A DNA stretch of 63,951 nucleotides, counting the filler, from Kipferlia bialata (taxonomy: Eukaryota), in the NCBI GenBank assembly GCA_003568945.1. It is 7 parts of 6 records of this genome, joined end to end, with 100 filler letters (N's around TTAATTAATTAA, not from the genome) between each part and the next. Parts side by side here need not be neighbours in the genome. Positions count along the whole stretch, not along the records: positions 47,255 to 59,777 come from BDIP01001073.1; 6 more parts are not named here. The stretch is one strand, 5' to 3'. The notes beneath the pieces are model-generated. The model was not told where the DNA came from, did no database searches, and saw nothing but the letters and a program-made list of their open reading frames with translations. Of this stretch, positions 1 through 63,951 are shown piece after piece. Made by a program: the position numbers and the translations under genes. Positions within the stretch are counted from its first letter, which is position 1; each line of letters starts with the position of its first letter.

Positions 1-147
1 GAGGTGTTTCATGCTCTGCCCTAGACCCTTTAGCTCGATCCCACAGCCTTTCGCAATGTCTGACTTCTCATTTAGGTCTCACCTCTCTATATCAGTGTCG
101 TTGGTTTGTTTGGCCAACCTGACTAGTATACCATATAGTTCACTTGG

Positions 148-2995
148 ATGGCGTCCCAGGCGGTAAGGCCGGCCACCGTCGGAGCCTCGTTGGAGAGGGC
201 CGCGCCACTGGCAGGAACGCAGGTATCCAGTACTCGGACTGGTGGGGCCCATTCGAGAGGGGAGGCGTCGGTGTGTGTGGCCCATGACGAGCCGACCTAC
301 ATCTACGAGAGGCTGATAGGCAAGGAGGGCATCAGGGACAGGGCCCGGCCCGACATTGCCTTTGAGGTGTCTGGGGTGGTGTCGACTGTGGTGGCCGAGA
401 AGGCAGTGGTGGCGGTATCATGTGTGTCGACCAACTGTGAGAAGCAGTATGGAGGGGTGTATACCATCCATGGGCCGTCTCGACACTTCCGCCCCCTGCC
501 TCACCCGCCCACGTCCATCCTGCTCAGTTCCCAGGCCTCCTCAGCCTCTGGGTCTGGGTCTGGGGGTGCCAATGTCTGTGTGGTGTGTGGGTCTGACCAT
601 GCCGTGATGGCACTCGACCTGTCCTCACTCATATCGATGGGGGACAGTGAGAGAGAGGGGGAGAGAGAGGGAGAGGCCCTGGCAGTGGCTGTGGAGACCT
701 ACCCCTCGTCTGAGTGTGTCGTTAGTGTCACGGCTGTGCAAGGAGGGCGGGCAGTGGTGGTGGCCCTGTCCAGTGGGCGGCTGCTCAGGTATGCGTATCA
801 GTACATGTATGTATATATATGTATGTATGTACTTGTATCTGTCCAGTGGACGGATGCTCAGGTACGGGTGGGTGTGTGTACTCTGTAGCAGCTAGGATCA
901 GTGTATATATATGTACTTGTATCTGTCAGGCCTTTGTGACTAAGAGAGATGTTTTCTACCCTTACTACTCTAGCTGGTATAGTACCTGTGGAACATGCTC
1001 CTATACACCTGACCATATACCCTCTCTTCGTATATATCTTCGTATACCCTGTGTCTCCCCCCAGACATGACCTCCGGCTGAGCAGGGTGTCCTCTGCCAT
1101 GTTAGGTAGAAGGAGCCATGCCCGGTCAGCCCATGTCAGTGTGAGACTGGGCACGGGGGATGCCCTGGTGCCATCCTTCGACAGCGGCAGGCCCTTCCCC
1201 CTGTCGGGCCCCATCCTCACAGTCAGCGGCAGGGGAGGTATGCCTATGCACTGAGACATCAATACGTACATGTATATGCATACTATACATACTACACATT
1301 CAGTTAGGGGAGGTGCCTTGACACACGGAGTGGGTAGAGATGCATGTATGTATGTATATATATATATATATGTATATCTATATATATATATGTATATATA
1401 TATATATGTATATATATATATGTATATATCACTAACAGTGCGGGACTCTCCTTTCTGTATATACATACTGTACTATATATTCCCATTCCAATTCCATGTG
1501 TTTGTCGTGTGCCCTATCCCAATACTGGTATATGGTATAATGATACACTACTGATACACTACTGATACACTCTCACTAGTCCTCTCCTCCGCCCCTCACC
1601 CAGGCACTCTCCTTGTTGCCACTGCCTCTGCCGTCTCTCTGCTAGATGCCGCATCTGCCAGGGTCCAGGCCAGAATAGACCTGCCCCAGCTCAGTAGGGG
1701 GGCGCCTATTCACTCCAGGTACAGGGAATGTATCAGTATCAGTACAGTGGATGAATGCCCTGGTACTCTCCAGATCTGATATGTACTCATTGGGTGGCTA
1801 TGATATGTTGTGTAACTATAGTTACCACTCTGTCGTTGGTTTGTTTTGTGTCAAAGAGAGAGTGTGTGTGTCCATGCACAGTTCCGATATATATGGATAC
1901 TAGATACTAACATGCCGACGTGTCATGCTTGCCATGACACTGTACCTCTCCCCCTGACCCCCAGACTCTCTATCACTTGGCACGGGGACTGTGTGTTTGT
2001 GGTGGGGTATGGAGACAGCGTGCGTGTGTGCTACGTCCCATCAGCCGACAATAGGGTATGGGGCGTTGTATGTGATATGGCATTAGCATCTCCCCTCTTC
2101 CTCTGGACTATATACAGGTACCTTGACCCCCCAGGGCACCAGCGACCCCCTGACCCAGCTGGTGAGGCGGGCGGTGTCTGGCATCAGGGCAGGGGATGAG
2201 CCCCAGCCCGTGGTGCTCGTGTCCAATGTGCTGCTGGCTGAGCCGCACTCCTGGGTGGTAGATGTAGCAGTGGTGGGGGGGCACCTAGCGGCACTGACGA
2301 TGCCGGACATAGAGCATGCAAGACAGATGCAGGAGCAGTACAGGACAGTAGCAGAGGGGGAGGCCTCGTGTGCGGTAGAGGCAGACACAGACGGAGAGGG
2401 GGAGAGTGCCAACAGCCCACCTCTATCTATGCCTACCTCTGCCCAGGGAGAGGGAGGGGAGGGGGAGACGGAGGCAGAGGCCGACAGAGAGAGGGAGAGG
2501 GAGTATGTGTATGGCCCAGACGACTGTCTGCCCTACCTCTCCCTAGTAGTGCTGTCCCTGTTGGGCCAGGAGATGGCCGCAGACCGCATCCCCCTGCCGC
2601 TGTCGGTACCCTTAGACATGAGAGGCATATCCCTGGCAAGGATAGCACACCCCTCCTTACAGCACATGGGCCTACCAGCATACAGGTACCTCGCCACCCA
2701 CACACCTACTCTGTCTATATATATGAGTGTGTAGATCTGGATACACCTCTCCCACCCCAGGGGTGGCGCTGCGAGGCGTGACCAGCTGTACCTAGGGGTC
2801 GGCCCGTCCCTGCTGTCGGTGTCCCCTGTCGACATAGCATCCCACGTGCAGTTTCTGATAGAGCACGGGAGATACAGACAGGCAGTGCTGGCCATAGCAC
2901 ACTCAGACAGACACGGCTGGGCCTACGAGTCACTGCGCAGACTGAGGCACATCGAGCAGGTGCTGGGACTAGTATAGTGTATATATATAGCTAGT

Positions 2996-3032
<37 letters not shown>

Positions 3033-3561
3033 GTGGGGGGGTATAATATGGGTGGCTATATCTATGTGGCAAACCGAGCAGGATACCCATCCATGCGATG
3101 TATATCAGGGTTTCTGTCTGTCTGTGCCCCACCCCCAGGTTGTTGACTACCTCGTTAGACAGGGCCAGTTTGACAGGGCTGCCTCAGTACTATCTGCCTT
3201 CATTCCCACATCGGCAGTGGACAGGTAGAGGGGTATTGGGGTATTGGGGTATTGGGGTATTGGGGTATTGGGGTACAGGGGTATACGGTAGTATGACAGT
3301 GGAGTGTATCATGTGTGTTGCACATCGGCAGTGGACTGGTGCCTACATGGGTGAATGGGCATGTAGATGGTGTTGTCAGTGAGATAGGGTTGTGTATCAG
3401 TTATGTATTGGTGCATTGTCACCTATTCCAGCTGACCGGCCGCTGATGTCAGGTGGGAGAGGTGGGTGTATGTGTTCACCGCCCGCCGTGCCCTGCCCTC
3501 CCTGCTGTCCACCATACCCCTCCCGGCCAACCCAGGGGACCCACAGCTCAGCACAAGGTGG

Positions 3562-3592
<31 letters not shown>

Positions 3593-6249
3593 CATTATAC
3601 ATAGATATATATATATTCCCACAGCTCAGCACAAGGTGGGGCAGAGTGGCTGTATTATATATACAATATAATATAGATAATATATATAGATATGAATATA
3701 TACCCACAGCTCAGCACAAGGTGAGAATCTGTACATATACATATCATCTTTTGTACAGAACCATGTAGATATGGGACATGTTTCGGTGAATGATTCTATC
3801 TAGGTTTATCCCTTGCTCACTGTCAGGTGTTACACTGCTGTCCTTGCTGGATTGCTAGTCAGTGACGAGACACTCTTCGCCAGGTATATATAGATACTAT
3901 ATATACATTACGGGAGTGGATTGTGGATGGAGCATTTCTGTCAGTGTCTACACTATGTGTACTCTAGATTCTCAGTATTCTCATATATGTATCCATATCC
4001 CCGATACATACCTACATACCAGGAGTCTCCGCATGTAATGTAGATATTTAGATAGATAGGTTATATACACTCATTCTTGCCCCCCCTCCCTGCCAGGTGT
4101 CTCCTGCTGTGGCCCTCCTCCTTAATTGAGACCGATGTCCTAAGGCCAGCGGTGCAGGACAGACACCGCTCCTCCCCCATGTCAGACCCCCTGCTCACGT
4201 CCCTGGCCATCCTCCACGAGAGGGCAGGGGACTTGGACAAGGCGTTCTCGTACCTGCTCAGCGTGTCCAGGTGGGACAGGGTGTGTGTATGCATGTGTGT
4301 GTGTATATGTATGCAAAGGATGTCCCCTACCCTCTGACCCCTTAGGCTGACAGCCCACGTGTCCAGGAGTGGGGACTACTCCCCCTTTGTGTTTGTCCGC
4401 AGCCATGGCACCGCCCTGTACGCTGCTGCCCTCGACCGGGTGGGCAGGCTGTTCTATATAGACCCAGACAGGGCGGCATCCCTCTTTGCGTCCATCCCAG
4501 AGGGCCACTGTGCAGTGACAGACGTCACAGCCGCCCTCCTCAGGTCTCTGGTGTCCATATCCAACGGGAACCTGACAGGCGACAACACCCTCCCTGACCT
4601 CGATACAAAGGTGGGTGCTTGTTATTCTGATGTCGTGTGAGGGATCATTGGTGTGTCCTGCATATATATGTGTGTGTGACTGTGTATCTGATCCGTGTCT
4701 CTCTGACCCCTAGGCCACAGCAGACATTGCCGAGTCTCTGGTGTGTCTGTCCAGACCCATATCATCAGCATCAATAGGCACAGAGGGTCAGCGCGGTACG
4801 GCATATCTGTCAGGGGATATATACATATACACTGCTGCACCTGCATGCCTCCCCCCTGACCCCCAGGCCAGTCGCCCCTGGCCTCTCTGGACTGTGCAGT
4901 ACAGGACGCCCTGGGTCAGGTGCCCCAGCTGGGGGCAGTCATATCAGGTGGGGGCAGTGGGGACGTGATATATGGCAGTGGTGGTGGTCTATGGGACACA
5001 AGACAGTCGGACACTGTAGTCTATGTACTATGTCTTACATTTGTATTATATTGTGTACAATAGCAATAATCCTCTCTGCCGGATATGACAGATATATATA
5101 TATTAATATGTATACATATAGTGCCTGTTTTCTCATTCTACTATTTCTTGTCTTCTGTTAAACCAGTTGATCCAATGAAACACCCCTTTCTTTTTTCTGA
5201 ATCTAATGATCAGGGTGGGTGCCTGGTGAGACGCTCACCTTCACCAACAAGCAGTTCTCCTACCCCCTCCACGCCTACTTTTCTGCCCTTCTTGACACCG
5301 ACGAGGGGGCACGCCGCCTGGCACCGTGTCACGATGCGGCTGTGCTGCTAGGGGCCATCCACGACCCCAGGCTGGAGAGCATGAAGACGCTGATAGTGAG
5401 GTGGGTGGTGTTGATATTGTATATACTATATTGGGGACAGTGTGATGGTAAGATATATGTAGCATACCAGTTGTGGTGTCCCTCCCTCATTGACTATCCA
5501 CTATCACCCTTCTACCTCTACATGCCCTTGTACTGTTGTTACACACTGCCAGTATCTCTTGTCTGTCTGACCCTAGGTGTGAGCAGGCATCCGCTGCTGT
5601 GTGTGAGCGTATCTGCGAGGCCCTAGGCTTCAAGCAGCTGCAGGCCTATGTGTGGAAGAGGACTGCCCTCCGCACAGGCAGTGTCGATGAGCAGCAGCGC
5701 AGTGTGGAGGCCTTGGTCGTGGCAGGGTCTGTGACTGAGGCCGTGGACCTTGTGTTTGAGTTCACCCGGCACTCCCCCCAGACTGCCGAGGCCCTGTGGC
5801 AGCACGTGGTGTCGGTGTGTCTGAGGGAGGGGCAGGGCGGGATCCTGCTGCGGCTGAGCACAGAGCGCCCCCTGCCCATCTCCGTAGTCGACGTCATCAA
5901 GCAGATGGGGCATGACGCGTCTGTGCCAGGCTTCGACGGCATAGTCAGGTCATTGTGTCTGAGTGAGGCGGTGCATGTCCTGATGTACCAGTCCCTGGCA
6001 GGCCTTGCCACCGACAACACCATGCACCTCTTCGACTCGCTCAAGGGCGCCTATGCCCTGGGCCGCAGAGTGGCAGCCGACCAGCGGTGTCTGGTGTGCA
6101 GCCAGCCCATGCATGCCGCACCCTCCTCAGACGCAGACTCCGAGGCGCTGTGCGTGTTTGCGTGTGGCCATGTAGCCCACCGGTCCTGCCTCGACACGTC
6201 GGCCCAGGTCGACGAGGGGGAGGCAGAGACATGCCCCAAGTGCTCGTAG
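148..6249 (+). CDS. VPS41: Vps41-like HOPS subunit (beta-propeller, alpha-solenoid/CHCR, C-terminal RING); multi-exon
   Basis: Spliced peptides match recalled Vps41 motifs: DEPTYIYERL; SPVDIASHVQFLIEHGRYRQAV (~2820-2890); WERWVYVF...IPLPANPGDPQLSTR (3454-3557); CLLLWPSSL...LAILHERAGDLDKAFSYLL; YPLHAYFSALL...CHDAAVLL; terminal RING CLVC...VFACGHVAHRSC...CPKC, stop 6247-6249. Start uncertain (another ATG at 56). Confidence 0.85.
3230..3284 (+). repeat. (GGGGTATT)n intronic minisatellite
   Basis: Five perfect GGGGTATT units and two degenerate units just after the donor at ~3225. Confidence 0.9.
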
Positions 6250-6818
6250 GGTGGATACTGTTCGAATACACTTTGCATTGTTAGAATAGACGTAGAGGAA
6301 GTGTGAATGTCTGTTGTGTGCAGTCTTTTGTACTTGCATTGTATCAACAGGTTACTTGAACCGGTTATCACTTGCCTTGAAGTTGCCAGAATATCACTAT
6401 AACACGATGCATATCGAGCTCGAGGTCACCCAGATTCAATCATACCGATATTACTTCTGCTGACGACTATATACAACCCAATAACAATCCATTCATATGT
6501 CCGATTCGAGCTGAATTTACCCAAACACGGACACAGAACAGACAGACACATAGACAGGAACAATGACACAAAACACACACACCACTGCTACAGACACTGT
6601 ATCTACATAGACACTGTATCGAGGGAGAGACTATGCACATGAATGCACATGAATACCAGCAAAAGACAAGGGGCCTGAGGGTGGAAACACTTGCACACAT
6701 CTCTACCCCACCTCTGCGTCCACACAGAACCTGACACACACACTGCATGTCAAGACTGGGTGTGGCCCCATGCACAACCACCCTCACAGTCCTCACATCC
6801 CTATATCCTTATGGTCCT

Positions 6819-8009
6819 TCACTCGAGAGCCTTGGGACGGGTGATCTCTCTGGTGGGCCGCCTGTACCGAGTGTATCCGCTGCGGCTCTGTGTCTCTGTG
6901 TCCCTTCTGCCCGAGTACCTCTCCCCCTGGCTGTCTCCGTCCCTGCTGGTGTCGGCCGTGCCTCTGCTCCAGTTACCGTTCCGGGGGGCCCTAGACCTGT
7001 CGGACTGCCTTGCCCCGTACCCTCCCCTTCTCTGGGTGCCAGCCCTCTGGTTGGTGTCGAATGTCTGGGGGTTGAGGGTCTGTCCACTGCGTGCCCTGTC
7101 CCCCCCGAAGGATGTCACGTCATCGAAGAAGTCGGCCACGGGGTCATAGGCACCCTTCTCCCACTCGGCAAGGGCCGCGTCGGGGTCCTTGCCATCCCGC
7201 TCGGCCTCCTGCATCACACGCTCCTAGGGGTCAGGACAAACAACAAGAACTCCACCCACACGGCACAGAACTATACATACTATACATGTGACATGACACA
7301 CAGATAGTAGAGGTCCCTGATCAGTATGCGTGCTGGATATACACAAATACAAGGACACTCATAATATGCCCACTGCCACAGCAACCCCTTGGCACCCAGC
7401 CACGCCCACCTTGTTCATCTCATGGGCCTCGACCAAGTCGGGGGCCTCGGTGGCAATCACCTCCTGAGCCTCAGTGTCAGCCTCGGCATCCCCCTCCTCG
7501 TCTGAGATGTCGGGCCTCAGGCTGCTGGGGGGAGCAGGCCGGTCACGCTGTCTGCGGGGTGCCCGCCTCTCCTTCCTCTCCTTCCTCTCCTTGGCTGCTG
7601 CTGGGGCGGGGGCCTCGGCAGCTGCTGTCTCGGGAGCAGACACTGGCTTCTCCTCCTTGGCTGCCTCCTCAACCACTGGCACAGCCTCGGCCTCCTCAGC
7701 GGCTGGCTCAGCCACAGCGGCAGGGGCAGACACCTCCTGGGTCTTCTCCTGGAAACTGATCTCGGGCTGAGCAACTACAGGAATGTCAGTGATCTCCTCG
7801 GTGCTCTGGAACACAGACAGGTTGTAGCTGAACCCACCAGCTGGGGCTGCATAGCTGACCATTCTTCCAAACTCCTGACGCCAGAAGGTGGCCGGGAACA
7901 AGGTGATCACAAGATCAGGGGTCAGAGTCACACAAGTACCCTCCACAAAGCTTCCATCGGCCCAGTAACACTTGTACCTGTGTCCAGTGAAAGAATCGAA
8001 GTCAGTCAT
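6819..8009 (-). CDS. LSM14: Lsm14/Scd6/Trailer-hitch-like mRNA repression and P-body protein; exons 8009-7410 and 7223-6819
   Basis: N-terminal Sm-like beta region (MTDFDSFTGHRYKCYWADGSFVEGT), degenerate DFDF box (TEAPDLVEAHEMNK), FFD box (AYDPVADFFDDVTS), TFG-like box (LNPQTFD) and an Arg/Gly-rich tail. A phase-0 GT-AG intron at 7409-7224 joins the two ORFs. Confidence 0.72.
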
Positions 8010-8295
8010 CGCCTCTACTACTGATTCTCAAACCAGCGTGGGACTAGAAAGCCTTGCTGTTCTTTCAAAGCTGTCTTTGAAGTCAACATCGACTTGATAA
8101 ACCGTTTTTGTCTCACTCAGACTCAAATTGAGTCACTCAGAGTGACTCGGATATTCACTATATAACCTGTGATAACCGAGACGTAGTGCACACATACTGT
8201 ACTATACAGGTGGGCGACCGGTTGTAACTACCTCTGTTTTCAATTATTTATGTGTTTGCGGATATATACCGGTCGTTTCTATGGCACTGCACCCC

Positions 8296-11200
8296 TTAGA
8301 GAAGGAGGGACTCCACGAACTTGGGGAGGGATGCCACCTTCTTGAGCTGCTTGGCAGGCCCCACCCTGCGGGACAGCACCTTGGTGAGCTCGGCGTGCAG
8401 GTCAGCCTTCTCAATGACTCCGGCATCGACCACGGCACTCAGGACGCTGACCACCAGGGACTGGGGGGTCATGCCGCTGTTCCTCCACCTGAGGTAGGTG
8501 CCAGACACAATGTCATCGGCAGACAGGTTGGACAGGATGGTCTTCATGCCGTCATGGGCCATGAGGGCGGCGTAGTTCTTGCCCTGCACAATCTGGGCAA
8601 AGACCAGCTCAGCAAACTGCTTGTCGGTGAAGAGGGCACTGAAGTTCTTCTCCAGAAGGGTGAAGATGCCGTCGGCGTCCTCAAAGGCGTTGAAGGTGTC
8701 GGCGATCTTGCTCTCGGCGGCCCAGAGGAACACCTTGGGGACCTCGAGCTCGTTGAAGAGGTCGCGGAGGTCGTTGATGGAGCCTCCCTCCTTGAGGGCG
8801 ATGATCTCGTTGGGCTTGATGCCGGTGCCGCTCTTGAAGAGGGTGAGCACGGTGTCGTTCCTGTCCTCAGACTCGGTCTTGCACACAGAGGCCAGAAGCT
8901 CCTTGAGGAACCTCCAGGCGTTGGACACGGGGCGGTTGTTACGGCCGTCGGCAATGCGGGCAAGGAGCCCGGACAGCTGGAAGTTGCCGAAACGGACGGC
9001 ACGGCCGAAGATCTCGCAGGCCCCCTTGAGGTCGTCGAGAGAGAGAGTGCTGGAGTCCAGCACGCTCACGTAGCCAAGGATGATGCACTTCTCAATGGCG
9101 GCCCAGAGAGAGCCGGCGGCCTTGCGCAGGGGGGAGAGGCCCTCCATGATGGGGCGCCTGTGGTACACCTTGCTGGAGGCCATACCGGCCAGAAGCACGG
9201 CGGTGATGTACTCGGGCCAGTGCTCGTACTCGGGCAGGGCCAGCACGCTGTCCTCGCCAGAAGAGGCAACGTCGATCTCGAGGTAGGAGCAGAGGGCGAA
9301 CACAAGTCCTCCCTCGTTAGCCTCGGTGAGGATGGAGTGGCACTCGGCCTCGGTGGGGGGCACGAAGCCCACGGGCTCGGGGGCGGGGGCGGCGACAGCC
9401 TGGGGAGAGGACTCACGGGAAGAGAGGGATCCGAAGCGGTTGACACGCTCGGTGCTGGTGCCGCGGGAGTCTCCGCCAGAGGCGCCACGGGGGGGCATGG
9501 GGCGTCCGCGGGAGGGGCGTCCTCCGCGTCCACCAGCAGAGGGGCTGGAGGCAACCCAGCCGTCGGCGTTGCGGCTGCTGGACCTGTCCTGGTTCCTCCT
9601 GGGTCCGCGCATCTGCCTGCCGTGGGAGCCACCGGCCCTGAGGGCGGCCTGCTCCTTCTGGACCTCGGCCCTCCTCTTCTTGGTGGCCTGGTCCACGGTG
9701 AGGAAGGCGTCGTTGTTCTTGGAGGGGTCGGAGTAGCCCTTGAGGTGCTTCTCGATGGTGTCCTCCAGCATGAATCTGATACGGGGGGGGTGGCACTCGT
9801 CACCGGCAATGCCGCGGAAGGCATCGATCACGAGGTTGAGCAGGTTGTCGACCACAAAGGTGGTGGAGCCGGGGAACAGCTGCATGTTGGCGTTCCTGGG
9901 CTGGCAGAACTTGAAGCCCACGGCCTCCAGCAGGAGGGTGGCACCCTCGATGGAGTCGTAGTTGAACTTGTACTCGCCGTTCTTCTCGACGTGGTAGATC
10001 TCCTTGCCGAAGGTGTCTGTGAACTGCTGGATGTGGTGGATGGTGTGGAAGGGGGGGACCTGCACCTTGCCCTTCTGGGCCTGGGCCTTGAGGGCGGCCA
10101 TGGAGCCGGTGGACAGGATGTCGTCCTCGATGTACCTGAGGGTAAGTGGAATCCACTACCAATGCCACATTCAATACACATATGATGCATAGACAGCAGT
10201 GCTGTGACAGATGATAGATGAGATGGGGTACCCTACCTGTGCACGGCAGAGTCCAGCACAGGCTGCAGGGCCAGGATGGACAGGCAGGAGTTGGCAACCA
10301 CACGGGAGGACAGGAAGTTGTTGTTGAACAGGGCTCCGATGAACCTGATGTTTCCAAAGAGGTGGATCTTGCACAGCTCGCGGCGGTACTCGTTCTCGGC
10401 CTCGGACAGAGAGTCGTTGGGCAGGAAGGCGGGGTTGCGGGGGGCCATGTGCTGGAACTCGTACTTGGCACAGTTGACAATGTGCTTCTTGAGCCTGTTG
10501 AAGGACAGGTCGTGGAGGAGCAGGGCGTTGGGCACGGAGGCGTCGTCCTCGGTCTCAAGCATGGCCTCGAACCTCTTCACAGACTTGGTCACCTGGGGTG
10601 GGCGGAGGGTATGGACTCAGGACGGAAACTAAACACCACCAATTATGTATAACAGTATCGATATGACAGCTCTGCTTATAACCAACACGAGTCCCCACTC
10701 ACCATCTCCTTGCGGCGGGGGTCGAAGCTGCGGGGGTTGGACCTCATGGACTCGAGCTCCGCCTTGGCCTGCTCCAGCTGGGACTCAAACCTGGCCTTGG
10801 TGGCAGCAAGCTCGTGCTGGAACCCATTGCCGAAGGGGGGGAAGCCGCCGTCGGTGGACTCGTACTCGTCGGGGAAGATGACGATGAACTCCTTCTTCTC
10901 CTTGAGCTTCTTCAGGAGCTGCACGTACAGGGCACAGAAGTTCTCCTCGAGACAGGCCTTCTCGAAGATGGCCTCGGCCAGCTGCTCCACCATGATCTGC
11001 CTGTCGGCCAGGGGGATGCGGCCCACCTCGGAGGGCTTGGTCATGTCGCAGAAGGTGTACACAAGCTGGTCAGACAGCTCGCCAAGGGTCTGGGCGGTCA
11101 TCTTGTTGAGGATCTGGGCAGTGACGTGCCTGATCTGGGCCACGGGGTCCTTCTGGGCCTTGGCGTTGATCCTGGCAACCACGGAGGGCATCATGTGGCC

Positions 11201-12284
11201 CTTGCTCTGGCCTCCCTTGCCCTTGTGGGAGGAGCCCTTGGATGTGTTGGAGTGACCCATCTTGGAGCGCTCAAAGAGCTCCTTGAGGGAGTGCTTCATG
11301 TCGGCGGTCATGCTCTTGGGGTCCTTCTGGCAGGACTCCACGTCCTGGAACCTGATGAGGAAGTCTACGGTGTACACCTTGCGAGAGATGTCGGTAGACA
11401 CACGGTCCATGTTGTTGATGTGCTTGCGCAGCTTGGCCACGGTGTCGTCGTAGTGCTCGTTGGCCTCCTCCTCGTCGCCTGGGGTCTGGGGGACGGAGGG
11501 AGATGCAGGCACGGTGCTGTTGGCAGTGGCGTACTCAGTGCCAGTCTCAGCCTCAGCCTCGATGGCAGCAGGCCTCTCACGCTCAAGGAGGGCGGCAGTA
11601 ACGGCCTCAGCCTCAACTGGTGTGGAATACCCGTCATCCTCAACGACTGGCTCAGTGACTACCTCAGTAACAACCTCTGCTACAACCTCAGCAACCTCAG
11701 CAACCTCAGCGGCCTCAGCCTCTGGGGCAGCCTCAACAGCAGCCTCAGCCTCAACAGCAGCCTCAGTCACAGGTACGGCAACAGCCTCAACTGGCTCCTC
11801 TGTGGTCACAGCGGCAGATGGCTCTGAAGCTGCCTCAACAGGGGCGTCAGAGAGGGAGGCGGGGGCATCAGTGAATCCCACGGGGCTAGACTCAAACAGC
11901 ATAGTTGGAGCAGCTGGAGTGTTCTCAAACTGAACCTCAGCAGTATCCTGTGGGGCGGTGGGCTGGGAACTGAAGAGAGGAGCGCCCTCATCTGGCTGAG
12001 AGCTGAACATCATGTCACCGGCGGCAGGTGCAGGGGCAGGAGCGTCGCTCTCACTTGGGATTCCCCATGTGTGGCGTGGGCCATAAGAAGGGCGACCAGC
12101 GTATGGGGGCTGGCCAGGGTATCCTGGGAACCCGGGGTTGTTGCCTGGGGTAAAAACGGTGAGAAGAGACATCAAATGCGTCTTGTGGCAAACAACTCCT
12201 AAAAGAACGGTTGTATTGAATACACCAACTATAAACTACTGAAACACACCACTACGACGTACTTCCTGATGGGTTGTACGACAT
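8296..12284 (-). CDS. EIF4G: Translation initiation factor eIF4G; exons 12284-12263, 12144-10703, 10592-10237, 10135-8296
   Basis: eIF4E-binding YxxxxL-phi motif (RKVYTVDFLIRF). MIF4G motifs ILNKMT, IFEKACLEENFCALY, GNIRFIGALF, IEGATLLLEAVG, PRIRFMLED. Helical MA3-like C-terminal region. Three frame-preserving GT-AG introns; N-terminus MSYNPSGSNNPGFPGY. Confidence 0.9.
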
Positions 12285-12430
12285 TGGGCCTTACTTCAGA
12301 AAAGATTCTTGTTCCTGACGGTGAGGTTTTTGTTCAAGGGGTTTAGTGTTGGTCATGTTAATACAATGACCTCTATCGGATGAGTCACACTGATGCTTTA
12401 TACATTGTCATGCAGAATCGCCAGTCAGGA
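12285..12430. promoter_or_regulatory. Putative compact bidirectional promoter between eIF4G and the PQGQYP gene
   Basis: About 145 nt of AT-richer sequence lies between the inferred divergent starts. Confidence 0.4.
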
Positions 12431-12546
12431 ATGAACGGTTACCCCCCTTCTGGCTACCAGCAAGGCCAGAGGCCTCAGGGCCAGTACCCCCCTCAGGGCC
12501 AGTACCCTCCCCAGGGCCAGCCTCAGGGCCAGTACCCCCCTCAGGG
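12431..12546 (+). CDS. 5' fragment of a protein with PQGQYP repeats, divergent from eIF4G, cut by contig end
   Basis: MNGYPPSGYQQGQRPQGQYPPQGQYPPQGQPQGQYPPQ with an 18-nt coding tandem repeat; start codon uncertain. Confidence 0.55.
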
Positions 12547-12646
12547 NNNNNNNNNNNNNNNNNNNNNNNNNNNNNNNNNNNNNNNNNNNNTTAATTAATT
12601 AANNNNNNNNNNNNNNNNNNNNNNNNNNNNNNNNNNNNNNNNNNNN
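12547..12646. other. Artificial contig linker N44-TTAATTAATTAA-N44 (also 25191-25290, 30361-30460, 34513-34612, 47155-47254, 59778-59877)
   Basis: Identical 100-nt spacer with stops in all six frames, seen six times. Synteny across these points is meaningless. Confidence 0.97.
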
Positions 12647-12660
12647 CCCCCCCCCCCCCC

Positions 12661-12702
<42 letters not shown>

Positions 12703-12744
12703 GACCAATGCAATAATGACACATATACCCCACGTGACCCATAC

Positions 12745-14755
12745 CTGCTGCTCCCTCCTGGGGTCTGCGCCCAGCTTCCGTCCCCGTGTACCGACAGCCT
12801 CTATGCCCCCCACCGCTGTGCCGGGTATCCTGCCCTTGTCACTGGACGTGCTCTCGGCCTGCCTGCCTATCACCAGCCGGGCCTCCTCCTCCCTGCCTCC
12901 CTCTCCCTCGGCCCCCTTGGCAAAGGGAGACTCTCTCGAGAGGCAGCTGTACGCGTCTAGACTGACCCTGGAGATGCCGCTGCCGGCCAGGGCGAGTGTG
13001 GCGTCTGTGGATATGGATAAGGGGTGCAGGGAGGGGGCAAGGGCGTGCTTACCCTCGGGGCCCCTGAGGCATGCCGGACTGGATAGGGTGGGGATGGAAG
13101 GGAGGCTCTCCAGCCAGCACCCACCAGCGCCAGACACCCTAGAAGTGAGGGGGGGGTTGTATATATAGCAGGATAGAGACACCACCGAACGCTGTACCTG
13201 AGCCACCTAGTGGGTGACACGTGGAGACCAAACTCACTAGGGATTGTGGTGGGTAGGGGGCTCTTGACCGGGGTGTCGGTCTCTGCCTTAGCCTTGAGAC
13301 CAGGTCTGGGCAGGCGTCCGTACTGTCCGGGCCTGGCCCCTGGGATGAACAGGTCCCCTGTGATGGGGGGGAGGGAGGACATGCCTCCGAACAGGGGGGA
13401 CAGGGAGCGGCGGGGAGGGGGGGAGGGGGAGGTCTCTGTGTCTGAGTCCCTGATAACCATGTCAACATCGAGCCCATCCTTGATGTCTCTCAGTCTCTGC
13501 CTCTCCAGTGCCTCGAGGGATGTATCAGCATGGGGCCTCTCCCCTTCGTCCCCTCTCTCTTCAGCACCACCCGCACCCATCTCCACATCCCCACTAGCAG
13601 TGGCAGGGGGCATGGGTACATCACCCTCTCGCTCTTCCTCTCCCTCTGCCTCTGCCCCTCCCCTCCCCTTAGCCTTGGCCTCTTCAGGTTCCACATCTAC
13701 ACTCCCATACCTCTCCCCCTCTCTCTCGTAGCTCTCGACACCGGCCACTGTCCTGTCCCTCACGTTCCACCTGGCCAGATGCGATGTGTAGTGACAGTCA
13801 GAGAGGGGAGGGGGGGGTGTCTCCTTGGCTATGCCGGACTGGGTGATGCAGTACTCGGTCAGCACCATCAACTGCTCCACAAAGCGGTGCCTGGGGGTTA
13901 TGCATATATATATAGAGAGAGAGAGGTCCAGTCACACACAGACAATGCCAGTTGACATGAGAGAATGGGACATGCAGGGTGTATTGATTCCCCATATACA
14001 GACTACCACTACTTCCATATGCATATACCTCATCATGGACGAGTACTCCCCAGCAGCCATGCTCAGCGTGGATATCAGACCCCGGCAGTCAGCTGAGACA
14101 GCGCCTGGGGTTGGAGAAAGGGGGGGGGGGGGTTGACCACACACATACAATAGTACATACTTGGCTGACAAACACCATAGCAATTGTCTCCATACCTGGG
14201 ACCTCTCTGGGCAGCACTCTGCAGTAGTTGACCGGCAGCACATAGGGCCTGGTCCTTGTCTTCCTGCCCCCCTTCGCCGTCTTGGCCTTGCCCCTCTTAG
14301 GCTGCTTGGCCCTGGGGGGAGAGGGCACTGCGATCGGGGAGGCCACTGTGAGAGTGGCTAGACAGGACAGCATCTGGGCGGCATCCTCGATACCCTCTCC
14401 CTCTCCCTCTCCCTCTCCCTCGGACTCCCCCTCTGACTCGGCCTCAGCCTCTGCATCTGTCTTTCCATCCATCTCTGCTCTCTCCTTCTCCCTCTCTCTG
14501 TCAGCCACCTCCTGGGCCTCTTCCCTCAGCCTCTCTCTCTCTGTCTCGCAGTCCAGCAGCGCCCTCTCAAACCTAGTCACTATGTCCCTCTGGGCCAGGG
14601 TCAGGGGCAGCCGAAGAGACTCGTCCAGACCGTCTATCGAGTGGGCTGCCACCCAGTCTGCAGCTGGCCCAAGGGATGTATCGGGTTCAGGGGTCACCCC
14701 GAGGTGGAGAGGGTACCTCCCACCCTCTGTGACCTTGACTGCAGCGAATATCACC
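12745..14755 (-). CDS. Hypothetical acidic, low-complexity protein, internal fragment (about 4 exons: 14755-14196, 14104-14030, 13890-13197, 13137-12745)
   Basis: Long GC-rich frames bounded by GT-AG sites; no start, stop or recognisable domain. Confidence 0.6.
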
Positions 14756-14931
14756 TAAGGTCAGGGGGGGGGGGGGGGGGAGGGGGGGGCAGAAAAAAAA
14801 ACCCCCTATGTGTACATTCTTATCTCACCTCCTAGGAGTTTCCAGCACTTCAAGGATCAGACACTCCATTATACATTAGTATACTGTGTCTGTCTCCATA
14901 TATAGATGTGTATCACTCTCCTTACCTCTAG

Positions 14932-17344
14932 GAGTTCCAGCACCTCAAGGATGAGACCTACCTAGACTACACAGGCAGTGCACTCTACCAGAGAGGACAG
15001 TTGAGGGTGAGTCTATATACATGATCTATATATATCTAGAGAGAGAGATTGAGAGAGTGTGTGTGTGTATGTATCTTGACTTCACAGGCAGTGCACTCTA
15101 CCAGAGGGGGCAGCTGAGGGTATGGGAATAGATATGTGTACATTGTGTTGAGAGAGAGATGGGCACTCTTCTCTCTCTCTCTCTCTATCTCCCTCCCCTC
15201 CCCTATATAGGTGTGTATCTTATGTATACAAATCACCCCAGGAGATGTTCACCCAGCTGGAGGGCAACCTTCTCTCTCTCTCCATCTCTCCATCTCCTCT
15301 TCCTCTCTCCCTATATCTATCACGCTATATGTATTATCTACTATGTCTCCCTTATCCCAGGAGATGTTCACCCAGCTCGAGGGCAACCTGTTCTGCAACG
15401 CACACTCAGGTACATATATCCATAGCATATATACATATATATATATTGCAGAGAACTCCCTGTATTATACACTGGGGACATACATTATATATATTCTTAC
15501 CCCCAGACTCGTCGTGTTCGCAATGATGTCTCTATATAAATAGGTATATATGGGTTGGTAGATACATTTGATCTTATCCTACGTTTGTTCTTTTCCTTGT
15601 GTGTCTAGTCTCACCCTCTAGACTCGTCCTGTTCCATGAGGACTGAGGCCGAGGTGACCAGTGTCAGAAGGACAATCATGGACTGGTTCAACTGTGGAGG
15701 TATGTATACACATTTATATATATCTATTTACAATATTGTGTATACATGTCCTCGTTCTAGTAGCCAATCATGGGCTGGTTCAACTGTGGGGGTATATGAT
15801 GTGTATAATATATACCATAATGTGTATACATTCTCTCTCTCTCTAAAGGACAATGGACTGGTTCAACTGTGGGGGTGAGTCAGATTCTACTTTCGGTCTC
15901 TCTCCCTCTCTCTACCCCCTTATTCTTCAGACGACTACACTGTCATCTTCACCGCTGGTACCACTGCCTCTCTCAAGATGGTGGGAGAGACATTCCCATG
16001 GTCCGAGGTATGTACAGTCTAATATGCAATAGAACTAGAAGTCACTAACCTTGCTATCCTCTTACCCCATCCCCCCCCCCATAGCCTACATAGTGTATAC
16101 ACGTATGTATATGTACATTATGCACCAATTATCCTGTCTTCTTCTTACCCCAGCACTCCCTGTACGGCTACTCCAGACACAACCACAACTCAGTGCTGGG
16201 CATGAGGGAGCTGGCAATGGCTAAGGTATGGGGTATTAGTATTTGTTCATATAGTATATGTGTATATATTAATGTATACATACTCAGTGCTGGGCATGAG
16301 AGAGCTGGCAATGGCCAAGGTATATGTGTGTGTATATATACATTGGTGTGTCTAGACGTGCAGACCACTTACCCCCCATGGCTCCTCCTTCCTGGCAGTA
16401 GGGTCACATATACCAAACAACATATGGTATATGTACGTATATATGTATAGAGAGTATATAGGCAGGTGTATGTACTCACTCCCAGGGCTCCTCCTTCCTG
16501 GCACTGTGTACCTGTATATATTCATTCTTATACAGATATTATTAACACAGTGTATTGTAGAGTATTTACTGTCTACTACTTACTTACCCCCCAGGGCTCC
16601 TCCTTCCTGGCCGCAGAGTGGGACCTACAGGACCCAGAGTACATACAGCAGTTCATGCCCAAGGAGGTATGCATACATTAGTTGTAGAATACATATATAT
16701 ATGTTAATCTTCGTTTCATGTATCCTCCCTCACTCCCAGTCTGAGGAGGAGTCCTCTGAAGAGCCAGTGGAGCAGTTCAACCCAGAGGTACAATGCGTAT
16801 ATGTATATGTATGATGGGAATATGTAGGTGGATATAGAATATATAGGTGGTATTCACTCACTCTAGGAGACCCCTGCCCCCCTCAATGATGAGACCGAGG
16901 AGGCCTTCCACCTGTTTGCATTCCCCGCAGAGTGCAACTTCAGTGGCATCAAGTGAGTTATAGTGTCTTCTGTATTCACTATTCATTATACACATATTAT
17001 ATATATACCATCTATACTACATATATTCTGTCACCGAGGTGTATGAGCACATATGTCCTCGCCCTCAGATACCCCCTTGACCTTGTGCATGCTCTATCCC
17101 TCTCTCTCTGTCTCTCTCTTCATGTGTATATAGAATAGTATGTGTCCTTATTCCCAGGTACCCCCTGGACCTAGTGCATGCTCTCAAGAGAGGTACACTC
17201 GGAGAGCACCTACTGTCTAGGTAGTGTACCAGAGTATATACATACAGCACAGTGGTAAATGTGGATATATGTAATATATCTACTCCGACACCAGAGCCGT
17301 TGAGACCTCTGCCATGCCCCCTGGGTACAATGTCTCTCTCTCTC

Positions 17345-17384
<40 letters not shown>

Positions 17385-18285
17385 TGTAGTATACGTTTCC
17401 TTACCCTCCAGAGCCGTTGAGACCTCTGCCATGCCCCCTGGGTACAAGAACAGGACCAACACATGGAGAGTGTGTGTGGACGCTGCTGCATATGCACCCA
17501 CTAACCCACTCGATCTACAGGTACGCAAATAGTATATATGGATTTCATATGTACTATACATATGTATGAATATTACTTCTTTTTCCACTGGATCTACATG
17601 TGACTACCCACTATATATAGAGAGAGGCGTGTATTCAGTAATAGTATGTACGTGTATATATCCCCTCACCCCAGGCCTTCCCCGCTGACTTTGTCACCAT
17701 GTCCTTCTACAAGCTGTTCGGCATCCCCACAGGCCTGGGGGCACTACTCGTCAGGTAGTCTAACGTACTCAGTCCCTATGTATATATGTTCTTTAACAAA
17801 TACATGGATTGATTACCCCCCCTCACCCAGGAAGGACGTGGCACTCTATCCACTCTACATTGTACTTATATGTACCTACATATGTTCCTATGTATTTATA
17901 TCTCCCCCTCACCCCAGGAAGGACGTGGCACACTACTCCACTGCAAGTAGTATATAATACTATAAATGTATAACCCCTTTGAATATATATACGTATACAC
18001 CCCCCCCCCTCACTCCCCAGGAAGGACGTGGCACCTTTCATGAACAAGACGTTCTTCGGAGGAGGTATTGTTAGTACATGCACAAATACACATATACCCT
18101 GTTTACGAGAGGAATACACACCATTATACTATTCTCTCATTGTCTATTGATTACCATTGTTGTCTATCTTCCCCCTAGATAATACATGCTTTGGACGAGT
18201 ATACACATATATGTTGTGTTTCAATAACACTTGGGGTGTCGTACAGCATTTGTCTCACCCCAAGGCACTGTCGTTGCCGTGTCCT

Positions 18286-18320
<35 letters not shown>

Positions 18321-18724
18321 ACATATCCCTTATATTCAATACCTTACACACAGGCACTGTGGTTGCTGTGTCCTGCGACTCCTCCTTCTGCAAGCTGAGG
18401 TGAGGCTAAATATATATATCGTGGTACGATATTACTCCTCTGTTTAATACTTCTCTGACCCCAGACCCATCTCCAACGAGAGGTTCGAGGACGGCACAAT
18501 CTCATTCCTCGACATCATTGGACTGAGGTGTGTATAGTACTCTAACATCGTATATATATATATATATATATACCAATATATATATACCTATATCAATACA
18601 TATATCTATCTATATACATGAATATATATATAAATCATTGGGCTGAGGTATGTTTGTTTGTTTTACAATACATGGCAGTCAACCAATCGCCGGCTACAAT
18701 ACCTTCAAGTCCCTTGGAAAGCAG

Positions 18725-18760
<36 letters not shown>

Positions 18761-20748
18761 TCTCTCTATCTATATATATCTAGTATTTTTGTCTCGTTTT
18801 AACGCTGGCTTCAACGTGTTTGAGTCTCTCTCTCTTTCTCTCGCTATTTCTTTCTCTCTCTCTACATGATGATATCTAATATCAGTGCTGGCTTCAATGT
18901 GTTCAAGTCCCTTGGCAAGCAGGCCATCACAGACCATGTCTGGACACTCACCAGATACCTCTACTTGAGGGTCAGCGCCCTCAAGCACAAGTGAGTATAG
19001 TTGTGGGTATACATATATACATACACTATTACATATTACTACTACTACGTGATCACGTATATATCTCAGAGTCAGTGCCCTCAAGCACAAGTGTACTCCC
19101 CACACAATATGTTGATATAGAGGACTATCTAGTGTAAATATTGTACTCCATATATCTAGTATTATCTTTCTTACCCCCAGGAATGGCCGTCCCCTCCTAG
19201 AGATATATGGCAACCACGAGCACGGAGACCCAAAGAGACAGGTACGTATTCAAGTCTTAGTTGTAGATTGCTGAGCACGGAGAGAAGTATTTATCCTACG
19301 CCATTGGAATGTACCACTTTTCATGTCTCACTCCAGGGCGGAATCCTCTCCTTCAATGTCCTGTCGCCCAAGGGGCAGTACGTGCCATTCAAGATTGGTA
19401 CGGTGTTACTTTACTTGTAGTTCTTGACATTTATATTAAGTGTATATATTACTATGTACATTTCGTGTTTCTTCCTTACCACCCAGTGATGGAGGCTGCC
19501 AAGACCTCCAACCTCATCATCTCTCCCCTGTCAGTGATTACTCCAACCATACTATGTTCCTCCATAAATGTATTGATATATCCATATACACTAACCCCCA
19601 GTGATGGAGGCTGCCAAGACCTCCAACATCATCTCCTATCCCCTGCCAGTGATTACTCCAATCATACTATGTTCCTCTATATATATGTGTGTGTATGAAT
19701 ATATATACTAGTATTCTTACCCCCAAGTGATGGAGGCTGCCAAGTCCTCCAACCTTCTGGAAATGCATATACAATGATGCATAACTCATGTGTGTAATCA
19801 NNNNNNNNNNNNNNNNNNNNNNNNNNNNNNNNNNNNNNNNNNNNNNNNNNNNNNNNNNNNNNNNNNNNNNNNNNNNNNNNNNNCTTACCCCCATCCTTAC
19901 CCCCAGTGATGGAGGCTGCCAAGGCCTCCAACCTTCTGCTCAGGGCAGGGGCACACTGCAACCCAGGGGCCGCTTTTGGGTACGGGTAGTGAATAGATAG
20001 TATAGTTTGGGTAGTGGATATACAATTAATGGTATCGTATTATATAGTATCACCGTATACTTCCGGTGGGTTCTAGTGGACGTTCAATTTATGATAGACC
20101 ACTCTATACTCTTCACCTTTCCATCCCGATATACCATTAACATGAGTAACTGTACCCATATATATGCATGTGCACCATGTCATTATATCCTTCCTCTCAC
20201 CCCAGCTACCTGACGATCGAGGAGGAGGACGTCCAGACAATTCTGCAGGTATACAGTAGTGTATATAGTATATTATATATATATATATATATATTATTAA
20301 CTATTCCCTCCGTATGTTATTATGTACTAGTGTACCATGTATGCAAGTACTGTGTCTCCCTAGCTGTACTATGTATACCTTGTGCATATAATATATATAC
20401 CTTACTCCAGGAGCGTGAGTCCTGCCACGCTGGTGACGGTATGTGGGAGGGCAAGCCCCTGGGTAGCTGCAGGGCATCCCTGGGGTACCCTACTACAGTG
20501 ACAGATGGTATGTGCTAATACTGATGAATGGAAGTCACGATTATATATGTTCACCCCAGTCGACAGGCTGACCACCTTTCCCAATACCTATGTGCTATTA
20601 TATCCATATGTATATTCATATAAATATATGTGTGTGTGTGTGTATGTATATGTGTTTGTGTGCACATACTCTCCTCACCCCAGTCGACAGCCTAACCACC
20701 TTCCTCAAGGCCACCTACACAGACAGAGACATGCCCAAGGATATGTAG
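14932..20748 (+). CDS. Molybdenum-cofactor-sulfurase-like (ABA3/MOCOS NifS-type, class V PLP) protein, about 21 exons, 5'-incomplete, no MOSC domain
   Basis: Exon peptides [88 protein letters not shown] (PLP Lys), [33 protein letters not shown]; stop TAG at 20746-20748. Confidence 0.9.
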
Positions 20749-20848
20749 AGAGAGAGAGAGAGAGAGAATGAGAGAGAGAGAGAGATGCACGCCCAGGGAG
20801 ACATGCAGCATGTAGAGATAGAGTGGGGGAGTGTGTCTCTGTGTTGGA

Positions 20849-20894
<46 letters not shown>

Positions 20895-21466
20895 ATATGG
20901 CAGGGGATGGGTCCTGTACATCTCTTGTACAGAGTGCTGTTTTAAAGCTGTTTAGTTGCACACACACCCTTGCCTAGTACAAGCTCTCTATTCAACAGCG
21001 CGGTTGCGGTGTATTATGATTGGTTTGTGTTTACATATATAGTATATATAGTGGTTTCTTAGTAACAATAGATTTATGCATTGGAGGAGTATGAGCATTT
21101 CTGTATACTCTTCAGTATAGTGACTGGAATTGTTCCTACCAGACTGGAAGTTCCAGTCCACGCCATGTCTAACCTCAATATCTATCAAATATATCAAATT
21201 TGTCATATTGATGTTGATCACATTACAATACTTATCATAGCTGTACACACAGTAATATATGTGCCCCACTTCCTGAGACTCAAATAGATAAGAGTATGTG
21301 TTACACTGAGGCTGAATGAACTACACAATCAAGCTCTCGACATATATTACACTCTCAGTATCAGTCTTGGGACCGAGACTTCTCATCATATACACATATT
21401 CATATACTCTCCACAGTGTACAATCTACACGATTGCCTGTTGCGGTAGGGATATTGAACACTGACA

Positions 21467-24400
21467 CTACACAATTGTCTGCTGCACACCCATATGTGAA
21501 ACAGAGGGTACATACACTGCGGCCTTCCTCTCTGGGTATACCAGCAGCATCAGAGACACATACTCCATAGTGTTCATGCAGATGTTGGAGAGGGACTTGA
21601 CCTGCGGATAAGAGGTGTACATACATATACAAAGATAGAGAGAGAGAGAGAGATACACACTCCATGGTGTTAATACATATGGTGGAGAGGGACTTGACCA
21701 ATGGTGGCATGAGAGATTAATGGAGAGAGAAAGGAGAGACACGCATATACTAATTACTTACACTCCTGATGCAACAACTATACACAAGTACACACATATA
21801 TATGAATATAAATGATTAGGTATACATATACATACCTCCTGACTGGGCACCCACCACTCCATCCTGATCAGGACGTACAATTATATAAACACATATACAT
21901 ATGTATATATATATATACACATATATGTATACCTCCTGTGATGGTACCCACCACTCCATCCTGATTAGGAAGTATATCAGCTTGGACCCGCCATATGTCA
22001 GGATGAACACGGGTAGAGCATACACCTTGGAGACCTAAGTATTAGGCCTAGTAGAGACAATGGTACTAAATATGATATATAAATATATACATTCATATAT
22101 AGGATACAAGATATATATATAATGATATATACATAGGTCAGGATGAGCACGGGGAGGGCATACATCCTGGAGACCTGGGTTAGAATTGCAAAGAGGGAGA
22201 GAGAGACAGACGCACAGAATACATGCATCTTGGAGTCATGACTGTATCATTGTTGAATACAATGGTATACAGACCAACATGTCTCTACCTTCTGTCTCTT
22301 GTGAGATGCCTCCTCTGTATCACTTCTAGTGAGCATATATACTAATGTATATACATACCAATATATATGTATAGATATATATATATACTGATCCTTACCT
22401 TCTGTCTCCTGTGCGATGTTTCGTCTGTGTCACTCCTGGTGGTGGAGAGGACAATCTTGCTCACACGCTTGGTGGATCGCCTGAGAAATGAGTAAATATT
22501 TACCAACCTTGATTCGCTATATAAATCATTCTGCTGTATGTACTACAGTACTATACATGCATATACATTGACATCAATGTATATATACCCAATCATGACC
22601 ATGACTAGCAGGATGACAGAGACGCATATAGAAATATACAAGAATACAGATATATTTATATATATACGTAAATATACAAAGAATATGTATATTACTATAT
22701 ACCTCCTCATTGCCACCTATGGTTATCAGTATGACAGACATTTACATACATTATGTATCTATATGTATATACTAATATATATATACATATGTATGTATAT
22801 ATATATATATATATATATCTGTACCTTCTCATATATAACTGTACCTTCTCATTGCCACCATAACCACTAGGATGACAGACAGATGCATGATCTGCAGAGT
22901 GCCCAGGATTTGGTACAGGGCAGACACCTGGTTCATATGGGTATCCTAAGGGTAAAATAGAATACTATATATATACATAGATATATATATATGTGTATAT
23001 ATGGAGAAGGAGATTAGTAACAAAGCGGGAGAGAGAGAGAGATTGAGTTGCACAGTATATGTGAGGCAGAGCTGCAGAGAGAGATGTTAATATTTATATG
23101 TGTTGTATAAGTGTAAGCAACCACATACCAGTGCCTCCTGTGTATCTGTCTCATGTTCTTTGACCCATGTGAAGTCCCACACAAAAAGGGTCACAGTGAC
23201 CACAGCCAGGACGGCACAGACAGCTGTACTGATATCAGTATCAGATGCACATATGAATATATATCTGTGTGTATATGAGAATGATGAATCTATACAGACT
23301 ACCACAGCCAGGATAGCACAGACGGCAGTGCCGATGTGAGTTAAGAAACCAAAAACTAATCATATAAATATATGAGAATATAGAGATACAGTACTACAGC
23401 CAATAGGGCACAGACAGCAGTGCTTGAATGAGCGTATTACTTGGAGTATATCTATATTCCACCTCCATCATATACTACAGATACTGATACTGATACATCA
23501 TGAAGTATCATTATTTCACAGATAGAAACTTGACCATGTGGGTCATACCTTGTTCGTGTTATGATATATAATACAATATATTATATATTTATATTATACA
23601 TATTATATATACTTGACCATGTGGGACATGCCTTGTCCGTGTGATGCGTCTGAAGGTACGTGTGCTCCTGAGCCCACGGAACACCTGGGGGTTAGAGTTA
23701 ACGATATATGTCTATGATATCTGATGAATATGTGTAAATGTTTTTACATGTGGCAGAGATACTATGTGGGGAGTGCAGTGACACAAGAAACATTTACATG
23801 TATACATTAGACATATATTGTAGTGGATGCATATGAATAGCACTATCTACCTCGGGCAGAGTGGCATTGTCATGAGCACTGTGACTTCAAATACTATATA
23901 GAATACAGTAAAGACTATAAAGACTATATATACTGCATATACTACAACAATATAAAGATTACATTTACATNNNNNNNNNNNNNNNNNNNNNNNNNNNNNN
24001 NNNNNNNNNNNNNNNNNNNNNNNNNNNNNNNNNNNNNNNNNAGATCTGTACCTGTATAAATATCAGGCAGAGTGGCATTGTCATGAGCACTGTGACACCC
24101 GAGGTCAGGAATGTGAAGGTGGGATCCCCTGAGTGTAAGTATATAGAAACATATACAAATAGAGAGAGAGAGAGAGAGACAGTGGCACCCGAAGTCAGGA
24201 AGGTGAAGGCGGGGTCACCTTAGTGTAAGGGTATGTATAGAGAGAGAGAGAGAGAGATAAGAATCATCTGTTTCGAGACATACATTGCTTGAAACATACC
24301 GAAGAATCCGTACACCTCACTTGGCCAAAAGAAGTACGCTGCCACGATGACACCCGTGAATGTACTGGGGGTTAGAGGGTGTAGTGAATGAAATGAAATC

Positions 24401-24740
24401 ATTGAGAAGTGAGAGGGTGGGGGTAGATATATACAAAAATTGGCTATTGATATATTCCTCATGTATCGGATACCACAAGTGATGTATACAGAGAGACTTT
24501 GTGTTATACTTCACAATACGTATAAATATATATATACGTATACATATATATATACATATACCTCATTGCACATGCCACTGTGATGTATCGGATACTATAT
24601 GTGCTATCCTATATATCATACTTCCCTCTATGCACATATAGATATATATATATATATATATATGCTTATACTTATATATACCTCATTGCACATGCCACTG
24701 TGATGTACTGGAGACCGGCCTTGGACCAGTGGGTGGTGCT
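21467..24740 (-). CDS. Multipass membrane protein of unknown family (possibly 7TM-like), 5'-incomplete
   Basis: Successive hydrophobic exons: STFTGVIVAAYFFWP, FTFLTSGVTVLMTMPLCL, STAVCAVLAVVTVTLFVWDF, LYQILGTLQIMHLSVILVVMVAMR, VYALPVFILTYGGSKLIYFLI, MEYVSLMLLVYP; stop at 21467. Confidence 0.65.
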
Positions 24741-24908
24741 GGGGTTAGGCTTAGTATAATATATATATATATACTTATACGTATATATATACTTATACTT
24801 ATATATATATATAGAGAGAGAGAGAGAGAAGCGGGCCTTGGACCAGTGGGTGGTGCTAAGGATAAGCTCAGTACAATATACTTATATATATATATATTAT
24901 ATATATAA

Positions 24909-24944
<36 letters not shown>

Positions 24945-25118
24945 GGGCCTTGGACCAGTGGGTGCTGGGGTCAGGATCAATGTATACTAAACTAACAGTA
25001 TAATGCAAATGAAGTATAACACACATGCATAAATATATATTAATATACAGAGAGAGGGATACGTTGGTCTTGGACCAGTGCGTCATGCTAGGGTGAGTGT
25101 GAATGCATAGTAATACAT

Positions 25119-25154
<36 letters not shown>

Positions 25155-25329
25155 GGGGGGGGGGGGGGGGCAAAAGAAGAGGGGGCCCAANNNNNNNNNN
25201 NNNNNNNNNNNNNNNNNNNNNNNNNNNNNNNNNNTTAATTAATTAANNNNNNNNNNNNNNNNNNNNNNNNNNNNNNNNNNNNNNNNNNNNCCACCATATA
25301 CTATATATAAATCTTGATTACACCATTAA

Positions 25330-26674
25330 CCTTCACTGGCCCTGGCACATCTGTCAGGTCAGCTGGGTCAGGGTTCTCGGCGATGAGGGCATCGGACCAG
25401 TAGTTGGCAGAGATCTTATCCTAGTGGTGAGCTGCATATATACATGATATCCTTGCATAGATATGAATATGTATATATATATATATACATAGAAAGAGTG
25501 ATGGTAAAATGAGGGCTTGTCCTATGTAATAAACGATAGACCCATGACTACATATGTGTATCCCCTGTCAGTCTATATATCTATATATGTCCATAAATAC
25601 CTTGGGGTCCGATGTGAAGTTGAGCATGTCGATGAAGTCGATGCTATATGATATAGTACACTCTCTCTCTATATATAGTAGATATACATCCAATACATAT
25701 TCATTCTGTATATACGCATATACGTATCTACCTTGGGGTCCGATGTGAAGTTGAGCATGTCGATTCTCATACAGAGTACACATTATTCACAATATATATC
25801 ACTCTACCTATCTATCTATACACATCTATCTCTCTATCCAGAAAGAGACTATATAGTACCTTGGGGTCCGATGTGAAGTTGAGCATGTCGATGAAGTCTA
25901 TATGTATATAGTGCATATACACCTTTACAGGTGTATATATATATATATATATATACTGTACTTCTATGTATATATATACCTTTGGGTCCGATGTGAAGTT
26001 GAGCATGTCGATGAAGTCGATGCTGGTGGCCTTGGCAACCTAGAGTGAGACCAAATGTATATGAGAAGAGAAAAAGAGTGACTCATTCATATAGGGCATG
26101 TCAAATGTGTATGAATACATTCAATTAGTGACATACAATGCATATCACCAACACATACGTACCTGTATCGTTGTGAATGCCCCATCCTCCTCCTCCACCA
26201 ATGAATGTATATATATATATACCATCCACTTGTACTTGTTATTGAGAATACCACAAAAAGTTGGTATATATACAATCATTCAAGCATCCATACACTGTGA
26301 ACATATCTACCTGTATCTTTGTGAATGCCCCGTCCTCACCGTTCATGCTATATATCTACCTTGATACTATACTATTAAAGTAAAATTGCGTTATAGTATC
26401 TATTCATCATACCTGTGTATACGCAATGTGTATAGCCTAACAGTGAATACCTGTATCTTTGTGAATGCCCCGTCCTCATCGTTCAAGCTATTAATCTGTC
26501 ATCATATAGTACTATAGTATATACATATGTATATATAGTATCTACTTAATATACCTGTATCTTCGTGAGTGCCCCGTCCTCATCGTTCATGGACCCAGAG
26601 GCATCGAGGGAGATGCAGACCATTAAGTTAGACAGATCAGTATAAGTAAGATGTACATACACATATGTCTAGTG

Positions 26675-26726
<52 letters not shown>

Positions 26727-28726
26727 TGTGCATGGACCCAGAGGCATCGAGGGAGATGCAGACCTATTGTGTAAGGCGGGAGTGGTCATTGTAGTAAAAG
26801 GGAGAGAGAGAGAGAGAGAGAGACATTGTTCATGGACCCAGAGACATCGAGGGAGATGCAGACCTAGGGGGTATGGGGAGTATATAATTATATACACAAA
26901 TGTGAATACAAAGCGAGAGAGAGAGAGAGAGAGAGACATTGTTCATGGAGCCAGAGGCATCGAGGGAGATGCAGACCTAGGAGTGAGAGGTATATATAAG
27001 AATACAAATACATATGTGTGTATATATGTAATATATATAGGGGGGGAGAGAGAGAGAGAGACATTGTTCATGGAGCCAGATGCATCGAGGGAGATGCAGA
27101 CCTAGGAGTGAGAGGTATATCATATATATATGAATGCATATATATATGTGTATGTAAGTAATTATATATAGGGAGCGAGAGAGAGAGAGAAAGAGAGAGA
27201 GCCATTGTGCATGGATCCAGAAGCTTCGAGGGATGCAGACCTAGTTACCAGAGGCTCTATAAACGTATAGGAGAGGAGAAGACAGAGAGAGTCATGTCTG
27301 CATTGTACGAGATATATAGTACACCGTGTACCTCCAGTGGCAGGAGCTGCTCGTCGGTGTTGCCATAGCCAGTGACAGTGAGGAGAACCTAAGAGTGAGT
27401 GTGAGGTATCAATGTCTAACACACACTCTCTATACGAATCCCTCTCAACGTGTAGAAGTACAATAATCTATATATATATTATATATTTATATTTATTTAT
27501 ATTTATATTTATTTATATTTATTCATATATATATATTATATATTTATATACATACTGTCATACCTCAAAGGTGTCGGGGAAGGGAGCATCAATGTCATTC
27601 CTAGAGTGAGAGAAGGACAAGTGATAAAAACTATATCATAAAGTGCCGAAAGTAGAATAGTGAGAATATGTCCACATAGTTTCAGATACCTCACGACAGC
27701 CGATGGTGTGACTGTCTGTGTGATCTATGTGTGAATATTGGCGATGGTCAGCTGCTTGATACATACACTCTCTGTCCACACATGTAGAAGTATATATATA
27801 TATATATATATGTGTGTGCATATATGTGTATATGTACATATATATATACCTAACTACAGCCGATGGAGTGACTGTCTTTGTGATGATCAGCTGCTTTGGT
27901 GGTAGGAGAGGAGAGTGAGGAGGGACAAAGGCAGGAGCTGGAGTCCTAATAATGAGTGTGGTAATAGTAATGGGTATATACTATAGATATCATTGTATTA
28001 TGTATATATATACATGTAGCTTCGGTGGAAGGAGGGGTGAAGGAGGAGGGACAACGGGAAGAGCTGGAGTTCTCTGGTTAGTGGTAACAACACATCTACT
28101 TTCTCTATATGTTCATATATATACATAAATACGCTAATAGGGAGGGGCAGAGACAACGGGAAGGACACGAGTCCTGTAATGAGGATGGAACAAGTAAGTG
28201 GAGTAAACATCACATGGGCATATTATATATATGTTGGTGTATAGTCACACATATGCCAATACCTAGCCTCAGGCTCTGTCCTTGTCAGCGGCTCTCTGTA
28301 TATGACCATACGTAGATAGATATATACATATACGTATATACTACACTATATACAACTTAGTTACCTAGCCTCAGGCTCTGTCCTTGTCAGTGGCTCTCTG
28401 TACATGGGCTTCTCGGGGTAGAAGCAGCGCTGGGGTGAGACGGAGGGTATAGAGTTCTAAACAAGACTAGTGTATATATTCAACAAGTATGTGGGTGTAT
28501 TATGTATGCATACCTCACTGGTTGGGCATGGTATGAACCGCATGGCACACTTATATATGTGTATATATGTACAGTGTTTATTATGGTATATATATGTATG
28601 TATATATACATTACCATATACCTTGCTAGTAGGGCATGGAATGAACCGCATGGCAGCACACTCCCCAAGGTCTGTGTCATAGAAGGGGGCCAGGCATTGG
28701 TCAGCATCGAAGAGAAGCTACTAGTT

Positions 28727-28772
<46 letters not shown>

Positions 28773-28811
28773 GGGCCAGGCACTGCTCGGCATCGAAGAT
28801 CAACTGAGTGT

Positions 28812-28856
<45 letters not shown>

Positions 28857-29860
28857 GGGCCAGGCACTGCTCGGCATCAAAGAGAAGCTAAGTGTTAAAG
28901 AGAGAGAGACATAGAGAGATACCATGGGCCTGTCTGAGTATATATTACGAATGCCAAGATTATTGTGTATACAGTATATGAATATACATATACCTGATTT
29001 GCCATTGGGCATGACCTGTCTGTGAGGAGTCATAGTCTGAATATACAATACTAGGTATGTAGTATATATACATATATGTACATATTCATATATATATATA
29101 TACATACTAATACCATCGGCCATTGGACAGCTCCTTGATCTGTCTGTGGAGTCATAGTCTGTGTATACTAATAAATATAGTGTATATAGTATATATATAT
29201 ATATATATATACATTCATATATATATTTATATAATACATTCATATATATATATATATATACTATTACCTGGTCTGCCATAGGACAGCTCTTGGCTCTGTC
29301 TGTCGAGTCATAGTCTGGGATGTAGACCAGGGAGGCATCGCCGTTACTGGGGGTGAGTACATGGTGTATATATACATATATATATAAGGAGAGAGGAAGA
29401 GAGAGAGTGGCTGGGAGGCATCGCCAGTGCTAGAGGGTTAGTACATTCAATTGTATTGATATATACATATGTATATACGGATAGAGAGAGAGAGAGAATG
29501 GCTGGGATGTAGATGAGGGAGGAATCGCCGGTGCTTAGGTTAGCACCCATTTGTTGATAAATCTACTCACAGTAGTCTACGCAGCCTAACCACACTCTTC
29601 ACCCGCTCTCTGCCAGATAGATAGGCATACTCTCTCGGTCTCCATATATATACTGTCACATATACACTATACCTCTCAGAGTCTGTGCAGACTGACTTCA
29701 GACCAGTGCCACTCTCTCTCTTTTCTTTTTCTCTCTCTATATATATATGTATGTATATATAGTACCTCTCGAAGTCTATGCAGACTGCCCTCAGTCCAGT
29801 CCCAGCCTCTGCCAGGTATGAGTGACAGGCAAGGGCATCATCATGCCACAGGGCAAGAGC
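25330..29860 (-). CDS. vWA (MIDAS DxSxS) domain-containing protein, internal fragment
   Basis: Exon 26620-26555 encodes VCISLDASGSMNDEDGALTKIQ, followed by VAKATSIDFIDMLNFTSDPK and DKISANYWSD, as expected for vWA beta1-alpha1-beta2. Upstream exons are Cys-containing, suggesting an extracellular protein. Confidence 0.7.
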
Positions 29861-29970
29861 TGAGATGAGATATAGATATACATGTATATATATGAAGAGA
29901 GAGAGAGTGTGTGTGTGTCACAGGCAAGGGCATCATCATGCCACAGGGCAAGAGCTGATGTTATACGTAT

Positions 29971-30001
<31 letters not shown>

Positions 30002-30624
30002 TATAGGAGTGACAGGCCATGGCATCGTCATGCCACAGGGCAAGAGCTACTATCAGAAGTAGAGAGAGAGAGAGAGTGTGTGTGAGAGAGAGAGAGAGAG
30101 AGGAGTGACAGGCAAGGGCATCACCATGCCACAGTGTAACGGTTGAAGTTAGTTATATAGATACTCATTTATACATATAGAGATAGAGACAGAGACAGAG
30201 CAAGAGAGCATATATATGTGTGTGAAGAGAGAGAGAGAGAGAGAGAGATGGTAGTCCATGGTATATAGACATACAACACGGCAAGAGCAAGGATGAGACA
30301 AATTGATATATAAGGAGAGGGGGGGGGGGGGGGGGGGGGGGACGCAAAACCCACAAGATTNNNNNNNNNNNNNNNNNNNNNNNNNNNNNNNNNNNNNNNN
30401 NNNNTTAATTAATTAANNNNNNNNNNNNNNNNNNNNNNNNNNNNNNNNNNNNNNNNNNNNGAGGAGAGAGAGGGGGAGGGGGGGGGGGGGGGGGGGAATC
30501 GCCAGTCTGCCTATTGTCAGGTATATATTTACAAAGAGAGAGAATCTGGACAGTCTACCTAGTGTGAAATGAATATATACACATCTCTATATATAACGAG
30601 AGAGAGAGAGAGGTGTGCACATAC

Positions 30625-33600
30625 CTGGTGACGGAGGTCGCCTCAGAGAGGCCGGGGACTGAGACCCACCGGCCACACCACCTCTAGGAGCAATAGAAGA
30701 GGGAGACTGATGCCGCACATGTGACTGCGGTGTCCTCACCCTGCCTGACCCCTGGGGGGTCCTCACCCTGCCACTACCAGGAGTCCTTGCCCGCCTGCTA
30801 CCACCGGAGGACACACCATCATGAGCCCTCCCTGACCCTGACCTAGTATCAGTATCAGCATCACTATTAGTATCATATATACATACTGATACTGACCCTG
30901 ACCTGGGTGGCACAGGGGTAGACAGGGATGGGGTTCTAAGGTGAGTGGTACCGTCTCTCCCCCTCTCAGGAGTCTTGGAACCCTTGCGAGGGGACCTTCT
31001 TGACTGGGGGGTTACAGAAACTCTCTCCCTACTTGGACCATGTCTCTCCCTTTCCCTTTCTCTAGTGGGCGTATCCATCTCCCTCTGTCTAGAGGGTGTA
31101 TGTCTCTCCCTCTCTCTTGTGGGTGTGACATGTACAGATGGTGTTGTCACAGTAGCAAGGGGGATGTCCCTCTCTCTATCTCTCTCCCCGTCTGTTGAGT
31201 CATCAGGTGAGCTGGCCTCTCTCTCTACCACTCCCCCCCTGTCTCTAGTGGGTGATACCGCCTCCCTCTCCCTCTCCCTCTCTCTAGTGGATGTGACATG
31301 CACTGTCTGAGCCAATGCTCTCTCTCTCCCTCTACTCTCTGTTTGAGCCAGTGCCCTCTCCCTTGCATACAAGACAGCATCCCTCACTGGGGCAGAGGCA
31401 GAGAGAGTGAGAGGGGCAGAGGGGGAGAGAGCCACAGTGCCCCTGATGGAGACTGGGGAGGCACCTCTCTCTCTCTCCGGCTGGCCCCTTATGGGAGAGA
31501 GAGTGTTTGTGCCGGGAGACACCAGACTCTGCATCAGCAGGGCGCTGATCTCCACCTCAGCCTCTCTCTCTCTCTCACTCTCAGTCTCAGTCTCAGAGTC
31601 TGTGGGTTCGTCTCTCCTCCCGTCTCCGTACCCCTCACCCAACTCATCCGCACTCTCTCCCCCTCCCCCTCCCCCTCCCATATACATATCCCCACCTCCT
31701 CCCATATGCATGGCTGATACATCGAATGAGGAGGAGGAGGAGGTTGAGGAGGAGGGAGAGACAGCGAAGGAGTGGAAGGAGGAGTCCGAGGAGGAGCCGT
31801 CAATCATGACCTGAAGGTTAGAGAGAGGGAGAGTCAGGAAAGGAAGAGTCAAAGGCGGATATAGCAACCAGATGGCACCGAGAGAGAGCTGGGATAGAAA
31901 TAGAGATCGAAATGACAGAATGACCGTATGTTGGACCCGATCCTCACTCTTTGGTATCACAATGTAATACCAATCAATAATAATATATATGTGTCCATAT
32001 TTGTGTATACAAGAACTAATATGTATATGGACTGTAGTACCTGATCCTCACTCTCTGGTATAACAAAGGATGGGGAGTCCACACCAGGTGACACATCGTA
32101 CTGGGATAAGAGGGGAGAGACAGAGATAGTGGGTAGCAGATGACTCTCACACAGAACCGAGAGAGTAGGGGGTGGTCAGTATTCGGTCACTCAGAATAAT
32201 AATGAGAAGGGGAAGGGACATAGAGAGAGAGAGTACCTGTGAGAGTCTCTGCCTGCGTCTGTGCCTTAGCATAGGGTGCCACTGGGGTCAGACAGAGATT
32301 ATATTACCCATATATATATATATGTATATATACCATATACTGTGGCAGAATATGGGGTGCCACTGGGGTCAGACAGAGACAGATATATACATATATATAT
32401 ATGTATATATACCTGACTATCTGGTGTGTGTATCCTATGCCTCCTGGTTGGTGTGGCTGATGGGTGACCACCTATATATATATACGTATATTCAGATATA
32501 TATAAATACCTGACTGTCTGGGGTATGTATCCTATGCCTCCTGGTTGGCGTGGCTGATGGGTGGGTGGCAACCATAGCCGCACGCATGCCACGCTCCTTC
32601 TCTCTGATTAGACGCTGGTGGTGAGAAGGGTGAGAGGAGAAGAGAGGGAGGGAGCAGAAGAGGGAGGGAGGAGGAAGGGAAGGAGGGAGGGGGGGGGGGG
32701 GGATTTGCAACGATAACTGCATGTAAGGTTTCCAGTAACCATATGGGAAGGCACAACCTAACTGAGGGACCTTGCAATGTGAGCAATATAACATCAGTAC
32801 CGACCAACCTCAAGTACCGATACCTATTCAATCCTCGACACTCATCCAAACAGACACACCCTATAATCACTCGTAATATGTTACAGAGCACTGTACCAAC
32901 CATATTAAGACACATAGCTACATATAGGACACTATGGGAAGAGTACCGGCAAGTATACAATTGGCGGTACCGACATGTCTCGGTACCGGTAGCACTCTAT
33001 CTTCATATCCCCCTTCATATACACGCCTAGACGCCTAAAGAGACTATATACAAGCACTAGGTTCAACAACTAAGCGTATAGGATGGTATACACAGAGTAT
33101 GACACTAGGCAGTACCGATACCTGTTTCAGTACTGACAGACCCCTCCCTATAAATATCCACTATACACACACCTACACACCAATAGAGAATATATACAGG
33201 CAATAGGGTCGACACATATGGGTTAATAGTGGTGGTATCCACAGAGTTATGTCAATAGTACCGATACCTGTTTCAGTACCGGCAGCACCCTGCCCCCATC
33301 TGCCCTGACACCAGAGGGAACCATGCCCCTCCTGTCAGCTCTGATGCAGGATGCAATGGAGGGTATGCCGGGTATCCCAGGTGGAGACCCCCCTCCATCC
33401 ATTTGGGTCAAAAGTGGGCGGTACCGGTACCGATACCAAACACTCTCTGTCGGGGGTTACACCCCCTCCCTCCCGTAGACCACACGCACCTGTGCTACTA
33501 GCACTGCTGGGCGGCTGAGGCTGACCCTGGATATCCTTGGGGTGTGTGGTGATGGGACACAGTGGTAGAGAAGGTGACATGATTTCGAGGTTCCATTTCC

Positions 33601-33816
33601 ATTTGCTTCCAAAATGTCACTTCAACTCCACTTTTCAATCACTCTTTCAGGCACCATTTCCTCCCCAGCCAAGAGCCCTACCGTCTCTCCATCACAAAAC
33701 CAAGCCATCCCGCATTCAATAAACAAGTCAAATGCCTTGCAAGAGGCTGAGACGCACACTTGGTGCGAAAGAACAGGAACCAACGAATCAGTCCAAGGTC
33801 CTGAATTGCATTTCTG
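30625..33816 (-). CDS. Hypothetical Ser/Arg/Pro-rich low-complexity protein, partial
   Basis: Large exon ~31812-30626 with RVRTP and ERERE repeats, plus small GT-AG exons near 32040-32100, 32237-32290, 32510-32620 and 33268-33447. The 5' exons are tentative. Confidence 0.5.
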
Positions 33817-34453
33817 CCTGGGGTGAGGATACGAATATGAGGTAATCATATAGGTATGAGTGGATCAGAGTGTTTTCATCCATCAAGCGTGCCTGCGGGT
33901 TGAATGCAGACGTCGGGTATGGGGTTTCGTTGTCATCATCTCCACATATAGATAAATACCAATACACAAGATACGGTACCTTCCATCAGCCAATGGTGAC
34001 ACACGGCAATCATCAAGGGGTTTCATTTAGACCACCCACGACATATGCTATACATATTCCACCAAGAGAGGAAGGTTATGCTGAGCACAATCACCCAGAG
34101 GAGAGGAAGAAAGTGGATGCTCAAAAACAATGTTTTCTGAAACACATTTCAAAAAGTGATACTGTCAATTTCGAATTACTATGAAGTGTCACCGAAATGG
34201 CTGTACGCTATTCTAAACCCAGTGTTGTACTTAACTCAGGTCAGGTGAGCAATAATGGCTATCCATATCCCGTGTTGACGTTAGAGTCTATTTACTGATG
34301 TTATCTCTCTCTCTCTCTGCCTTTCTCTCACACACCCTCGCTCTGTACCTTCCTCTTCCGTCATCATATCTTCCTGCTATGTTACTAGTCTCAGTTGATG
34401 TCTACTTTTCCTGTACTCCAACATACCTTGTCCGTACTGTGCACTCTCTCTCT

Positions 34454-34491
<38 letters not shown>

Positions 34492-34703
34492 ACCCCCCCC
34501 CCCACCCCCTCCNNNNNNNNNNNNNNNNNNNNNNNNNNNNNNNNNNNNNNNNNNNNTTAATTAATTAANNNNNNNNNNNNNNNNNNNNNNNNNNNNNNNN
34601 NNNNNNNNNNNNCCCTTCCCTTTTCGGTCTTTCCCCCCCCCCCCCCCCTCTCTCCCCCTCTCTCTCTGTCTTGATGGCCACTCAAGCCTCTAACCCCCTT
34701 CAG

Positions 34704-37700
34704 GCGTCTCCACGCCTCCATACACTCTGTGCACTCACCCTCCATGGGACTGGGGTCAGGGAGAGAGAGGCCTATGTCTCAAGTGCGGAAGACACAGGTA
34801 TGGTGTTGTTCTATTCACGTGTATCTATATATGATGTGTAGATTCATTCCTACTGTCATATATACTCACTCTAGGCTATGTATGAGTCCTCTGTGCAGTC
34901 CATGCTGACCAGCTCTCATATCTATCTATCTATCTACCTAGATATATACATGTCTATACACTCACTCAAGGCCCTGTATGAGTCCTCTGTCCAGTCCATG
35001 CTGATAGGGGATATATATTTATATATAGTGTATATACATACTATCATATGTATACTAACACTAGGCACTGTATGAGTCCTCTGTCCAGTCCATGCTGACA
35101 GGGGATATATGTATCTATATTATATACATACCCACAAGTATATATATAGTATATATACCTACTATCATATATACACATATACTAACACCAGGCACTGTAT
35201 GAGTCCTCTGTGCAGTCCATGCTGACAGGGGATATATATATATATCTATATAGTATATATACATACTAATATATATACACACTAACACTAGGCACTGTAT
35301 GAGTCCTCTGTCCAGTCTATGCTGACAGGGATATATCTATATAGTATACATATCCACAAGTATATATATATATATAGTGACACTTACCCTAGGCCTTGTA
35401 TGAGACCTCTGTCCAGTCCATGCTGATAGGGGATATATATACCTTCACATATGTATATACACGTAGTAGTATGTATATATATAGTATATACTTACCTTAG
35501 GCCCTGTATGAGTCCTGTGTCCAGTCCATGCTGACAGGAAGTGATGAGACTACAAGTCAAGAGATGGAGGAGAGGAGAGTGAGGTATATATAGTGTATAT
35601 ATATATACATAGAGAGAGAGACAAAGGGGGAGAGAGAGAGAAAGACTGACCAGCCAAGAGATGGAGGAGAGAAGAGTGAGGTATGTGGTGTTTGTTTAGA
35701 GAGAGCGATAGAGAGTAAGATAGGGAGAGAGAGAGACAGGGACTGATTGGTGATGTGCATGAGAGGAGAGGGTATAGAGTATAGAGAGAGGGAGAGGGAG
35801 AAAGAGAGAGAAGGTCAGGGACTGACGAGCAATGATAACTCTTCTTCTGTCGCTCTCTATTTGTTGTGTACTATATATCCCTGTTACTTTCCAGTGTCTC
35901 TCCCTTCCTTGTATATCTATCCCTCACCACCCAGATACCTTGAGGACCTTGGCTATGGCGATGTGGCCAAGCAGATATTGGAGGTATACTATATGTATAT
36001 ACATGTAGTGAATACATGAATTATATTGTGCATACCTACAAGGCCTATGGCGATGTGGCCAAGTAGATATTGGAGGTATATATGTATATGTAGTCTCTAG
36101 TGTATATATACATACCCTTGTGAAAATCATGGTTTGAAGATGCTATGATGTCGCCAAGGAGATCATTCATTTGTGAAGAACAACGATACATTTGATTAGT
36201 TTGTGCACATACACACACGCTACCCCTCCCCTCACCCCCCAGGCCTCCCCTGCCACTATATGGATATATATATATATATATATATATCGATATATGAAGA
36301 CATATTACAGCTCTCATGCACTCTATATATCTGCACTCTACACCCACTACCCCCAGGCCTCCCCTGCCCAGCCCAGCCAGATACAGACACCCATCAAGAA
36401 GAGAGGTATATATATATATATTNNNNNNNNNNNNNNNNNNNNNNNNNNNNNNNNNNNNNNNNNNNNNNNNNNNNNNNNNNNNNNNNNNNNNNNNNNNNNN
36501 NNNNNNNNNNNNNNNNNNNNNNNNNNNNNNNNNNNNNNNNNNNNNNNNNNNNNNNNNNNNNNNNNNNNNNNNNNNNNNNNNNNNNNNNNNNNNNNNNNNN
36601 NNNNNNNNNNNNNNNNNNNNNNNNNNNNNNNNNNNNNNNNNNNNNNNNNNNNNNNNNNNNNNNNNNNNNNNNNNNNNNNNNNNNNNNNNNNNNNNNNNNN
36701 NNNNNNNNNNNNNNNNNNNNNNNNNNNNNNNNNNNNNNNNNNNNNNNNNNNNNNNNNNNNNNNNNNNNNNNNNNNNNNNNNNNNNNNNNNNNNNNNNNNN
36801 NNNNNNNNNNNNNNNNNNNNNNNNNNNNNNNNNNNNNNNNNNNNNNNNNNNNNNNNNNNNNNNNNNNNNNNNNNNNNNNNNNNNNNNNNNNNNNNNNNNN
36901 NNNNNNNNNNNNNNNNNNNNNNNNNNNNNNNNNNNNNNNNNNNNNNNNNNNNNNNNNNNNNNNNNNNNNNNNNNNNNNNNNNNNNNNNNNNNNNNNNNNN
37001 NNNNNNNNNNNNNNNNNNNNNNNNNNNNNNNNNNNNNNNNNNNNNNNNNNNNNNNNNNNNNNNNNNNNNNNNNNNNNNNNNNNNNNNNNNNNNNNNNNNN
37101 NNNNNNNNNNNNNNNNNNNNNNNNNNNNNNNNNNNNNNNNNNNNNNNNNNNNNNNNNNNNNNNNNNNNNNNNNNNNNNNNNNNNNNNNNNNNNNNNNNNN
37201 NNNNNNNNNNNNNNNNNNNNNNNNNNNNNNNNNNNNNNNNNNNNNNNNNNNNNNNNNNNNNNNNNNNNNNNNNNNNNNNNNNNNNNNNNNNNNNNNNNNN
37301 NNNNNNNNNNNNNNNNNNNNNNNNNNNNNNNNNNNNNNNNNNNNNNNNNNNNNNNNNNNNNNNNNNNNNNNNNNNNNNNNNNNNTAGGCCAGCCCAGCCA
37401 GATACAGACACCCATCAAGAAGAGAGGTATGCATATATACATACATTGTATGTGTATAAGGACTCAGAGAGTGTTATCCATGGGCAAGACTACCAGTATG
37501 GCAATGAAGAATAGGCATTGCATATATGGCAAAACATACTGTTCACATTCCCCCAAATAATGCTGATATATATATTTCTGTTATGTCCTCTTTCCCCTGA
37601 CCCCAGGTCGGAAACCTGGGAGTCTGGCCATTGTGAACAGAATCAGAGACAGGTACGAGTGTGTTGTATATGTATGTATATGTTCGGCCTAGTAGGACCA

Positions 37701-38605
37701 CTGGTTCACTCTACACATATCCCTACCCCCCGTCTAACCCCCCAGGATCAATGGCTCTCTGGCACGTGACCTCGAGGTAAGGACAGTACTGTGTACTTTG
37801 TGTGCAGTGTAGTATATCGTATTCACTATACACATAAGAGTAGTTCTTTCTGCTCTCCATTACTCTCTGGATAGTATTTTGGACGTTATGGGCACACAGC
37901 CTGATACTGATACTGATACTGATGTGCGCGTGCTTATATATATATGTGTAGTATGCACCTTACCGCAGGCCCTATCCCGCCGCCCCCTGTCCCAGTACAC
38001 TGAGTGCACAGACCAATGCATCAGACGCATATACAGCATACACGGTGGGTATTGAGTGTGATCTTCGTTTACCCTACTGTGATATTGCCTATTTGTGCCT
38101 CTCACCCCAGCCACCTATTATCCTAGTTCTATAGTTGTCTCTCTCTCTCTCTCTATCAATAGTTGTCTCTCTCTCTCTCTCTATCAATAGTTGTCTCCCT
38201 GCATATCGTCTATATTCATATCCCTCCCTCCCTATATTTTTGTCTCACCCCCAGCCACCTGTTCTGAGTCCCTGACTGCACTGCTCCACTCCCCAATGCA
38301 GGTGGGGTATATGGATTTGAGTACATATGTGTATGTAGTTATATTTACGCAATATATGTATATGTGTCTCTATGCCCGCACTGCACCACTCCCCAATGCA
38401 GGTATGGGGGATAGTACATTTTTTGTTCAACGGTGTATAGACACTATGTGCAGTATATATTTGTGGTTCAATTGTATTTGTATCCTCACCCCAGGAACAG
38501 TGTGTAAAGCAGGCCAGTCTCTCTCATATATATATGATATATATGTATATTCAGTATATATATCCATGCACTCTGACCCCAGGAGCAGTGTGTCAACCAG
38601 GCTAT

Positions 38606-38645
<40 letters not shown>

Positions 38646-40538
38646 AATATCTATATAGGCAGTATATATCCATGTACTGTATCTCACCCCCAGGAGCAGT
38701 GTGTCAACCAGGCCAGGGCAGGGGCCATACCAAAGGTGAGTATCAGGATACATACTACACAATTATCAGTATAACACAAAATACATATGTATGTTTGAAT
38801 ATGTATATGGGGCCAGGGCAGGGGCCATACCAGAGGTGACATGGATATATATGTGTATATACATCTATGGTAGAGTATTCTTATATGCACCTCCCTCACC
38901 CCAGGTGACTGTGCAGGACACAGCCCCACTGCACAGGGACAGGATGGACTGGCTCAACGATGAGGTAGATGCAGTGTATAGTATATATAGTATAGTATAT
39001 AGGATATATATAGTATATATACATATATCACTAGATAGGGACAGGATGGACTGGCTGAATGATGAGGTATGTACAGTGTATAGTATAGTGTGGTATATAT
39101 AGTATATAGTATACAGTGTATATGTATATATGCCACTGCACCGGGACAGGATGGACTGGCTGAATGATGAGGTGGGTATAGTGTATATATAGCTGTGTAT
39201 GTATATATAGAATATCAACAGGACCATTTAGCTCCCCCCATATATATATATATATATATATGCATTGTATAATACCATTTATGGAGCTCTCTCTCTCTGT
39301 TTATAACTACTATCATTAATCCCCAGGTTGTCAACAGGACCATGGAGCTGTACCTGGAGAACACAACGAGACGGTACGGGCATTGCTGTATACATATTAG
39401 AGTACCTTTTTTGTACTCCTCTTCCTCCTCATCTCTCCCTTCTTCTTTTTCTCTCTCTCTCTATTTGGCTAATCCCAGTGCCCACTGCTACTCCTCCTTC
39501 TTCTACCAGTCCCTGACCAGGACAGGGGGGTACAACTACGCAGCCACTAGGGTACGTCAGTACTGTATATACTGTATATATGTATATATGTAAATAGTAT
39601 ATATATATATGTATATGTGTGTGTATATGTGTATACCAGTCCCTGACCAGGACAGGGGGGTACAACTACACTGCTACCAAGGTATATACTATATGTATAT
39701 ATACACCTAAATATGCATATTGTATTGTCTTATTGTTGTACATGTGTAGTTGTGTGTAAGTATCTTACCCCTAGAGGTGGTCCTCCCGTCCCAATGTGTC
39801 CCTTGCCTGTCTCTCTATATATATACTTAAAGACATATCTCTCTTTGTGTATAGAGTGTATCTAACCCCCCGCAACCAAGGTATATTCTGTATGTATATA
39901 CACCTTAATTTGTTTATTATATTGTCTCACATCTAGAGATGGTCCTCCCGTGCCAAGGTGTCCAAATATCTATAATTTTATATCTATATAAGTATAGTAA
40001 TACATATATATATATACATCTAACACTAGAGATGGTCCTCCCGTGCCAAGGTGTCCATTGCTGACCTTGATGTGCTGTGCATACCTGTCAACTGGAACAA
40101 CACACACTGGACATGCATCGTGGCAGACTTCAGTCTCAAGGTATGTATATATATATATATTGGTATATAGTATGGGAATAGATAGTGTGTGAATATATAT
40201 TTGTGTGAATATATGTATATGTATACATACCTGTCATACATGTATTCATATTTATATACTCTATAGTAGTCTGTATATTCTTACCCTCAGTGCATCATGT
40301 ACTATGACAGTCTGGGTGGCATGAGGCCAGATGCAGTGTATATATATATACCGTATATACTATGTCTATATATATATGCCATATACCCTTAACCCTCAGT
40401 GCATCATGTACTACGACAGCCTGGCTGGCATGAGACCAGATGCATATATACGTATATATATATACCTTTTATTCAATGTAAACTGAGTATCTAACCTCAG
40501 TGCATCATGTACTACGACTCCCTGGGTGGCATGAGACC

Positions 40539-40569
<31 letters not shown>

Positions 40570-42183
40570 CTATATACTAAGTATCTAATAGCAGTGCATC
40601 ATGTACTATGACAGCCTGGGTGGCATGAGACCCGATGCAGTGTGCAATGTGGCCAGATACATACTGGACGACATACACGACAAGACACCGGAAATAGGTA
40701 AGAACTATATATATATATATATGTGTGTATATGATGATACTATATTCTATGTATATGTGGCCAGATACATACTGGACGACACACACGACAAGACACCAGA
40801 GATAGGTACAGGATTAACATGTATTTCCCATGCTCCCTCTCTCTCTCTCCCCTCACTTCCAGCCCTGTCGGACTGTATATCGGTATATCTCTCTATATAT
40901 GTGTATATATACTATATATATAGTGTATATGATCCCCCTCACCCCCAGGCCTTGACCTGTCAGACTGGGTTGGACTCGGCTACAAGGTGTGGTATTCTGC
41001 TGGACATATATTGTATATAGCTATCCAGATTGGTGGAGATTTATTATTGTTGCTGGTGCAAGGTATGGGAGAGGTGTAAATATATCTATGTGCTCTATAT
41101 GTATCCTAATATATATGTACTCTATATGTATCCTAACACCCCAGGTTGTGCAGCCCCTGCTGGACAAGTGCATTCACTCTAAATATGTATATATGTATAA
41201 TAACTAACGCATACACTGTATAGGTTCTTGTAGTATATATACTAACCCCAGGTTGTGCAGCCCCTGCTGGACATGTATCAGTCTTAATGTCTATGCTGTA
41301 TCTCTCTCTCTCTGCTTAATAAGCACCTATAAGCATTGCTTATGCCAGGTTGTGCAGCCCCTGCTGGACATGTGCCGGGGTCTGCCATACTCACACACCC
41401 TGGACATACCTAAGGTATATATATGACATAGATACTATATACAATATACTATATACTATATATACAAGTACACTATCGCTTTAGGTAGATATATGTATAT
41501 ATAATATATGATGCATATATGTGCCGGGGTCTGCCATACTCACACACGATGGACATACCAAAGGTATATATACATAGGATATATATACTATATATACAAG
41601 TACACTATAGCTTTACGTAGATATATGTAGATATATATATATGATGTATGTATGTGCCGGGGTCTGCCATACTCACACACCTTAGACATACCTAAGGTGA
41701 GTGTATATAGTACAAATACACAATAACTAGGAGTATAGGTGAGAGATGGGGGTTAGAGACAATAGATATCCCAATACTCAGGCCGCCCCCCCTCCCCCCA
41801 AGCCCCAGCCTGTGTACAGGGCACCGGTACCTGCCAGAAGACCAGTGCCCAAGGTATGTGTATGTGTATGTGTATGTATATAAGTACATACCCCAACCTA
41901 TCTCTCTATATTTATATGTATAATACATACATATGTATATGGCACCTGTACCTGCTAGGAGGCCAGTGCCTAGGGTATTTGCCTATCTCTCTCTATCTAA
42001 TAAGACCAGTGCCTAAGGTATGTGTATGTGTATATAAGTACATACCCCAACCTCTTTATATATGTGTTAATAATTAGTATATATATGGCTGCCAGGAGAT
42101 CAGTACCAAGGTACATATGTGTGTGTATCTCTCTCTACCTTTGTCTCTCTCACTATAGGAGGAGTCTGACGATGACTGCATCT

Positions 42184-42238
<55 letters not shown>

Positions 42239-42337
42239 AATCTCTATATCTCACCCCAGGAAGAGTCTGACGACGACTGCATCTCCTTTGACTGCTCCGA
42301 TGAGTATGGGGGGGAGGCAGAGGAGACAGACGACGAG
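34704..42337 (+). CDS. Ulp1/SENP (peptidase C48)-like protein with an AT-hook; many small exons, 5'-incomplete
   Basis: Spliced motifs DWLNDEVVN, CYSSFFYQSL...YAATRRWS, DVLCIPVNWNNTHWTCIVADF (catalytic His; Asp in VADF/YYDS region), CIMYYDSLGG; upstream KKRGRKPGS. The canonical QxNxxDCG motif was not found. Confidence 0.82.
34874..35540 (+). repeat. Array of 7 copies of acceptor plus exon 5' part (GCnnTGTATGAGTCCTCTGTsCAGTCCATGCTGA), period about 95-125 nt
   Basis: Copies at ~34875, 34970, 35064, 35191, 35291, 35393 and the intact exon at 35501, separated by AT-microsatellite spacers. Confidence 0.92.
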
Positions 42338-42564
42338 GTGGGGCAGTTATGTGTGTATCACTATATCTATAGATGTCCCCCCCCCCCCTCTCTCTCACTG
42401 TCCCGCCCCCTCCAACCTGGGCTCTCATGTAGTATATACCAGAATATATATATAATTATATATATACCCCCCCCCCCCCCCCCCCTCCCGTACTTGTTGT
42501 TTCCATATATGGTTCCCTGGCATAGTTTCTCTCTATGTGTCTGTCTCTCTCTCTTACCATCCAG

Positions 42565-43248
42565 ATGGTTCTCTCACTAGGAAAGTTCCCTGAGACCGAG
42601 AGCGTCAACCTCGAGAAGCTAGGTAACTCTCTCTGTCTGTCCTCTCTGTCTCCCTATATTGCCCTCCATATGTACATTATATACTTGGCACATACTGTGT
42701 ACTTCGCCTTGACCTCAATGGCTTGGTACTTTCTCTCTGTTCTATCTCTGTGTCTCTGTGTATATGCGGGTTCATACACTCTTTGTCCTCTGTACTGTAG
42801 TACTCCATTCTCTCCTCTCTCCCCTGTCTGCTTGCCGAAGGTATCTCTTCTGTCACCCATATATATATCTTACCCCAAGGCATGCCCCCCCCCCCTCTCT
42901 CTCCCCATCTCTATCCATCCACGCGTATATGTACTATAACTCATACACCTCCCTTCTGTCTCTCTCTAGACCCTTATTCTCAGGCAGCCGCAGGATGGAC
43001 TCCGCAGACAGGGGTGCCTTCAGAGGCGCCACAGTCGCAAGGTACCATACATGTATGTATGTATTTCTGTACATATTAAGAGGGAAGGGGGAAACAGTGA
43101 CATTATATAAGTGTCACCATTTCATTCATTTCTTTTCTTTTGTATGTGCCCTCAGTCTCTCTTACCCCCCCCCCCCCCCACGGGATGTCACCTTCACCCC
43201 ATTAATAATTTTCCCTCTCTTTCCCCATTTTCTGAGTGAATACATGAT

Positions 43249-43287
<39 letters not shown>

Positions 43288-43921
43288 GCCCCTTATTCCC
43301 AGGGATGCCATGGTCAAGGCACTCAAGGAGAGAGGAGCAGGTATGATATCTGAACATATTTATATGTATATCTATATATATTGTGTATAGGAGAAGGGCG
43401 TTTACGCAGGATATGGATAAGTGTATATGAAGGCAATCAAGGAGCAGGTATGATACATGTATGGATATATATATATATAGTGTAATGATTGCCCAATGAC
43501 GTACCATGTCATATATATATATATATATATATCTACACCCCTAATGTCAGACAAGGCCCTTGTTCACATCGAGCAGTACATCCCCCACCTGCTTGCCATC
43601 CAGGTACCTTATTCTAATGATTGCCACCTTATTCTAATGAGTTCCATATATACATTTGCATACGTATGTGGAATGAGGTACTCATATTATATAGAATGCA
43701 CTAATCCAATAGAACTGGGTGAAGGAGCACCGGTTCAGTGAATGTTCAGTTGCATAATAATATTACTATTTCATAGGTGTATAATTTACACTATTCTAAT
43801 GGGCGCTAGCACTAATCCAATAGAACTGGGTCAAGGAGCACCGCTTCAGTGAGGACAAGGACAAGAGCAGGCAGTACGGCACCATGCCCACATTCAAGTG
43901 GAAGTCATGCCTCAGGTATGG

Positions 43922-43959
<38 letters not shown>

Positions 43960-46292
43960 TGTACTTGTATGTATTCATTTAGACATCTTAAATACTATGT
44001 AGACTATATAACTATAGGCAGGCTAGTGAAAGTCATGTCTCAGGTACAGCTAATCTAATGATACTAATCTAATGAGTGTTGTTGCATATTCTATAGACCC
44101 TATTCTAATGACCTTATTCTAATGACTTCAGGTCCAAGAACAACTGGCACGGTGTGGCCACCCTCGAGTACGAGTACCTCATGGTGGTCTACGCCAAGGT
44201 ACTCCCCCCCCCCTCTCTCTTTACACCGATAGCTCTCTCTCTCCCTCTACACCCTTATATTCAGGCCATGTGTCTCATGGACTCCGCTGCTGACAAGATC
44301 AGGGTCATCGACAACGAGGCCAACGTGGGTATGTAGTAATTTCTCTCTCTCTCTAGAGAACACTATTAATGTAATTTTGTCTCCACCGTTGCTCTCTCTC
44401 TCTCTCTCTCTACACCCCTAATATGTAGGTGAGAACTACACCGTTGCCTCCAAGCAGCTCTGCCAGGCAGCTGGATTGTTCATGAAGGTCAAGGAGCTGT
44501 CCATCGAGCAGGTAATATAGTATATATGTATATGAATGTATATACATATATATATGTATGTATGTTGTATTTACATAAATATACATAATGAATTGTAGAT
44601 ATTATATTTTTATAGTTCTTGGACTGTTCATGAAGGTCAAGGAGCTCTCCATTGAGCAGGTATACACTACATAGTATATAGTATATATGTGAATTATTTA
44701 TATAGAGTTTCATATTGATTTATATGAGACTTGGTATACTGGACTGTTCATGAAGGTCAAGGAGCTCTCCATTGAGCAGGTATGCACTTTAGTATACAAT
44801 GTATATATATATGCTAATTGTATTATATATTCTAATGTCCAGGGTTCCATGGTTGCCGGCCACCCCCTCATCATCATATATATATATATATATATGATGT
44901 GTTGTTCTATATTCTAAAGAGTTCTCTACATACATGCATTTATATGTATACACATATAATTATTATTACTTTTTATTATATACAATTATTATGACTTTAT
45001 TATTATACATACTCCATTTACCCTCCAGGGCTCCATGGTTGCCGGCCACCCCCTCATCATGATACCCGTGGTGGCAGACTTCATGCTCAGGTACTGTATA
45101 TAGAGTATATCCACAACAGCGGTCCCCCCCACAGCCTCCCTCATCCTCACCCACCAGTCTCTCCATTCTCTCTCTCTCTCTCTCTCTCTCTTAGACCCTT
45201 AATGTCCAGCCTCTCCATTGCCTACGCCGAGCTCTGCAGAGTCGAGAACAACATCCGGTATGTGAATATGAGTATCCTGCTTCCCTTCTCTCTCTCCCCC
45301 CCCCCTCTACACCCTTATTCCCAGTGCCCTCCTTGAGATCAACGATGCCCCCAAGTCTCTCTCTCTCTCTCTCTCTCTCTCCTCGTCTACACCCTTATTC
45401 TCAGTGCCCTCCTTGAGATCAACGATGCCCCCAAGTCCCCCAAGATGAACCTCACACTCCCTAGGGTGTGCAAGGACATCCAGGTGTGTATTCACATAAA
45501 TACATACATATGCAAATTGTAAAATACAATTACATATATGTATCTATATATGTATTCTACTTTATATATATGTGTGCATATGGACCCAAGATGAACCTCA
45601 CCCTGCCTAGGTGTGCAAGGACATCCAGTTACTCTCTCTGTCTCTGTCTCTCTCTCTCTATTATTACTATTGATGTGTGTATAGTAGAGTTGAGAGTTAC
45701 TCTAACGACCAGAACAAGCTGCAGCAGGCTGCCTTCAGTGTGCAGGCAGTGGCCGCCCAGGACTGGCAGGTATGAATCTCTCTCTCTCTTACTCTTAGTC
45801 CATCAACCCTGCCATCCGTGACTCCCTCGACTACTTCTCTCTCCCTCTCTCTCTCTCTCTACACCCTTATCTGCAATAACATCAGTCCATCAACCCCGCT
45901 ATCCGTGACTCCCTAGACTACTTCAGCCAGGTGGCAGAGATCATCTCATGCTGCTTCCAGGGCAGGTATGTGCATGCATGAAGTAATTATACTTTGAATT
46001 AGGGTGTAAGCCACATACATACACTTAGTATATGTACTGTATATATATATTTCGTCCTCTCGCTTACCCTCCCAGGCACCACTACTCCCTTATAGTAGTA
46101 TATGTATATGTATATGTAGTATTCTAATGATCAGGCACCACTACTCCCTCAAGGAGACCATGGAGGGTGGAGAGGCACAGTGCGTGGGAAAGGCACTTGC
46201 CTACATGAGGTATGTATTGTATATATATATATATATATACAGAGAGAGAGGCACAGTGCGTGGGAAAGGCACTTGCCTACATGAGGTAGATA

Positions 46293-46330
<38 letters not shown>

Positions 46331-46858
46331 TGCGGAGGCAGGGCACTTGCATACATGAGGCATGTTATTTTCGCCCCTCTCTCCCTCTGTTTCCCTCTTT
46401 CTCTACACCCTATCTCTCTCGCACTACACCCTTAATGTCAGGAGGGCCAAGGAGGTCAGGGATGCCCTCAAGGCACCCAAGGGGACAGACAAGGTATGTA
46501 TATGTATAATTATGTATATGAATGTATATACATACCCAAGGGGACAGACAAGGTATATATATGTGTGTGTATATACATATATTCTCAGTCTGAGAGGCAA
46601 CAAGATCCCAACATTCATTAACGAGAGTATTGTATTCTTTATAGTGTATCTGTTTTATTTTGTGTTAATCTGGCACCTATCTAACCACCTAGATCCTTGC
46701 CAACCGTTACAATGACTTGTGGCCAGTCTATCTCTCTTTCTTTCTATGTGTGTATGCTATTCTCACAATAGATCCTCTACAAGCGCTACAACGACGTGTG
46801 GAGAGGCAACAAGAAGCAGGCGTCTCTGCTTGACGGGGAGCTGGCTGAGTACGTTCTC

Positions 46859-46893
<35 letters not shown>

Positions 46894-46996
46894 CCTCTAC
46901 ACCCTTTTCTCACCCCAGGTACGAGGAGAAGAACGGCAACATCTACCACCACCGTGTCCCATCCACCCAGAACATCACATTCCCCGCTCCATACAG
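42565..46996 (+). CDS. BRO1-domain (BROX-like) ESCRT-associated protein, 3'-incomplete
   Basis: Spliced peptide includes FPETESVNL, IEQYIPHLLAI, PTFKWKSCL, TLEYEYLMVV, ASKQLCQAAGLF, LSIAYAELC, CVGKALAYMR and YEEKNGNIYHHRVP, matching the BRO1 FxW, YE, AAGxF and NxxIYxxxVP signatures. Confidence 0.85.
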
Positions 46997-47115
46997 GTAT
47001 TTATACGACAAGATAGAGACAGTGTATCCTTTATATCAGGTGTACATAAAGCAATACCCCCTATCTGCCTTTAATAACGTGTATTTCCGCTTGCATTTGC
47101 GTTTGCCGCTCCATC

Positions 47116-47154
<39 letters not shown>

Positions 47155-47254
47155 NNNNNNNNNNNNNNNNNNNNNNNNNNNNNNNNNNNNNNNNNNNNTT
47201 AATTAATTAANNNNNNNNNNNNNNNNNNNNNNNNNNNNNNNNNNNNNNNNNNNN

Positions 47255-47303
<49 letters not shown>

Positions 47304-47916
47304 GAAGTATATACTATATAGACACTCGAGTGAGTCACTTCATAAGGCTTATACACTAATATTCAGTAGACACAGGTTGGAACATGCTTGGGAAACACGT
47401 GTGAGACGTGAATGCCAATGGGTAGTATACATATACGTATTTGCGCTAGCGTTACTACATAGTCACCCGTATTACGTCTTCTCGATATCTCCCCCCATCT
47501 CCCCCCAGTGTGTATCTATATAGTGCACATTATCTACCAGTATGAGACACACACGTAGAGCATAGTACCGTACAATGTACGTACAGTGTTCTGTTCACAT
47601 ATTTCTGCTCCTCTTCGGTCATATTGTCCCTCAGAAGGGGAACGAGACCACGCATATCCGGCCAATGGCTGCTACCTCACCACAGTGTAAAGTCCAGCAG
47701 AAGAGGGAACACAATACACACCACTACCCAGGTTGACCGGACCCCTAAGGCAAAAAGACCTGTTTTTGTCATCGAGATTCCATAGGGGTGCAGTCTCGAC
47801 TTGCTTCCAAAGTAAAGAGGTCTCTCTCTCGCATTCGACAGCTACCAGCCCACACATCATTGGAGGAGGTCTCCTATGGACTGTGTTCCAGATAGGAGAG
47901 GCATAATTGAGGGTGA

Positions 47917-47949
<33 letters not shown>

Positions 47950-48512
47950 GGACTGTGTTCCAGAGTCTGGAACACCTCTGGAATCTGGCCTCTCCAGTCT
48001 GGACCAGACAGGAGAGGCCTAATATGGGGTATAGGAAAAGAGGGAGGGAGAGAGAATCTCTAGCCCAGAGGGGTGTCTGTTTGAGTGTGCGTTTCTGAGT
48101 TGATAACATTGTAGGGTTGTATTGTATAGATCTGCTGCGGTTGATGTACTTACATCGATGATTGATATTCATCTTCAAATCTTTGTACGCGTGGGGGCCT
48201 TAGCTTCAACCAATACCAAATGGTTCAACCAATAGGCCGACGACGCCTCGTATCAAACTTGGTCAGTTAGCAGCGCGTCATTGATATACTGATTCCATAC
48301 CCAAAATGAGAGAATCGGATTCTTGCTCTTGTCTCCTTCTGGAAGTGCCGACACACACGTATACACTGTTTACTATACAGTGCCACAGTTTCGTCTCTTG
48401 GTTGCTTCACGCTCTCAAGAGAACAGTTCAGTTGGGGGGGAGTCTACAGCGCTAAGCAGCCATCTACTGGTACTTTTTCGGCTCCCACTTTCTTCTCCAC
48501 ACTTGTGACCGC

Positions 48513-49364
48513 ATGGCCCGTGGATTCAGTCTGTTCAGTGGAAAGAAGGTCCTAGCGCTTGATGTGGAGTGTGTTGCCAATGGAAAGGGGCACAACGACC
48601 GTGTTCCTTGCTGGGTGAGTCCAATTTTGGGACCTAAACTGTAAATATTCTTCTCTGACAACAGGTGGTGATTGTCAACGAGAAGGGCAGGGTACTACTC
48701 GACCTCAAGATCAAGGTTACTGACATGGTGTCGCCGCTCACCAGGTAAGAGTGTCTCTGAGAATTTATGTAAATCAGTCTCATCGTGAGATACGTGGTTC
48801 CAGCATTCACTAACCACTGTATACAAAAGTACTCTTGATGGCCTCAACGAAAGGTTTTCCGGTGTCACCGCTGCTATGCTGCGGAGCGCCCTTCCCCTCG
48901 ACACCGTGATGCGTAGGGTTCACAAGGTCCTCAATAGCCCAGCCATCACTCTTGTCGGCCAGAGCATTGAGAACGACATTGCCTGGCTCGGTCTGGAGAA
49001 GGGAGTGCATTACGGTGACAGCGAGGACATCGCCGAGCATTTCCGTACCTACAACGAGAAGTACAAGGACTACAACTACTTTTCCCTCGTACAGACGGCC
49101 TATGGGCTCCTCGGGACCTCCATCCAGTCCACTGCCCACTCTCCCATCGAAGACGCCAAGACAGCCATGCGGCTGTATGTGGAGTGGATCAAGACAGGAC
49201 GGGATGCTGAGGGAGGGGCCCGGTTGACCCGAATGCGCTACAAGAGGCAGTTCCCCCAGGAGACGATGCCCACGGATATCCACTGTGACGGGGTGTGCGG
49301 TGCCAAGTACCAGCAGGCCAGGTGCATATGTGGCCAGCCTTGTGTGGAGAGGAAGAGAGAGTAG
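48513..49364 (+). CDS. Rex4/ISG20-like DEDDh 3'-5' exonuclease with a Cys-rich C-terminus; 3 exons
   Basis: Exo I VLALDVECV, then LTRFSGVT, Exo II LVGQSIEND, Exo III HSPIEDAKTAMRLY. Introns at ~48615-48665 and ~48746-48852. Confidence 0.88.
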
Positions 49365-49704
49365 AGGGAGAGAGAGAGGGAGAGGAGCCCATCCACCCCT
49401 GTGCGCTCGACCCACTACCCCCGGGAGAGGGACTACCGTGATGAAGAGGAAGACTACGTGGTCAGCCAGCCCGAGGGGAGTGTCGCTGCGGACTGGTACT
49501 GAAAATAGTATAGTTGACGTATATGTACTGGGTCCAGCTCTCGGGGACTTTGGCACCTAGCTGTAAATAGAGTATACAGCCTGGAACTACTGTTGGCGAC
49601 TGTATTATCCGACTGTTAGTCATAACTTAGGACGAAAGTTAAGGAAATCTGATCTGTTCTATTACATAAGGAAAAATAGTACAAAGAGTGCCTTGATATA
49701 CACC

Positions 49705-50080
49705 TTACATGGAGACTGATGTGCTCTCTCTCTCCATCTCCCTAGAGACAATCTCCAGGAAGGCATCTTCGAGTCTAGGCACCCTCACAGTCCAGATAAC
49801 CCCCTTTGGAAGTGTAGACACATACGTGTACAGTGCCACAGGGTCATGTCCGTGGGAGAACGCAACCTCCACACTATACAGACCGTCACTCTGAGGTGAT
49901 ACTCTAACACTGTCCACTGCTACCCCTAGCTGTCTGATGTCTCTCTCTGTCTGGTAACCATCGGATACACCCTCTAGTACTAGTATAGTGGGTGTACTGC
50001 ACTGTTGGCGAAGGCCCCCAGGGGACCCGACTGTGACAACGGTGCCACGTACCTGACAGTTAGTTACATCGATGAATAGA

Positions 50081-50118
<38 letters not shown>

Positions 50119-53100
50119 TGTGACGACAGTGCCACGTACCTGATGTAAGTATATGAATGAACATAGCAATACAGTATGTATATGTCGAGTGAGAGATGGG
50201 GAGATAGACTCTATCTCAGATAGAGAGAACTTGAGCAAGTGGAAAGTATGAAGAGCACGGATATATACGCACCATAATAGCTGCGCTCTGGGCTAATGTC
50301 TCTGCCTCCCCCATGTCATGGGTGTTGAGCAGTAAGAATGTACAGTATGTACACAAATATTACGCACTACCTATATTACATATATATATACAGACTCACC
50401 ATGATTGCTGCTGAGTGTGCGACTGTCTCTGCCTCCCCCATGTCATGGGTGTTGAATATATCTATAGTGTACTATATAGTAATATACATAGTACATAGTA
50501 TACTAATGTATATTATATACACATACCATTATTGCAGCAGAATGGGCCAGTGTCTCTGCCTCCCCCATATCGTGTGTGTTGAGCAGCAGGGTGCTGTCTG
50601 TGTTGAGTATAGCACTCCACACCGATCTCTTGGTCAAAGGGTCAAGACCGGTGGTGGGTTCGTCTGTCAGAAGGACACCATGGGTACTAGTACCTGGTAT
50701 TGAAATATACCTATTAATGACATCACATATACATTAACATATATACATACAATGTAAGGAGAGGAGGACACCATGGGAACTGGTGCCTGGTATTAATATA
50801 TATATGTAAGTATACATAGAGCTACTTGAATAATGGATGATATCCCATGAGTAGGACACCATGGGAACTGGTGCCTGGTATTAATACATGTATATCATTA
50901 TATATAGAGATACTTGTATAGTGGGCTCGTCAGTCAGAAGGACACCATGGGTACTGGTACCTGGTATGAGTATATATATATGAGAATGTGTCAGAGCTAC
51001 TTGGATGATGGATGGTGGGCTCATCAGTGAGTAGTACCCCGTTGCGACTGGTACCTAATGGGTTAGTATCAGTAGCAAAGATAATGAGTACGAGGATCAT
51101 TACATGAACCAAGTTCACTGTATAAAAATGTATGGTAGTTATACCTAGAATAGCCATGCAGAGAGACAGCCTCCGCCTCATCCCACCGGAGAGCTCCCCA
51201 GACCGCTTGTATCTGTGTGTAGTGAGCATGGTTAAGGAGAGCAGACCCTCAACAACCTCTGTTAATGTCACACCAGGGCTAGTCTGCAGACCCCTGATCC
51301 TAGCTATCGTGTAGAGATGCTGCTCTACAGTGAGGAAGGGCCAGACACAGTCATGTTGGGGCATGATGCTGATGTGTTGCCATGCATCCCTTGGGTGCTG
51401 GGTGAGGTCTGTGCCGGTGCTGAGGAGGGCAGTGCCAGCAAGGGCAGACAGGTGGCCTATAAGTAAGTATACTTAGTATAAACATGTAACTATACTAGTA
51501 TACTTAATAGTTCGTTTAGTATAGTATAGTATACGTGCTGAGGAGGGCAGCGCCAGCATGGGCAGAGAGGTGGCCTGGGTGTTAGTGTATTGTAATTACT
51601 ACCAGAGTAGCTCAGTATAGTGTAGTGTTGTGAATACAATAGTGCTGTACTATAACAGCCCAATACGTGGGTGCCTGCATGGGCAGAGAGGTGCCCTATA
51701 AGCGAGATATGATACAGGGTGTAGGTGCCCTGGGATTTGGTATCACAATAGAAACTAGAGGAGATGCACAAATATCAAAGAGTGAGAACAAGAACGAGAC
51801 CATGTAAAACCGAGACAGAAAGAGACTGACTGTCTCTGACATCTTACCTGTAACGACGTTGGCCAGGGTAGTCTTGCCTGGAGTTAGTGAGCTCAGACGA
51901 GTGTCACACATGAGATAGATAGATGGAGTCAGCATGCGCACAGAGAGTGTCATTATCATTAACAAATAATGCAACGAACATATTGGATATATAGTCCTCA
52001 AGCCGCTATCGGTTACGAAAGAGAGAGGGAGAGAAGATGCCATACCTGAACCAGAAGCCCCAAGGAGAGCCACCGTCTCCTTATCTCTGACACCAAGGTT
52101 GACTCCATTAAGGGCCCTGGTGCCCTTGGGGTATTGGTACTCTATACCCTTTACATCAAGAGCCAGACGCTCCTCATGACAACAAGGCTCTAGAACCTCC
52201 CCTTGTTGCATCTCTCTCTCTCTCCCCTTGGTGACCTTAACTCTAGGAAGCAGATAGAACGACAACCCAAGACAGACGGCAGAGGCGAAGAGAGACACTA
52301 GGTTCATGCTTAGGGTGTCGGAGAGCATCTTAGTGGCATCAGTGGTAGTAAAGGCCAGTCTCATATCAATAATGAAGGCGAGTATGGGTGCAACGCCCAG
52401 GGGTGGGATGGCCTCAATGTAGAACCCGATAGAAAAGAATATAAGTGTAAAGACGCTGGTGGCGATAGACGCCGCCTTCACACTGTCTGCAACGGTGCCA
52501 ACGAGGAAACTGAAGGAGACGACAGCAGCAACACCGACACCAAACGTGACTGCAAACATCGTGAGTGAGTCGGAGCCGTGCTCAAAGCCTGGTAGCCCCA
52601 GCGTGTATCCTGCGGCTATTGCAACCACAGCAGCCACTAGTGCGACACATACCCACCATAGTAGGGACACCACGTGAGAGAGTGTCCGCCCCACCCCGTG
52701 GTAGGATAGGAGTGGGGCCTGCTCTGCGGCGGATATGATGTGGATAGCTGGGAAGGGCACTAGCAGAAGCAGGGCCAGGGGCACAATGAAGACTGTCACT
52801 ACCTTCATTAGGCTGTAACTGCCTGTCTCAAGGGTTGGGTCGAGCATGTAAGGGTAGGACGACACTGACACGGAGAGAGAGAAGTCCATCCCGGTGCCTG
52901 GGTACTTGGTATTAACCAAGGAGCGCAGCCAGGCTTCATCAAGTCTTGCAACTAAGTCACTCGCTATACCTGATAGCGTTGGTCTAGGTGACGATGGTAG
53001 TCTGAGCAACACCTCACTGTCCTTCCCATCCTCTACCACCATTCCGGTTGGTATACGAACACGGCTGCTAAAAGAAGGAGGGTTGGTGGTACGACCCGTC

Positions 53101-56100
53101 TTTGTGTTGAAAGAGGTGATACCAGCAGTGTTCTGCATATGTACAGTGTGGTGCCTTGTGTTGTAGTTGGTATCTGACAGGAACCATGGAAGGTATGAGT
53201 GCAGAGTATAGCTCAGGGCTGGGCGAGTCTCACTCACCGTGTAGCCAAAGAAGTCTACAACTCCTATGGGTCCCATATCGGCGAGGAACACTGCGCTTCC
53301 AGACCCGGCGTTCTCTGCTGAATACTGGAGTCCTGAGTCGTATATGTTCTGGTAGACGCTGTTCTCATGGAACTCAGAGAGGTACTCTTCCATGTCACAC
53401 TCAATCAGAGGCGTCCTAAGGGCGGTGTGGATATACTCCGTGTCTGCCGTGGTGTCACAGGAGTCTCTCTGCCACTCAACAGAGTCTCTCTTGCAGGTAT
53501 CCTCACATGCACTGATGTCAAAGCCGGAAGAGGCTGTAGTATCATGGTACTCATGATAGGGCTCCCAATACGTAGAGCACTCCTCTACACACACAAAGAC
53601 GTACTCATCGCATGTCGAGTCTGTGGTGGTAGTGTAGAGGGGTCTCATGTAGGGTAGGACTCCAGGCACCACATCGCCATGTGGGTCAGGGTATACACCG
53701 GAGTCTATCCCCGCATAGAATGCACCGAGGTGGGCTGACAGCCAGGTAGGGTCCACCTCCATACTCTCAACCTCTGTACCCTCCCCCACCTGCCCATTGG
53801 CTAGGAGGCTATCAAGGTCAGGGTGATTGGCGCTGTTCTTGACCTGAAGCGTAGCAGGACCAGCATTAGTGTACCCAAACATCCCACTCAACGTCCCTCC
53901 TGATGGATAGGTCTTGACTGCTGGTGACTGCACGTCTAATCCCTCGTACGCAGCCTCTGCCAGACACACCCCATCTGCATACCCGTCTAGACCCTCTGCC
54001 CAGCACAACTCAGGCCTGTCAGATCTACAGGCTGTCATCATGTCCTCTGTTGTGTAGGGAGGGGATGGGTAGAGCATAGCACAGCATATCTCACAGGCCG
54101 CACTAGCCGCTTCCCATGTCTCATCATACGCAGTCTGGAGGGTGTTCTGGAACGAAGGCTCCAGAGTGCCTACTAAGAGACTCGCTGCCAGCACTACAAT
54201 CCCAGACATCACCGCAAACATCACTACAGTGAGGGTAATGCCAACTGCTACCCTTGCAGGTTCGGGCACTGTTACACCGCTAGCCACGAGGACACTTGTG
54301 GCCTTGAGTTGTATGAGAGTCCAGAACTTCTGACGCAGAGAGGGGTGCTGGTCTGTCTCCATGACTGTATCCACTGGCACTGATGGGCCTACACTCTCAC
54401 TAGCCTTGGTCAATGGGGTCAATCCCACTTGTTGAGGCCCAGTAGATGCAGAAGGGACAGAAGAGAGCTCCTCCTGCACACCACCTACCACACTCAGGAA
54501 GTACTCAGTGAAAGAGGGTCTGTCTAGGACAAAGTCTGTGACAGAGTCATGTGTCGACAAGTACTGCGCCAGGGCAGGCATGAACCCCTGGCTCTCTATA
54601 CCTCCCACTCCTGCGCCTCCCTTGGTAAAGGAGAACCGGACTGTATTAGGCGATGACAGGTGTAGCTGGCACTCCACCCCGTACTGTCTGGCCAGTAGAC
54701 CCAGTTCTGACTCCAGTAGTGGACGTGGGTCACTAACACCACCGGTACTCTCACACCAGAGAGTGGCGGTGATGCCAGCTAGAGAGTGCCGCAACTCTAG
54801 AGGGGTGCCCTCTGCCAGAACCCTACCCTTCTCCACCACGGCTACAGTGTCAGCCAGTTTCTCAACCAGTGTCATGTCGTGACTAGTGACTAACACACAG
54901 CTCTCAGGGCAGCGCAGGGAGGCAATGTACCTCCAGATTAGTAAACATATTATAGACAGAAATTACGTTATAGGTATTAAACATTATAGATATATTTGTT
55001 TAATATATATGTACCTCCAGATGACCCGCTTGGTGACTGGGTCCAGCCCTGTGGTGGGCTCATCAAGGACAACAAGGGGTGGCCTGACGGGTTAAACATA
55101 TTCTAATAGATGAACATGAATACGAGAGAGTGTCAGTATGTAGTATATACCCATTGGCATTGAATGATACCTGCCAGCTGTAGCCATCAAGAGAGAGAGC
55201 CGGCGTATCATGCCACCGGATAGTTGGGAGGCCTTCTTGTTGGAGGCATCTGCTAGGTCCACCGCAGTGAGGAGCCGATCGATCTCGGCCTCAGTGGCAG
55301 CCCGTCTCTCCTTGCGAGATAGACTATCTCCCTTGCCCCTGAAGGCTCTGATGGCTAGGGCAACGCGTAGGTTCTGACGGCAGGTCAGATCGAGCCACAC
55401 GTTTGTAGAGTGTTGAGGGCAGAGACCGACGCGTTTCTTCAGGAACCGTACGGAGTACGGTGAACGGAGATCGTACCCAGCGACCTGTACCTGGGTGTCA
55501 CCAGTGGTGCTAGGGTCTGGAGCGACTTCTCCCGATATCACAGAAGAGAGGGTACTCTTTCCAGCCCCATTAGAACCAACCAGGAATGTGACAGTGTCTG
55601 GCTGGACGGTTATGTCGACCCCCCTCAACGCTCTGACCTCCTTCTGAGAGGCCCCTCGGCTGGTCTTGTATGTGACAGCTAGGGACTTGATATCTACAGG
55701 GGGTCCAGCCTGACTAGACCTTGCCAACCAGAACTGGGGTGTGAAGAGAAACATGAGCGGCAGCCCCCGGTATCCATCACCCTTACGCACATGTGCAATG
55801 TACACACCAATAGCACCCAACACAAGATACTGCCATAGAGCAGCAACAAGTAGGGTACCCACTGACGCCACAGAATAGAGACAGGTCTCCTCTCCAGAGA
55901 CCTGGTAAGAGCAGTGCTTGGATGTGTAACGCGCAGCATCCCAGAAATCACTCAGGGAGAGGGTGGTGGAGCAGTTTAGGACGTCCTCCACGCATGCTCT
56001 GGTTAGTATGGAGTACAGAGACTCTAGGAGACTGCAAGTCATGTACACGGGTGATGTAAACTCCATGACAGCCCTCACGACAGGTGGGGAGATGGTTGGG

Positions 56101-58340
56101 TCGAAGATCGAGTTGTCGAAGATGATGTAATACACGAGAACGAGGCCGAAAGAGCCAAACGTGAGGCCAAAGGCTACTGCAAAGGACGTCTGGGGGTTGT
56201 TGAACAAAGCAACAACCACAAGACTGAATCCCACACAGAAGAGGGACGGGAAGAGGAATACTAGGTACTGGGCCCAAAAGGTGGCTGCAACGGAATCAAA
56301 GGGGGATATACCGACAAGGTGAGCAGCGAGTACATCTAGAAGTGCAGTGACGGCCCCAAAGACTGTGAGGATGCCAAACCAGTTCAGCCAGTACTGAACC
56401 TCAGTCACTCCTGGGGTGAGTTGTGCATGTATATATCCACAATAAGAGATATCCATAGCTACAATATTTACAACACTCTCAATACCCTTACCTAGCCGTC
56501 TGATAGCTGGAAGGTTGGCATGCTTATCCTCGGCCAGAAACATGACATACCACAGGCTCTGGCAACGTGAGAAGAAGCAGAGACAATGGAAAGAATGCCT
56601 CATTCGTTGTTTATACGAGGCTAGTAGGCTATGTCAGACTACATTTGTATGAATACAAATTGAAATTGCAAATGATATACGTATATATGTATATACCGGT
56701 GCCACCATAGAAATGACTATCGTGATCTAAATAGAGGACATAGTATCTGGCATACGAGTGGTTAATGGGAATGCATAAGTGTATACGAATATTTATACGT
56801 AGGTTCATGTTAGTACACACATATATACCTGTGCCACCATGGCTATGACTATCGTGATCATGATAGAGGACACTATGCCATTGGCACCGCCAGAGGGGTT
56901 GGGCAGGGCTGCGACCTAAGTGTCAGCACAGTATTTGGAATATATACCATGTATATGTGTATGTATCTGTGAAAACTACAATAGAATATGGGTTCGGCAG
57001 GGCTGCTACCTAAATGTCAGTGCCATACTACTATAGTATGATACTGATATAGTATGATACTATATCTTCATTAAGCAATACATCTGTATAATACATTATG
57101 AATACAATGAACACAATGGTATAAGGGTTGGGTCCTAGTATTCATTACAAAAGTACATACACTACAATATAGCGTAACAGTGCTGTTAGCGATATACAGT
57201 AGATGTCTCCACTGTCCCTAGAAGGCCTATCTTAACGTACCTCTACGTTGAGGTCGACAGGGGTACCGGTGATGAGAGAAGCTAGCTGGGTATGAGAGAC
57301 GGAGAGGGGGGGAGAGAGAGGCATAGAGACAGAGGCAGAGATACTACTAAGGAGAGACACATATACCTGTCCGTCTATCAATGCCTGTAGCTGCAGGGCC
57401 ACCCCAGAGAACTCATCGGGCTTCCCCACTTCCTGAGAATGAAACAGGGACATGGAGAGTATATACATGTGAGTACATATGGGGAGAAGGTATTAATACA
57501 TTATTCTGCCAGAGTGTCAGTGTATCCAGACAATGTACACATATACATATATGTATATATTCAAGAGTACCTGTGCCAGGGGGTCTGTCCCTATTGGGTC
57601 ATCGGTGTACATGATGTCTAGCATGGTCCTGTTCAGCTGGGTATGAGTATATTGTAGGACGAGACAGAGATCTACAATGAATAACAAATATGAAACAAAT
57701 CTGAATAGGCTTATGACATAGGCAATGTGCTTGTCATCATGTACATGTATGTGGTATGATGGTGCCATGGGGACACTGGTATCTATGAAATCTAAAAGGA
57801 ACTCATATACATAAATATATACCAATATGAATGAATATATATATATATATCAGTCCATGTATACCTGTATGTGGTAGGATGGTGCCATTGGGACAGCGGC
57901 ATCTATATGTACTATACTACACGGTGTATACATATATATATATATCTATATCATACACCTGCATGTGGTATGAGGCTATTCATATATTTACATATTCATT
58001 AACATATATACTTCCGTATATACCTGGATATGATAGGATGGTGTCATTGGGACAGCCTCATCGAAGCCGTCAAAGACAACACTGAGGGCACTGATAGGAG
58101 ATAGAGAGAGAGAGAGAAGCAATACTGAGGGCACTGATATCAGAGAGAGAGACAGACAGAGAGAGAGAACACAACAGTGAGGAGCAGTGATATCAGGTAT
58201 AGAAAGAGACGATATACAATGTGGCAATGTATATATCTGATACACTACCTTGGTATGAATGGCGACTCCTCCAGCCACACTACATAGAATACCAATACTA
58301 TAGTGACGTTTACACATTAGTACTCTATACTAAGATATAT

Positions 58341-58376
<36 letters not shown>

Positions 58377-59433
58377 CGGTATGAATGGCGCCTCCTCCAG
58401 TGCCAGCTGCTCTGTGGTGACTCCGTATCTCGCTAGGTTGGTGGGAGTAGGGTCTAAGTCCCCACTCTACATGTGAGATGCCCCAAACAATTGACCTCAA
58501 GGAACGGATCGATGGATATGTCGGGAATACACATATATACCTTGAATAGCCCCAGTGTCAAAGAGAAAGATAGTGGGTAGTTGATATATGTATATACACT
58601 ATCTATACACATATCCACCTTGAATAGTCCAAGTGCCACGTGGGTATCCAGCTCAGCCACCGTGGTATACCTGGGAGGGTGAGTGGAGATACAAGAGATA
58701 GTACGTAAATATATATATATATATATGTGTGTGTGTGTATATATACATACACCGAATAACTGGGAGGGTGAGAGGAGATATATACTATATAAGTTAGTAC
58801 GAATACAAAGAGAGACAGCTCACTTTACATCAGTGTCACTTACCCTCTAACTGTCTCACTGCCCCACCCCAGGCCCTCTCTTATACCCTCCATGACTGCA
58901 CTTGTACCAGCGTTGATGGGGGCATACATCATCCACTATATATATATATATATACATATTAGAAGTAAGTTGTCACATACCCTCTAAGTGCCTCAGCTTC
59001 CCATCCTAATCCTTCTCGTATACCCTCCACCACTGCACTTGTACCAGTGTTGATGGGTGCGTACATCATACTGACACACCCATGGTCAGGGTCAGTATCG
59101 GCATCGACCTAACGAGTTAGTGCAACACGACTAACACTAATCATACACACACACAGACACAATACATACCTTGCATGTACGAATCTACATGGGGTTGTAT
59201 GTACACCATACTATATATATATGAGTATACCTTGCACATGCCAAGTGTATCCATTCCTGTGGGCGTGTATGTAGTGACCATGAACAGGGGAATGTATGCA
59301 TTATATATGCCATACACCATGTATATATGTAGTCAATGGGTGTATACCTTACATATTCCCATGGTGTCCATGGTTATTGGGCTGTATGTGGTGACCATGA
59401 ACAGGGGGAGGTACAGGAACACAGTCGAAGTGA
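49705..59433 (-). CDS. Full-size ABCA-subfamily transporter (two TMD/ECD-NBD halves), 5'-incomplete
   Basis: NBD1: GSNGAGKST, VGLCPQH, LSGGMIRRLS, VVLDEPTTGLDP. NBD2: GASGSG|KTT (split by an intron), MPQHD, LSGGMRRRLS, TDEPTTGLD. Regulatory motifs PSFTEYFL and PRLEDAFL; stop at 49705. Confidence 0.93.
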
Positions 59434-59877
59434 CTGATGTCAGAGAGAGAGAGAGAGAGAGATAGAGTGGGAGGAAGGTACAGGAACACTGTCGAAGTAA
59501 CTGGGGTCAGCGGGAGAGAGTCGCACACATATGGGGAAAGTAGTAGAGAGAGGAATGTATAGGAACACAGTGGCAGTGACTGGGGTCACAGAAAGAGACA
59601 CACACACACATATTGGGAGAGGAAGAGAGAGAGGAATGTATAGGAACACACTGGCAGTGATTGGAGTCAGAGCCTGAGAGAGAGGATTAGGGGGAGAGAA
59701 GGAAGGTTGCAGACGCAGGGGAGGGAGAGTGTGTATGTGGGGGGGGGGGGGGGGGGGGGGGGGGAGGGGAGGAAAAANNNNNNNNNNNNNNNNNNNNNNN
59801 NNNNNNNNNNNNNNNNNNNNNTTAATTAATTAANNNNNNNNNNNNNNNNNNNNNNNNNNNNNNNNNNNNNNNNNNNN

Positions 59878-59932
<55 letters not shown>

Positions 59933-59939
59933 TACATAG

Positions 59940-60961
59940 GGAACTTTGACCATCCATATTGAACAGGTCATCCCTATGAGTAAAATGTATACATATACCG
60001 GCATGCAGAAAGGAATGGTAACTAAGAACACACAATGAACAGGTCCCAACGGAAAAGAGATATTCAGAGTCACTAGGAGTAATGAAACAGGGCAGATACT
60101 AATATAGGCATAGAGAGGAAGGGGGGGGGGGATAATGGATAAGATGGGGGACACTTAGAAGGGGAGGGGGGGTGTGCACACGTACTTGTTGCTGAATCTG
60201 ATGATGTTGTCGGATGCATACATAAACAGGCATATAGACAATGAACATTCAGTGAGCAGGCCCCAATGGATAAGAGGTATTCAGAGTGACACGTACTTGT
60301 TGCTGAATCTGATGATGTTGTCGGGTGCGTTGGGGTTGTTGGCTGTGAGCATACGGGTCACCTCCTCATCAAGCTCCTTCTCAGACAGGGGGACCTAGAC
60401 ATGAGGCAGAGAGGGAAGAAAGAGCACGTAAAAAGCACCTGGTGCAAATATATTATACTGAGATGTATTCATCGCTAAGTCAGTGCCCAACGTATCAGAC
60501 AGAGGATACTCCAGGCACAATAGACTATGAGACTATTGGTATACTCGCCAGTACTAAGTCTAGTTCTCTGCCCATAACAATCCATAGACTAGTAAACCAA
60601 AACCACCCCCACCATCCATTACCACCCCCATACACACCCTCCTCTGGTATAGACACCCTATCCATGCCTAGACACTACCTGGTTCTTGGGGATGATCACA
60701 TTGGCCTGGGTGGTCTCAGGGGTGTCCTTGTCGGCTCTGCGGCGTGCAGGCCGCCTAGCAGCCTTGCCCTGAGGTTTCTTCTCCTATTGTGAGCATAATA
60801 GAGTGCACAACCACGCCAAAACAGCAGGAACAACGAAAGCGTGTCACAGTTCACCCATTCTTAGGCACTCACTGTGCTCAAATCCCCCCCTAGAACCATA
60901 AAATACACTAAGCATGTGAAAGAGTTACCGATTCCAGCTATACCTGGGGAACTGGAGCCAT
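59940..60961 (-). CDS. DNAI1: Outer-arm dynein intermediate chain 1 (IC78/DNAI1), 5' part only
   Basis: IIPKNQ|VPLSEKELDEEVTRMLTANNPNAPDNIIRFSNK matches the recalled DNAI1 N-terminal motif (ELxEExTRxLTANNPxAPxNIxR). The first exon (MAPVPQ, ATG 60961) is tentative. Confidence 0.85.
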
Positions 60962-61099
60962 GATCGACCACTGGCTTGCTGAAGAACTCAAACTTCAGCC
61001 TTCTAAGGAATCAAAAAGACTAAAGGGTGTAGACGCAGTTTCTTGACAAAAGGGTGCAGAGTACTGGTAAAGGCCGACTGTCAGCTTCACGAACTCAAG
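60962..61099. promoter_or_regulatory. Putative compact bidirectional promoter between DNAI1 and Atg18
   Basis: Only about 140 nt separate the two inferred divergent ATGs. Confidence 0.5.
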
Positions 61100-63838
61100 A
61101 TGCAGATTGAGAAGAACGAGAAGGGAGGAGGTGAGACAGTTAGTTAATATGTATATTGCCAGATTTGAGGTAGTTGTAGAAGGCAGAGAAGGGAGGTTCT
61201 TAAACAGAACGAGTGTAATGTTGTTTTGTCGTCTCTAGAGCTCAATGTACTGTATTTGGGTTATATTGCTGGTATTATGGGTGAGCAGGGCCATTTTTTA
61301 CACTTACTTGTCGTGTTAGGCGGTGTAAGTAGTGTTTCAGTTCATATATGAGATGACACTGATTTGGTTGATACTGGTACAATACTTGTTCAGACAGACT
61401 GGGACTAGGTCAGAGATCTTCCATTCGATTGTCTGTTGTCTTACTCGTAAGTTTTGTCTGCTCTTGTGTCTTCTAATGCAATGTATACGTACATATATCA
61501 CCCCACTTGTCTCTCTCTCCCTCACCTGTCAGACCTCCTCTTCTGTGGGTTCAACCAGGACAATGGGTGCATTGCAGTCGGAACCAAGGTGTGTGGTCAT
61601 ATAGCACATGGTACCATGACTTCCTTCTCCGGTTGTGTTGAGAGGGAGAGTCGGGCAAGTGTCAATATGCTATATATCACCTGTCATCTACTCGCACCCG
61701 GGTCTCCCATGACAAATATTAATATACCATCTCATATGTATACTGACACCCAGGTTGGGTTCCGCATCTTCAACGCCGACCCCTTTGTGCGTATGTTCAG
61801 CAGAGACATTGCAGGACACAAGGGTATGTACATTTGATATGTCACACGCTTATCTATAGGTGTCTCATGGTTAAAGAGTACTTATCCTCAGTCGACATCC
61901 GCTCCAGACAAGGCTCTGGAATTAATATATATCCTATTTTCATTCATCTTAGCTCTATTCAGTACTTATCCTCAGGCGGTATCCGTTCCGTTGAGATGCT
62001 GTTCCGCACCTCCATCCTGGCCCTGGTCGGGTCATCTGTCTCACCCCCATACTCCCCACACAAGGTATTATATGATTGTATGGATATCTCTCATGTAGAA
62101 GGGTACTATCTGTGTCACCCCCATACTCCCCACACAAGGTATGTAATGGGTAGGGGCATACTCTATGTATATCCCTCTCTTCATATACATATATATATAT
62201 TTCTGTTTACTAATACTGACCCCAGGTTGTCATCTGGGATGACCACAACAGGCGCATCCTGGGAGAGATCAACTTCAGGTATGGAGTCCCATATGTGTGT
62301 ATTTCAGGGACATATATATATGTATGAGTAGTGCTAGTGTGTGTTTTCATATTATGGTGTTACTATAGATGGTTTTTCCTTCTGCTGCCCCTCACCCCCA
62401 GGTCCATGGTCCGTGCTGTCAAGCTGAGAAAGGACAGGTATGTGGATGAAAGAGACACATAGCATATTTATTGCTACTCGTAGATAGATATATGTATATA
62501 TACAGTCTCTCACCCCAGGATCGTGGTTGCTCTCAAGCAGAGGGTGTACGTGTACTCCCTGGCAGACTTCTCCTTGATCGACCAGGTTTATATACATATA
62601 TATATATTGACAATAGTACATATACACACATATATATATATATATATTAATAGTACTGGTATTAGTGCATAAGTGTACTCCCTGGCAGACTTCTCCCTCA
62701 TTGACCAGGTATAGATGCAAATATAGATGCATATATATATGTATATATATACATACTAGAAGTATATGACTTTGTGTATATGTGTACCCCCTGGCAGACT
62801 TCTCCCTCCTTGACCAGGTATATATATCCATATTATTGAATTCTTATATACTAATACTGGAGGATACGTGTGTGGTATATTTAGGGTTGTTAATGTGTTT
62901 ATAGAATACTCCTAGGTATAGCACTCACCCCCCAGATTGAGACCCTTGACAATGAGCTGGGTCTCCTTGCCCTGTGTCCATCCACATCCACGGCATCGGT
63001 CATGGCATGCCCAGGTATATTATATATATATGTATTGTATGTATATATATATATACATATGGGTGTATATACATGTGTGTATATATACATACCTATCCAC
63101 ATCCACGGCATCGGTCATGGCATGTCCAGGTGTATGGTATATACTATATACTATATGTATTATATATATACTAAATGGTACTCCCTCTATATATATATAG
63201 GATGTGCCCATTCACATCCACTGCATCGGTCATGGCATGCCCAGGTGTATATACGTTATAGAGGCATCTATATATTTATAGTTTATACTCTCATTCTCTG
63301 TCCCCCCTCACCATCAGGCATCAAGGCTGGTCAGCTCCGTATCCAGACCATATATATTTATATATGAGTATATATAGATCTATCCCTCACCCCTAGGCAT
63401 CAAGGCCGGCCAGCTCCGTATCCAGACATCCTCCTCCACCCCTCTCTTCATAGAGTGCCACCAGACTGCACTCCAGGTATATAGATATGTATATATACAT
63501 ATATGTATATGTACTCTATACTCCCCTTCTTTTGCACCCTATCTTCATAGAGTGCCACCAGACTGCACTCCAGGTATTTTCACTCTGAGTTGAATACCAT
63601 TATCATTGAGGAATACATGTGTTCATATTTGTGTATCCATATTTGTGGTAACCCTCACCTCCAGTCCATCTCCGTCACTCTGGATGGATCCATGGTGGCC
63701 ACAGCAAGTGTCAAGGGTATGTGTATGTGTATAGTATTCTCATTGTCTGTGTCTCATATACTTGTATATATATATATATATATATAAGTATATGTGGATA
63801 TATGGATGGATCCATGGTGGCCACAGCCAGTGTCAAGG
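61100..63838 (+). CDS. ATG18: PROPPIN (Atg18/WIPI3-4/Hsv2-like) WD40 protein, 3'-incomplete
   Basis: MQIEKNEKGG|DLLFCGFNQDNGCIAVGT, GFRIFNADPF, VEMLFRTSILALVG, KVVIWDD, VRAVKLRKDRIVV, IETLDNELGL, IECHQTAL, DGSMVATASVKG. The F/LRRG motif lies beyond the window. Confidence 0.9.
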
Positions 63839-63951
63839 GTAGGTGAAGGATATGTGCTTGTATATACAAGTATGTACTCTTCTAATGGAACCCTCTGTGG
63901 GGTCTCTCTCTCCCCCCCCCCCCCCCCCCCCTCCCCCCCCCCCCCCCTCCC

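Follow-up and report, generated by a model that had tools for sequence, protein, structure and literature searches.

Partial exon copies in Kipferlia bialata introns probably diverged as protein-coding sequence and were likely taken from working alleles

Introduction

Amphioxus introns contain repeats termed mirages, described at Adh3, the globins BflGb6 and BflGb9, troponin C and PGBD5 (PMC3087553, PMC3902484). In the portions of these two reports drawn on here, a mirage is a tandem copy of an intron-exon boundary together with part of the exon, formed at either boundary, and many copies keep their AG or GT. Splicing is undisturbed, unequal crossing-over has been proposed, and only a few loci are involved, where whole units are 81-100% identical, including the intron part (BflGb6). 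A comparable repeat, according to part of a further report, is the 37-bp VNTR in intron 7 of human F7, which spans the exon-intron border; its downstream pseudo-donors are functional yet silent and the most upstream donor is chosen (PMC1557585). Excerpted genome surveys of K. bialata list Spo11, Dmc1 and Pol theta as present and Ku70 as absent (PMC8516963), describe fornicates as being without Rad51A, and report a reduced spliceosome for which snRNA candidates were not found (PMC6679479).

Here we analyse a window of 63,951 nucleotides of K. bialata DNA, the whole stretch under study, in which many exons are flanked by partial copies of themselves, hereafter echoes. Three of the exons match named proteins at 100% identity, in keeping with this origin. 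The original prediction regarded them as a candidate undescribed system. As anatomy, that view is not supported: judged by the portion of PMC3087553 drawn on here, the echoes are mirages of the amphioxus type.

Results

We built exon models by hand from the window with a small gene finder, obtaining 10 genes with 122 exons, every frame open, and aligned each exon locally to both neighbouring introns at a score of at least 28; all counts cover the window's seven linker-separated segments. Over 1823/1823 shared residues, the ABCA model is identical to the named K. bialata protein P0003, P0010 is contained in the membrane-protein model without a single difference, and six introns of the Ulp1 gene agree with RNA joints. 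Pfam domains were found in the Ulp1 gene (Peptidase_C48) and the Vps8/Vps41-type gene (RING). The labels Moco sulfurase, vWA, BRO1, DNAI1 and Atg18 come from the original prediction or from motifs and are presumed here; single-exon Pfam queries gave no match for them.

The scan returned 140 matches, comprising 134 end-anchored partial copies and 6 internal ones (Table 1). Seventy anchored echoes are 5' exon halves lying upstream and 64 are 3' halves lying downstream, a polarity that is as expected in 134/134 cases and in all seven segments. Among the 140 matches there was no upstream 3' copy, no downstream 5' copy and no whole-exon copy with both splice sites. The flanking partial copies and their polarity had both been predicted and are borne out, placement on random sides being contradicted by the counts; the two Vps41-like copies named beforehand were located at 3618-3635 and 3702-3720. 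At least one echo accompanies 67/122 exons (62/107 among exons of up to 130 nt). By chance, the same score is reached in 0.4% of random exon/intron pairs, in 3/258 comparisons with inverted introns and in 10/1678 with non-adjacent introns of the same gene. Local self-matches are absent from the long-exon genes at 6.3-14.8 kb and 47.6-49.9 kb, which lie outside the gene models. The polarity follows when duplication crosses one splice site and whole-exon copies are lost; being derivable in this way, it is no evidence by itself of a special mechanism.

Echoes are 14-89 nt long, with a median body of 32-38 nt, and the duplication unit measures 43-187 nt, mostly 80-130 (one outlier spans a gap), with lengths random modulo 3. 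A single copy is carried by 56 of the 87 family sides, where refresh is indistinguishable from independent birth. In 17 families the exon is closer to its nearest echo than to its farthest, and in 7 the reverse holds (7 ties, p 0.006). Echoes of the two kinds co-occur (OR 2.6, p 0.02) and together tile the exon in 7/19 cases versus 3.8 expected (p 0.05), both being weak signals confounded by gene and exon length. A separate candidate, a broken exon with an intact copy inserted, was set aside with weak support (p about 0.05). The core between outermost GT and outermost AG is as long as an ordinary intron (median 114 versus 130). The echo process is a main driver of intron growth and splice-site turnover in these genes, growth being judged from echo bodies totalling about 4.6 kb versus about 27 kb of gap-free modelled intron DNA.

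Table 1. Echoes and the genes carrying them, in window coordinates
Feature	Position	Strand	Remark
Vps8/Vps41-type gene, four 3' echoes	839-861, 3321-3336, 3618-3635, 3702-3720 (839..3720)	+	RING domain
Moco-sulfurase-like gene, 20 echoes	14840..20584; exons 14932-20748	+	label presumed
Moco-sulfurase-like gene, 5' echoes, e.g.	14840-14862, 15242-15275, 17295-17330, 19487, 19602, 19728	+	
Moco-sulfurase-like gene, 3' echoes, e.g.	15072-15119, 15765, 15846, 16282-16319	+	
Membrane-protein gene	21649..25083	-	contains named protein KIPB_004829
Membrane-protein gene, 5' echoes	25083, 24967, 24855, 24216, 23421, 23329, 22174, 21698	-	
Membrane-protein gene, 3' echoes	24595, 22747, 22331, 21877	-	
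vWA-like gene, 24 echoes	25601..30139	-	label presumed
Five 5' echoes, one common junction into (CT)n	26724..27240	-	precede full exon 26620-26555
Gene without label, two 3' echoes	32466-32413, 31962-31939 (31939..32466)	-	
Six 5' echoes of Ulp1-gene exon 35501-35583	34879..35430	+	five with common junction
962-N gap and 3' echo 37389-37426 of exon 36357-36405	36423..37426	+	
3' echoes 38373-38401, 38811-38835; 5' echoes 38495-38517, 38583-38602	38373..38835	+	RNA-skipped
Further Ulp1-gene echoes	39029..42185	+	including 5' array 40291/40400/40501; Peptidase_C48
Ulp1-gene 3' echo pairs	39029/39133 and 41519/41652	+	
BRO1-like gene, 13 echoes	43713..46722	+	label presumed
ABCA gene, 20 echoes	50119..59660	-	named protein P0003
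DNAI1-like gene, one 3' echo	60186..60217	-	label presumed
Atg18-like gene, 8 echoes	62108..63838	+	label presumed

Differences between echo and exon are concentrated at third codon positions (111/1539, 62/1549 and 286/1515 mismatches at positions 1, 2 and 3), with 271 synonymous and 188 non-synonymous changes, the latter including 5 stops. Pooled over the 10 gene models, dN/dS is 0.22 (0.17-0.28); it is 0.18 (0.13-0.26) on 18 externally verified exons and 0.23 without ABCA. This confirms the synonymous bias claimed originally, and indels are rare as also claimed, with 9 gaps in 4603 aligned columns, a floor value because the aligner penalises gaps. The neutral expectation of 1 given at that time was mistaken: a sister duplicate simulated through the same pipeline yields 0.47-0.54, since the working exon too changes at silent sites. 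This null of about 0.5 is rejected. Simulated prior functional divergence of 0.15-0.22 plus decay of 0.02-0.04 yields 0.20-0.23. Echo-private changes give 0.28 (0.19-0.40) and echo-echo comparisons 0.27 (0.21-0.36), the prediction for dead lineages being 1. The strictest test of echo lineages, on non-basal copies from families with at least three members, gives 0.41 (0.08-1.16) from the few differences available (5 synonymous, 7 non-synonymous).

G>A changes at Glu/Lys/Gln third positions, which K. bialata avoids, occur at 2/160 sites versus 18/163 at four-fold G (p = 0.0006 on distinct sites), and amino-acid changes are conservative (49% with BLOSUM>0 versus 30% expected). Four-fold divergence between echo and exon is 23%; third-position divergence is overdispersed among echoes, from 0 to 0.64 (p 4e-5). 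Silent differences show a weak form of the predicted excess near the splice end (1.29 versus 0.97, p 0.05, non-independent). Base composition or context as an explanation is ruled out by a trinucleotide-matched odds ratio of 6.3, and pseudo-replication by taking one echo per family side (0-fold/4-fold 0.23, range 0.20-0.27).

Splice signals are retained, as had been proposed: among ungapped echoes, AG is kept in 53/61, GT in 57/59 and a branch-point-like motif in 51/61. Acceptors reach real strength in 70% of echo acceptors versus 6% of intronic AGs. Compared with the exon's own, the branch pentamer differs at position 3 in 33/53 pairs and at T2 and A4 in 3 each, pentamers having been picked by best fit, which favours agreement at T2 and A4; CTCAC, CTAAC and CTTAC all occur among the copies of array 34879..35430. 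The dN/dS of 0.27 among echoes, their codon-bias compliance and these different but valid branch points indicate that the copies accumulated their differences while still functional and lost function recently (about 3% decay), and they uphold, together with the pooled 0.22, the earlier reading of echoes as halves of once-functional diverged exons.

Microsatellites at the break had been described as the ending of the upstream copies traced. They are a tendency, clear only on the 5' side: a repeat follows the break in 39/69 5' echoes and precedes 22/65 3' echoes, against a background of 19-28%. At 11/27 repeat-adjacent breaks, overlap with the repeat is at least 2 nt, versus 7-15% by chance. Breakpoints lie within 3 nt of each other in 50/73 echo pairs (random 20%), and in these pairs the junction-side DNA is homologous (score 25 versus 12, p 7e-10) and dN/dS is still 0.28 (0.21-0.43). 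Such shared breakpoints with homologous junction-side DNA, found on 21/31 multi-copy sides, point to descent from one junction. The splice-side intron flanks are about 50% identical ungapped, which fits about 40% substitution plus indels, and their divergence is unrelated to that of the exon part (rho -0.08 and -0.06). Echoes identical to the exon over 33-40 nt nonetheless have changed flanks; 17295-17330 in the Moco-sulfurase-like gene matches at 36/36 with an unlike flank, and 45325-45357 and 46246-46285 in the BRO1-like gene match their exon part fully. In ABCA echo 51054-51013 silent sites are nearly saturated and 10/12 residues kept. The modelled full exon 26620-26555 (minus strand) appears to have the acceptor TG instead of AG.

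Run contigs were compared over 1.57 kb of the window, with a hole over 38130-38780. One run, not on record as RNA, is taken as such from its spliced alignment. One of its contigs splices past the four scored echoes it crosses (joints 38298/38691 and 38733/38903) and has no non-exon letters over seven exon pieces, minor isoforms being invisible in contigs; the donor at its first exon piece is ambiguous because an exon-identical echo lies there. Two annotated proteins likewise use full exons only. An RNA-level route, once listed as a further alternative, finds no support in this single contig, which uses full exons exclusively. An independent contig set shows a spacer-to-echo junction and about 8-fold depth at 36423..37426, where about 8 near-identical 3' echoes with a unit of about 69 nt, arranged head to tail, are collapsed (depth 3489 versus 448 in the DNA run, where a loose contig end enters another copy).

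No second allele was seen in one DNA contig of flat depth and without other letters across three exons (about 720 bp; contigs drop rare variants), and a present-day diverged diploid of the Meselson type is unsupported in these exons. Three protein searches of limited sensitivity returned one K. bialata sequence each, and a metagenome scan with an ABCA exon gave 4 unrelated loci at 29-33% identity. Across DNA contig, protein searches and metagenomes, all low-powered, no donor allele or paralogue with echo variants was found.

Discussion

The echoes likely derive, through recent out-of-register recombination, from working alleles that are very different. We consider it fairly probable that they began as microsatellite-joined junction duplications and have been grown and refreshed by unequal exchange with the working exons of deeply diverged alleles. 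At birth, a break or template switch within the exon would be joined, likely by end-joining at microsatellite microhomology, to a point about 70 nt further back within the intron, so that one splice site is copied; one-sided repair is a possible route. Any copy that retained both splice sites would be included in the spliced product and then be lost, leaving 5' halves upstream and 3' halves downstream, and these would stay silent because the spliceosome, by exon definition or scanning, would pick the site pair nearest the full exon. Allelic introns (about 40% diverged) would differ far more than exons, so that exons would offer the best homology and the homologue's working exon could pair with an echo almost as well. 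A crossover at the echo would then bring in a splice site and exon letters from a functional allele while keeping the old junction, and out-of-register crossovers would add or remove copies. Echo-exon difference would be mostly allelic diversity (about 0.15-0.22 silent) plus about 0.02-0.04 of decay. Unequal crossover, among the routes originally listed, fits best because most copies within an array have a junction in common while their differences are of the protein-selected kind. The proposal requires sex, or exchange between alleles by another route, as well as very high diversity, and both are inferred for K. bialata, no second allele having been seen; the silent diversity needed, about 0.2, is extreme and counts against it. 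More tentatively, half-exons may shuttle continually between silent and working states through out-of-register exchange of hyperdiverged alleles, using Dmc1 and Pol theta without Rad51A or Ku.

Independent scars of one-sided, homologue-templated repair (exon invasion, copying into the intron, Pol-theta-type joining) with no recycling would likewise predict the polarity, the low dN/dS and the foreign but functional flanks, and suit the overlaps with repeats at breaks and the K. bialata repair gene set. We rate this origin as unlikely: the shared breakpoints with homologous junction-side DNA on 21/31 multi-copy sides argue against it, and the co-occurrence and occasional exon tiling that it would also explain are weak and confounded, as noted. 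Sister-chromatid tandem duplications, the classical mirages, would make alleles unnecessary and agree with the age gradient, the homogeneous collapsed array and the non-basal value of 0.41 (0.08-1.16). Equal rates give 0.47-0.54, however, and the required slow decay, with working exon and splice flanks mutating several-fold faster, has no known process to shield intronic copies; flank divergence is also untied to exon-part divergence, and echoes identical over 33-40 nt have altered flanks, which together leave this origin improbable. An origin of the echoes not from population alleles but from paralogues or homeologues, in an old hybrid or polyploid state that has since been lost, is very improbable. 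The near-saturated echo at ABCA 51054, the overdispersed third positions and the lack of any allele seen today are in its favour, whereas the three genes searched have no close paralogue (at limited sensitivity), arrays contain at least three valid variants, and the small decay means that donors existed recently.

It is equally improbable that translation of echoes persists, whether by minor alternative splicing, joining at the RNA level or programmed rearrangement of DNA. This would account directly for low decay, near full-strength splice sites and codon-bias compliance, and a reduced spliceosome without snRNA candidates, as given in part of PMC6679479, would suit it. However, a donor is missing from 5' echoes and an acceptor from 3' echoes, unit lengths random modulo 3 reject frame-preserving use, there are 5 stops, 9 gaps and 8/61 lost AGs, the RNA contig and the two annotated proteins contain full exons only, and DNA contigs show no joints. 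A selected reservoir, in which echoes convert the working exon often enough to come under purifying selection, would explain low dN in the copies, and unequal exchange should yield recycling products. The genes affected are housekeeping genes, and by argument, exchange frequent enough to bring echo mutations under selection, at a rate far above that of mutation, would remove the 23% four-fold divergence unless this were supplied by allelic diversity, which is the inter-allelic exchange proposal again; we give this reservoir hardly any credence. Least credible of all is haplotype stitching at microsatellites during assembly. The draft is of short-read type with gaps, the evidence is from contigs with a hole over 38130-38780, and a 0.92 word share is insufficient as junction proof because only 6-11% of words span a break. 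Against this, allele stitching would give whole exons rather than halves joined to intron sequence, a sequencing read is far longer than an echo body, independent contigs show the junction at one array, and polarity holds in 134/134 across all segments.

If inter-allelic exchange is right, untranslated intron DNA holds a measurable selection record of alleles lost from the sequenced strain, and documents hidden sex and extreme diversity in a free-living protist. Echo-exon dN/dS below 0.5 would then allow a single genome to be tested for recombination between alleles and for hyperdiversity in protists without observed sex, and the unexplained mirage repeats would gain a testable mechanism. A reduced metamonad spliceosome would pass over near full-strength sites and use the ones at the borders of a complete exon. 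Should exchange prove continual, the alleles of a population would be archived and dated within one genome; this would give the first evidence for sex-like recombination and for about 20% silent diversity in this free-living fornicate, and would explain in general why mirages abound in highly heterozygous marine species.

Silent-cassette systems such as vlsE, VSG and the chicken IgV pseudogenes diversify surface or immune genes with dedicated machinery. Kipferlia echoes resemble them in being unexpressed, partial and coding-constrained and in lying near an expressed copy, but occur in housekeeping genes, differ mostly at silent sites and are not seen to direct conversion. Tandem exon duplication with mutually exclusive splicing, and intron gain by tandem duplication, duplicate splice sites within genes; here 0/140 matches are whole exons and no new intron was seen. 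One-sided invasion with polymerase-theta templated insertion combines homology-primed copying with microhomology joining and is known from single repair scars. It would give the same junctions, and K. bialata has PolQ and lacks Ku70, but such scars are not known as shared-junction arrays at half of all exons. The F7 VNTR is a single locus with identical pseudo-sites, on the donor side only, and has no allelic or protein signature.

The anatomy is that of the known mirage: head-to-tail duplication over one exon-intron boundary (134/134), use of both boundaries (70 acceptor-side, 64 donor-side), units of tens to about 160 bp (here 43-187 nt, mostly 80-130), many copies keeping AG or GT (53/61, 57/59), and regular splicing undisturbed in one RNA contig over two introns and in two annotated proteins. 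Whole-unit homogeneity sets the two apart; it occurs here in the collapsed array only, and partly on the junction side, the flanks otherwise being about 50% identical ungapped. The portions of PMC3087553 and PMC3902484 drawn on here contain no protein-level signature; Canestro 2002 and Gao and Lynch 2009 may remark on one. Unlike amphioxus, the host is a unicellular metamonad in which 55% of modelled exons carry echoes, diverged flanks hold valid branch points, and copies combine a dN/dS of 0.22 with codon-bias compliance. What is new is thus the protein-level signature, the roughly 40% diverged intron flanks, the density and the protist host.

Anatomy and polarity of exon echoes

Echoes, partial copies of an exon in its flanking introns, are a real and pervasive feature of the window. 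Exons were called with a small gene finder and curated by hand to 121 exons, all with open frames, and a check against the named membrane protein gave a final set of 122 exons in 10 genes. The finer statistics rest on the 121-exon set; the main counts were repeated on the 122-exon set with the same outcome. Three named K. bialata proteins, the exonuclease KIPB_004832, the ABCA transporter and KIPB_004829, are each 100% identical to one window exon, and the ABCA gene model equals its named protein at 1823/1823 shared residues. The models leave out the long-exon genes at 6.3-14.8 kb and 47.6-49.9 kb, where self-BLAST found no local repeats. Echo load tracks short exons and introns rich in AT and microsatellites.

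We aligned each exon body with the introns on either side of it and counted scores of at least 28 as hits. The 140 hits bear out the predicted polarity: 70 are 5' halves lying upstream, 64 are 3' halves lying downstream and 6 are internal, with no side-reversed echo and no whole-exon copy among them. Echoes accompany 67/122 exons and occur in all seven segments, whereas hit rates are low in random exon/intron pairs (0.4%), inverted introns (3/258) and non-adjacent introns (10/1678). The acceptor AG is retained in 53/61 echoes, the donor GT in 57/59, and a branch motif in 51/61, compared with 100/109 real acceptors. Spacers have a median of ~70 nt. From outermost GT to outermost AG the median is 114 nt, against 130 in echo-free introns; since this core has normal intron length, the outer sites appear to have once been the ends of the intron. 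Dinucleotide runs, originally noted at the end of upstream copies, follow 39/69 5' breaks and precede 22/65 3' breaks, against a background of 19-28%.

Echoes carry a protein-level selection signature

Echo-exon mismatches fall at 111/1539, 62/1549 and 286/1515 of codon positions 1, 2 and 3, and at 179/777 four-fold versus 164/3037 zero-fold sites. The resulting dN/dS of 0.22 (0.17-0.28, bootstrap over exons) upholds the synonymous bias first noticed in the sequence. The 18 externally verified exons alone give 0.18 and the remaining 49 give 0.245, and leaving out ABCA yields 0.23. The neutral expectation of 1 proved wrong: simulated neutral sister duplicates gave 0.47-0.54 in the same pipeline, because the living exon contributes silent changes. 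Simulated values near 0.2 required 0.15-0.22 prior functional divergence with 0.02-0.04 decay. A sequence-context artefact was rejected, as the effect survives context matching (odds ratio 6.3); so was pseudo-replication (ratio 0.23 with one echo per family side).

Private changes, codon bias and splice-site variants indicate that the copies diverged while functional. Changes private to one echo have a dN/dS of 0.28 (0.19-0.40) and echo pairs 0.27 (0.21-0.36); the strictest private subset (5 synonymous, 7 nonsynonymous) gives 0.41, with few sites and a wide interval (0.08-1.16). Amino-acid replacements are conservative in 49% of cases versus 30% expected. The codon usage of K. bialata is strongly biased against GAA, AAA and CAA, and echo G>A changes occur at just 2/160 avoided-codon sites, versus 18/163 four-fold and 28/807 zero-fold G, from which we infer decay near 3% since the echoes died. 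Where a working exon has a rare A-ending Glu, Lys or Gln codon, the echo has the preferred G at 6/9 distinct sites.

The intron flank at the echo splice site is ~50% identical to that of the real exon, exceeding unrelated introns (p 4e-5 and 1e-7); this identity is independent of exon-part divergence and fits ~40% substitution plus indels. Between echo and own exon, the free third position of the branch pentamer differs in 33/53 and T2 and A4 in 3 each, the pentamers being picked by best fit, which favours T2/A4 agreement. Real-site scores are reached by 70% of echo acceptors versus 6% of intronic AGs, and any weakening of echo donors relative to real donors is not significant (p 0.10).

Array structure and sequencing runs

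Breakpoints within a family lie at most 3 nt apart in 50/73 pairs (random expectation 20%), and 21/31 multi-copy family sides share such breakpoints. Pairs with a shared breakpoint have a junction-side similarity of 25, versus 12 in unrelated echoes, and are still diverged with a dN/dS of 0.28. The outer copies show the greater divergence in 17 families and the inner ones in 7 (7 ties, p 0.006). One-junction copies with differing working splice sites and silent variants would fit unequal crossover between an echo and the exon of another allele. Paired 5'/3' events (p 0.02 and p 0.05), junction microhomology (11/27 breaks) and a divergence gradient running between the splice end and the break (p 0.05) are weakly supported.

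The DNA run X1 contains 0.92 of 1022 sampled words from 37400-47050, a share that alone proves little, since an echo break lies within just 6-11% of the words. Within 37390-38960, a 751-nt X1 contig matches the window without differences, and X1 has a hole at 38130-38780. Depth reaches up to 3489 versus 448 at the echo adjoining the 962-N gap, where a loose end leads through spacer into a further copy; together these identify a collapsed array of ~8 copies. In X2, a run found to be spliced, a single 1438-nt contig has six GT..AG joints, all at modelled exon ends, and skips four echoes with 0 other letters in the sequence covered. This speaks against the RNA-level route once proposed, as far as contigs, which hide minor isoforms and rare alleles, can tell.

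Local features of the window
Position	Strand	Feature	Observation
6800-12400; 48400-49400	-; +	Few-intron, long-exon genes	No echoes; an apparently eIF4G-like gene and the exonuclease
12590, 25234, 30404, 34556, 47198, 59821		12-nt linkers of stop codons, six in all, each flanked by 44-N runs	Joins of separate contigs, so genes on either side need not be linked
23632-23530	-	Exon with GC donor at 23631, implied by annotated protein	Downstream echo has canonical GT there and differs by two silent changes; its intron start is well conserved
26620-26555	-	Exon whose sole full-length copy has acceptor TG, not AG	Five upstream echoes retain AG; open in-frame 48-nt extension runs to upstream AG
32952-33294		Degenerate intergenic direct repeat	Period ~145 nt, 72% over 206 columns; no relation to exons as far as modelled
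38373, 38495, 38583, 38811		Echoes	Skipped by the X2 contig
39673-39927		Duplication across entire intron (exon end, intron, next exon start)	Yields ~105-nt AG...GT-bounded hybrid, skipped in gene model
42565-47000		BRO1-like gene	Clearest case of acceptor tails more alike within genes than between (p 4e-5), suggestive of locally copied intron ends

Possible mechanism

Echoes could be born by microhomology joining, kept silent via exon definition or scanning, and refreshed and multiplied by out-of-register exchange between alleles whose silent sites would differ by ~0.2 and whose introns would differ more. The accessible text of PMC8516963 describes NHEJ as missing from metamonads and Rad51A as lost in fornicates, which have two Dmc1 paralogues; the K. 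bialata entries among its supplement rows list Spo11, Dmc1 and PolQ as present and Ku70 as absent. Dmc1 stabilises mismatched joints, according to the available part of PMC6719624. Exchange between alleles is opposed by the failure to find a second allele in the runs over 37390-38960 (contigs hide rare alleles), a second K. bialata copy in protein searches for the exonuclease, ABCA and KIPB_004829, or a relative in a metagenome scan with an ABCA exon. The strain may be haploid or inbred.

Comparison with known systems

The free-living fornicate K. bialata has 124,912 GT-AG introns, and the accessible text of its genome paper lacks the word stems 'duplicat', 'heterozyg' and 'ploid' (PMC5874029). 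Kipferlia echoes work like mirages, the amphioxus tandem copies of an exon-intron boundary plus part of the exon: 5/6 tested mirage features are present, but the whole-unit homogeneity of mirages is lacking. The human F7 VNTR, as described in the accessible part of PMC1557585, is also similar. The anatomy is thus already known from mirages and does not constitute the undescribed system originally suspected. In the open-access literature searched, we found no published account of echo copies in Kipferlia and no codon-level signature reported for mirages. What appears to be new is evidence for the recent function, within diverged alleles, of copies that are silent in the introns.

Follow-up and report, generated by a model that had tools for sequence, protein, structure and literature searches.

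Mutually exclusive duplicated exons are neighbouring copies of an exon that carry silent and conservative differences. Silent cassettes are donors for gene conversion, as in bird immunoglobulin pseudogenes and the archives used in antigenic variation. Internal gene duplication, and the gain of introns when an AGGT segment is duplicated in tandem, are treated in the available text of a review (PMC3443670), and reportedly also in PMC3265369 and by Gao and Lynch in 2009. A further described system consists of minisatellites that span an exon-intron boundary. The available part of PMC1557585 describes them in F7 intron 7 (37 bp), CBS intron 13, 6-16 intron 2, lamin B2 (100 bp), and PDGF intron 4 (81 bp). 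In these F7-type repeats, as presented there, tandem units repeat a splice site within the intron and the site nearest to the exon is used. They occur in few genes, on donor sides, and as near-identical units.

Junction-spanning repeats are also found in the free-living protist Kipferlia bialata, for which the available text of the genome paper gives 124,912 introns (PMC5874029). They were studied in a 63,951-nucleotide stretch of its DNA, referred to as the window. The window consists of several contigs joined by 100-base runs of N with the same 12-base centre (12547-12646, 25191-25290, 30361-30460, 34513-34612, 47155-47254, and 59778-59877), and neighbours across these joins therefore need not be real. 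Several of the joined pieces measure ~12.5 kb. The treatment of KIPB_004829 and KIPB_004830 as a single gene was dropped because such a 100-N join lies between them.

A working exon of KIPB_004829 (21933..22034, minus strand) has 34 codons, AG/GT flanks, and an open frame, and lies within the annotated protein P0001 and within a spliced contig (X2 contig 11). The introns on both sides of it contain partial copies of the exon, called echoes here. The 3' echo (21836..21871, minus strand) consists of the last 12 codons and a GT donor, without the exon head. The 5' echo (22133..22174, minus strand) consists of an AG and the first 14 codons and runs on into an AT repeat. Read directly and by script, the 3' echo (21871-21836) departs from the final 36 nt of the exon at six bases, all of them silent (CTA/CTG, GTA/GTG, CCA/CCC, and TCA/AGT). 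Both encode LIRMEWWVPSQE, and a GT follows each. AT-rich intron rather than exon head lies upstream of the 3' echo, and the sole AG near it is also internal to the exon and out of frame. Thus the first-pass annotation, which had reported six base changes in a 36-nt echo with the same 12 residues, a kept GT, and no acceptor, was confirmed from the sequence and by script. Its description of the 5' echo as differing from the first 42 nt of the exon by three silent and three conservative changes (K/R, V/M, and F/L) also stands; its position of 22173-22134 was one base off and is corrected to 22174-22133.

For these 36 nt, six changes at random places preserve the peptide with P=7.5e-6 (400,000 trials), and six changes in which silent ones are weighted twofold, as in a dead copy, do so with P=2e-4 (400,000 trials). 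When the 120 echoes of the window are allowed for, the chance of an all-silent 36-nt echo is ~0.02. Five of the six changes fall in seven consecutive bases, and the cluster can alternatively be written as two 1-nt insertions and a 2-nt deletion. As a result, the exchange of Ser codon boxes, TCA for AGT, may be one complex event. Another Ser box swap (AGC/TCC) is present in a different echo, in the array at 40291..40542. The Ser swap by itself is weak evidence.

The exons next to the focal one, all on the minus strand, also have echoes. The last exon of KIPB_004829 (21467..21601), which is joined directly to exon 22034-21933 in X2 contig 11, has a 50-nt 5' echo with seven mismatches and a lost AG (21649..21698). 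The working exon upstream of the focal exon (22399..22480) has a 3' echo with its GT (22289..22331), and the working exon at 22845..22945 has a partial tail echo at 22620-22598. Two 5' echoes, 23329-23301 and 23421-23393 (together 23301..23421), belong to the working exon at 23129..23228, and their differences from each other and from the exon are mostly silent. A search with the last exon led to one protein, P0001 (KIPB_004829), the single member of its cluster, which carries the exon residues and not the 5' echo residues where the two differ. The two annotated proteins, P0001 and P0002, have one cluster member each. P0001 has no Pfam name; an Atlas lead only, to a THH1/TOM1/TOM3 or GPR137-like membrane protein, was obtained for it (score 0.92, 169 features, family on 36% of the cluster).

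Evidence on the physical state and splicing of the focal region comes from contigs. Two runs (X1 and X2) of one sample were compared at 85% likeness over 19900-23500 only; the sample is possibly the source of the window, and its support is not independent. No run is recorded as RNA, and X2 is presumed to be RNA, with its exon-to-exon contig as the sole support. This contig, X2 contig 11, has pieces matching 21269-21602, 21934-22032, 22397-22479, 22844-22944, and 23128-23230, which are consecutive in the record and show no other letters. It is spliced over four junctions, includes the focal exon, and omits every echo in between; wherever a spliced contig is available, the splice sites closest to the exon are used. 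The exon's own codons run throughout 21934-22032 with no other letters, which is not the result expected of a new intron of the AGGT type, made from the donor of a first copy and the acceptor of a second. No X2 contigs lie on the focal 3' echo.

In X1, the 5' echo and the focal exon occur in one contig (contig 4, 21934-22768, depth 381). A second contig (contig 3, 20901-21882, depth 403) contains the 3' echo, the preceding intron bases, and the next exon, with no other letters, and the 3' echo is thus truncated in the DNA contigs too. Nearly all listed contigs have a depth of ~270-520, and no other letters are reported for them. No second version of any covered exon in 19900-23500 was present at a likeness of at least 85%; contigs lose rare forms and small bubbles, and uncovered bins are uninformative. 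A full-length exon bearing the echo codons, which the first-pass annotation had envisaged as a second allele or paralogue, was likewise absent among contigs at this likeness, and the annotated protein has one cluster member.

These contigs bear on the proposal that the echoes are an assembly artefact created when two haplotypes were stitched in tandem at microsatellites. Such an origin is extremely improbable, although the echo junctions lie at simple repeats, the species is reported as diploid with two k-mer peaks in the available text of PMC5874029, and no single contig in X1 or X2 spans both the focal exon and the 3' echo. A separate assembly from DNA reads has the 5' echo with the exon and the truncated 3' echo, at depths that are ordinary rather than halved, without a separate contig for a full variant, and two haplotypes cannot yield arrays with five or six distinct copies. 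The first-pass annotation had allowed for a mis-stitched haplotype or an ordinary alternative exon. At the level of contigs, the focal echoes are not a mis-stitched haplotype, and no use as an alternative exon is seen, because they occur at ordinary depth with the second allele absent, and the spliced contig omits both of them.

The wider occurrence of echoes was assessed on 90 exons that were hand-curated by splice sites and open frame, and whose flanking introns were searched for copies. Hand curation was used because the first automatic gene model ran into echoes. RNA cover extends to 7 of the 90 exons, and the remainder rest on curation or annotation. The counts are for this window, with genes studied from five separate pieces. 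Outside these counts are the gene at positions 1-5600, the genes with long exons at 5500-14400 and at 47300-56500, KIPB_004830 in its 5' part, and, near 23.6 kb, an exon together with the intron next to it. In all, 120 echoes adjoin 57 of the 90 curated exons and lie in 54 of 81 internal introns. The focal echo, which had been singled out as special, therefore belongs to a set of 120. The echoes comprise 63 exon heads upstream, 50 exon tails downstream, and seven internal pieces; none is reversed, none is a copy of a whole exon, and 113 are anchored at the exon end. Codon-shuffled exons gave a mean of 0 echoes at an equal score threshold (3 shuffles x 180 exon sides). Exon matches elsewhere in the window or in inverted orientation amounted to just eight weak ones of 15-23 nt, mostly of low complexity, which were taken as chance. 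The median echo is 33 nt long, and the median unit, an intron piece together with the exon part, is 108 nt. Inner junctions carry a dinucleotide repeat more often than expected (38% vs 25%, p=7e-5). The echo pattern is that of a partial tandem duplication across a junction, of the sort that spares the exon.

Several echoes are arranged in arrays. Five 5' echoes (26724..27233, minus strand) lie before 26620-26555 in another gene, in the KIPB_004830 region, and six (34879..35430, plus strand) lie before exon 35501-35583. Three 5' echoes in a Ulp1-family gene (40291..40542, plus strand) include the second Ser box swap, and two of their silent sites show a four-gamete pattern. The longest echo is an 89-nt 3' copy (58844..58932, minus strand) of exon 59108-58981. 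By eye, echoes also appear near 781-860, 3200-3340, and 3541-3720 in the first gene (541-3700, plus strand), and these are outside the 120.

Other features of the window were recorded alongside the census. A 21-exon gene (14932-20748, plus strand), which resembles one for a molybdenum cofactor sulfurase, lies tail to tail with the 3' end of KIPB_004829 near 20750-21460; four of its single exons had no Pfam match. Echoes are present in two further plus-strand genes, one at 61533-63716 that resembles a gene for an Atg18/WIPI WD40 protein and one at 43303-46996 that resembles a gene for a BRO1-domain protein; Pfam searches on single exons of these two genes also gave no match. The regions 5494-12235 and 48789-56558 consist of long, GC-rich, nearly intron-free frames with Pfam matches to RING finger, MIF4G, exonuclease, and ABC transporter domains, some of them under the curated cut-off. 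Thus, two contrasting gene architectures occur in one genome, near-intronless long frames beside genes with exons of 40-110 nt. In a long exon of KIPB_004830 (~30760-30830, minus strand), there is an in-frame tandem peptide repeat that may perhaps reflect the duplication process behind the echoes, acting where the frame is kept.

The architecture of the echoes is already known from F7-type repeats, at least as these are presented in the available part of PMC1557585. The Kipferlia units are head-to-tail, span a junction, and carry a splice site, the exon-nearest site is used while the pseudo-sites are silent (in one sample, from contigs only), and the unit sizes overlap. The two differ in that the Kipferlia repeats are found in 54 of 81 introns and on both donor and acceptor sides. 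Furthermore, a Kipferlia unit includes ~33 nt of exon, has diverged flanks, and shows a codon-structured divergence that exceeds the dead-copy floor. The units are neither near-identical over their full length nor evenly decaying, because their exon parts are ~90% alike and their flanks are near background. Similar to AGGT duplications in the available text on them, the echoes are small intragenic tandem duplications that take in splice signals without altering the protein. However, no new intron arises in Kipferlia: the copy adds to the length of an intron already present and is removed with it by splicing. In the open-access main texts searched, a comparable echo density on both splice sides was undescribed, and so was a silent excess past the dead-copy floor. 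The words 'tandem' and 'duplicat' do not occur in the available main text of the K. bialata genome paper (PMC5874029). While the junction-spanning repeat architecture is known, the divergence pattern is unexpected.

How did the echoes come to differ from their exons? Over 77 exon sides, echo/exon mismatches were found at 141 of 2643 0-fold sites and at 142 of 663 4-fold sites, which is a 0-fold/4-fold ratio of 0.25 (95% CI 0.20-0.31, bootstrap). The ratio lay at 0.12-0.28 in each of six gene groups, and was 0.24 after a control for base composition, 0.27 on trimmed cores, 0.25 with one echo per side, and 0.24 without three exons that are missing from the annotation. For exons with RNA cover alone, which have 10 echoes, it was 0.23 (p=0.016 vs 0.5). 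Silent changes made up 222 of 381 changes (58%), compared with a neutral expectation of 24.5% and a dead-copy expectation of 39.4%. Single-base replacements were conservative, with a mean BLOSUM62 score of +0.44 vs -0.44 +/- 0.17 (94 codons). Echoes of the same exon differed from each other in much the same way as from the exon (0-fold 78/1419, 4-fold 74/352; ratio 0.26, CI 0.19-0.44). At 4-fold sites, changes from GC in the exon to AT in the echo and the reverse were nearly balanced (58 vs 44), indicating that the echoes have not drifted to intron composition.

One expectation is that of ordinary dead copies, in which slippage duplicates decay freely, the exon alone is protected, and silent differences are merely doubled. 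This would explain the polarity of the echoes, the arrays, the stops, and the frameshifts. It is nevertheless very improbable, because a copy dead at birth should give a ratio of at least ~0.5, as silent sites would diverge along both lineages but replacement sites along only one. The observed ratio and the share of silent changes contradict this prediction in the window, and none of 5000 bootstraps reached 0.5. A simulation of dead copies that included the detection rule gave 0.41-0.78 (0.41 being the lowest 2.5 percentile; nine settings, 20 runs each), while a simulation of two constrained lineages with a short decay reproduced 0.05/0.2. Under the dead-copy explanation, the exon would have to mutate ~3x faster than an echo 100 nt away. 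Thus, the conclusion that most echo divergence arose under coding constraint is supported. The proposal of the first-pass annotation that the differences were mostly acquired as coding sequence gains from a ratio of 0.25 over 120 echoes against a dead-copy floor of 0.5.

The echoes are not coding in their present place, as seen from their stops, frameshifts, lost AG dinucleotides, weaker acceptors, and undepleted stops. Stop codons occur in five echoes, two of them at segment edges, and four of six indels shift the frame. Stops among replacements number 4 of 94 against 3.5 expected, that is, without depletion. The AG is kept in 53 of 63 head echoes, leaving ten without it, and the GT in 47 of 50 tail echoes. 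Echo acceptors are weaker on average than real ones (6.4 vs 9.5 bits, p=0.04), and the idea that they are stronger was rejected on average; the best echo acceptor outscores the real acceptor in 16 of 35 cases. The acceptors at 40595, 41349, 46135, and 28717 score well under upstream echoes and are closest to the exon, and their use is predicted. A 66-nt exon-like innermost copy at 26555-26620 (minus strand) is preceded by TG instead of AG, which is present in four of the five upstream echoes. P0002 omits this copy, which may be a dead or skipped exon or have a non-standard acceptor. Also missing from P0002 is a 96-nt in-frame exon-like stretch at 27850-27945 (minus strand) that has good splice sites and echoes of its own.

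Could the echoes be minor alternative exons or splice sites, held by selection on the protein? Mostly intact splice dinucleotides, the strong echo acceptors in the 16 cases above, and the focal 5' echo, whose 42 nt between AG and GT would permit in-frame inclusion, are compatible with it, and some human cases make use of two donor pseudo-sites according to the available part of PMC1557585. This explanation is nonetheless highly improbable, since X2 contigs are absent from the focal 3' echo, the spliced contig omits every echo in its stretch, tail echoes have no acceptors, most head echoes have no donors, and unit lengths are not multiples of three (35/116). Because contigs lose rare forms, echoes may still be used at a low level. 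Compared with mutually exclusive exons, a Kipferlia echo has one splice site and is skipped, and a complete copy with both splice sites was found in none of the 120 cases.

It appears just probable, on balance, that echoes are partial, non-coding tandem copies, omitted by the spliced contig, and that their exon parts came from other working alleles of the same gene. Copying may begin when an exon with a break or a stalled fork re-anneals ~100 nt out of register at an intronic (TA)n or (TC)n repeat. The ~108-nt units, an intron piece plus ~33 nt of exon, are seen only in positions that keep the exon whole, with heads upstream and tails downstream. The template may often be the other homologue, and an out-of-register template switch or crossover would then leave the exon head of one allele and continue with the whole exon of the other. 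Slippage combined with allelic recombination, or conversion of an old echo from the homologue's exon, would have the same outcome. Alternatively, allelic recombination or conversion may later pair an echo with another allele's exon. The echo/exon differences would in each case be differences between alleles, mostly silent or conservative, plus a short free decay. The available text of PMC8516963 describes metamonads as lacking Ku, DNA-PKcs, and classical end joining and as thought to depend on homologous repair.

The origin from a second allele is consistent with several observations. The other copy is most likely another allele, since a second copy is absent from the sample. Intron positions 3-8 of the flanks are 55% alike on the acceptor side and 50% on the donor side, against backgrounds of 42% and 48%; this likeness is above controls on the acceptor side (p=8e-7) and not clear on the donor side (p=0.07). 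The flanks are near background even beside identical exon parts, and their likeness is uncorrelated with exon-part divergence, a pattern that simple ageing explains less well than donor alleles or conversion do. Other observations are against donor alleles. The donor allele is unseen, and the sample has one version of each covered exon in 19900-23500. The fit requires two constrained lineages, each with ~0.09-0.10 changes per silent site, and ~0.04-0.05 of free decay, with an implied 4-fold diversity among donors of ~0.18-0.2. This diversity would rank with the highest known in eukaryotes; a synonymous diversity of 0.20 is recorded for Schizophyllum commune in the available text of PMC4576712. 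In addition, 0-fold divergence between echoes is no greater than between echo and exon, although two dead branches should raise it. Scans of metagenomes for relatives found none.

The order of echoes within arrays was also considered. A crossover origin predicts that the newest echo is innermost, but outer echoes were not more diverged (15 vs 13 of 29 arrays), and growth of the arrays in order was not supported. A four-gamete pattern occurred in one of nine arrays of three or more echoes (1 of 11 site pairs), and this check on transfer between copy and exon gives no direction.

The same physics would operate in a two-copy history, which requires few donors instead of a diverse population. Here, diverged functional homologues of an asexual or old hybrid lineage would have left scraps as heterozygosity was lost. 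The sample looks homozygous in this region while the echoes look allelic, and the main repair route in metamonads is homologous recombination in the available text of PMC8516963, both as this history would have it. It is unlikely, however, because, at 4-fold sites, echoes of one exon are as far from one another as from the exon, so that many donors or repeated cycles would be needed. Moreover, 16 of the 120 echoes match the exon exactly, and the divergence values are scattered without a peak.

A quite unlikely explanation is that the echoes are constrained in place. Old echoes would recombine into the exon by pop-out or conversion, harmful changes would be selected out, and the echoes would act as a reservoir of cassettes. 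Conversion that leaves a silent divergence of 0.25 would be only a few-fold above the mutation rate, and selection through such a load would be weak; this objection lapses if diversity is already extreme. Stops and frameshifts remain in the echoes, which is a further difficulty. On the other hand, the near-background flanks beside well-kept exon parts, even in identical echoes, the retained GT, the equally low ratio between echoes, the absence of an order trend, and the one four-gamete case are as expected. Like silent cassette donors, the echoes are unexpressed, coding-like partial copies beside an expressed copy, and their ratio of 0.25 and conservative replacements amount to a coding-like constraint. 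They differ in that they flank ordinary genes (a Ulp1 protease, an ABC transporter) and in that transfer into the exon is putative.

If the window is typical, most introns of the intron-rich genes of Kipferlia would have been enlarged by copying of exon junctions, and echoes may mislead gene prediction in this organism. The arrays would also provide thousands of natural tests of site choice by a reduced spliceosome, in which the last acceptor copy would be taken even where an upstream copy outscores it; 87 of 174 spliceosomal proteins were found (PMC6679479). If, as the silent excess suggests, the dead copies hold past working alleles, a single genome could reveal both diversity and which amino acid changes are tolerated. 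A more speculative and rather doubtful possibility is that the introns of this species form a genome-wide archive. In such an archive, tens of thousands of exon-end copies, made from former working alleles by homology-based repair in an organism that has no classical end joining, would preserve a hypervariable species' diversity within a single near-homozygous genome and would be able to recombine back into exons as pre-tested variants.

Follow-up and report, generated by a model that had tools for sequence, protein, structure and literature searches.

The window analysed here is a stretch of 63,951 nucleotides from Kipferlia bialata (assembly GCA_003568945.1), composed of scaffold pieces joined end to end. 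N-flanked TTAATTAATTAA linkers lie between the scaffolds at 12547-12646, 25191-25290, 30361-30460, 34513-34612, 47155-47254 and 59778-59877, and genes on either side of a linker are not neighbours. Within the window, 67 exons in five genes were curated by hand, the set of each gene joining into a stop-free frame. Curated exons are 36–111 nt long, and their acceptors comprise 66 YAG sites and one TG. Many exon ends are accompanied in the adjoining introns by partial copies, here called echoes: 5' echoes repeat the beginning of an exon and 3' echoes its end.

The TG site belongs to a minus-strand gene on the piece 25291-30360 (BDIP01001071.1). Its six furthest upstream exons (29859-29766, 29346-29268, 28717-28622, 28429-28365, 27945-27850 and 27600-27564; overall 27564-29859), several with echoes, are predicted ones, curated by hand from their stop-free joined frame. 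They are followed by an exon at 27332-27388 (VLLTVTGYGNTDEQLLPLE) ending in an AG|GTACAC donor, a 711-nt intron at 26621-27331, the longest of 62 curated, and a live 66-nt exon at 26555-26620 with a DxSxS (MIDAS-like) motif. The next exon, 25980-26039, has three 3' echoes ending at 25860, 25732 and 25601, and the last on the scaffold piece occupies 25331-25420. The reading frame is continuous across these 10 exons. The gene runs on beyond the window: a probe from the downstream loose end of the transcript contig described below has no match within it. DNA depth over 25291-25404 is about 350 above that of the listed contig, which suggests a further copy of the exon end past the scaffold edge.

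The live exon (26620-26555) codes for VCISLDASGSMNDEDGALTKIQ, and its end reads AG|GTATAT. Its product contains a vWA-type hydrophobic strand followed by DxSxS (VCISLDASGSM). VWA_2 is found on 38% of the members of an Atlas lead (0.81), and motifs of the VCISLDASGSM type occur in eight bacterial loci, one of which has a sub-threshold VWA_2 hit, a comparison that is circular in that the loci were picked by the motif. A Pfam scan of six exons, each taken as a single piece, gave no match, and in protein searches with single-exon queries none of 16 and none of 11 candidates held the exons, which is weak evidence and compatible with an annotation that misses them. One EF-hand repeat protein, a chance match, was all that a representative-library protein search returned, and a PDB search gave no relevant structure.

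Directly 5' of the complete exon, the minus strand reads TG at 26622-26621, preceded by CTAAC-TTAA. The CTAAC (26627-26631) is a predicted branch site with its A at -8 (26628), in keeping with the CTNAY spacing of the curated acceptors. The original prediction, a complete vWA/MIDAS exon following TG with no AG in the preceding ~35 nt, was confirmed: the closest upstream AG (26669-26670) ends 48 nt before the exon and the closest downstream AG ends at +42 within it, both in frame. The upstream AG has no branch motif and appears unused, with no RNA contig over 26622-26669.

The base at 26622, which had been singled out for verification, was assessed on assembled contigs, the level of all DNA and RNA evidence used here. 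In DNA run X1, contig 8 (26592-26669) contains the TG at a depth of 397, with 0 other letters and 0 gaps. Seven neighbouring X1 contigs have a mean depth of 409 +/- 22, and about 331 would be expected for contig 8 were the site heterozygous. X1 was assembled separately, although it may consist of the window's own source reads and is then not an independent library; X1 and X2, the run used for transcripts, are separate studies under one sample label. Because the independently assembled DNA contig reads TG at full depth, a hidden AG allele or a base error at 26622-26621 is unlikely. Contigs were placed over 25291-26998 only, with 26670-26998 left out as repeats, so that joins to echo AGs fall outside this view.

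Run X2, classed as RNA by guess, provided one 1192-nt contig (contig 9, depth 7). Its matches to the window are 25330-25419, 25979-26037 and 26553-26621, with 0 other letters. It contains two GT-AG joints, 25419-25979 and 26037-26553 (CT..AC for the latter), neither of which occurs in X1. Its 30-letter loose end behind 26621 matches the upstream exon at 27333-27362, and on this end rests the junction 27332->26620. A direct join giving the observed mRNA can be placed only as GG-AT, GT-TG, TA-GG or AC-GT; at contig level the intron 26621-27331 starts with GT and ends with TG. Two further checks had been proposed, of the junctions made by the donor at ~27331 and of the copy whose SNPs reach the mRNA. 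The contig joins the upstream exon straight to 26620, and it carries the bases of the complete copy with no echo-specific base, echo 26763 being indistinguishable from that copy. The bases that distinguish six 3' echoes (two exons), and those that distinguish four of the five 5' echoes within their first 27 nt, do not occur in it. One form is seen at exon 26620, in a contig of depth 7 from which assembly would have dropped minor forms. As the genome reads TG and the assembled transcript joins the upstream exon there, TG is likely the acceptor in use. We regard the 711-nt GT-TG intron 27331-26621, on this contig-level evidence, as real and probably spliced.

Five 5' echoes precede the exon on the minus strand, starting at 27240, 27101, 26976, 26863 and 26763, each after AG and each extending 38–40 nt to AATG and a CT tract; both the starts and the common break point had been foreseen. 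The echo furthest from the exon (27203-27240) is the most decayed, with AG, a 2-nt deletion and a poor branch site. The next two share the acceptor CTCAC-TCCTAG and have two (27062-27101) and one (26937-26976) silent differences; echo 26824-26863 has AG and an Ala>Val difference. The nearest, 26724-26763, has the acceptor CTTAC-ACAATAG and is identical to the live exon over 33–34 nt (four 31-mers). Three 3' echoes with GT donors follow at 26451-26485, 26311-26347 and 26163-26189. Their presence was as predicted, with ends at 26451 and 26163 close to the expected 26450 and 26162; the remaining one ends at 26311 and not at 26330. These copies are no product of chance: an 18-mer of the exon matched five times at <=2 mismatches, against 0.00 in 100 shuffles, and foreign exon starts matched five times in 620 intron scans as a control. 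Among the 62 curated exons, 5' echoes are most numerous at the one without AG, an observation made after the fact. The first two 3' echoes directly follow AG and are candidate 37-nt mini-exons (26487-26451 and 26347-26311, minus strand). Joined to the GT at position 27 of echo 26863 or 26763, such a mini-exon would give an in-frame 63-nt split exon with one MIDAS serine fewer, a form not seen in the X2 RNA contig.

Across the window, 80 echoes were recorded (42 5' and 38 3'), found at 27 of 62 exons for each kind and never on the wrong side (0/80); these statistics describe this window only, and detection favours young echoes. AG is kept in 40/42 and GT in 36/38 (76/80 together), and a branch motif is present in 30 of the 40 AG-bearing 5' echoes vs 20 of 572 for the remaining intronic AGs. 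Flanking sequence is close to background level, with an alignment score of 2.4 of 28 vs 16 simulated at 20% divergence. In 73 echo–exon pairs of >=15 nt (seven shorter pairs excluded), silent changes make up 104 of 164 differences (pN/pS 0.17) and, among unique differences, 87/139 (0.63; family bootstrap 0.57–0.74; single-echo families 45/68). If constraint acted on the live exon alone, a silent fraction of 0.38–0.47 would be expected; this model was rejected, and the echoes are unlike dead copies in this respect. Silent and replacement differences stand at 47:17 within 14 nt of the splice site vs 40:35 at greater distance (p=0.02). In a hold-out of 12 exons, 27/46 differences were silent (p=0.017 vs 0.42, p=0.07 vs 0.467) and GT was kept in 6/6, with a weaker AG retention of 6/9. 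Echoes have lost AG/GT at 4/160 positions, a rate close to pN (0.03). Between sibling echoes, identity reaches 93.5% over the exon-derived part, and their flanks are similar in only 2/31 pairs.

The echo arrays at the TG exon are real tandem DNA: X1 contigs 5–7 link exon, spacers and 3' echoes at equal depth, and misassembled alleles were rejected on this ground. The echoes are tandem duplications across the splice site, which alone is sufficient to account for their side and their common break point. Near-identical recent units have probably been under-assembled or collapsed in the assembly. Assembly gaps lie inside echo arrays at 19801-19883 and 23971-24041, and for the copy at 24128 the live exon may lie in the gap, which would make this copy an echo. 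At 34875-35540 (+), six 5' echoes precede the complete copy at 35501, all seven after AG; at 40291-40640 (+), nearly all differences among three 5' echoes, and between them and the live exon, are silent, including one serine written AGT, AGC or TCC.

Acceptors and donors were scored with models trained on the same hand-curated exons. By motif, a CTNAY branch A falls at -7 to -9 in 60/67 acceptors, with nine different branch 5-mers and a variable spacer. The branch score of the TG site is about the median of live sites (34/66 lower). The acceptor is otherwise poor: it has A at -3 (0/66 live sites), and 65/66 live sites and 4/5 echoes score higher. TG is the best non-AG G-ending partner for the donor at 26555. 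None of the 66 live sites scores as low as the cryptic AGs at -48 and +42, which have no branch sites. Echo sites equal live ones in strength, outscoring their own live site in 18/37 acceptors and 17/38 donors, and an earlier good AG acceptor, one that first-AG scanning would take, is present in 28/62 introns. Only 4/42 5' echoes have a good donor 30–115 nt downstream and 2/38 3' echoes a good acceptor upstream, while the live exon is the best AG..GT pair of 30–120 nt in 48/56 cases. This preference for short pairs, together with the scarcity of partner sites for echoes, is what exon definition predicts. An echo-to-echo pseudo-exon at 26976-26864 outscores the TG exon, but its donor is GTC (0/66 live donors). 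Hairpins hiding the echo AGs are not claimed, the folding of 26540-26998 being not significant (z -1.44).

We infer that the spliceosome likely takes TG as the main or sole acceptor of this 711-nt GT-TG intron, likely chosen through exon definition, in which it pairs with a strong donor lying 66 nt downstream, and through a branch site at the usual -8 spacing. Branching would then be AG-independent, and TG would be tolerated at exon ligation under weak proofreading. Under exon definition half-exon echoes may be invisible however good their AG, and the five AG-bearing upstream echoes are likely skipped. The reported absence of the AG-reading factor U2AF35 likely aids TG use. In Additional file 9 of PMC6679479, U2AF35, SF1 and Prp22 are undetected in K. 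bialata and U2AF65, Slu7, Prp18, Prp8 and SR proteins are present. The proteome behind this table is a draft in fragments, and some of the absences may be false negatives. In yeast, Prp22 rejects non-YAG sites (PMC10711555).

TG use was one of four options named in the original prediction, and it is the one favoured here; the DNA contig and the spliced RNA contig speak against a base error and against a silent defective allele. An error of base calling or assembly at 26622 is hardly credible: X1 is perhaps the window's own read set and hence not an independent library, but a separately assembled contig of depth 397 has 0 differences and 0 gaps. That the TG allele is defective and the RNA comes from cells with an AG allele is very unlikely. 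X1 and X2 are separate studies under one sample label, and TG might be a recent one-base loss from an AATAG end; the DNA depth, however, fits homozygous TG, and the exon bases in the RNA equal those of the window exactly. The observed junction might also be an artefact, the RNA having been spliced to the AG of echo 26763 and the repeat-bounded 143 nt lost by template switching during reverse transcription or by simplification in assembly. We consider this improbable. RNA depth is low, the 34-nt repeat exceeds the 31-letter word size, and template switching at direct repeats is known to produce false non-canonical introns (PMC4176328). Yet the DNA graph from the same assembler is interrupted at this repeat and retains the TG branch, X1 contigs 7 and 8 ending exactly on either side of the four 31-mers that the exon has in common with echo 26763, whereas the X2 contig passes through; no RNA contig covers 26622-26669; template switching would have to dominate; and splicing to any of the five 5' echo AGs leads to a premature stop (5/5 forms).

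The remaining option was that an echo supplies the exon start. Since the first 33 nt shared by echo 26763 and the exon contain no AG, this would need a non-AG junction or a homology jump. No spliceosomal route exists for the same reason, and a two-step canonical route through the echo was rejected, there being no AG to land on. Recursive splicing uses AG|GT ratchet sites that regenerate a good donor. It was rejected as just 7/42 5' echoes start with GT, none of the 66 live donors is GTC and the last step would still need TG. In a homology jump, echo 26763 would supply the acceptor and exon start, and a jump across the ~34-nt direct repeat would remove the TG-bearing 143 nt, either as a DNA deletion in a minority of cells or as an RNA-level event; we judge both the jump and these variants unlikely. 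It yields exactly the observed mRNA. The echoes also keep AG/GT (4/160 positions changed) and branch motifs (30/40) and are coding-constrained, most strongly <=14 nt from the splice site, and the exon lacking AG has the largest number of 5' echoes. On the other hand, DNA depth is flat at 381–437 over the TG and all spacers, which limits deleted molecules to roughly a tenth at most, and with a DNA deletion the transcripts of undeleted molecules would need to vanish. No echo-specific base occurs in the X2 RNA contig for two exons. We know of no precedent for a homology jump at the RNA level. The wider proposal, that echoes are live spare exon ends whose acceptor and first codons are joined to the rest of the exon by homology-directed DNA or RNA jumps, is equally doubtful; if true, echoes would be kept under protein-level selection, the complete copy would be free to lose its AG and the exon would depend on echo 26763. 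The TG site had been put forward as the best single test of whether echoes function. It is a weak one, because echo 26763 equals the exon for 33 nt and a homology jump from it gives an identical mRNA. The silent-site bias and the kept splice signals are better evidence that echoes may matter.

Direct splicing to TG remains our preferred reading, and echoes most likely contribute nothing to the dominant mRNA; their continuing use through a homology jump is improbable. The silent-site bias, the intact signals and an AG/GT loss close to pN suggest that echoes were working exon ends until recently. Regarding their origin, swapping in and out by unequal crossing-over in the shared exon part, between diverged alleles, is the account we favour, plausible if not quite probable, which requires introns to diverge far faster than silent sites. 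Metagenome scans revealed no second strain, with 0 matches in one and two distant 40% hits in another. Simple gene conversion was rejected by argument only, its predicted pN/pS being at least 0.5 vs the observed 0.17.

We compared the TG site with known systems. Human TG acceptors, as presented by Szafranski et al. 2007 (PMC2374985), are always alternatives to an AG within 28 nt and never sole acceptors. Like these U2 alternative 3' sites, the K. bialata site ends a GT-TG intron with a U2-type donor and has a purine at +1; unlike them, it has A at -3 and its nearest AGs lie at -48 and +42, neither of them seen in use. The branch A about 8 nt before the intron end recalls the fused branch point/3' site introns described for Giardia, Spironucleus and Trichomonas in the parts available of PMC6679479 and PMC10711314, and K. 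bialata is a related metamonad with a reduced spliceosome. The fused type, however, needs an invariant CT[A/G]ACACACAG end, in contrast to the nine branch 5-mers, variable spacer, spacing of -7 to -10, loose CTNAY and intron-rich genome of K. bialata, and for motif-bearing metamonad introns the same portions describe a 5' variant of the CT-AG type, not a TG end. By analogy, the TG site may work like a Giardia-type branch-anchored acceptor without the invariant sequence. In yeast prp18 and prp22 mutants (PMC10711555), a G-ending non-AG site near the branch point is likewise used under relaxed fidelity; there it is minor mis-splicing, whereas in K. bialata such use dominates in the assembly, and the strain is unmutated, with Prp18 reported present.

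The echoes resemble the 37-bp VNTR of human F7 IVS7, for which PMC1557585 gives a unit spanning the exon–intron border, silent copied 5' pseudo-sites and use of the exon-proximal site, and they share the border-spanning pattern of the tandem repeats at exon–intron boundaries treated in PMC2812944. In the window too, echoes span the border (0/80 on the wrong side) and the proximal site is used, the RNA carrying live-exon bases for two exons. As to a takeover by a pseudo-site after AG loss, no echo-spliced contig was seen, echo 26763 being indistinguishable from the live exon. Unlike F7 IVS7, K. bialata has echoes at both acceptors and donors (27/62 exons each), with nearly unrelated flanks and an exon part under apparent protein-level constraint. 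A literature search, made largely without subscription journals, found no description of a TG acceptor or of exon echoes in K. bialata.

A TG acceptor with no AG nearby breaks the rule drawn from human data and offers a natural test of the contributions of U2AF35 and Prp22 to AG fidelity. A weak TG that prevails over five strong AG decoys would be strong evidence from nature that a protist splices by exon definition; according to PMC2397502, intron definition is believed to prevail in protists. About four in ten exon ends have partial exon copies in which splice signals and coding constraint persist, a pattern not found in the literature searched. K. bialata is a free-living fornicate whose draft genome is described in PMC5874029 as diploid, AUGUSTUS having annotated 124,912 GT-AG introns in it; the present locus suggests that some of its exons are missed by gene models that allow GT-AG introns only.

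Elsewhere in the window, intron-dense genes with echoes on the plus strand resemble, by their motifs, those for a molybdenum cofactor sulfurase (14932-20748), a Ulp1-type protease (38255-42622), a BRO1-domain protein (43303-46996) and a WIPI/Atg18 protein (61533-63716). One ORF, on a different piece from the TG exon, matches KIPB_004832 of K. bialata with 100% identity. Long exons with Pfam matches encode a Vps8/Vps41-like RING protein (5494-6249, +), a MIF4G protein (8296-12235, -; weak hit) and an ABC transporter (51696-56633, -).

Follow-up and report, generated by a model that had tools for sequence, protein, structure and literature searches.

In Dscam-type clusters, tandem exon duplication goes together with mutually exclusive splicing, and the copies are whole, carry both splice sites and are used. 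In silent-cassette gene conversion, as in Neisseria pilS/pilE, Borrelia vlsE and the trypanosome VSG, the amino acids of one surface gene are varied. The introns of Kipferlia bialata hold partial copies of exons, here called echoes, which recall both systems: like Dscam-type clusters they present differently encoded tandem versions of one exon under purifying selection, and like silent cassettes they are unexpressed partial copies adjoining an expressed site, with mosaic variation. However, no echo is whole (0 of 131) and one copy appears in the RNA contig, a product from which rare forms are dropped; mutually exclusive tandem exons were rejected as an explanation, as none of the 131 has both an acceptor and a donor end. 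Unlike silent cassettes, echoes vary mostly silently and do so in housekeeping genes across the window (the whole stretch of DNA that was analysed, 63,951 nucleotides with filler), and antigenic cassettes were set aside because the changes are mostly silent or conservative across the 11 gene segments in which differences were counted.

Internal (intragenic) tandem duplication (Gao and Lynch 2009, as cited in PMC3443670) is, in the passages of that source that treat it, likewise short and head-to-tail, and copies splice signals together with exon. Set against that account, Kipferlia echoes differ in occurring at 63 of 101 exons, in their narrow unit size and in a protein-level constraint beyond neutral decay, and at the one exon examined they have given rise to neither a new intron nor a new exon. 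Intron gain by AGGT tandem genomic duplication shares with them the duplicated splice-site-like sequence, but there, as the same passages have it, an exonic segment is duplicated and splicing takes place at an in-register AG|GT, whereas echoes lengthen existing introns (PMC3443670). Intron creation by tandem duplication was rejected here, since the in-register AG|GT that a clean join needs is found in 6 of 122 echoes and in none of the Ulp1 array described below. Internal tandem duplication is already known; what is undescribed, as far as found, is its place as a main building block of introns, and dead copies that carry a signature of protein selection. No description of the echo pattern was found in a search of main texts in the open literature. 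The string ‘duplicat’ is absent from the main text of the K. bialata genome paper (PMC5874029), the pattern is unmentioned in the available passages of PMC5874029, PMC6679479 and PMC10711314, and PMC9860276 makes no mention of K. bialata.

The array at 40280-40807 lies in a Ulp1-like gene (Table 1). The initial annotation had placed four differently encoded versions of one exon start in tandem, at 40291, 40400, 40501 and 40595, and the sequence bears this out, each version being immediately preceded by an AG and its branch-like motif. Over copies 1-4, Tyr is TAT/TAC/TAC/TAT, Ser AGT/AGC/TCC/AGC, Arg AGG/AGA/AGA/AGA and Pro CCA/CCA/CCC/CCC, as had been read, and the sole replacement among these exon starts is Gly to Ala in copy 2. 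Copies 1-3 match the intact exon over just 49, 45 and 42 nt and then enter TA repeats. A 3' echo at 40755-40805, equally correct as first described, changes CCG to CCA, GAA to GAG and one Ile to Thr, and has a GT at its end. The codon haplotypes are, as claimed, more numerous than two alleles could hold. The further claim of a mosaic holds at this array, because the two codons seen at Tyr and the two at Pro occur in every one of their four combinations, and is thin across the window, where one four-gamete violation was found among eight informative site pairs.

Table 1. Coordinates of the Ulp1 array, of its gene and of other genes with echoes, counted along the window.
Feature	Position	Strand	Description and evidence
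5' echo 1	40280..40339	+	branch/acceptor and the exon's first 49 nt from 40291; TA repeat at end
5' echo 2	40388..40444	+	branch/acceptor and the exon's first 45 nt from 40400; holds Gly to Ala
5' echo 3	40491..40542	+	branch/acceptor and the exon's first 42 nt from 40501; Ser is TCC, not AGC
Working exon, YYDS motif	40595..40697	+	RNA contig, 0 differences; P0004 residue 270
3' echo	40755..40807	+	exon's last 51 nt and GT donor, without acceptor; in 693-nt X1 DNA contig
Upstream Ulp1-like exon, HW (catalytic His) motif	40030..40140	+	Pfam Peptidase_C48, E=1.9e-4
Next exon	40949..40986	+	joined to working exon 40595-40697 in RNA contig
Ulp1-like gene, 18 curated exons, 29 echoes	34704..42337	+	18/18 exon peptides found in P0004
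21-exon gene, presumably molybdenum-cofactor-sulfurase-like, 20 echoes	14932..20748	+	open frame; echo search
Gene of unknown kind, 25 echoes	25331..30134	-	exon curation; echo search
BRO1-domain gene, 16 curated exons, 14 echoes	42984..46996	+	exon peptides found in P0004; profile match
9-exon gene, which we take to be ATG18/WIPI-like, 8 echoes	61533..63838	+	exon curation; echo search

The window consists of several contigs joined through N runs with a linker. One of its open frames is 100% identical, over 89% of its length, to a protein recorded under the name Kipferlia bialata, and the Ulp1-like exons match a second such protein, P0004. Residues 187-299 of P0004, an annotated protein, match Pfam Peptidase_C48 (E=3.2e-16), and the HW and YYDS motifs are present, so that the protein has the C48 domain with His and Asp by which Ulp1/SENP proteases are recognised; it differs from them in that its profile match ends at position 144 of 217. 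The catalytic Cys motif of Ulp1/SENP proteases is of the QxNxxDCG type. Such a motif was not seen by eye in P0004, and the RNA contig was read as far as 30 nt into the next exon. P0004 also matches BRO1 in the profile search. Elsewhere in the gene, two 5' echoes, at 39775 and 39937, belong to the exon with the HW motif, and a six-echo array at 34874-35430 precedes exon 35501-35583.

Sequencing runs bear on which copy is used and on whether the array is physical. X1, taken to be a DNA run and possibly the assembly's own source, contains 0.97 of 311 words sampled from 39000-42000, and X2, taken to be an RNA run, contains 0.10 of words sampled from the same interval. Over 40578-40705, X2 yields a single contig, 1,438 nt long, in which the working exon shows 0 differences (the dominant contig, with rare forms dropped), and at this one checked exon it joins 40140 to 40595 and 40697 to 40949. 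On one side the contig runs out in the final 30 nt of the previous exon, and on the other in the start of the next; it is therefore spliced, and all four echoes are skipped. The thought that variant codon haplotypes might occur in mRNA thus found no sign in its favour, the sole RNA contig going straight to the intact copy, although contigs drop rare forms; at one exon, and for the dominant contig, the extra copies are absent from mRNA. In the DNA, a single X1 contig spans the whole working exon with 0 differences, and another, of 693 nt, includes the 3' echo together with the window sequence on either side of it, at a depth of 462, similar to the 372 of the working exon. X1 contigs break at TA runs on either side of the working exon. 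A divergent second allele was not seen in X1 contigs at that exon, whose reach is limited in that they also missed echoes 1-3, nor in the protein collection, where P0001 and P0004 are each the sole member of a 90% cluster. A metagenome scan for other isolates returned 1 of 180 candidate loci, which at 52% identity (1,165 nt) is a different species, and a search with the 619-aa frame gave no match.

The census that follows describes this window, not the whole genome. We curated 101 exons in 13 gene segments and sought echoes in their flanking introns. Comparison of 34 of these exons, from the Ulp1-like and BRO1 genes, with P0004 gave 34 matches; the others rest on open frames and GT/AG ends. 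The set does not include the long-exon genes (about 5-14 kb, and 51.7-56.6 kb), a minus-strand gene lying at 59.9-60.8 kb or one exon that adjoins the N gap near 24.1 kb. Most of the exons between 0.6 and 5.4 kb were omitted as well, as were some of those between 30.5 and 33.6 kb. The density of echoes is possibly inflated, as the curated genes were chosen intron-rich. A simple gene predictor took echoes for exons.

In this set there are 131 echoes at 63 of the 101 exons, and the Ulp1 array is one of 83 echo families, so that the phenomenon first read as a property of Ulp1 is in fact window-wide; taken alone, the array is unremarkable within the K. bialata genome. It is also far beyond chance, because the same detector gave 1 match in 503 pairs of an exon with a foreign intron. 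Self-comparison of the window yields 183 near-diagonal pairs. Polarity is complete: start-anchored echoes lie upstream in 66 of 66 cases and end-anchored ones downstream in 56 of 56, with none on the wrong side and 9 internal, and all 122 anchored echoes are same-strand, head-to-tail units on the expected side. Duplication of whole exons followed by truncation was rejected on this count, since it would give wrong-side copies. Each unit comprises a piece of intron and one exon edge, and none of the 131 is anchored at both ends. The echo itself has a median length of 32 nt and its unit one of 106 nt (quartiles 93-122, n=130), and intron length follows 136 + 100 x echoes (r=0.90, 87 introns). The number of arrays declines roughly geometrically with copy number (49/21/7/1/0/1 for one to six copies); around exon 26620-26555, in the minus-strand gene of Table 1, five 5' and three 3' echoes were counted.

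The copied edges keep much of their splicing apparatus. The adjoining splice site is present as AG in 58 of 66 and as GT in 51 of 56, and a branch motif accompanies 41 of 66 echoes, against 78 of 101 working acceptors and 78 of 949 random intronic AGs. Free ends enter period-2 (TA/TC) repeats more often than chance, with a repeat continuity across the free end of 1.50 (null mean 1.02, maximum 1.24 in 300 shuffles), and within arrays 30 of 63 pairs have a common free end where 8% would be expected. Gaps number 4 in 4,080 aligned nt, an undercount given ungapped detection. Echoes are, in short, tandem duplications that span a splice junction and whose units are duplicated again.

Compared with their working exons, echoes show a pS of 0.248 and a pN of 0.046, a pN/pS of 0.19 (95% 0.14-0.24, bootstrap over 83 families). 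Mismatches are distributed 86/52/237 over the codon positions, 63% of the 375 falling at third positions, and 231 of the 375 are silent; the synonymous bias remarked at Ulp1 thus persists in the larger sample of 131 echoes, among which the array is typical (0.13 for its 4 echoes, 0.19 for the other 127). Echo-echo pairs give 0.26, and the 30 pairs sharing a free end 0.24. Replacements are conservative, with a mean BLOSUM62 of +0.29 against -0.44 (z=4.7, 106 non-stop replacements), and pN is lower (0.032) in the five genes that can be recognised than in the others (0.061, p=1.5e-4), while pS is equal. Among variants private to a single echo, 45 of 87 are silent against a neutral-model ceiling of 41% (p=0.025), a modest excess. 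Three states occur in 9 of 124 variable columns, and pS per echo runs continuously from 0 to 0.76 (67 echoes with at least 7 synonymous sites). Divergence does not rise with distance from the exon, a replacement gradient along echoes was not found once trimming bias was removed (p=0.15), directional decay to AT is weak (third positions 89 vs 65, p=0.06), and divergence of the exon part is uncorrelated with similarity of the flanks (rho -0.05).

Ordinary dead tandem copies could show a silent bias too, in that constraint on the working exon alone would yield it, and they would explain the polarity, the stops and the splice sites that have gone; neutral decay does account for part of the divergence, and the excess among private variants is modest. 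We nevertheless hold this explanation to be highly improbable. A dead copy simulated beside a fully constrained exon, with the same trimming as in the data, gave a pN/pS of 0.44-0.53 in 450 replicates and of 0.42-0.45 in a further 400 with closer divergence and AT-biased mutation; the minimum over all 850 was 0.30 and the third-position share was at most 55%, so that the observed 0.19 and 63% lie beyond every replicate. An identical start followed by neutral decay also fails on the flanks, which should then resemble the exon part: the 20-nt flanks of echoes are 58% identical, against 48% for unrelated flanks and 91% for the exon part. Neither conservative replacements nor a gene-specific pN of such size is predicted by it. 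With a pN/pS below every simulated dead copy, echoes therefore derive largely from sequence under protein selection. The copies thus passed most of the history that divides them as working sequence, with some neutral decay on top, at most about 0.045 changes per site (6 echoes have stops, and AG or GT is lost or out of register in 13 of 122). Conversion or collapse in cis would not create the bias, because steady-state reasoning would put pN/pS at 0.5-1; gene conversion between echo and exon was rejected on this ground, and of the ‘repeated capture or conversion’ proposed at first, only capture, from working sequence, stays as the favoured reading. That the assembly set haplotypes of a mixed or heterozygous sample in tandem seems to us hardly credible, even though it is a short-read draft with microsatellite-rich introns, whose possible source X1 itself breaks at the TA runs flanking the working exon. 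Junctions between echo and junk cannot be alleles of the working gene, the separately built contig has the 3' echo with its flanks at a depth similar to that of the working exon, nearly all sampled words are present in X1, and frames are open throughout the curated exon chains; moreover, in the passages available, the published assembly size agrees with the k-mer estimate and the methods name TruSeq libraries and no amplification step (PMC5874029).

Echoes would then be either selected directly, or derived from working copies that differed before the copying. Direct selection would act through use, by entry into mRNA or by replacement of the working edge, whether by non-canonical joining or by frequent collapse in the DNA. 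It would fit the low pN/pS between echoes with a common free end, the largely retained splice dinucleotides and branch motifs, and the scarcity of gaps, undercounted as these are. We think it unlikely all the same: the RNA contig has the intact copy only, no echo covers a whole exon, few have an in-register AG|GT and none of these lies in the Ulp1 array, some have stops or have lost their AG or GT, and collapse would take mutated and unmutated echoes at an equal rate and so would not purge. Capture from alleles is favoured because direct use is unsupported at the one exon checked and a clean canonical join is possible in 6 of 122 only. With duplication working in the same way, the donors might instead be, not a large sexual pool of alleles, but a small number of homologues that diverged long ago, or the subgenomes of a hybrid, in a largely asexual diploid in which they were later homogenised. 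Such donors would make present-day hyperdiversity unnecessary, would suit a diploid showing one allele at the tested loci, and would agree with the few signals of recombination (1 of 8); yet the columns with three states and the continuous range of pS suggest more than two donors, and we regard this origin, too, as improbable.

The reading we prefer, with confidence a little above even, is that duplications of about 100 nt across splice junctions leave partial exon copies in introns, and that these probably come from divergent working alleles and not from the adjoining exon. If all pN is counted as decay after birth, this decay brings a pS of about 0.10, and therefore about 0.15 of pS was supplied at birth; capture from alleles implies a synonymous diversity near 0.15 or more. 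Where a population's silent diversity is very high, homologues would offer one another good homology in exons alone. A repair event or an unequal exchange would start in the exon and copy about 100 nt of the other allele across the junction, with exit by microhomology rejoining in an intronic microsatellite; as only exons align well between such alleles, one-sided invasion from the exon with a microhomology exit would give exactly such units. Alternatively, a copy derived from the sister might soon be uncoupled from its own exon by recombination, and a single genome would look identical. Echoes would often be born and lost, passing through brief neutral decay, re-duplication and loss by collapse between repeats, and we propose that they are tolerated because an edge with one splice site gets skipped. 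We propose no function for them.

Dmc1 is tolerant of mismatches. Metamonads are described as lacking NHEJ and as dependent on homologous repair, and the fornicates examined as lacking Rad51A and having two Dmc1 paralogues, in the passages available of PMC8516963; k-mer data suggest that K. bialata is diploid (PMC5874029, in the part that treats ploidy). The highest diversity values on record are 13-20% in the available text of PMC8270832, and it speaks against capture from alleles that the implied diversity equals these record values. Weighing most against it, no divergent second allele appears in X1 or in the protein collection, with RNA checked at one exon only; if alleles were captured, the cultured strain would need to have lost its variation at these loci, by inbreeding or homogenisation, or else past hybrid partners would be the donors. 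Further against it, recombination is seen in only 1 of 8 informative pairs, the private-variant excess is modest and the replacement gradient is absent. We found no published account of sex or inter-strain recombination in Kipferlia. More speculatively, and with rather less than even confidence, introns may be largely assembled from modules of about 100 nt taken from other alleles in a repair that lacks NHEJ, uses Dmc1 alone and tolerates mismatches, and the genome would archive many past alleles at every exon edge.

Whichever reading is right, decoy sites that fit the consensus well lie about 100 nt from the genuine ones and have to be passed over by the spliceosome; gene-prediction software, too, can confuse echoes with exons. 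If echoes are used instead, they would represent an unknown mode of gene expression. If they are snapshots of alleles, sex or exchange between homologues can be tested for in a neighbouring lineage of Giardia, and the fornicate repair kit—no NHEJ, no Rad51A and two Dmc1, as the available passages of PMC8516963 list it—gains a visible genomic footprint. In that case piN/piS would be readable from one genome, and introns would be a record of past recombination and diversity. Were introns indeed built of allele modules, much of their length would be explained, at about 100 nt per echo and, should this window be representative, for millions of bases; a single genome would permit population genetics, and cryptic recombination together with record-level diversity would be present in a free-living fornicate.

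The sole full-length copy of the exon at 26620-26555 (-) is preceded in the window sequence by TG instead of AG, and AG is present in all four of the nearest upstream 5' echoes (partial tandem copies of the exon edge inside the flanking intron), the echoes extending to 27243. The exon may be spliced at a non-canonical acceptor, the TG may be an assembly error, or an echo may be used in place of the full-length copy. Among the acceptors of the curated exons, 78 of 101 carry CT[ACT]A[CT] N1-8 AG, which places the branch point close to the 3' splice site; the two likewise lie near each other in the introns of Giardia and Trichomonas.

Across the window, arrays with at least two echoes show a silent divergence of 0.35 in the 9 nt adjoining the splice junction versus 0.15-0.18 deeper in, an excess with p=0.0004 that is, however, post hoc and pseudo-replicated; single echoes showed no raised silent divergence by the junction. 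The longest echo stands out (see table). Self-comparison of the window also revealed repeats at 60026-60290 (217-nt spacing) and 32952-33294 (144-nt spacing), to which no curated exon could be assigned and which are possibly duplications of intron only, or intergenic. From about 3.8 to 14.8 kb the same comparison was free of echo pairs; the gene in the GC-rich region is possibly eIF4G-like.

Unusual echo and GC-rich region in the window
Feature	Position	Strand	Remarks
3' echo	58932-58844	-	89 of 128 exon nt covered, unusually long; runner-up in length 56 nt
GC-rich region with long exons	7359-12235	-	weak MIF4G match, E=0.006

The TTAATTAATTAA linkers within the N runs at 12591, 25235, 30405, 34557, 47199 and 59822 are contig joins; the sequences on either side are not true neighbours. 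The public annotation merges Ulp1-like and BRO1 coding regions (34704-46996 (+)) into one 764-aa protein, P0004. The Ulp1-like protein has both the HW and YYDS motifs; no catalytic-Cys motif was seen in P0004, the stretch in question being residues 300-340 (40949-41414 (+)), and the Pfam profile match stops at 144 of 217. This could be a pseudo-protease, or an exon may have been missed. Because a segment inside the merged interval begins with ATG, at 42565, the Ulp1-like and BRO1 regions may be two separate genes.

Follow-up and report, generated by a model that had tools for sequence, protein, structure and literature searches.

Acceptors of the BRO1-domain gene of Kipferlia bialata, a free-living, intron-rich protist and Kipferlia-type fornicate, share a motif, the predicted branch-point/acceptor end of its introns, whose copies are likely homologous. 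The module stands at 10 of the 16 BRO1 acceptors and at 1 of the 112 acceptors of 12 other genes; a looser pattern gave 10 of 16 against 3 of 112 (Fisher p = 9e-9), and a broader one 14 of 16 against 5 of 112. We found acceptors, and not donors or intron interiors, to be alike within genes, and identified truncated copies of the adjoining exon end in 66 of 120 introns.

All statistics refer to the window, the whole 63,951-base stretch of DNA analyzed, and to its 13 genes (BRO1 and 12 others). Eleven of the 13 gene models are our own and lack read support, reads having been mapped on the BRO1 gene only; the second externally modelled gene, Ulp1/SENP-like, takes its model from a deposited protein. 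The gene finder called the skipped copies ("dead copies" below) as exons, and they were taken out by hand. Models with a broken frame (21516-24738, 30625-33402 and the 5' part of the ABC gene) were excluded from 0-fold/4-fold counts and kept in the acceptor tests, the gene at 48513-49321 was excluded wholly, and the exon at 26620, which has no AG, contributed no acceptor. An Rfam scan gave no matches at the gathering score.

The acceptor module of the BRO1-domain gene

The gene lies on the plus strand at 42565..46996, with 17 exons within the window and at least one further exon beyond. The Pfam BRO1 match comes from the deposited protein containing it; no exon queried singly gave a Pfam match, and none of 1266 candidates for shorter BRO1 relatives scored in the search. 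A 1251-nt contig from run X2, which is putative RNA (no run is recorded as RNA, but the GT..AG joints of X2 are absent from the DNA run), aligned to BRO1 exons only and gave at least seven GT..AG joints, among the joints listed those of introns 1, 4, 6, 8, 10, 11 and 12. Introns 5, 13 and 16 were deduced from contiguous record coordinates, and the remaining ones are consistent with record arithmetic and the deposited protein. Read depth piles up at 44172-44323, which is not a copy number. The features are as follows, all on the plus strand unless stated.

Exons 1-6: 42565-42622, 42984-43041, 43303-43340, 43551-43603, 43824-43915, 44132-44198
Exons 7-12: 44265-44328, 44429-44511, 45029-45090, 45210-45257, 45405-45483, 45713-45769
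Exons 13-17: 45886-45965, 46135-46209, 46442-46493, 46772-46848, 46919-46996
15912..15930, module-type acceptor in another gene
42966..42983, module acceptor of intron 1, spliced
43285..43302, module acceptor of intron 2
43533..43550, module acceptor of intron 3
43606..43640, 15-nt module piece ACCTTATTCTAATGA present as a tandem pair immediately 3' of the intron-4 donor, identical to 44111-44125
43698..43741, skipped copy of the intron-4 acceptor and first 29 nt of exon 5
43786..43823, 3' end of intron 4, a module relic (ATTCTAATG at 43793) followed by a different, used acceptor
44025..44045, skipped copy of the exon 5 end with donor
44093..44131, module acceptor of intron 5 in its fullest form, TAGACCCT joined to ATTCTAATGA and containing an internal tandem repeat of 14 nt
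44247..44264, module acceptor of intron 6, spliced; contigs of other loci also match
44410..44428, module acceptor of intron 7
44620..44782, two skipped copies of the exon 8 end with donor (44620, 44739), three differences each, all synonymous
44829..44878, skipped ATTCTAATG-type acceptor and 36 nt of the exon 9 start; splicing uses an ordinary-type acceptor (45028) instead
45191..45209, module acceptor of intron 9
45307..45357, skipped module acceptor and 33 nt of the exon 11 start, an 80-nt tandem duplication
45387..45404, module acceptor of intron 10, spliced
45585..45629, skipped copy of the 3' part of exon 11
45780..45837, skipped ordinary-looking acceptor and 39 nt of the exon 13 start, three differences, all synonymous
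45859..45885, 3' end of intron 12, spliced, module followed by a second branch/AG piece
45999..46009, minus strand, inverted module-like match in intron 13, which may be chance
46058..46090, skipped ordinary acceptor and 15 nt of the exon 14 start
46121..46134, acceptor of intron 13, ATTCTAATG type
46246..46361, two skipped copies of the exon 14 end
46403..46441, 3' end of intron 14, partial module (46403) followed by a full module (46424)
46534..46554, skipped copy of the exon 15 end with donor
46680..46725, older skipped acceptor and diverged copy of the exon 16 start, seen by eye below the script threshold and spanned by a DNA contig
46897..46918, 3' end of intron 16, module without its branch A followed by an ordinary CTCACCCCAG acceptor

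An earlier note on this DNA had listed the motif at 12 sites as intron 3' ends. All 12 are present in the sequence within a few bases, and 11 end spliced BRO1 introns; the site at 45306 is instead a skipped duplicate of 45387. Ten of the 11 lie within the last 35 nt, that of intron 5 being displaced by the 14-nt tandem repeat. The pattern YTASMCCCTWA matched ten times in the window against a chance mean of 0.81, with eight matches on the plus strand of BRO1, one on the minus strand of BRO1 intron 13 and one at 15912. The recurrence of ATTCTAATG, also reported in that note, was confirmed with seven window matches (exact starts 43611, 43631, 43793, 44102, 44116, 44829 and 46121), all in BRO1 on the plus strand, against a chance mean of 0.67; two pairs are tandem repeats, leaving about five independent copies.

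The single occurrence noted outside the gene, near 15911, proved to be the window's one clear module-type acceptor in another gene. The module is clustered in BRO1 but not exclusive to it, and the word "gene-specific" goes too far: in the DNA run, the intron-6 module is matched as far as 44265 by at least 11 contigs and as far as 44257 by at least eight, before they run on into unlike sequence, which indicates its presence at other loci. When aligned, the BRO1 variants nest around one unit of about 28 nt, and a CT-run accompanies 8 of the 16 acceptors. A 15-nt piece lies at the 5' end of intron 4, where an acceptor role is impossible, relic modules stand upstream of newer acceptors in introns 4, 12, 14 and 16, and a module-type and an ordinary acceptor occur at one junction in introns 8 and 13 and, less clearly, 12 and 15. 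Phase 0 was recorded for 2 of the 11 module introns and 4 of the 5 other BRO1 introns, a post hoc comparison.

The comparison suggested in the earlier note, of the last ~30 nt of introns, was run within the window and gave greater similarity within than between genes. Using local alignment of positions -30..-3, the within-gene excess was z = 8.1 (p = 0.0002, n = 122), and without BRO1 still z = 3.7 (p = 0.0008, n = 106). Among 16 similarity tests, the eight on acceptor ends had p < 0.05, both on the sequence upstream of the branch did not (0.07, 0.13), and the six on donors or interiors included one marginal value (0.045). Donors at +3..+30 (p = 0.11; BRO1 z = -0.5) and interiors at -70..-43 (p = 0.10; BRO1 z = 1.2) were not gene-similar, and the ungapped and branch-anchored acceptor tests for BRO1 were weak or null (z = 2.0, 0.5, -1.4). 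Similarity between adjacent introns did not exceed that between distant ones (BRO1 p = 0.86; Stouffer z = -1.2 over eight genes), and 12-mers shared outside the last 35 nt numbered 0.9 per million within genes and 1.7 between them.

Gene-enriched k-mers were evaluated by permuting labels over all genes and k-mers (113 acceptors, eight genes). For BRO1 these were ACCCTT (7 of 16, p = 0.001), CTACACC (p = 0.001) and TAATG (p = 0.012), and with this family-wise significance the BRO1 motif survives correction for its post hoc choice. Two other genes have acceptor "dialects" weaker than that of BRO1, with TGACC at 7 of 14 acceptors in the gene at 148-6249 (p = 0.015) and CTTACCC at 5 of 21 in the gene at 14932-20748 (p = 0.022).

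The likeness had originally been attributed either to copying or homogenisation of 3' ends within a gene or to local propagation of introns. The within-gene acceptor excess, the nested variants and the 15-nt piece at the 5' end of intron 4 support the copying of 3' ends. Propagation of whole introns is unsupported, since donors and interiors are not shared and there is no neighbour effect; stepwise hopping between neighbouring introns was rejected. The two acceptor types at one junction in introns 8 and 13 point to replacement at existing positions.

Skipped copies of exon ends

The 137 dead copies comprise 67 exon starts lying upstream, 59 exon ends lying downstream, one start lying downstream and 10 internal copies. 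Their splice sites are mostly kept, with AG in 55 of the 67 start copies and GT in 57 of the 59 end copies. Of the 55 dead AGs, 80% exceeded the score that marks the 10th percentile among real acceptors; for 137 random intronic AGs the share was 2%. Live acceptors fitted their own gene no better than dead ones (6.83 against 6.61, p = 0.17). Dead and live copies are ~90% identical on the exon side and 39% on the intron side, where random pairs show 28%; likeness reaching at least 12 nt into the intron was found in only 8 of 55 start and 7 of 57 end pairs. In BRO1, the dead acceptors of introns 4, 8, 10 and 12 are skipped in the RNA contig, among the joints listed.

In genes with stop-free models, 62 series, which cover 99 of the 137 copies, were compared with the live exon and showed differences at 98 of 2100 0-fold and 94 of 512 4-fold sites, a ratio of 0.25 (bootstrap 0.18-0.34; for the two externally modelled genes alone, 0.22). 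Ratios simulated under neutral decay were 0.47-0.55, with a minimum of 0.36 in 240 runs, and plain neutral decay of tandem duplicates was rejected. Copies farther from the live exon were not more diverged (rho 0.09, p = 0.49). Matches of an exon end in a non-adjacent intron of its gene numbered 2 of 3052. Spliced cDNA was rejected as a template, as none of the 120 exon-exon junctions is spanned by a copy. Direct repeats across intron ends were in slight excess (3.43 against 3.24 nt, p = 0.0005); one intron has a 14-nt direct repeat at its ends.

Proposed splice-site replacement and its alternatives

The reading that we prefer, and to which we give an even chance, is that splice sites are continually replaced from diverged templates and acceptors occasionally copied between introns of one gene. 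A break within an exon would be repaired by copying the exon end and ~40-160 nt of intron from another template, followed by rejoining; the incoming splice site would take over as the working one, and the old site would be left stranded within the intron. In most cases a diverged allele probably serves as the template, which would explain the synonymous bias of the dead copies. Now and then the acceptor part probably comes from another intron of the same gene, with the switch at the CT-run or AG, and its template would most likely be the gene's own nascent or excised intron RNA, or otherwise DNA. Repeated rounds may build up a gene-level dialect, extreme in BRO1. Stranded sites are probably ignored, either because an acceptor is paired with the nearest downstream donor (exon definition) or because the products are degraded. 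Some observations count against the replacement model. Alleles alone can hardly account for nearly saturated intron flanks next to a 4-fold divergence of 18%. We observed no general copying between introns, no neighbour effect, no copy across a spliced junction and no second allele at the BRO1 gene in the DNA run; nor do live acceptors surpass dead ones in likeness to their gene, and the ungapped and branch-anchored tests for BRO1 are weak or null. Two metagenome scans for a second strain or relative gave 83 and 137 pattern matches, none of them confirmed.

Two alternatives concern the module itself. The BRO1 introns could descend from one founder that spread within the transcript by reverse splicing, the donors and interiors having since been overwritten and the 3' end left. 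Some part of one unit is borne by 14 of the 16 acceptors, the density of 14.3 introns per kb coding sequence needs many lineage-specific gains, intron sequence turns over fast in this genome, and same-gene intron pairs are described for Oikopleura (PMC3879977) and fungi (PMC3609843) in the text available from those sources. We nevertheless consider a founder unlikely: donors and interiors are not gene-similar, four other genes are equally intron-dense (12.2-14.6 per kb) and have no such module, both acceptor types occur at two junctions, boundary direct repeats in BRO1 reach at most 6 nt, and with rapid saturation of free intron positions, five places would not have kept 11 identical nt of an old relic. 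Selection on a functional upstream piece is improbable too. Here weak BRO1 branch sites would be compensated by CUACAC/UAGAC as an extra dock for U2 snRNA or an RNA-binding protein, which would allow control at the level of the gene; CUACAC would pair with GUGUAG of canonical U2 snRNA. The T after the predicted branch A in 11 of 16 BRO1 introns, the strand-specific motif with its position fixed just before the predicted branch site, the sharing of acceptors alone without a distance effect and the recurrence of the module at other loci all fit this explanation. Yet weak-branch acceptors of other genes mostly lack the piece (CTACAC occurs three times in 3696 nt of acceptor zones), the TAGAC and TAGCC variants break the proposed pairing, splicing of intron 8 passes over a module-like acceptor and uses an ordinary one, and the 15-nt copy behind the intron-4 donor and the relics upstream of newer acceptors are left unexplained. 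The available portion of PMC6679479 reports no snRNA candidates found for K. bialata.

Chance likeness from local CT microsatellites and a short degenerate acceptor consensus would suit a motif picked post hoc in the most CT-rich introns of the window (CTCT at 0.043 per base in BRO1, 0.007-0.035 in other genes), with a CT-run at half of the acceptors. We regard it as very unlikely, and as largely refuted in this window already, given that none of the enriched words ACCCTT, TAATG and ATTCTAATG is of microsatellite type, that the family-wise permutation p values are 0.001-0.012 and that the intron-interior control is null. Alleles or reads strung together by the assembler as tandem copies or repeated acceptors are the least credible source, and this artefact was rejected. 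The copies have a median spacing of 127 nt, the nearest ones being separated by roughly the length of a short read, the assembly contains gaps and likely misjoins at poly-C/G runs, the copy at 37389 lies across an N gap, and the DNA run may be the source of the assembly itself. Against this, four unbranched DNA contigs (records 3, 6, 7 and 8) cover dead copy, filler and live exon with no differences at a depth of 424-440, no other letters were read, and the module precedes different exons.

A wider version of the replacement model is tentative, and we think it rather doubtful. It would be a genome-wide treadmill, with overwritten exon ends, fossil sites in more than half of introns, acceptor moves within a transcript, per-gene dialects and new introns whenever filler supplies both ends. 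The genome paper, in the part available, counts 124,912 introns and leaves undecided whether they are ancestral or gained in the species' own line (PMC5874029). Were the treadmill true, the ~125,000 introns would stem largely from ongoing turnover and not from ancestry, and splicing in a short-intron protist would proceed by strict exon definition. Intron gain and sequence turnover are an open question in general, and in-place replacement with acceptors passing within a gene would, if true, be a route of intron-end evolution apart from introners. The stranded splice sites amount to a natural experiment in how splice sites are chosen: splicing passes over a perfect acceptor 67 nt from a donor and uses one 147 nt from it. 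In open-access full text we found neither acceptor dialects at gene level nor relics of exon ends described for Kipferlia.

Comparison with known systems

U12-type introns have the consensus GTATCCT at the 5' splice site and CCTTRAY at the branch site. U12 identity was rejected, with GTATCCT at none of 128 donors; CCTTRAY occurs at two of the 16 BRO1 acceptors and one other, where it lies just 4-5 nt ahead of the AG. Mutually exclusive tandem exon duplicates, a general class of coding-like exon copies, resemble the dead copies in lying within flanking introns. The dead copies differ in being truncated, with one splice site each, and in being absent from the one spliced contig seen; none of the 137 reaches both exon ends, though contigs drop rare transcript forms.

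The fused branch-point/3' splice site described for Giardia, Spironucleus and Trichomonas in the available text of PMC6679479 resembles the acceptors here in its branch-like YTNAY a few bases before the AG, and Spironucleus introns are described there as also sharing a pyrimidine motif upstream of the branch site. Those species have one strict consensus and few introns, whereas in Kipferlia the consensus is loose and varies by gene. In 122 of 128 acceptors the best YTNAY-like pentamer puts its predicted branch A at 4-6 nt upstream of the AG, a figure that is partly circular in that the caller favoured these distances. Intron gain by tandem genomic duplication or double-strand-break repair, as outlined in the accessible part of PMC3443670, shares local direct exon duplications with filler. 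Here, by comparison, the events are mostly splice-site exchange at an existing intron with a truncated relic left behind, and the differences between relic and live exon are like those between two sequences that were both functional.

Introners, in the portions available of PMC9860276, PMC3879977 and PMC3609843, are likewise repeated sequences at spliced introns, also at other loci. They form full-length families, of which the BRO1 module has none, and the module is strongly clumped in one gene. Likeness along most of the intron was not found, shared 12-mers being confined to the 3' end, and among unrelated genes the module occurs at 1-3 of 112 other acceptors and in at least 11 plus at least eight other contigs matching over ~25-30 nt. 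The supplementary tables of two surveys (PMC9860276, PMC12130899), as far as available, list no introner families for K. bialata. Also comparable are duplicated introns of the same gene, for which the accessible literature proposes reverse splicing or transposition within the transcript. Like them, the BRO1 introns have sequence common to one gene (10 of 16 against 1-3 of 112). Same-gene duplicates are whole, near-identical pairs, whereas 10-14 of the 16 BRO1 introns share the last 20-30 nt only, with unrelated donors and interiors and with skipped older sites beside the used ones.

Genes of the window and the BRO1 acceptor motif

The window consists of short contigs joined end to end, taken from an intron-rich eukaryote, and all counts given here refer to 13 of its genes. 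A 41-residue query from the BRO1-domain gene returned one protein, a Kipferlia bialata hypothetical protein according to its source, which carries Ulp1 protease and BRO1 domains and whose BRO1 part is identical to our exon model. Three neighboring genes received Pfam labels (Vps8/Vps41-like RING, MIF4G, and ABC transporter), only the ABC match being above the curated cut-off; two other gene labels, "MOCOS-like" and "Atg18-like," are putative. Exons start with G in 80 of 119 cases and finish in AG in 97 of 119, and the intron phases 0:1:2 of seven genes (38:17:32) show an unusually frequent phase 2. The gene models involve the following features:

42565-46996 (+), BRO1-domain gene, 17 exons and 16 introns in the window
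42337-42565, stretch where the Ulp1 and BRO1 genes are fused in the deposited model
12168-12145 (-), MIF4G gene, with an acceptor at 12144 and little space for an upstream exon; first exon not located
14755-14840, opposite-strand genes meeting at a poly-G/A/C run, the 5' ends of both missing; a probable misjoin
45690-45712 (+), 3' end of BRO1 intron 11, which stays open in the reading frame of the following exon; it may have been exonic before the acceptor shifted

Splicing was read from a 1,251-nt contig of run X2, a read set presumed to be RNA; the contig covers exons only, and its GT..AG joints are not present in a second, DNA read set. The contig starts with 30 letters ahead of the BRO1 start that were not found in the window; either the genome contig is misjoined, perhaps at a poly-C run near 42467-42490, or this leader has another origin, trans-splicing being possible. 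The earlier note had listed 12 acceptor sites sharing an extended motif between ~42968 and 46896. All are present in the sequence. Taken together, the X2 contig and the deposited protein place 11 at spliced introns; the remaining one, at 45306, is an 80-nt tandem duplicate that splicing skips.

Of the 128 acceptors, 16 belong to the BRO1 gene, and 10 of these have the motif; in the other 112 it occurs once, or three times if the pattern is loosened. As the motif was picked post hoc, we tested each gene's best enriched word against permuted gene labels. The BRO1 enrichment survived (p = 0.001-0.012, k = 5-8), weaker dialects appeared in the genes at 148-6249 (TGACC in 7 of 14 acceptors, p = 0.015) and 14932-20748 (CTTACCC in 5 of 21, p = 0.022), and the same test gave none in five other genes. 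The last 30 nt of introns were more similar within than between genes, with z = 8.1 including BRO1 and z = 3.7 excluding it; within-gene similarity did not exceed between-gene similarity in intron interiors and donor regions, bar one marginal donor test. The motif is real and well above chance. It is gene-clustered and not gene-exclusive: DNA-run contigs of other loci match the module and then diverge (at least 11 at 44265, 8 at 44257, and 2 at 46444).

The ordinary acceptor consists of YTNAC, a short C-run, and YAG. Most BRO1 acceptors have a T after the predicted branch A, with a CT-run and TA[C/G]ACCC farther upstream. The acceptor of intron 5 unites two motifs reported separately in the earlier note (TAGACCCT-ATTCTAATGA-CTTCAG); the other acceptors can be aligned as shortened versions of this unit, some part of which occurs in 14 of 16. 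Introns 4, 12, 14, and 16 have the module or a relic followed by a further branch/AG piece, and a 15-nt piece immediately after the intron 4 donor is identical to the end of intron 5. This anatomy suggests common descent rather than convergence.

Truncated exon-end copies in flanking introns

Comparing every exon with the introns on either side of it gave 137 copies, which lie in 66 of 120 introns; BRO1 accounts for 13 of the copies. The set comprises 67 of exon starts in the upstream intron, 59 of exon ends in the downstream intron, 1 start downstream, and 10 internal, with no complete exon among the 137. Most are 17-48 nt long, and 36-164 nt of filler separate the nearest copy from the live one. 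Four DNA contigs cross dead copy, filler, and live exon with 0 differences, although the DNA run may be the assembly's source.

The splice sites of the dead copies are largely intact (AG in 55 of 67, GT in 57 of 59). Dead and live copies are ~90% identical in their exon part; directly beyond the splice site, in the intron, identity is 39%, compared with 28% for random pairs. Just 15 of 112 pairs look like simple tandem duplications, sharing at least 12 nt of intron. The differences between dead and live copies are protein-sparing, affecting 4.7% of 0-fold and 18.4% of 4-fold sites (ratio 0.25, 0.18-0.34); simulated neutral decay of the dead copy gave a ratio of ~0.5, AT-biased mutation included. 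Changes private to a single dead copy were also biased (35 of 1,282 vs. 21 of 297 sites), and divergence did not rise with distance from the live exon. Each relic therefore resembles an exon end that was functional until recently and had a functional splice site to itself.

Local repeats in the whole window are nearly all direct (2,273 direct vs. 36 inverted 12-mer matches at most 1,500 nt apart), and three loci deserve description:

34798-35500, intron of a Ulp1/SENP-like gene holding the next exon's start six times, each with a separate acceptor; the acceptors change stepwise and keep the consensus
26620-26555 (-), exon whose sole complete copy is preceded by TG, not AG, with four truncated upstream copies with AG; the exon could be divided among copies, have a different acceptor, or contain an error
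55014-54931 (-), 84-nt ABC transporter intron with acceptor GAG, flanked by a direct repeat of 14 nt that spans both of its splice sites, a pattern typical of introns gained by tandem duplication

In BRO1 intron 10, the X2 contig skips a full module acceptor 67 nt past the donor and uses its twin at 147 nt. This suggests pairing of splice sites across the exon, although contigs can hide rare or degraded forms; such pairing is unexpected at a median intron length of ~230 nt.

Origin of relics and shared acceptors

The simplest source of the relics would be a diverged allele. A break would fall in the exon, the sole well-matched stretch between alleles, and repair would copy the exon end and some intron off the other allele and rejoin, so that the old splice site ends up stranded. 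Survival would be limited to products in which a single whole exon lies between acceptor and donor, which would explain the start-upstream and end-downstream polarity. The DNA run gave no second allele at the BRO1 locus in this strain, and metagenome scans found no other strain. Allele capture by itself is unable to make different introns alike; this would require the acceptor end to derive sometimes from another intron of the same gene. Introns 8 and 13 both combine, at a single junction, an acceptor of the module type with an ordinary one, the order in one intron being the reverse of that in the other, which argues that modules are gained and lost at existing positions. We give copying between existing introns an even chance; that most BRO1 introns were gained from one founder is unlikely.

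Plain hopping of acceptors between introns as DNA is disfavored by the absence of a neighbor effect, by interiors not being shared between introns, and by exon matches in non-adjacent introns numbering just 2 of 3,052. The pool for copying could instead be intron RNA of the gene itself, unspliced or excised, which fits a one-gene, 3'-end-only source slightly better than DNA hopping; against this, copies spanning a spliced junction numbered 0 of 120. That the upstream piece is a functional element kept by selection is likewise unlikely, likeness through base composition is improbable, and an assembly artefact is the least probable reading.

Relation to known intron copying

The K. bialata genome paper reports 124,912 introns, favoring ancestry and allowing lineage gain (PMC5874029); "duplicat" is absent from its main text. 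Supplementary rows of two surveys give 0 introners for the species (PMC9860276, PMC12130899). Fused branch/acceptor sites are described in diplomonads, and snRNA candidates were not found in K. bialata, according to PMC6679479. Searches of open-access text gave no account of either acceptor dialects or exon-end relics for K. bialata, though subscription journals and supplements could contain one; in this 13-gene sample, the BRO1 motif appears to sit within a pervasive and apparently undescribed splice-site turnover. Tandem duplication and break repair are recognized routes of intron gain (PMC3443670). Same-gene intron copies are reported as rare, whole-intron pairs in Oikopleura (PMC3879977, PMC4122922) and in fungi (PMC3609843), whereas the likeness in BRO1 is confined to 3' ends, and the motif is best read as a variant of same-gene intron copying restricted to those ends.

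Follow-up and report, generated by a model that had tools for sequence, protein, structure and literature searches.

Duplicated mutually exclusive exons are whole exons that carry both splice sites, keep a conserved phase and show synonymous-biased divergence, and the yeast HML/HMR loci and trypanosome VSG archives hold variant copies that are not expressed themselves, next to an expressed gene or in its vicinity. The VNTR in intron 7 of human F7 has a unit that spans the exon-intron boundary, such that identical donors follow one another and the first alone is used; as described in that part of PMC1557585 it concerns one locus, the donor side only and 37-bp identical units. Failed strand annealing together with polymerase theta yields, in worms, tandem duplications from ~100 bp up, and those of the helq-1 and brc-1 mutants are head-to-tail copies of a synthesised stretch with a median of ~1 kb, identical to each other and, in the sections of PMC8654963 that deal with them, not tied to splice junctions. 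Moreover, introns can be gained by tandem genomic duplication across an AG|GT-like sequence (as outlined in PMC3265369). Kipferlia bialata is the one fornicate reported to be intron-rich (PMC5874029) and its spliceosome is reduced (PMC6679479).

We report that introns of K. bialata contain partial copies of the ends of their neighbouring exons, here called echoes, and that this class, beyond the single case in an ABCA transporter gene pointed out in a first-pass annotation, is the real finding. The window, i.e. the whole stretch of DNA that was analysed (63,951 nt from assembly GCA_003568945.1), has six linkers (44 N, TTAATTAATTAA, 44 N) between 12547 and 59877, which join separate scaffolds. 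Genes of this one window were modelled by hand, with 105 exons and 96 introns in total; every frame is open, and each junction is GT-AG with the exception of one TG acceptor. The genes at 1-14900 and 47260-49700, the exon 23971-24041 by a gap and the 5' ends of two genes lie outside the modelled set. The gene at 60961-59880, which we take to be dynein-intermediate-chain-like, is cut by a linker and is unrelated to ABCA, and a GC-rich long-exon gene at 7360-12235 (minus strand), presumably eIF4G-like, has almost no repeats. Echoes were searched for by aligning exons with neighbouring introns, with the following result.

14932..63716, no single strand: whole set of 96 introns, with 111 echo matches in 59 introns, of which 108 were kept (58 donor-side, 50 acceptor-side); exon-to-neighbour-intron alignment.

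The three matches that were dropped are a match in low-complexity sequence that lay 27 nt away from the boundary, a 19-nt match that is probably due to chance and a copy beside a 962-N gap (see below). A self-comparison of the window gave 145 direct repeats less than 1.5 kb apart, and an echo was detected in 76 of 192 adjacent exon-intron pairs compared with 29 of 9888 non-adjacent pairs; hence, the echoes are not due to chance. Donor-side echoes copy the 3' end of an exon and lie downstream of it, with the GT kept after 54 of 58, and acceptor-side echoes copy the 5' start and lie upstream, with the AG kept before 45 of 50. As a class, they are adjacent copies in direct orientation that include the splice site and some intron, that is, tandem duplications spanning the junction, with a period of ~100-110 nt (first-period medians 109 and 97 nt). 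Their median length is 37 nt, they cover at most 79% of the exon, and in many cases a tract of (AT)n, (CT)n or (AG)n marks their end. Echoes are always positioned beside their own exon with up to five per intron, each adds ~97 nt of intron length (r=0.87), and the donor echoes stand ahead of the acceptor echoes in 15/15 introns having both.

A blind repeat scan gave 3.4-5.1 matches per kb in intron-rich genes and 0 matches in both the intergenic DNA (3.9 kb) and the two long ABCA exons. As the near-absence of repeats from the GC-rich gene at 7360-12235 indicates, the echoes track intron-rich, microsatellite-rich genes. An event specific to ABCA is not supported, since such echoes are present in 8 gene models, including genes that we take, by their motifs, to be ATG18-like, MOCOS-like and BRO1-like. 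The model at 35501-46996 (plus strand) joins a part that is presumably a Ulp1/SENP-like protease with the presumed BRO1-like part in one open frame of 34 exons; it may be a real fusion or two genes, the latter because the second part starts with an ATG at 42565 behind an AG. Approximately seven acceptor-side copies precede exon 35501 (34822-35538, plus strand); the upstream exon was left unmodelled and these copies are outside the count of 108. At 36357-37426, an identical 38-nt exon-end copy (37389-37426) lies beyond the 962-N gap. It is the third match dropped from the statistics, and probably represents the same sequence written twice at the gap.

The ABCA gene and the parts of it that matter here are as follows.

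49705..59433, minus strand: ABCA transporter gene with 17 modelled exons and 16 intronic echoes; model against deposited protein, echo scan.
58981..59108, minus strand: ABCA exon, functional copy, 128 nt, phase 0 to 2; model equal to P0001.
58933..58980, minus strand: 48-nt spacer comprising the true donor, an (AT)n tract and, at 58937-58936, an AG that is weak but in frame; sequence.
58844..58932, minus strand: echo, an 89-nt copy of the exon 3' end, 72/89 identical, no gap, then GT; alignment.
58834..58843, minus strand: copied intron start behind the echo donor, 9/10 nt equal to the true intron start; alignment.
58760..58779, minus strand: acceptor-side remnant in the same intron, 19/20 nt equal to the true acceptor 58690-58671, with little exon sequence left; alignment.
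50694..51144, minus strand: ABCA intron with four acceptor-side echoes, each another synonymous version of the start of the Walker B exon; echo scan.

The gene has two TMD-NBD halves with ABC2_membrane_3 and ABC_tran domains. The K. bialata protein P0001 is named ABCA with PF12698 and PF00005 (precomputed), the long ABCA exon is 100% identical to it, and comparison of our model with the deposited 1914-aa protein gave 1914/1914 identical residues; the first copy (59108-58981) is therefore the annotated exon. The start of the deposited protein lies inside exon 59433-59348 (minus strand), and the scaffold end probably truncates the N-terminus, because the frame stays open 20 codons further up, with an acceptor; the linker at 59778-59877 sits just upstream of the modelled exons.

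The ABCA echo is the longest of the 108. By blastn the match to the exon extends over 99 nt (81.8% identity, E 8e-21, gapless) and includes 10 nt of intron, and, as these agree almost completely with the start of the true intron, the copied stretch crosses the junction. The exon ends GG|gtatgt and the echo GG|gtaagt, in phase 2 in both, which agrees with the earlier statement that the donor was kept in the same phase. Likewise, the indel-free echo of about 90 nt, the translations of exon and echo as quoted and the exact count of 8 synonymous and 6 non-synonymous differences (29 codons compared) were all reproduced. The echo was also said to start in an (AT)n tract with no acceptor: the tract is present, but so is the AG at 58937-58936, 3 nt upstream of the echo, which would splice in frame in the exon's place.

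Such a pattern might arise if two haplotypes had been written in tandem during assembly, which a short-read draft with microsatellites would invite, and the copy beside the 962-N gap is probably one such case. A read-derived unitig (58756-59368) spans the ABCA exon and echo with 0 differences at a depth of 370 (neighbours 329-449) and a second one covers 50857-57822, although the run may be the window's own source, such that this tests the assembly path and adds no second sample. We regard an artefact as extremely unlikely.

As a source of the echo, the first-pass annotation pointed to a paralogue and proposed a search for other ABCA genes. Capture from another ABCA gene at a different genomic locus would fit 81% identity with a conservative pattern, and a draft genome may be incomplete. 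Protein searches covering 370 shorter and 2832 near-length candidates as well as 50%-cluster representatives returned only the host protein and one 37% repetitive match, with no second ABCA N-terminus and no second full-length locus matching the echo. Furthermore, echoes are found across all types of gene, with as many as five in one intron and always next to the exon that they copy, and we therefore consider this origin very improbable. No second allele was seen in the culture, where depth over the long ABCA exons corresponds to one unitig without variant letters among the DNA pieces listed; a metagenome scan with the long ABCA exon gave 38 pattern matches, none of them a relative, and a search for a second K. 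bialata isolate or strain found none. With no paralogue, echoes beside their own exon and no second allele, the source would, as far as these searches go, lie outside the organism's own genome, in other alleles or close lineages. An mRNA-templated origin was rejected by reasoning, because the splice sites of the intron are retained in the echoes, which end at the border of the exon.

What the echoes derive from can be approached through their differences from the exon. In a dead copy, mutations accumulate at every site, while the exon retains silent changes, so the ratio of 4-fold to 0-fold divergence should be at most ~2; simulated dead copies passed through the same detection gave 1.72-2.05, with an omega expectation of ~0.5. 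For the pooled echoes, mismatches at codon positions 1, 2 and 3 are 0.086, 0.050 and 0.220, and 138/2166 0-fold and 142/555 4-fold sites (0.26) differ, corresponding to a ratio of 4.0 (cluster bootstrap CI 3.1-5.3) and an omega of 0.23 (CI 0.17-0.31; 0/3000 resamples reached 0.5), i.e. outside what dead copies would give (4.0 vs 1.7-2.05). The ratio is alike on donor and acceptor sides and outside ABCA, and ranges from 3.6 to 4.4 when one gene at a time is left out. Changes at 4-fold sites number 142 compared with ~69 expected with base-specific rates, and when one half of the sequence was used for detection and the other for scoring, the counts were 38/708 (0-fold) and 49/156 (4-fold). Echoes of the same array compared with each other differ at 40/470 0-fold and 31/117 4-fold sites (ratio 3.1), and of the changes private to one echo 45/95 are synonymous (23 expected).

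The differences are thus mostly silent, which suggests that the echoes, taken together, probably stem from other working alleles of their own gene. This bears on the earlier reading of the ABCA echo as a fragment of a different functional version. The pooled excess supports it for the class. Taken singly, the ABCA echo has a ratio of 2.1, with 9/17 nucleotide changes synonymous (p=0.22 vs dead copy), and falls within dead-copy expectations (ratio at most ~2, omega at least 0.5). Since the excess is seen in the pool and not in this one echo, the inference is right for the class and could not be drawn from the ABCA echo.

Amino-acid changes in the echoes are milder than random (mean BLOSUM 0.22 vs -0.48; 13% radical vs 30%), yet 11 of 14 gaps shift the frame, which would indicate that the echoes were once functional and are now decaying. 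Stops (4/161, with 3.5% expected if neutral) do not discriminate. Synonymous changes favour neither copy in codon usage (112 vs 112), no CpG-like spectrum was detected, and after the first 5 nt the mismatch shows no increase away from the splice site. Divergence at 0-fold sites is higher in fast genes (97/1084) than in conserved genes (40/1041), which fits alleles but is confounded with age.

If the echoes were instead plain same-molecule tandem duplications decaying in place, the silent excess would have to come from exons mutating faster than copies located in introns. This would account for the ABCA echo on its own, for the frameshifts and stops, for the 11/108 echoes identical to their exon and for an age gradient, the far echo being more diverged than the near one in 14 arrays, less in 6 and tied in 6 (p=0.025). 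It is difficult to reconcile with a ratio of twice the ceiling, with the ratio among echoes themselves, with the conservative amino-acid changes and with the absence of a CpG-like spectrum, and it requires a rate of change at silent sites of the exon ~3 times that of the same stretch 100 nt further on. We consider this explanation unlikely.

The same low omega might mean that the echoes form a maintained reserve, like silent donor cassettes, with DNA-level conversion returning their sequence to the exon often enough for selection to act against damaged echoes. Omega is low also between echoes and in private changes (0.33), amino-acid changes are conservative, most splice dinucleotides are kept and all four gametes occur at the sole informative site pair (1/1). 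Conversion frequent enough would, it can be argued, erase synonymous differences, but 4-fold divergence is 0.26; moreover, most gaps are frameshifting, mismatch is flat with distance from the splice site, and the retention of GT and AG is what 6% decay predicts. A reserve of this kind appears rather improbable. A broader version is put forward as a speculation with a small chance of being correct: across the whole genome, the introns would act as a living archive of alleles, whose exon-end copies are deposited by aborted recombination with divergent partners and return to the exons by recombination at a rate that keeps them codon-intact. If true, approximately one exon-end copy per intron would add up to >100,000 if the window is typical, and every splice junction would work as a miniature donor cassette and directly document sex in a lineage in which it is unobserved.

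Whether echoes are translated today, as mutually exclusive or alternative exons, depends on their splicing. Spliced contigs were taken from a run presumed to be RNA, with joints GT..AG; such contigs drop rare forms, and minor use of echoes is therefore possible. One region with such joints is the following.

43500..46760, plus strand: BRO1-like part with 13 echoes; echo scan, spliced contig.

Here, a contig at depth 452 follows a model where the first donor and the last acceptor are used and bridges at least 9 of the 13 echoes (five listed joints span 7, and contiguous pieces 2 more), among them a 33/33 identical acceptor echo at 45325-45357; the other four, with no bridging piece among the rows listed, were left uncounted. 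A contig at depth 3 bridges 2 echoes in ABCA. The main mRNA hence skips 11 echoes in total (9 at depth 452, 2 at depth 3); the ABCA echo 58932-58844 is outside these. For that echo, the AG at 58937-58936 would give an open frame between the flanking exons and a protein 12 residues shorter, and low pooled omega would be expected of an alternative exon, but this AG scores below all 95 true acceptors and is without the branch-point motif that 67/95 of them have. Across the class, the second splice site that an echo lacks shows no excess in any of the three frames (AGs before donor echoes 40/38/32; GTs after acceptor echoes 25/23/23), and the frameshifting gaps likewise argue against translation. 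One further place speaks in favour of it.

26621..27331, minus strand: intron of 711 nt containing five acceptor-side echoes, each of which has an AG, upstream of an exon with TG as its acceptor; model and echo scan.

The exon in question (26620-26555, minus strand) is needed for the open frame. Either its TG acceptor is used or the nearest echo (26763) took over with a new small intron, and this exon is the best place to look for an echo turned functional. For the echoes in general, present-day translation seems quite improbable to us.

Our preferred reading, to which we assign a probability of roughly 55%, is that the echoes are junction-spanning tandem duplications copied from divergent working alleles during aborted recombination repair, and that they decay in the intron. 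A break in an intronic microsatellite would be repaired by invasion of the homologous chromosome, synthesis would run through the splice site and ~40 nt into the exon before aborting, and the end would be rejoined by polymerase theta, leaving exon tail plus donor downstream or acceptor plus exon head upstream; with repair templated on the homologue, the other allele would be the source of the new copy. A duplication that is identical at first and later recombines with a different allele would have an equal outcome that is indistinguishable here. Selection would remove copies with the whole exon or in the wrong order, and half-exons would be tolerated because splicing would require an acceptor with a donor after it, an order that the intron does not offer. 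Where RNA exists, the main mRNA joins the first donor to the last acceptor. New copies would form beside the working junction and push older ones inward, the intron growing by ~97 nt each time.

K. bialata is listed with PolQ, Spo11 and Hap2 in Supplementary Data 2 of PMC8516963, and the sections of that source on repair and meiosis give metamonads as lacking Ku-type end joining and fornicates as lacking Rad51A but keeping two Dmc1. The junctions of the echoes, where microhomology or a templated insertion would be expected from polymerase theta, are blurred by microsatellites. As to whether the intron part of the unit was duplicated along its length, 18/104 flanks lie above the 95th percentile of controls (median percentile 0.79), in a test limited by low-complexity flanks; clear similarity at 18/104 would be unlike young same-molecule duplication and may count for copying from alleles. 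Several points count against it. Outcrossing in the past among lineages ~0.2 apart at 4-fold sites is implied, and such allele divergence (0.34 in ABCA) is very high for one species; sex is unobserved in metamonads according to the same sections of PMC8516963; no second allele or strain was seen, and the ABCA echo is compatible with a dead copy. Contrary to prediction, flank-similar echoes are no less diverged than the others (S/site 0.074 vs 0.069). Break repair alone leaves the narrow ~110-nt period and the intergenic absence unexplained, and the basis is one window with 8 genes.

If the allele reading is true, the genome of one culture records many past alleles, and population diversity and outcrossing become measurable in a metamonad, a group whose sexual process is, in the relevant part of PMC8516963, described as unobserved. 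Whatever their origin, the echoes account for much of the intron length in the window, are a trap for gene prediction and constitute a large natural test of splice-site choice, where a reduced spliceosome ignores perfect decoy acceptors upstream of the true one. A description of such exon-end echoes was not found in the open-licence literature (subscription papers being outside the scope), and in the main text of the K. bialata genome paper the string 'duplicat' occurs 0 times.

Compared with duplicated mutually exclusive exons, the echoes are likewise tandem copies with synonymous-biased divergence and conserved phase, but they comprise at most 79% of the exon, carry one splice site and show no frame enrichment for the other. 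Compared with silent donor cassettes, they have no dedicated system that is evident, they belong to housekeeping genes and they carry frameshifts. The Kipferlia echoes share with the F7 VNTR, as described in part of PMC1557585, a unit across the exon-intron boundary and use of the first donor, and differ from it in being present in most introns, on both sides, with a ~100-110 nt period and codon-aware differences. The tandem duplications that create introns in the portion of PMC3265369 concerned with them have one counterpart here, the 84-nt ABCA intron 55014-54931 (minus strand; 1/96 introns), where a 14-nt direct repeat across both junctions makes it a candidate for intron gain by tandem duplication; the echoes, in contrast, lengthen existing introns. 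Finally, the head-to-tail copying of a stretch from ~100 bp seen in the worm mutants (in the corresponding sections of PMC8654963) resembles what we describe, and the Kipferlia echoes differ in that they are found in a wild genome, at ~1.1 per intron, with a narrow size and as diverged copies.

What the first reader, a model, noticed from the sequence alone, without database searches (positions are those of the whole stretch)
59231..59665. An alternative exon version appears split around the current exon
The intact exon (59433-59348) reads TSTVFLYLPLFMVTTYSPITMDTMGICK. Two upstream echoes read TA(T/S)VFLYIPL and the downstream echo reads IPLFMVTTYTPTGMDTLGMCK. Both sides share Ile (ATT) where the intact exon has Leu (CTC), and they overlap at IPL. 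Together they rebuild a complete alternative exon into which the present copy seems inserted. This is a direct clue to mechanism: a break within the exon repaired by inserting a homologous exon with its flanking intron.
Basis: partly seen in the sequence, partly recalled or inferred. Interest (0 to 1): 0.8.

Follow-up and report, generated by a model that had tools for sequence, protein, structure and literature searches.

The report
Introns stuffed with displaced exon halves
In this free-living protist about half of the intron DNA examined is tandem half-copies of the neighbouring exons whose differences from the working exon are mostly silent, so they are likely halves of formerly working alleles pushed aside by imprecise recombination, which would make one genome an archive of its population's diversity.

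Summary
The exon belongs to an ABCA transporter named as Kipferlia bialata, and it is one case of a window-wide pattern: 62 of 104 curated exons carry 133 half-exon copies, about 52% of intron DNA. This resembles 'exon stuttering' of chicken dot chromosomes; this scan also noted it in sea urchin genes, where the silent bias sat at the neutral level. Here it does not: echo and exon differ 4.5 times more at 4-fold than 0-fold sites (95% 3.4-6.1; dead copies give at most about 2), echoes differ from each other the same way, and their intron flanks are nearly unrelated. So echoes were protein-coding while they diverged, likely as other alleles. The single-insertion model fails as a rule: 41 of 62 exons are one-sided, 5' and 3' breakpoints are uncoupled after scaling to exon length, and only this exon of 5 informative ones shares a variant across the overlap. 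Best reading: one-sided, imprecise recombination between diverged alleles, independently at each exon end.

The parts
59630..59660 (-). outermost 5' echo (Ile type, TASVFLYIPL); acceptor decayed to AA
   Evidence: the automatic alignment ran on into low-complexity DNA to exon position 49; the clean match ends near 31
59549..59579 (-). middle 5' echo (Ile type, TATVFLYIPL), own AG and branch-point-like CTGAC
   Evidence: 81% identical, 4 silent and 2 replacement differences
   Evidence: 92% identical, 2 silent, 0 replacement differences in aligned codons
59348..59433 (-). intact 86-nt exon of the ABCA transporter gene
   Evidence: AG/GT and frame; its 3' part MDTMGICK begins protein P0001
59231..59296 (-). 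3' echo (Ile type) followed by GT
   Evidence: 74% identical, 6 silent and 6 replaced codons of 22, no gap or stop
59289..59297 (-).
58981..59108 (-). next ABCA exon
   Evidence: matches P0001 letter for letter
58844..58932 (-). 89-nt 3' echo of that exon (longest in the window), with no 5' partner
   Evidence: 81% identical
49705..59433 (-). ABCA transporter gene, 5' end cut off at the gap above 59777; 20 echoes
14830..63850 (.). window-wide set of 133 echoes on 62 exons of 7 curated genes on both strands

Best explanation
The echoes are dead half-exons, each with one splice site, and they are likely pieces of formerly working alleles displaced by imprecise recombination between diverged homologues, independently at the two ends of an exon. 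Shown: echoes differ from the live exon and from each other mainly at silent sites; their intron flanks are almost unrelated to the exon's flank; they carry stops, frameshifts and decayed splice sites at about the level of recent neutral decay; inner echoes are closer to the exon than outer ones; the two sides are uncoupled. Inferred: introns are too diverged between alleles to pair, so a broken end invades the homologue inside the short exon, copies about 100 nt through one splice site into the donor's intron, and is rejoined to the other end at a microhomology (often a CT tract). The copied half becomes the working one and the old half is left beside it as an echo. Later misaligned exchanges between exon and echo add units next to the exon and reuse the junction. 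Copies holding both splice sites would be spliced in and are inferred to be purged, so only half-exons survive. At the finding's exon, Ile was probably the resident state when the two outer 5' echoes and the 3' echo were laid down; the Leu version came later and left the nearest echo.
For: dN/dS echo versus exon 0.195 (bootstrap over 62 exons 0.14-0.26; shifted frames 1.3 and 2.3), mismatch by codon position 8.4/4.9/19.9%. K4/K0 4.5 (3.4-6.1), above 2 in all 2000 bootstraps and in each base class. Simulated dead copies passed through the same detection filter give 1.6-2.0, observed 3.9; echo versus echo 2.8 where dead copies give 1; single-echo sides 4.6; without ABCA 3.7. Changes private to one echo have dN/dS about 0.4, changes private to the exon 0.16. 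Splice dinucleotide kept in 60 of 71 and 54 of 61, as K0 = 0.067 predicts, while only 4 of 132 flanks are at least 12/14 identical to the exon's flank; neighbouring spacers 57-63% alike against 50-52% by chance. Stop or frameshift in 14 of 133. Inner closer than outer in 20 arrays, farther in 6, tied in 7. Unit period median 107 nt; 27 of 71 5' junctions fall on a dinucleotide tract against 13.5% background. Context from print: metamonads lack canonical NHEJ and fornicates lost Rad51A and keep two Dmc1 copies (PMC8516963, passages); Dmc1 stabilises mismatched joints (PMC6719624, abstract).
Against: No donor allele was seen: X1 shows no other letters over 12.5 kb at 90% likeness and no second copy of the ABCA piece was found among proteins of 224-716 aa, so diverged alleles are inferred. 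The implied silent distance between alleles (about 0.19-0.26) is very high. 3' junctions are not enriched for dinucleotide tracts (4 of 62). Echo counts on the two sides correlate weakly (rho 0.22, p 0.04), and unscaled breakpoints look closer than chance (p 0.006-0.02) until exon length is allowed for. One genome cannot separate a conversion patch from an unequal crossover, nor from duplication followed by allele exchange. Frames outside ABCA rest on my own gene models.
Confidence: 0.52

Rival explanations
1. Ordinary local tandem duplication makes an identical echo; afterwards recombination in a very diverse population swaps the live exon and its flank for another allele, so echo and exon differ by allelic distance. 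Same archive of alleles, different order of events.
For: Gives the same K4/K0 excess; a few echoes are identical to the exon and a few spacers are clearly related (up to 0.88).
Against: Needs exchange within about 100 nt of nearly every echo; identical echoes mostly have unlike flanks (1 of 17 near-identical echoes has a near-identical flank).
Confidence: 0.17
2. The echoes are old in-place duplicates held protein-compatible by selection, because recombination occasionally collapses the array and recruits an echo's splice site and half exon into the gene.
For: Explains conserved coding part and splice signals beside saturated spacers without very diverse alleles; 0-fold divergence is lowest in the 10 nt next to the splice site (0.035 against 0.055-0.078).
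Against: Stops are not depleted (4 of 131 single-base replacements against 3.9% expected); 8 of 11 gaps shift the frame; the low first bin may be an alignment-end effect; collapse through 20-50 nt of 10-25% diverged DNA should be rare (inference).
Confidence: 0.13
3. One reading: one break inside the exon is repaired by inserting a whole homologous exon with both flanks, leaving 5' and 3' halves of the old exon around it, with a short overlap like a target-site duplication.
For: At this exon the 9-mer ATACATTCC and Ile are shared on both sides, which two successive one-sided events from a single Leu donor could not give. 9-10 of 21 two-sided exons meet within -5 to +12 nt.
Against: 41 of 62 exons one-sided; no excess of two-sided exons; breakpoints uncoupled after scaling; 1 of 5 informative overlaps shares a letter; divergence of the two sides only weakly related (rho 0.33, p 0.14). 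Long exons carry short echoes at one end only. About 0.3 for this exon alone.
Confidence: 0.09
4. Plain exon stuttering: copies die at birth and the silent bias comes only from selection on the live exon (the reading reached for sea urchin genes in earlier scan notes).
For: Geometry matches exon stuttering; copies do decay.
Against: Caps K4/K0 near 2; observed 3.9-4.5, and echo-echo 2.8. Silent share 59% for nearest echoes against a floor of 41% (p 6e-10).
Confidence: 0.05
5. Echo halves are used in mRNA by alternative splicing, or the echoes are an assembly artefact.
For: Most echoes keep their splice dinucleotide.
Against: Only 6 of 133 could be joined in register at an AG|GT, none at this exon; the one spliced contig of X2 uses the intact exon 56915-56829 and skips both its echoes, and P0001 uses intact exons; contigs built from reads hold the echoes.
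Confidence: 0.04

Closest known systems
Exon stuttering on avian dot chromosomes (Hron et al., bioRxiv 10.1101/2025.09.16.676548; abstract and passages read; supplements not seen)
   Same: Direct, imperfect partial copies of the adjacent exon in the neighbouring intron, anchored at the exon border, exon part median 36 bp (here 35 nt); one to several copies; simple-repeat-rich introns; mis-aimed strand invasion is among the authors' guesses.
   Different: There 3.4% of dot-chromosome introns, GC-rich, reported only in birds and gerbils; here 59 of 91 gap-free introns, AT-rich introns (38% GC), a metamonad protist. Spacers here are nearly unrelated between units. The word 'synonymous' does not occur in that text; the coding-constraint signature is the new part.
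Human F7 intron 7 37-bp VNTR spanning the exon 7 donor (PMC1557585, abstract read)
   Same: Tandem copies of an exon end with silent pseudo-donors downstream of the real one; the most upstream donor is chosen.
   Different: One locus, near-identical repeats, donor side only; no allelic divergence signal described in the abstract.
Internal gene duplication and intron gain by tandem duplication (Rogers model; Gao and Lynch 2009 as cited in PMC4974935, passages read)
   Same: Short intragenic tandem duplications touching splice sites.
   Different: Those create or multiply introns; here no intron is created, existing introns grow by about 97 nt per event.
One-sided invasion / SDSA finished by microhomology joining; MMBIR (PMC4888836, passages on SDSA and MMBIR read; one-sided invasion seen only as a cited title, the rest recalled)
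   Same: One end copies a homologous template, the join is non-homologous and leaves a short duplication.
   Different: Known from experimental breaks and disease rearrangements, not as a routine source of half the intron DNA of a genome.

Membership tests
Exon stuttering (Hron et al.) | Partial direct copies of the adjacent exon in the neighbouring intron | tested here: met
   133 copies on 62 of 104 exons
Exon stuttering (Hron et al.) | Copied stretch starts at the exon border (over 90% within 1 base there) | tested here: met
   106 of 133 within 1 base, 128 within 4; partly by my filter, which dropped 4 unanchored hits of 140
Exon stuttering (Hron et al.) | Repetitive introns made of imperfect tandem units | tested here: met
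   units of median 107 nt, 1-6 per side, 52% of intron DNA; spacers far less alike than the exon parts
Exon stuttering (Hron et al.) | Large intron length variation between individuals | not testable with these tools
   only one sample holds this DNA
Exon stuttering (Hron et al.) | Associated (not defining) GC-rich setting | tested here: not met
   introns 38% GC, exons 56%
Neutral dead tandem copies | 4-fold/0-fold divergence from the exon at most about 2; echo versus echo about 1 | tested here: not met
   3.9-4.5 and 2.8
   holds at this exon only
Mutually exclusive alternative exons | Each copy has both an acceptor and a donor and keeps the frame | tested here: not met
   echoes carry one splice site; 6 of 133 joinable in register
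Interallelic one-sided recombination | Donor alleles exist at matching distance and new echoes differ from their exon at birth | not testable with these tools
   no second isolate or haplotype found

The most novel reading that the evidence does not exclude
Recombination in this Dmc1-only, NHEJ-less protist routinely swaps exon halves between alleles about 20-25% apart at silent sites and leaves the displaced half in the intron. Half of its intron DNA is then a time-ordered archive of former alleles, and a single apparently homozygous genome proves cryptic sex (or exchange between homologues) and extreme diversity in a lineage where neither has been measured.
Probability: 0.5. Interest if true: 0.88.

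Novelty: new variant of a known kind. Interest (0 to 1): 0.72.

Why it matters
If echoes are displaced alleles, allelic diversity, recombination and the order of past exchanges can be read from one genome, in a free-living relative of Giardia where sex is an open question (recalled). It offers a measurable mechanism for intron growth, shows exon stuttering outside vertebrates at far higher incidence than in chicken, and gives a simple statistic (4-fold/0-fold ratio above 2) that separates captured alleles from dead copies in any stuttering genome. It also bears on splicing: the cell must pick the farthest donor and farthest acceptor among up to six decoys. Practically, echoes will mislead gene predictors and read mapping in this genome.

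Tried and rejected
No whole genome was held, so the 'genome-wide' test is window-wide: 7 genes in 6 of the 7 pieces that spacer gaps separate. The genes below 14.8 kb were not curated, and one exon of the 34.7-43.1 kb gene was left out. No RNA holder was listed; run X2 is only guessed to be RNA and covers ABCA thinly; its contig over 59346-59528 includes intron and says nothing on splicing here. A second laying of reads on other genes gave no data, so use of intact exons outside ABCA is unverified by RNA. A metagenome scan for relatives gave one 30% ABC protein, not used. The paralogue P0002 lacks the N-terminal region, so Ile/Leu could not be polarised. A first null with unscaled echo lengths suggested shared breakpoints; it vanished once echo length was scaled to exon length or drawn from one-sided exons. 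An apparent excess of AG before 3' echoes was not significant against a fair background (24 of 62, p 0.12). Of 140 hits 7 were dropped (unanchored, frame unknown or adjacent). Literature searches found no description of this in Kipferlia and none of a silent-site excess in such copies; in the K. bialata genome paper (PMC5874029, passages) 'duplicat' and 'alternative splicing' occur 0 times in the main text; its supplements were not read. The scan's notes held nothing for this genome or sequence.

Full report
Observation. The window is an intron-rich eukaryote; no whole genome was held. The exon at 59433-59348 (minus strand) is the first preserved exon of an ABCA transporter gene (ABC_tran and ABC-2 hits). 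Protein P0001, named by NCBI as ABCA of Kipferlia bialata, is 100% identical to the long exon, and it runs through the intact small exons letter for letter, starting at MDTMGICK inside this exon. Contigs of DNA run X1 (possibly the source) cover the echoes without other letters, and a contig of run X2 splices four ABCA exons at GT-AG, using the intact exon 56915-56829 and skipping its two echoes.

It is a window-wide pattern. A self-comparison gave 135 repeat pairs, nearly all about 100 nt apart. I modelled genes, kept 104 exons of 7 genes (one exon left out; genes below 14.8 kb not curated) and aligned each to its flanking introns with a threshold from 1560 unrelated pairs: 140 hits, 133 kept, on 62 exons. 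71 lie upstream and copy the acceptor plus the exon's 5' part; 62 lie downstream and copy the 3' part plus the donor. Median exon part 35 nt, 1-6 per side, unit period median 107 nt. 59 of 91 gap-free introns hold echoes, each adds about 97 nt, and the units make up 52% of 23.8 kb of intron.

The echoes were coding while they diverged. If a copy dies at birth, silent sites change in both lineages and replacement sites in one, so the 4-fold/0-fold ratio cannot much exceed 2; simulations through my detection filter gave 1.6-2.0. Observed: dN/dS 0.195 (0.14-0.26), with 1.3 and 2.3 in shifted frames; K4 0.30 and K0 0.067, ratio 4.5 (3.4-6.1), above 2 in all 2000 bootstraps; 3.7 without ABCA; 4.6 for the 50 single-echo sides and 2.8 between neighbouring echoes, where dead copies give 1. 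Replacements are more conservative than random (BLOSUM 0.10 against -0.58). Yet the echoes are now decaying: stops are not depleted (4 of 131 single-base replacements, 3.9% expected), 14 of 133 carry a stop or frameshift, and the splice dinucleotide survives in 114 of 132, as about 7% decay per site predicts. The intron flank beside each echo looks like a working splice flank (branch-point-like motif in 53 of 71) but is not the exon's flank: mean identity 0.51 and 0.43 against 0.34 and 0.37 by chance, 4 of 132 near-identical, no relation to coding identity. The simplest source of a working, silently diverged half exon with a different working flank is another allele. Solving for the two components gives 0.02-0.055 changes per site since death and 0.19-0.26 silent distance at capture (depends on an assumed dN/dS of 0.05-0.16).

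One inserted whole exon predicts paired echoes, common breakpoints and shared variants. 39 exons have a 5' echo, 44 a 3' echo, 21 both; 41 are one-sided and a sensitive anchored search finds a weak partner for 8 of them. Among 86 internal exons both sides occur on 19 against 17.2 expected within length classes (p 0.25), though counts correlate weakly (rho 0.22, p 0.04). Against unscaled lengths the halves seem to meet (9-10 of 21 within -5 to +12 nt, p about 0.02), but both kinds scale with exon length and stop near the middle whether or not a partner exists (0.41 and 0.52 in one-sided exons, 0.39-0.43 and 0.50 in two-sided); scaled permutations give p 0.2-0.9. Five exons have an overlap with a differing letter; only this one shares it across sides. 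So the meeting is an effect of geometry, and the finding's exon is the most favourable case. But Ile as the resident state at three earlier events, with Leu arriving later and shedding the nearest echo, fits equally, and the downstream echo sides with the exon at the Pro third base.

Mechanism. Inner echoes are closer to the exon than outer ones (20 against 6, 7 ties, p 0.002), so units are added next to the exon. Echoes in one array often end at the same base (for example five at position 40 of exon 26620-26555), which points to growth by misaligned exchange between exon and an existing echo. 5' junctions favour dinucleotide tracts, mostly CT (27 of 71 against 13.5%), 3' junctions do not (4 of 62). 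At least 13-20 nt of exon always stays uncopied, as a need for pairing, or selection against two-splice-site copies, would give. I infer one-sided invasion of a diverged homologue within the exon, about 100 nt of copying through one splice site, and a microhomology join. Print context fits but proves nothing here: metamonads lack canonical NHEJ, and fornicates lost Rad51A and keep two Dmc1 (PMC8516963, passages); Dmc1 stabilises mismatched joints (PMC6719624, abstract). Against: no donor is visible in this sample, and duplication followed by allele exchange, or selection on recruitable back-up copies, cannot be excluded from one genome. Alternative splicing is unlikely: 6 of 133 echoes could be joined in register at AG|GT, none here.

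Comparison. The geometry is exon stuttering as described for chicken dot chromosomes (bioRxiv 10.1101/2025.09.16.676548; abstract and passages): border-anchored copies, median 36 bp, 3.4% of dot introns, seen only in birds and gerbils; 'synonymous' does not occur in its text. Two earlier notes of this scan describe the same geometry in sea urchin genes, one with 43 of 107 silent differences, which matches the neutral floor I computed (38-41%); I did not check those loci. Here the silent share is 57-59%. Searches found no report for Kipferlia or of this signature; subscription journals and supplements were not covered.

Verdict. Observation confirmed; interpretation partly supported. A new variant of exon stuttering, very dense, whose copies carry the mark of former coding alleles. 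Interest 0.72; the boldest reading (a one-genome archive of alleles that shows cryptic recombination and extreme diversity) has probability about 0.5 and would merit 0.88.

Noticed in passing
window 26620-26555 (-): The only complete copy of this exon (VCISLDASGSMND..., a vWA-like motif by recall) is preceded by TG, not AG, while all five upstream echoes keep AG. Assembly error, unusual acceptor, or a gene now relying on an echo's acceptor.
   Followed up: partly
window 40291-40697 (+): Three 5' echoes and the exon encode the same Ser by AGT, AGC, TCC and AGC: a two-step silent switch that dead DNA is unlikely to make.
   Followed up: partly
window 49705-59433 (-): ABCA echoes are more diverged at 4-fold sites (0.37) than those of other genes (0.11-0.28 in the five other genes with more than one echo), as old balanced alleles or a paralogous donor would give.
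   Followed up: no
window 59433-59373 (-): Public protein P0001 starts at the internal Met of this exon (MDTMGICK); the frame and an acceptor continue upstream, so the annotated protein is probably truncated by the contig end above 59777.
   Followed up: partly
window 12547, 25191, 30361, 34513, 47155, 59778: Six identical 100-base spacers (N44, a 12-mer with stops in all frames, N44) join separate contigs; neighbours across them need not be adjacent. The dynein-intermediate-chain-like exons at 60783-60297 (name recalled) are not part of the ABCA gene.
   Followed up: yes
window 59177-59168 (-): A 10-nt match to the exon end plus GT may be a second, eroded 3' echo; below the detection threshold.
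   Followed up: no
window 766-927 and 3539-3744 (+): The Vps8/Vps41-like gene (RING hit), in a more GC-rich piece, shows only a few echoes in the self-comparison; it was not curated.
   Followed up: no
window 14.9-20.7k (+), 34.7-43.1k (+), 43.3-47.0k (+), 61.5-63.8k (+), 8.3-12.2k (-): By recalled motifs, not by a call: molybdenum cofactor sulfurase-like, Ulp1 SUMO protease-like, Bro1/ALIX-like, Atg18/WIPI-like and eIF4G-like genes.
   Followed up: no
all curated exons: Echoes stop short of the far end of the exon: at least 13-20 nt of exon is always left uncopied, and 5' echoes cover about 41%, 3' echoes about 52% of the exon whether or not the other side has one.
   Followed up: partly
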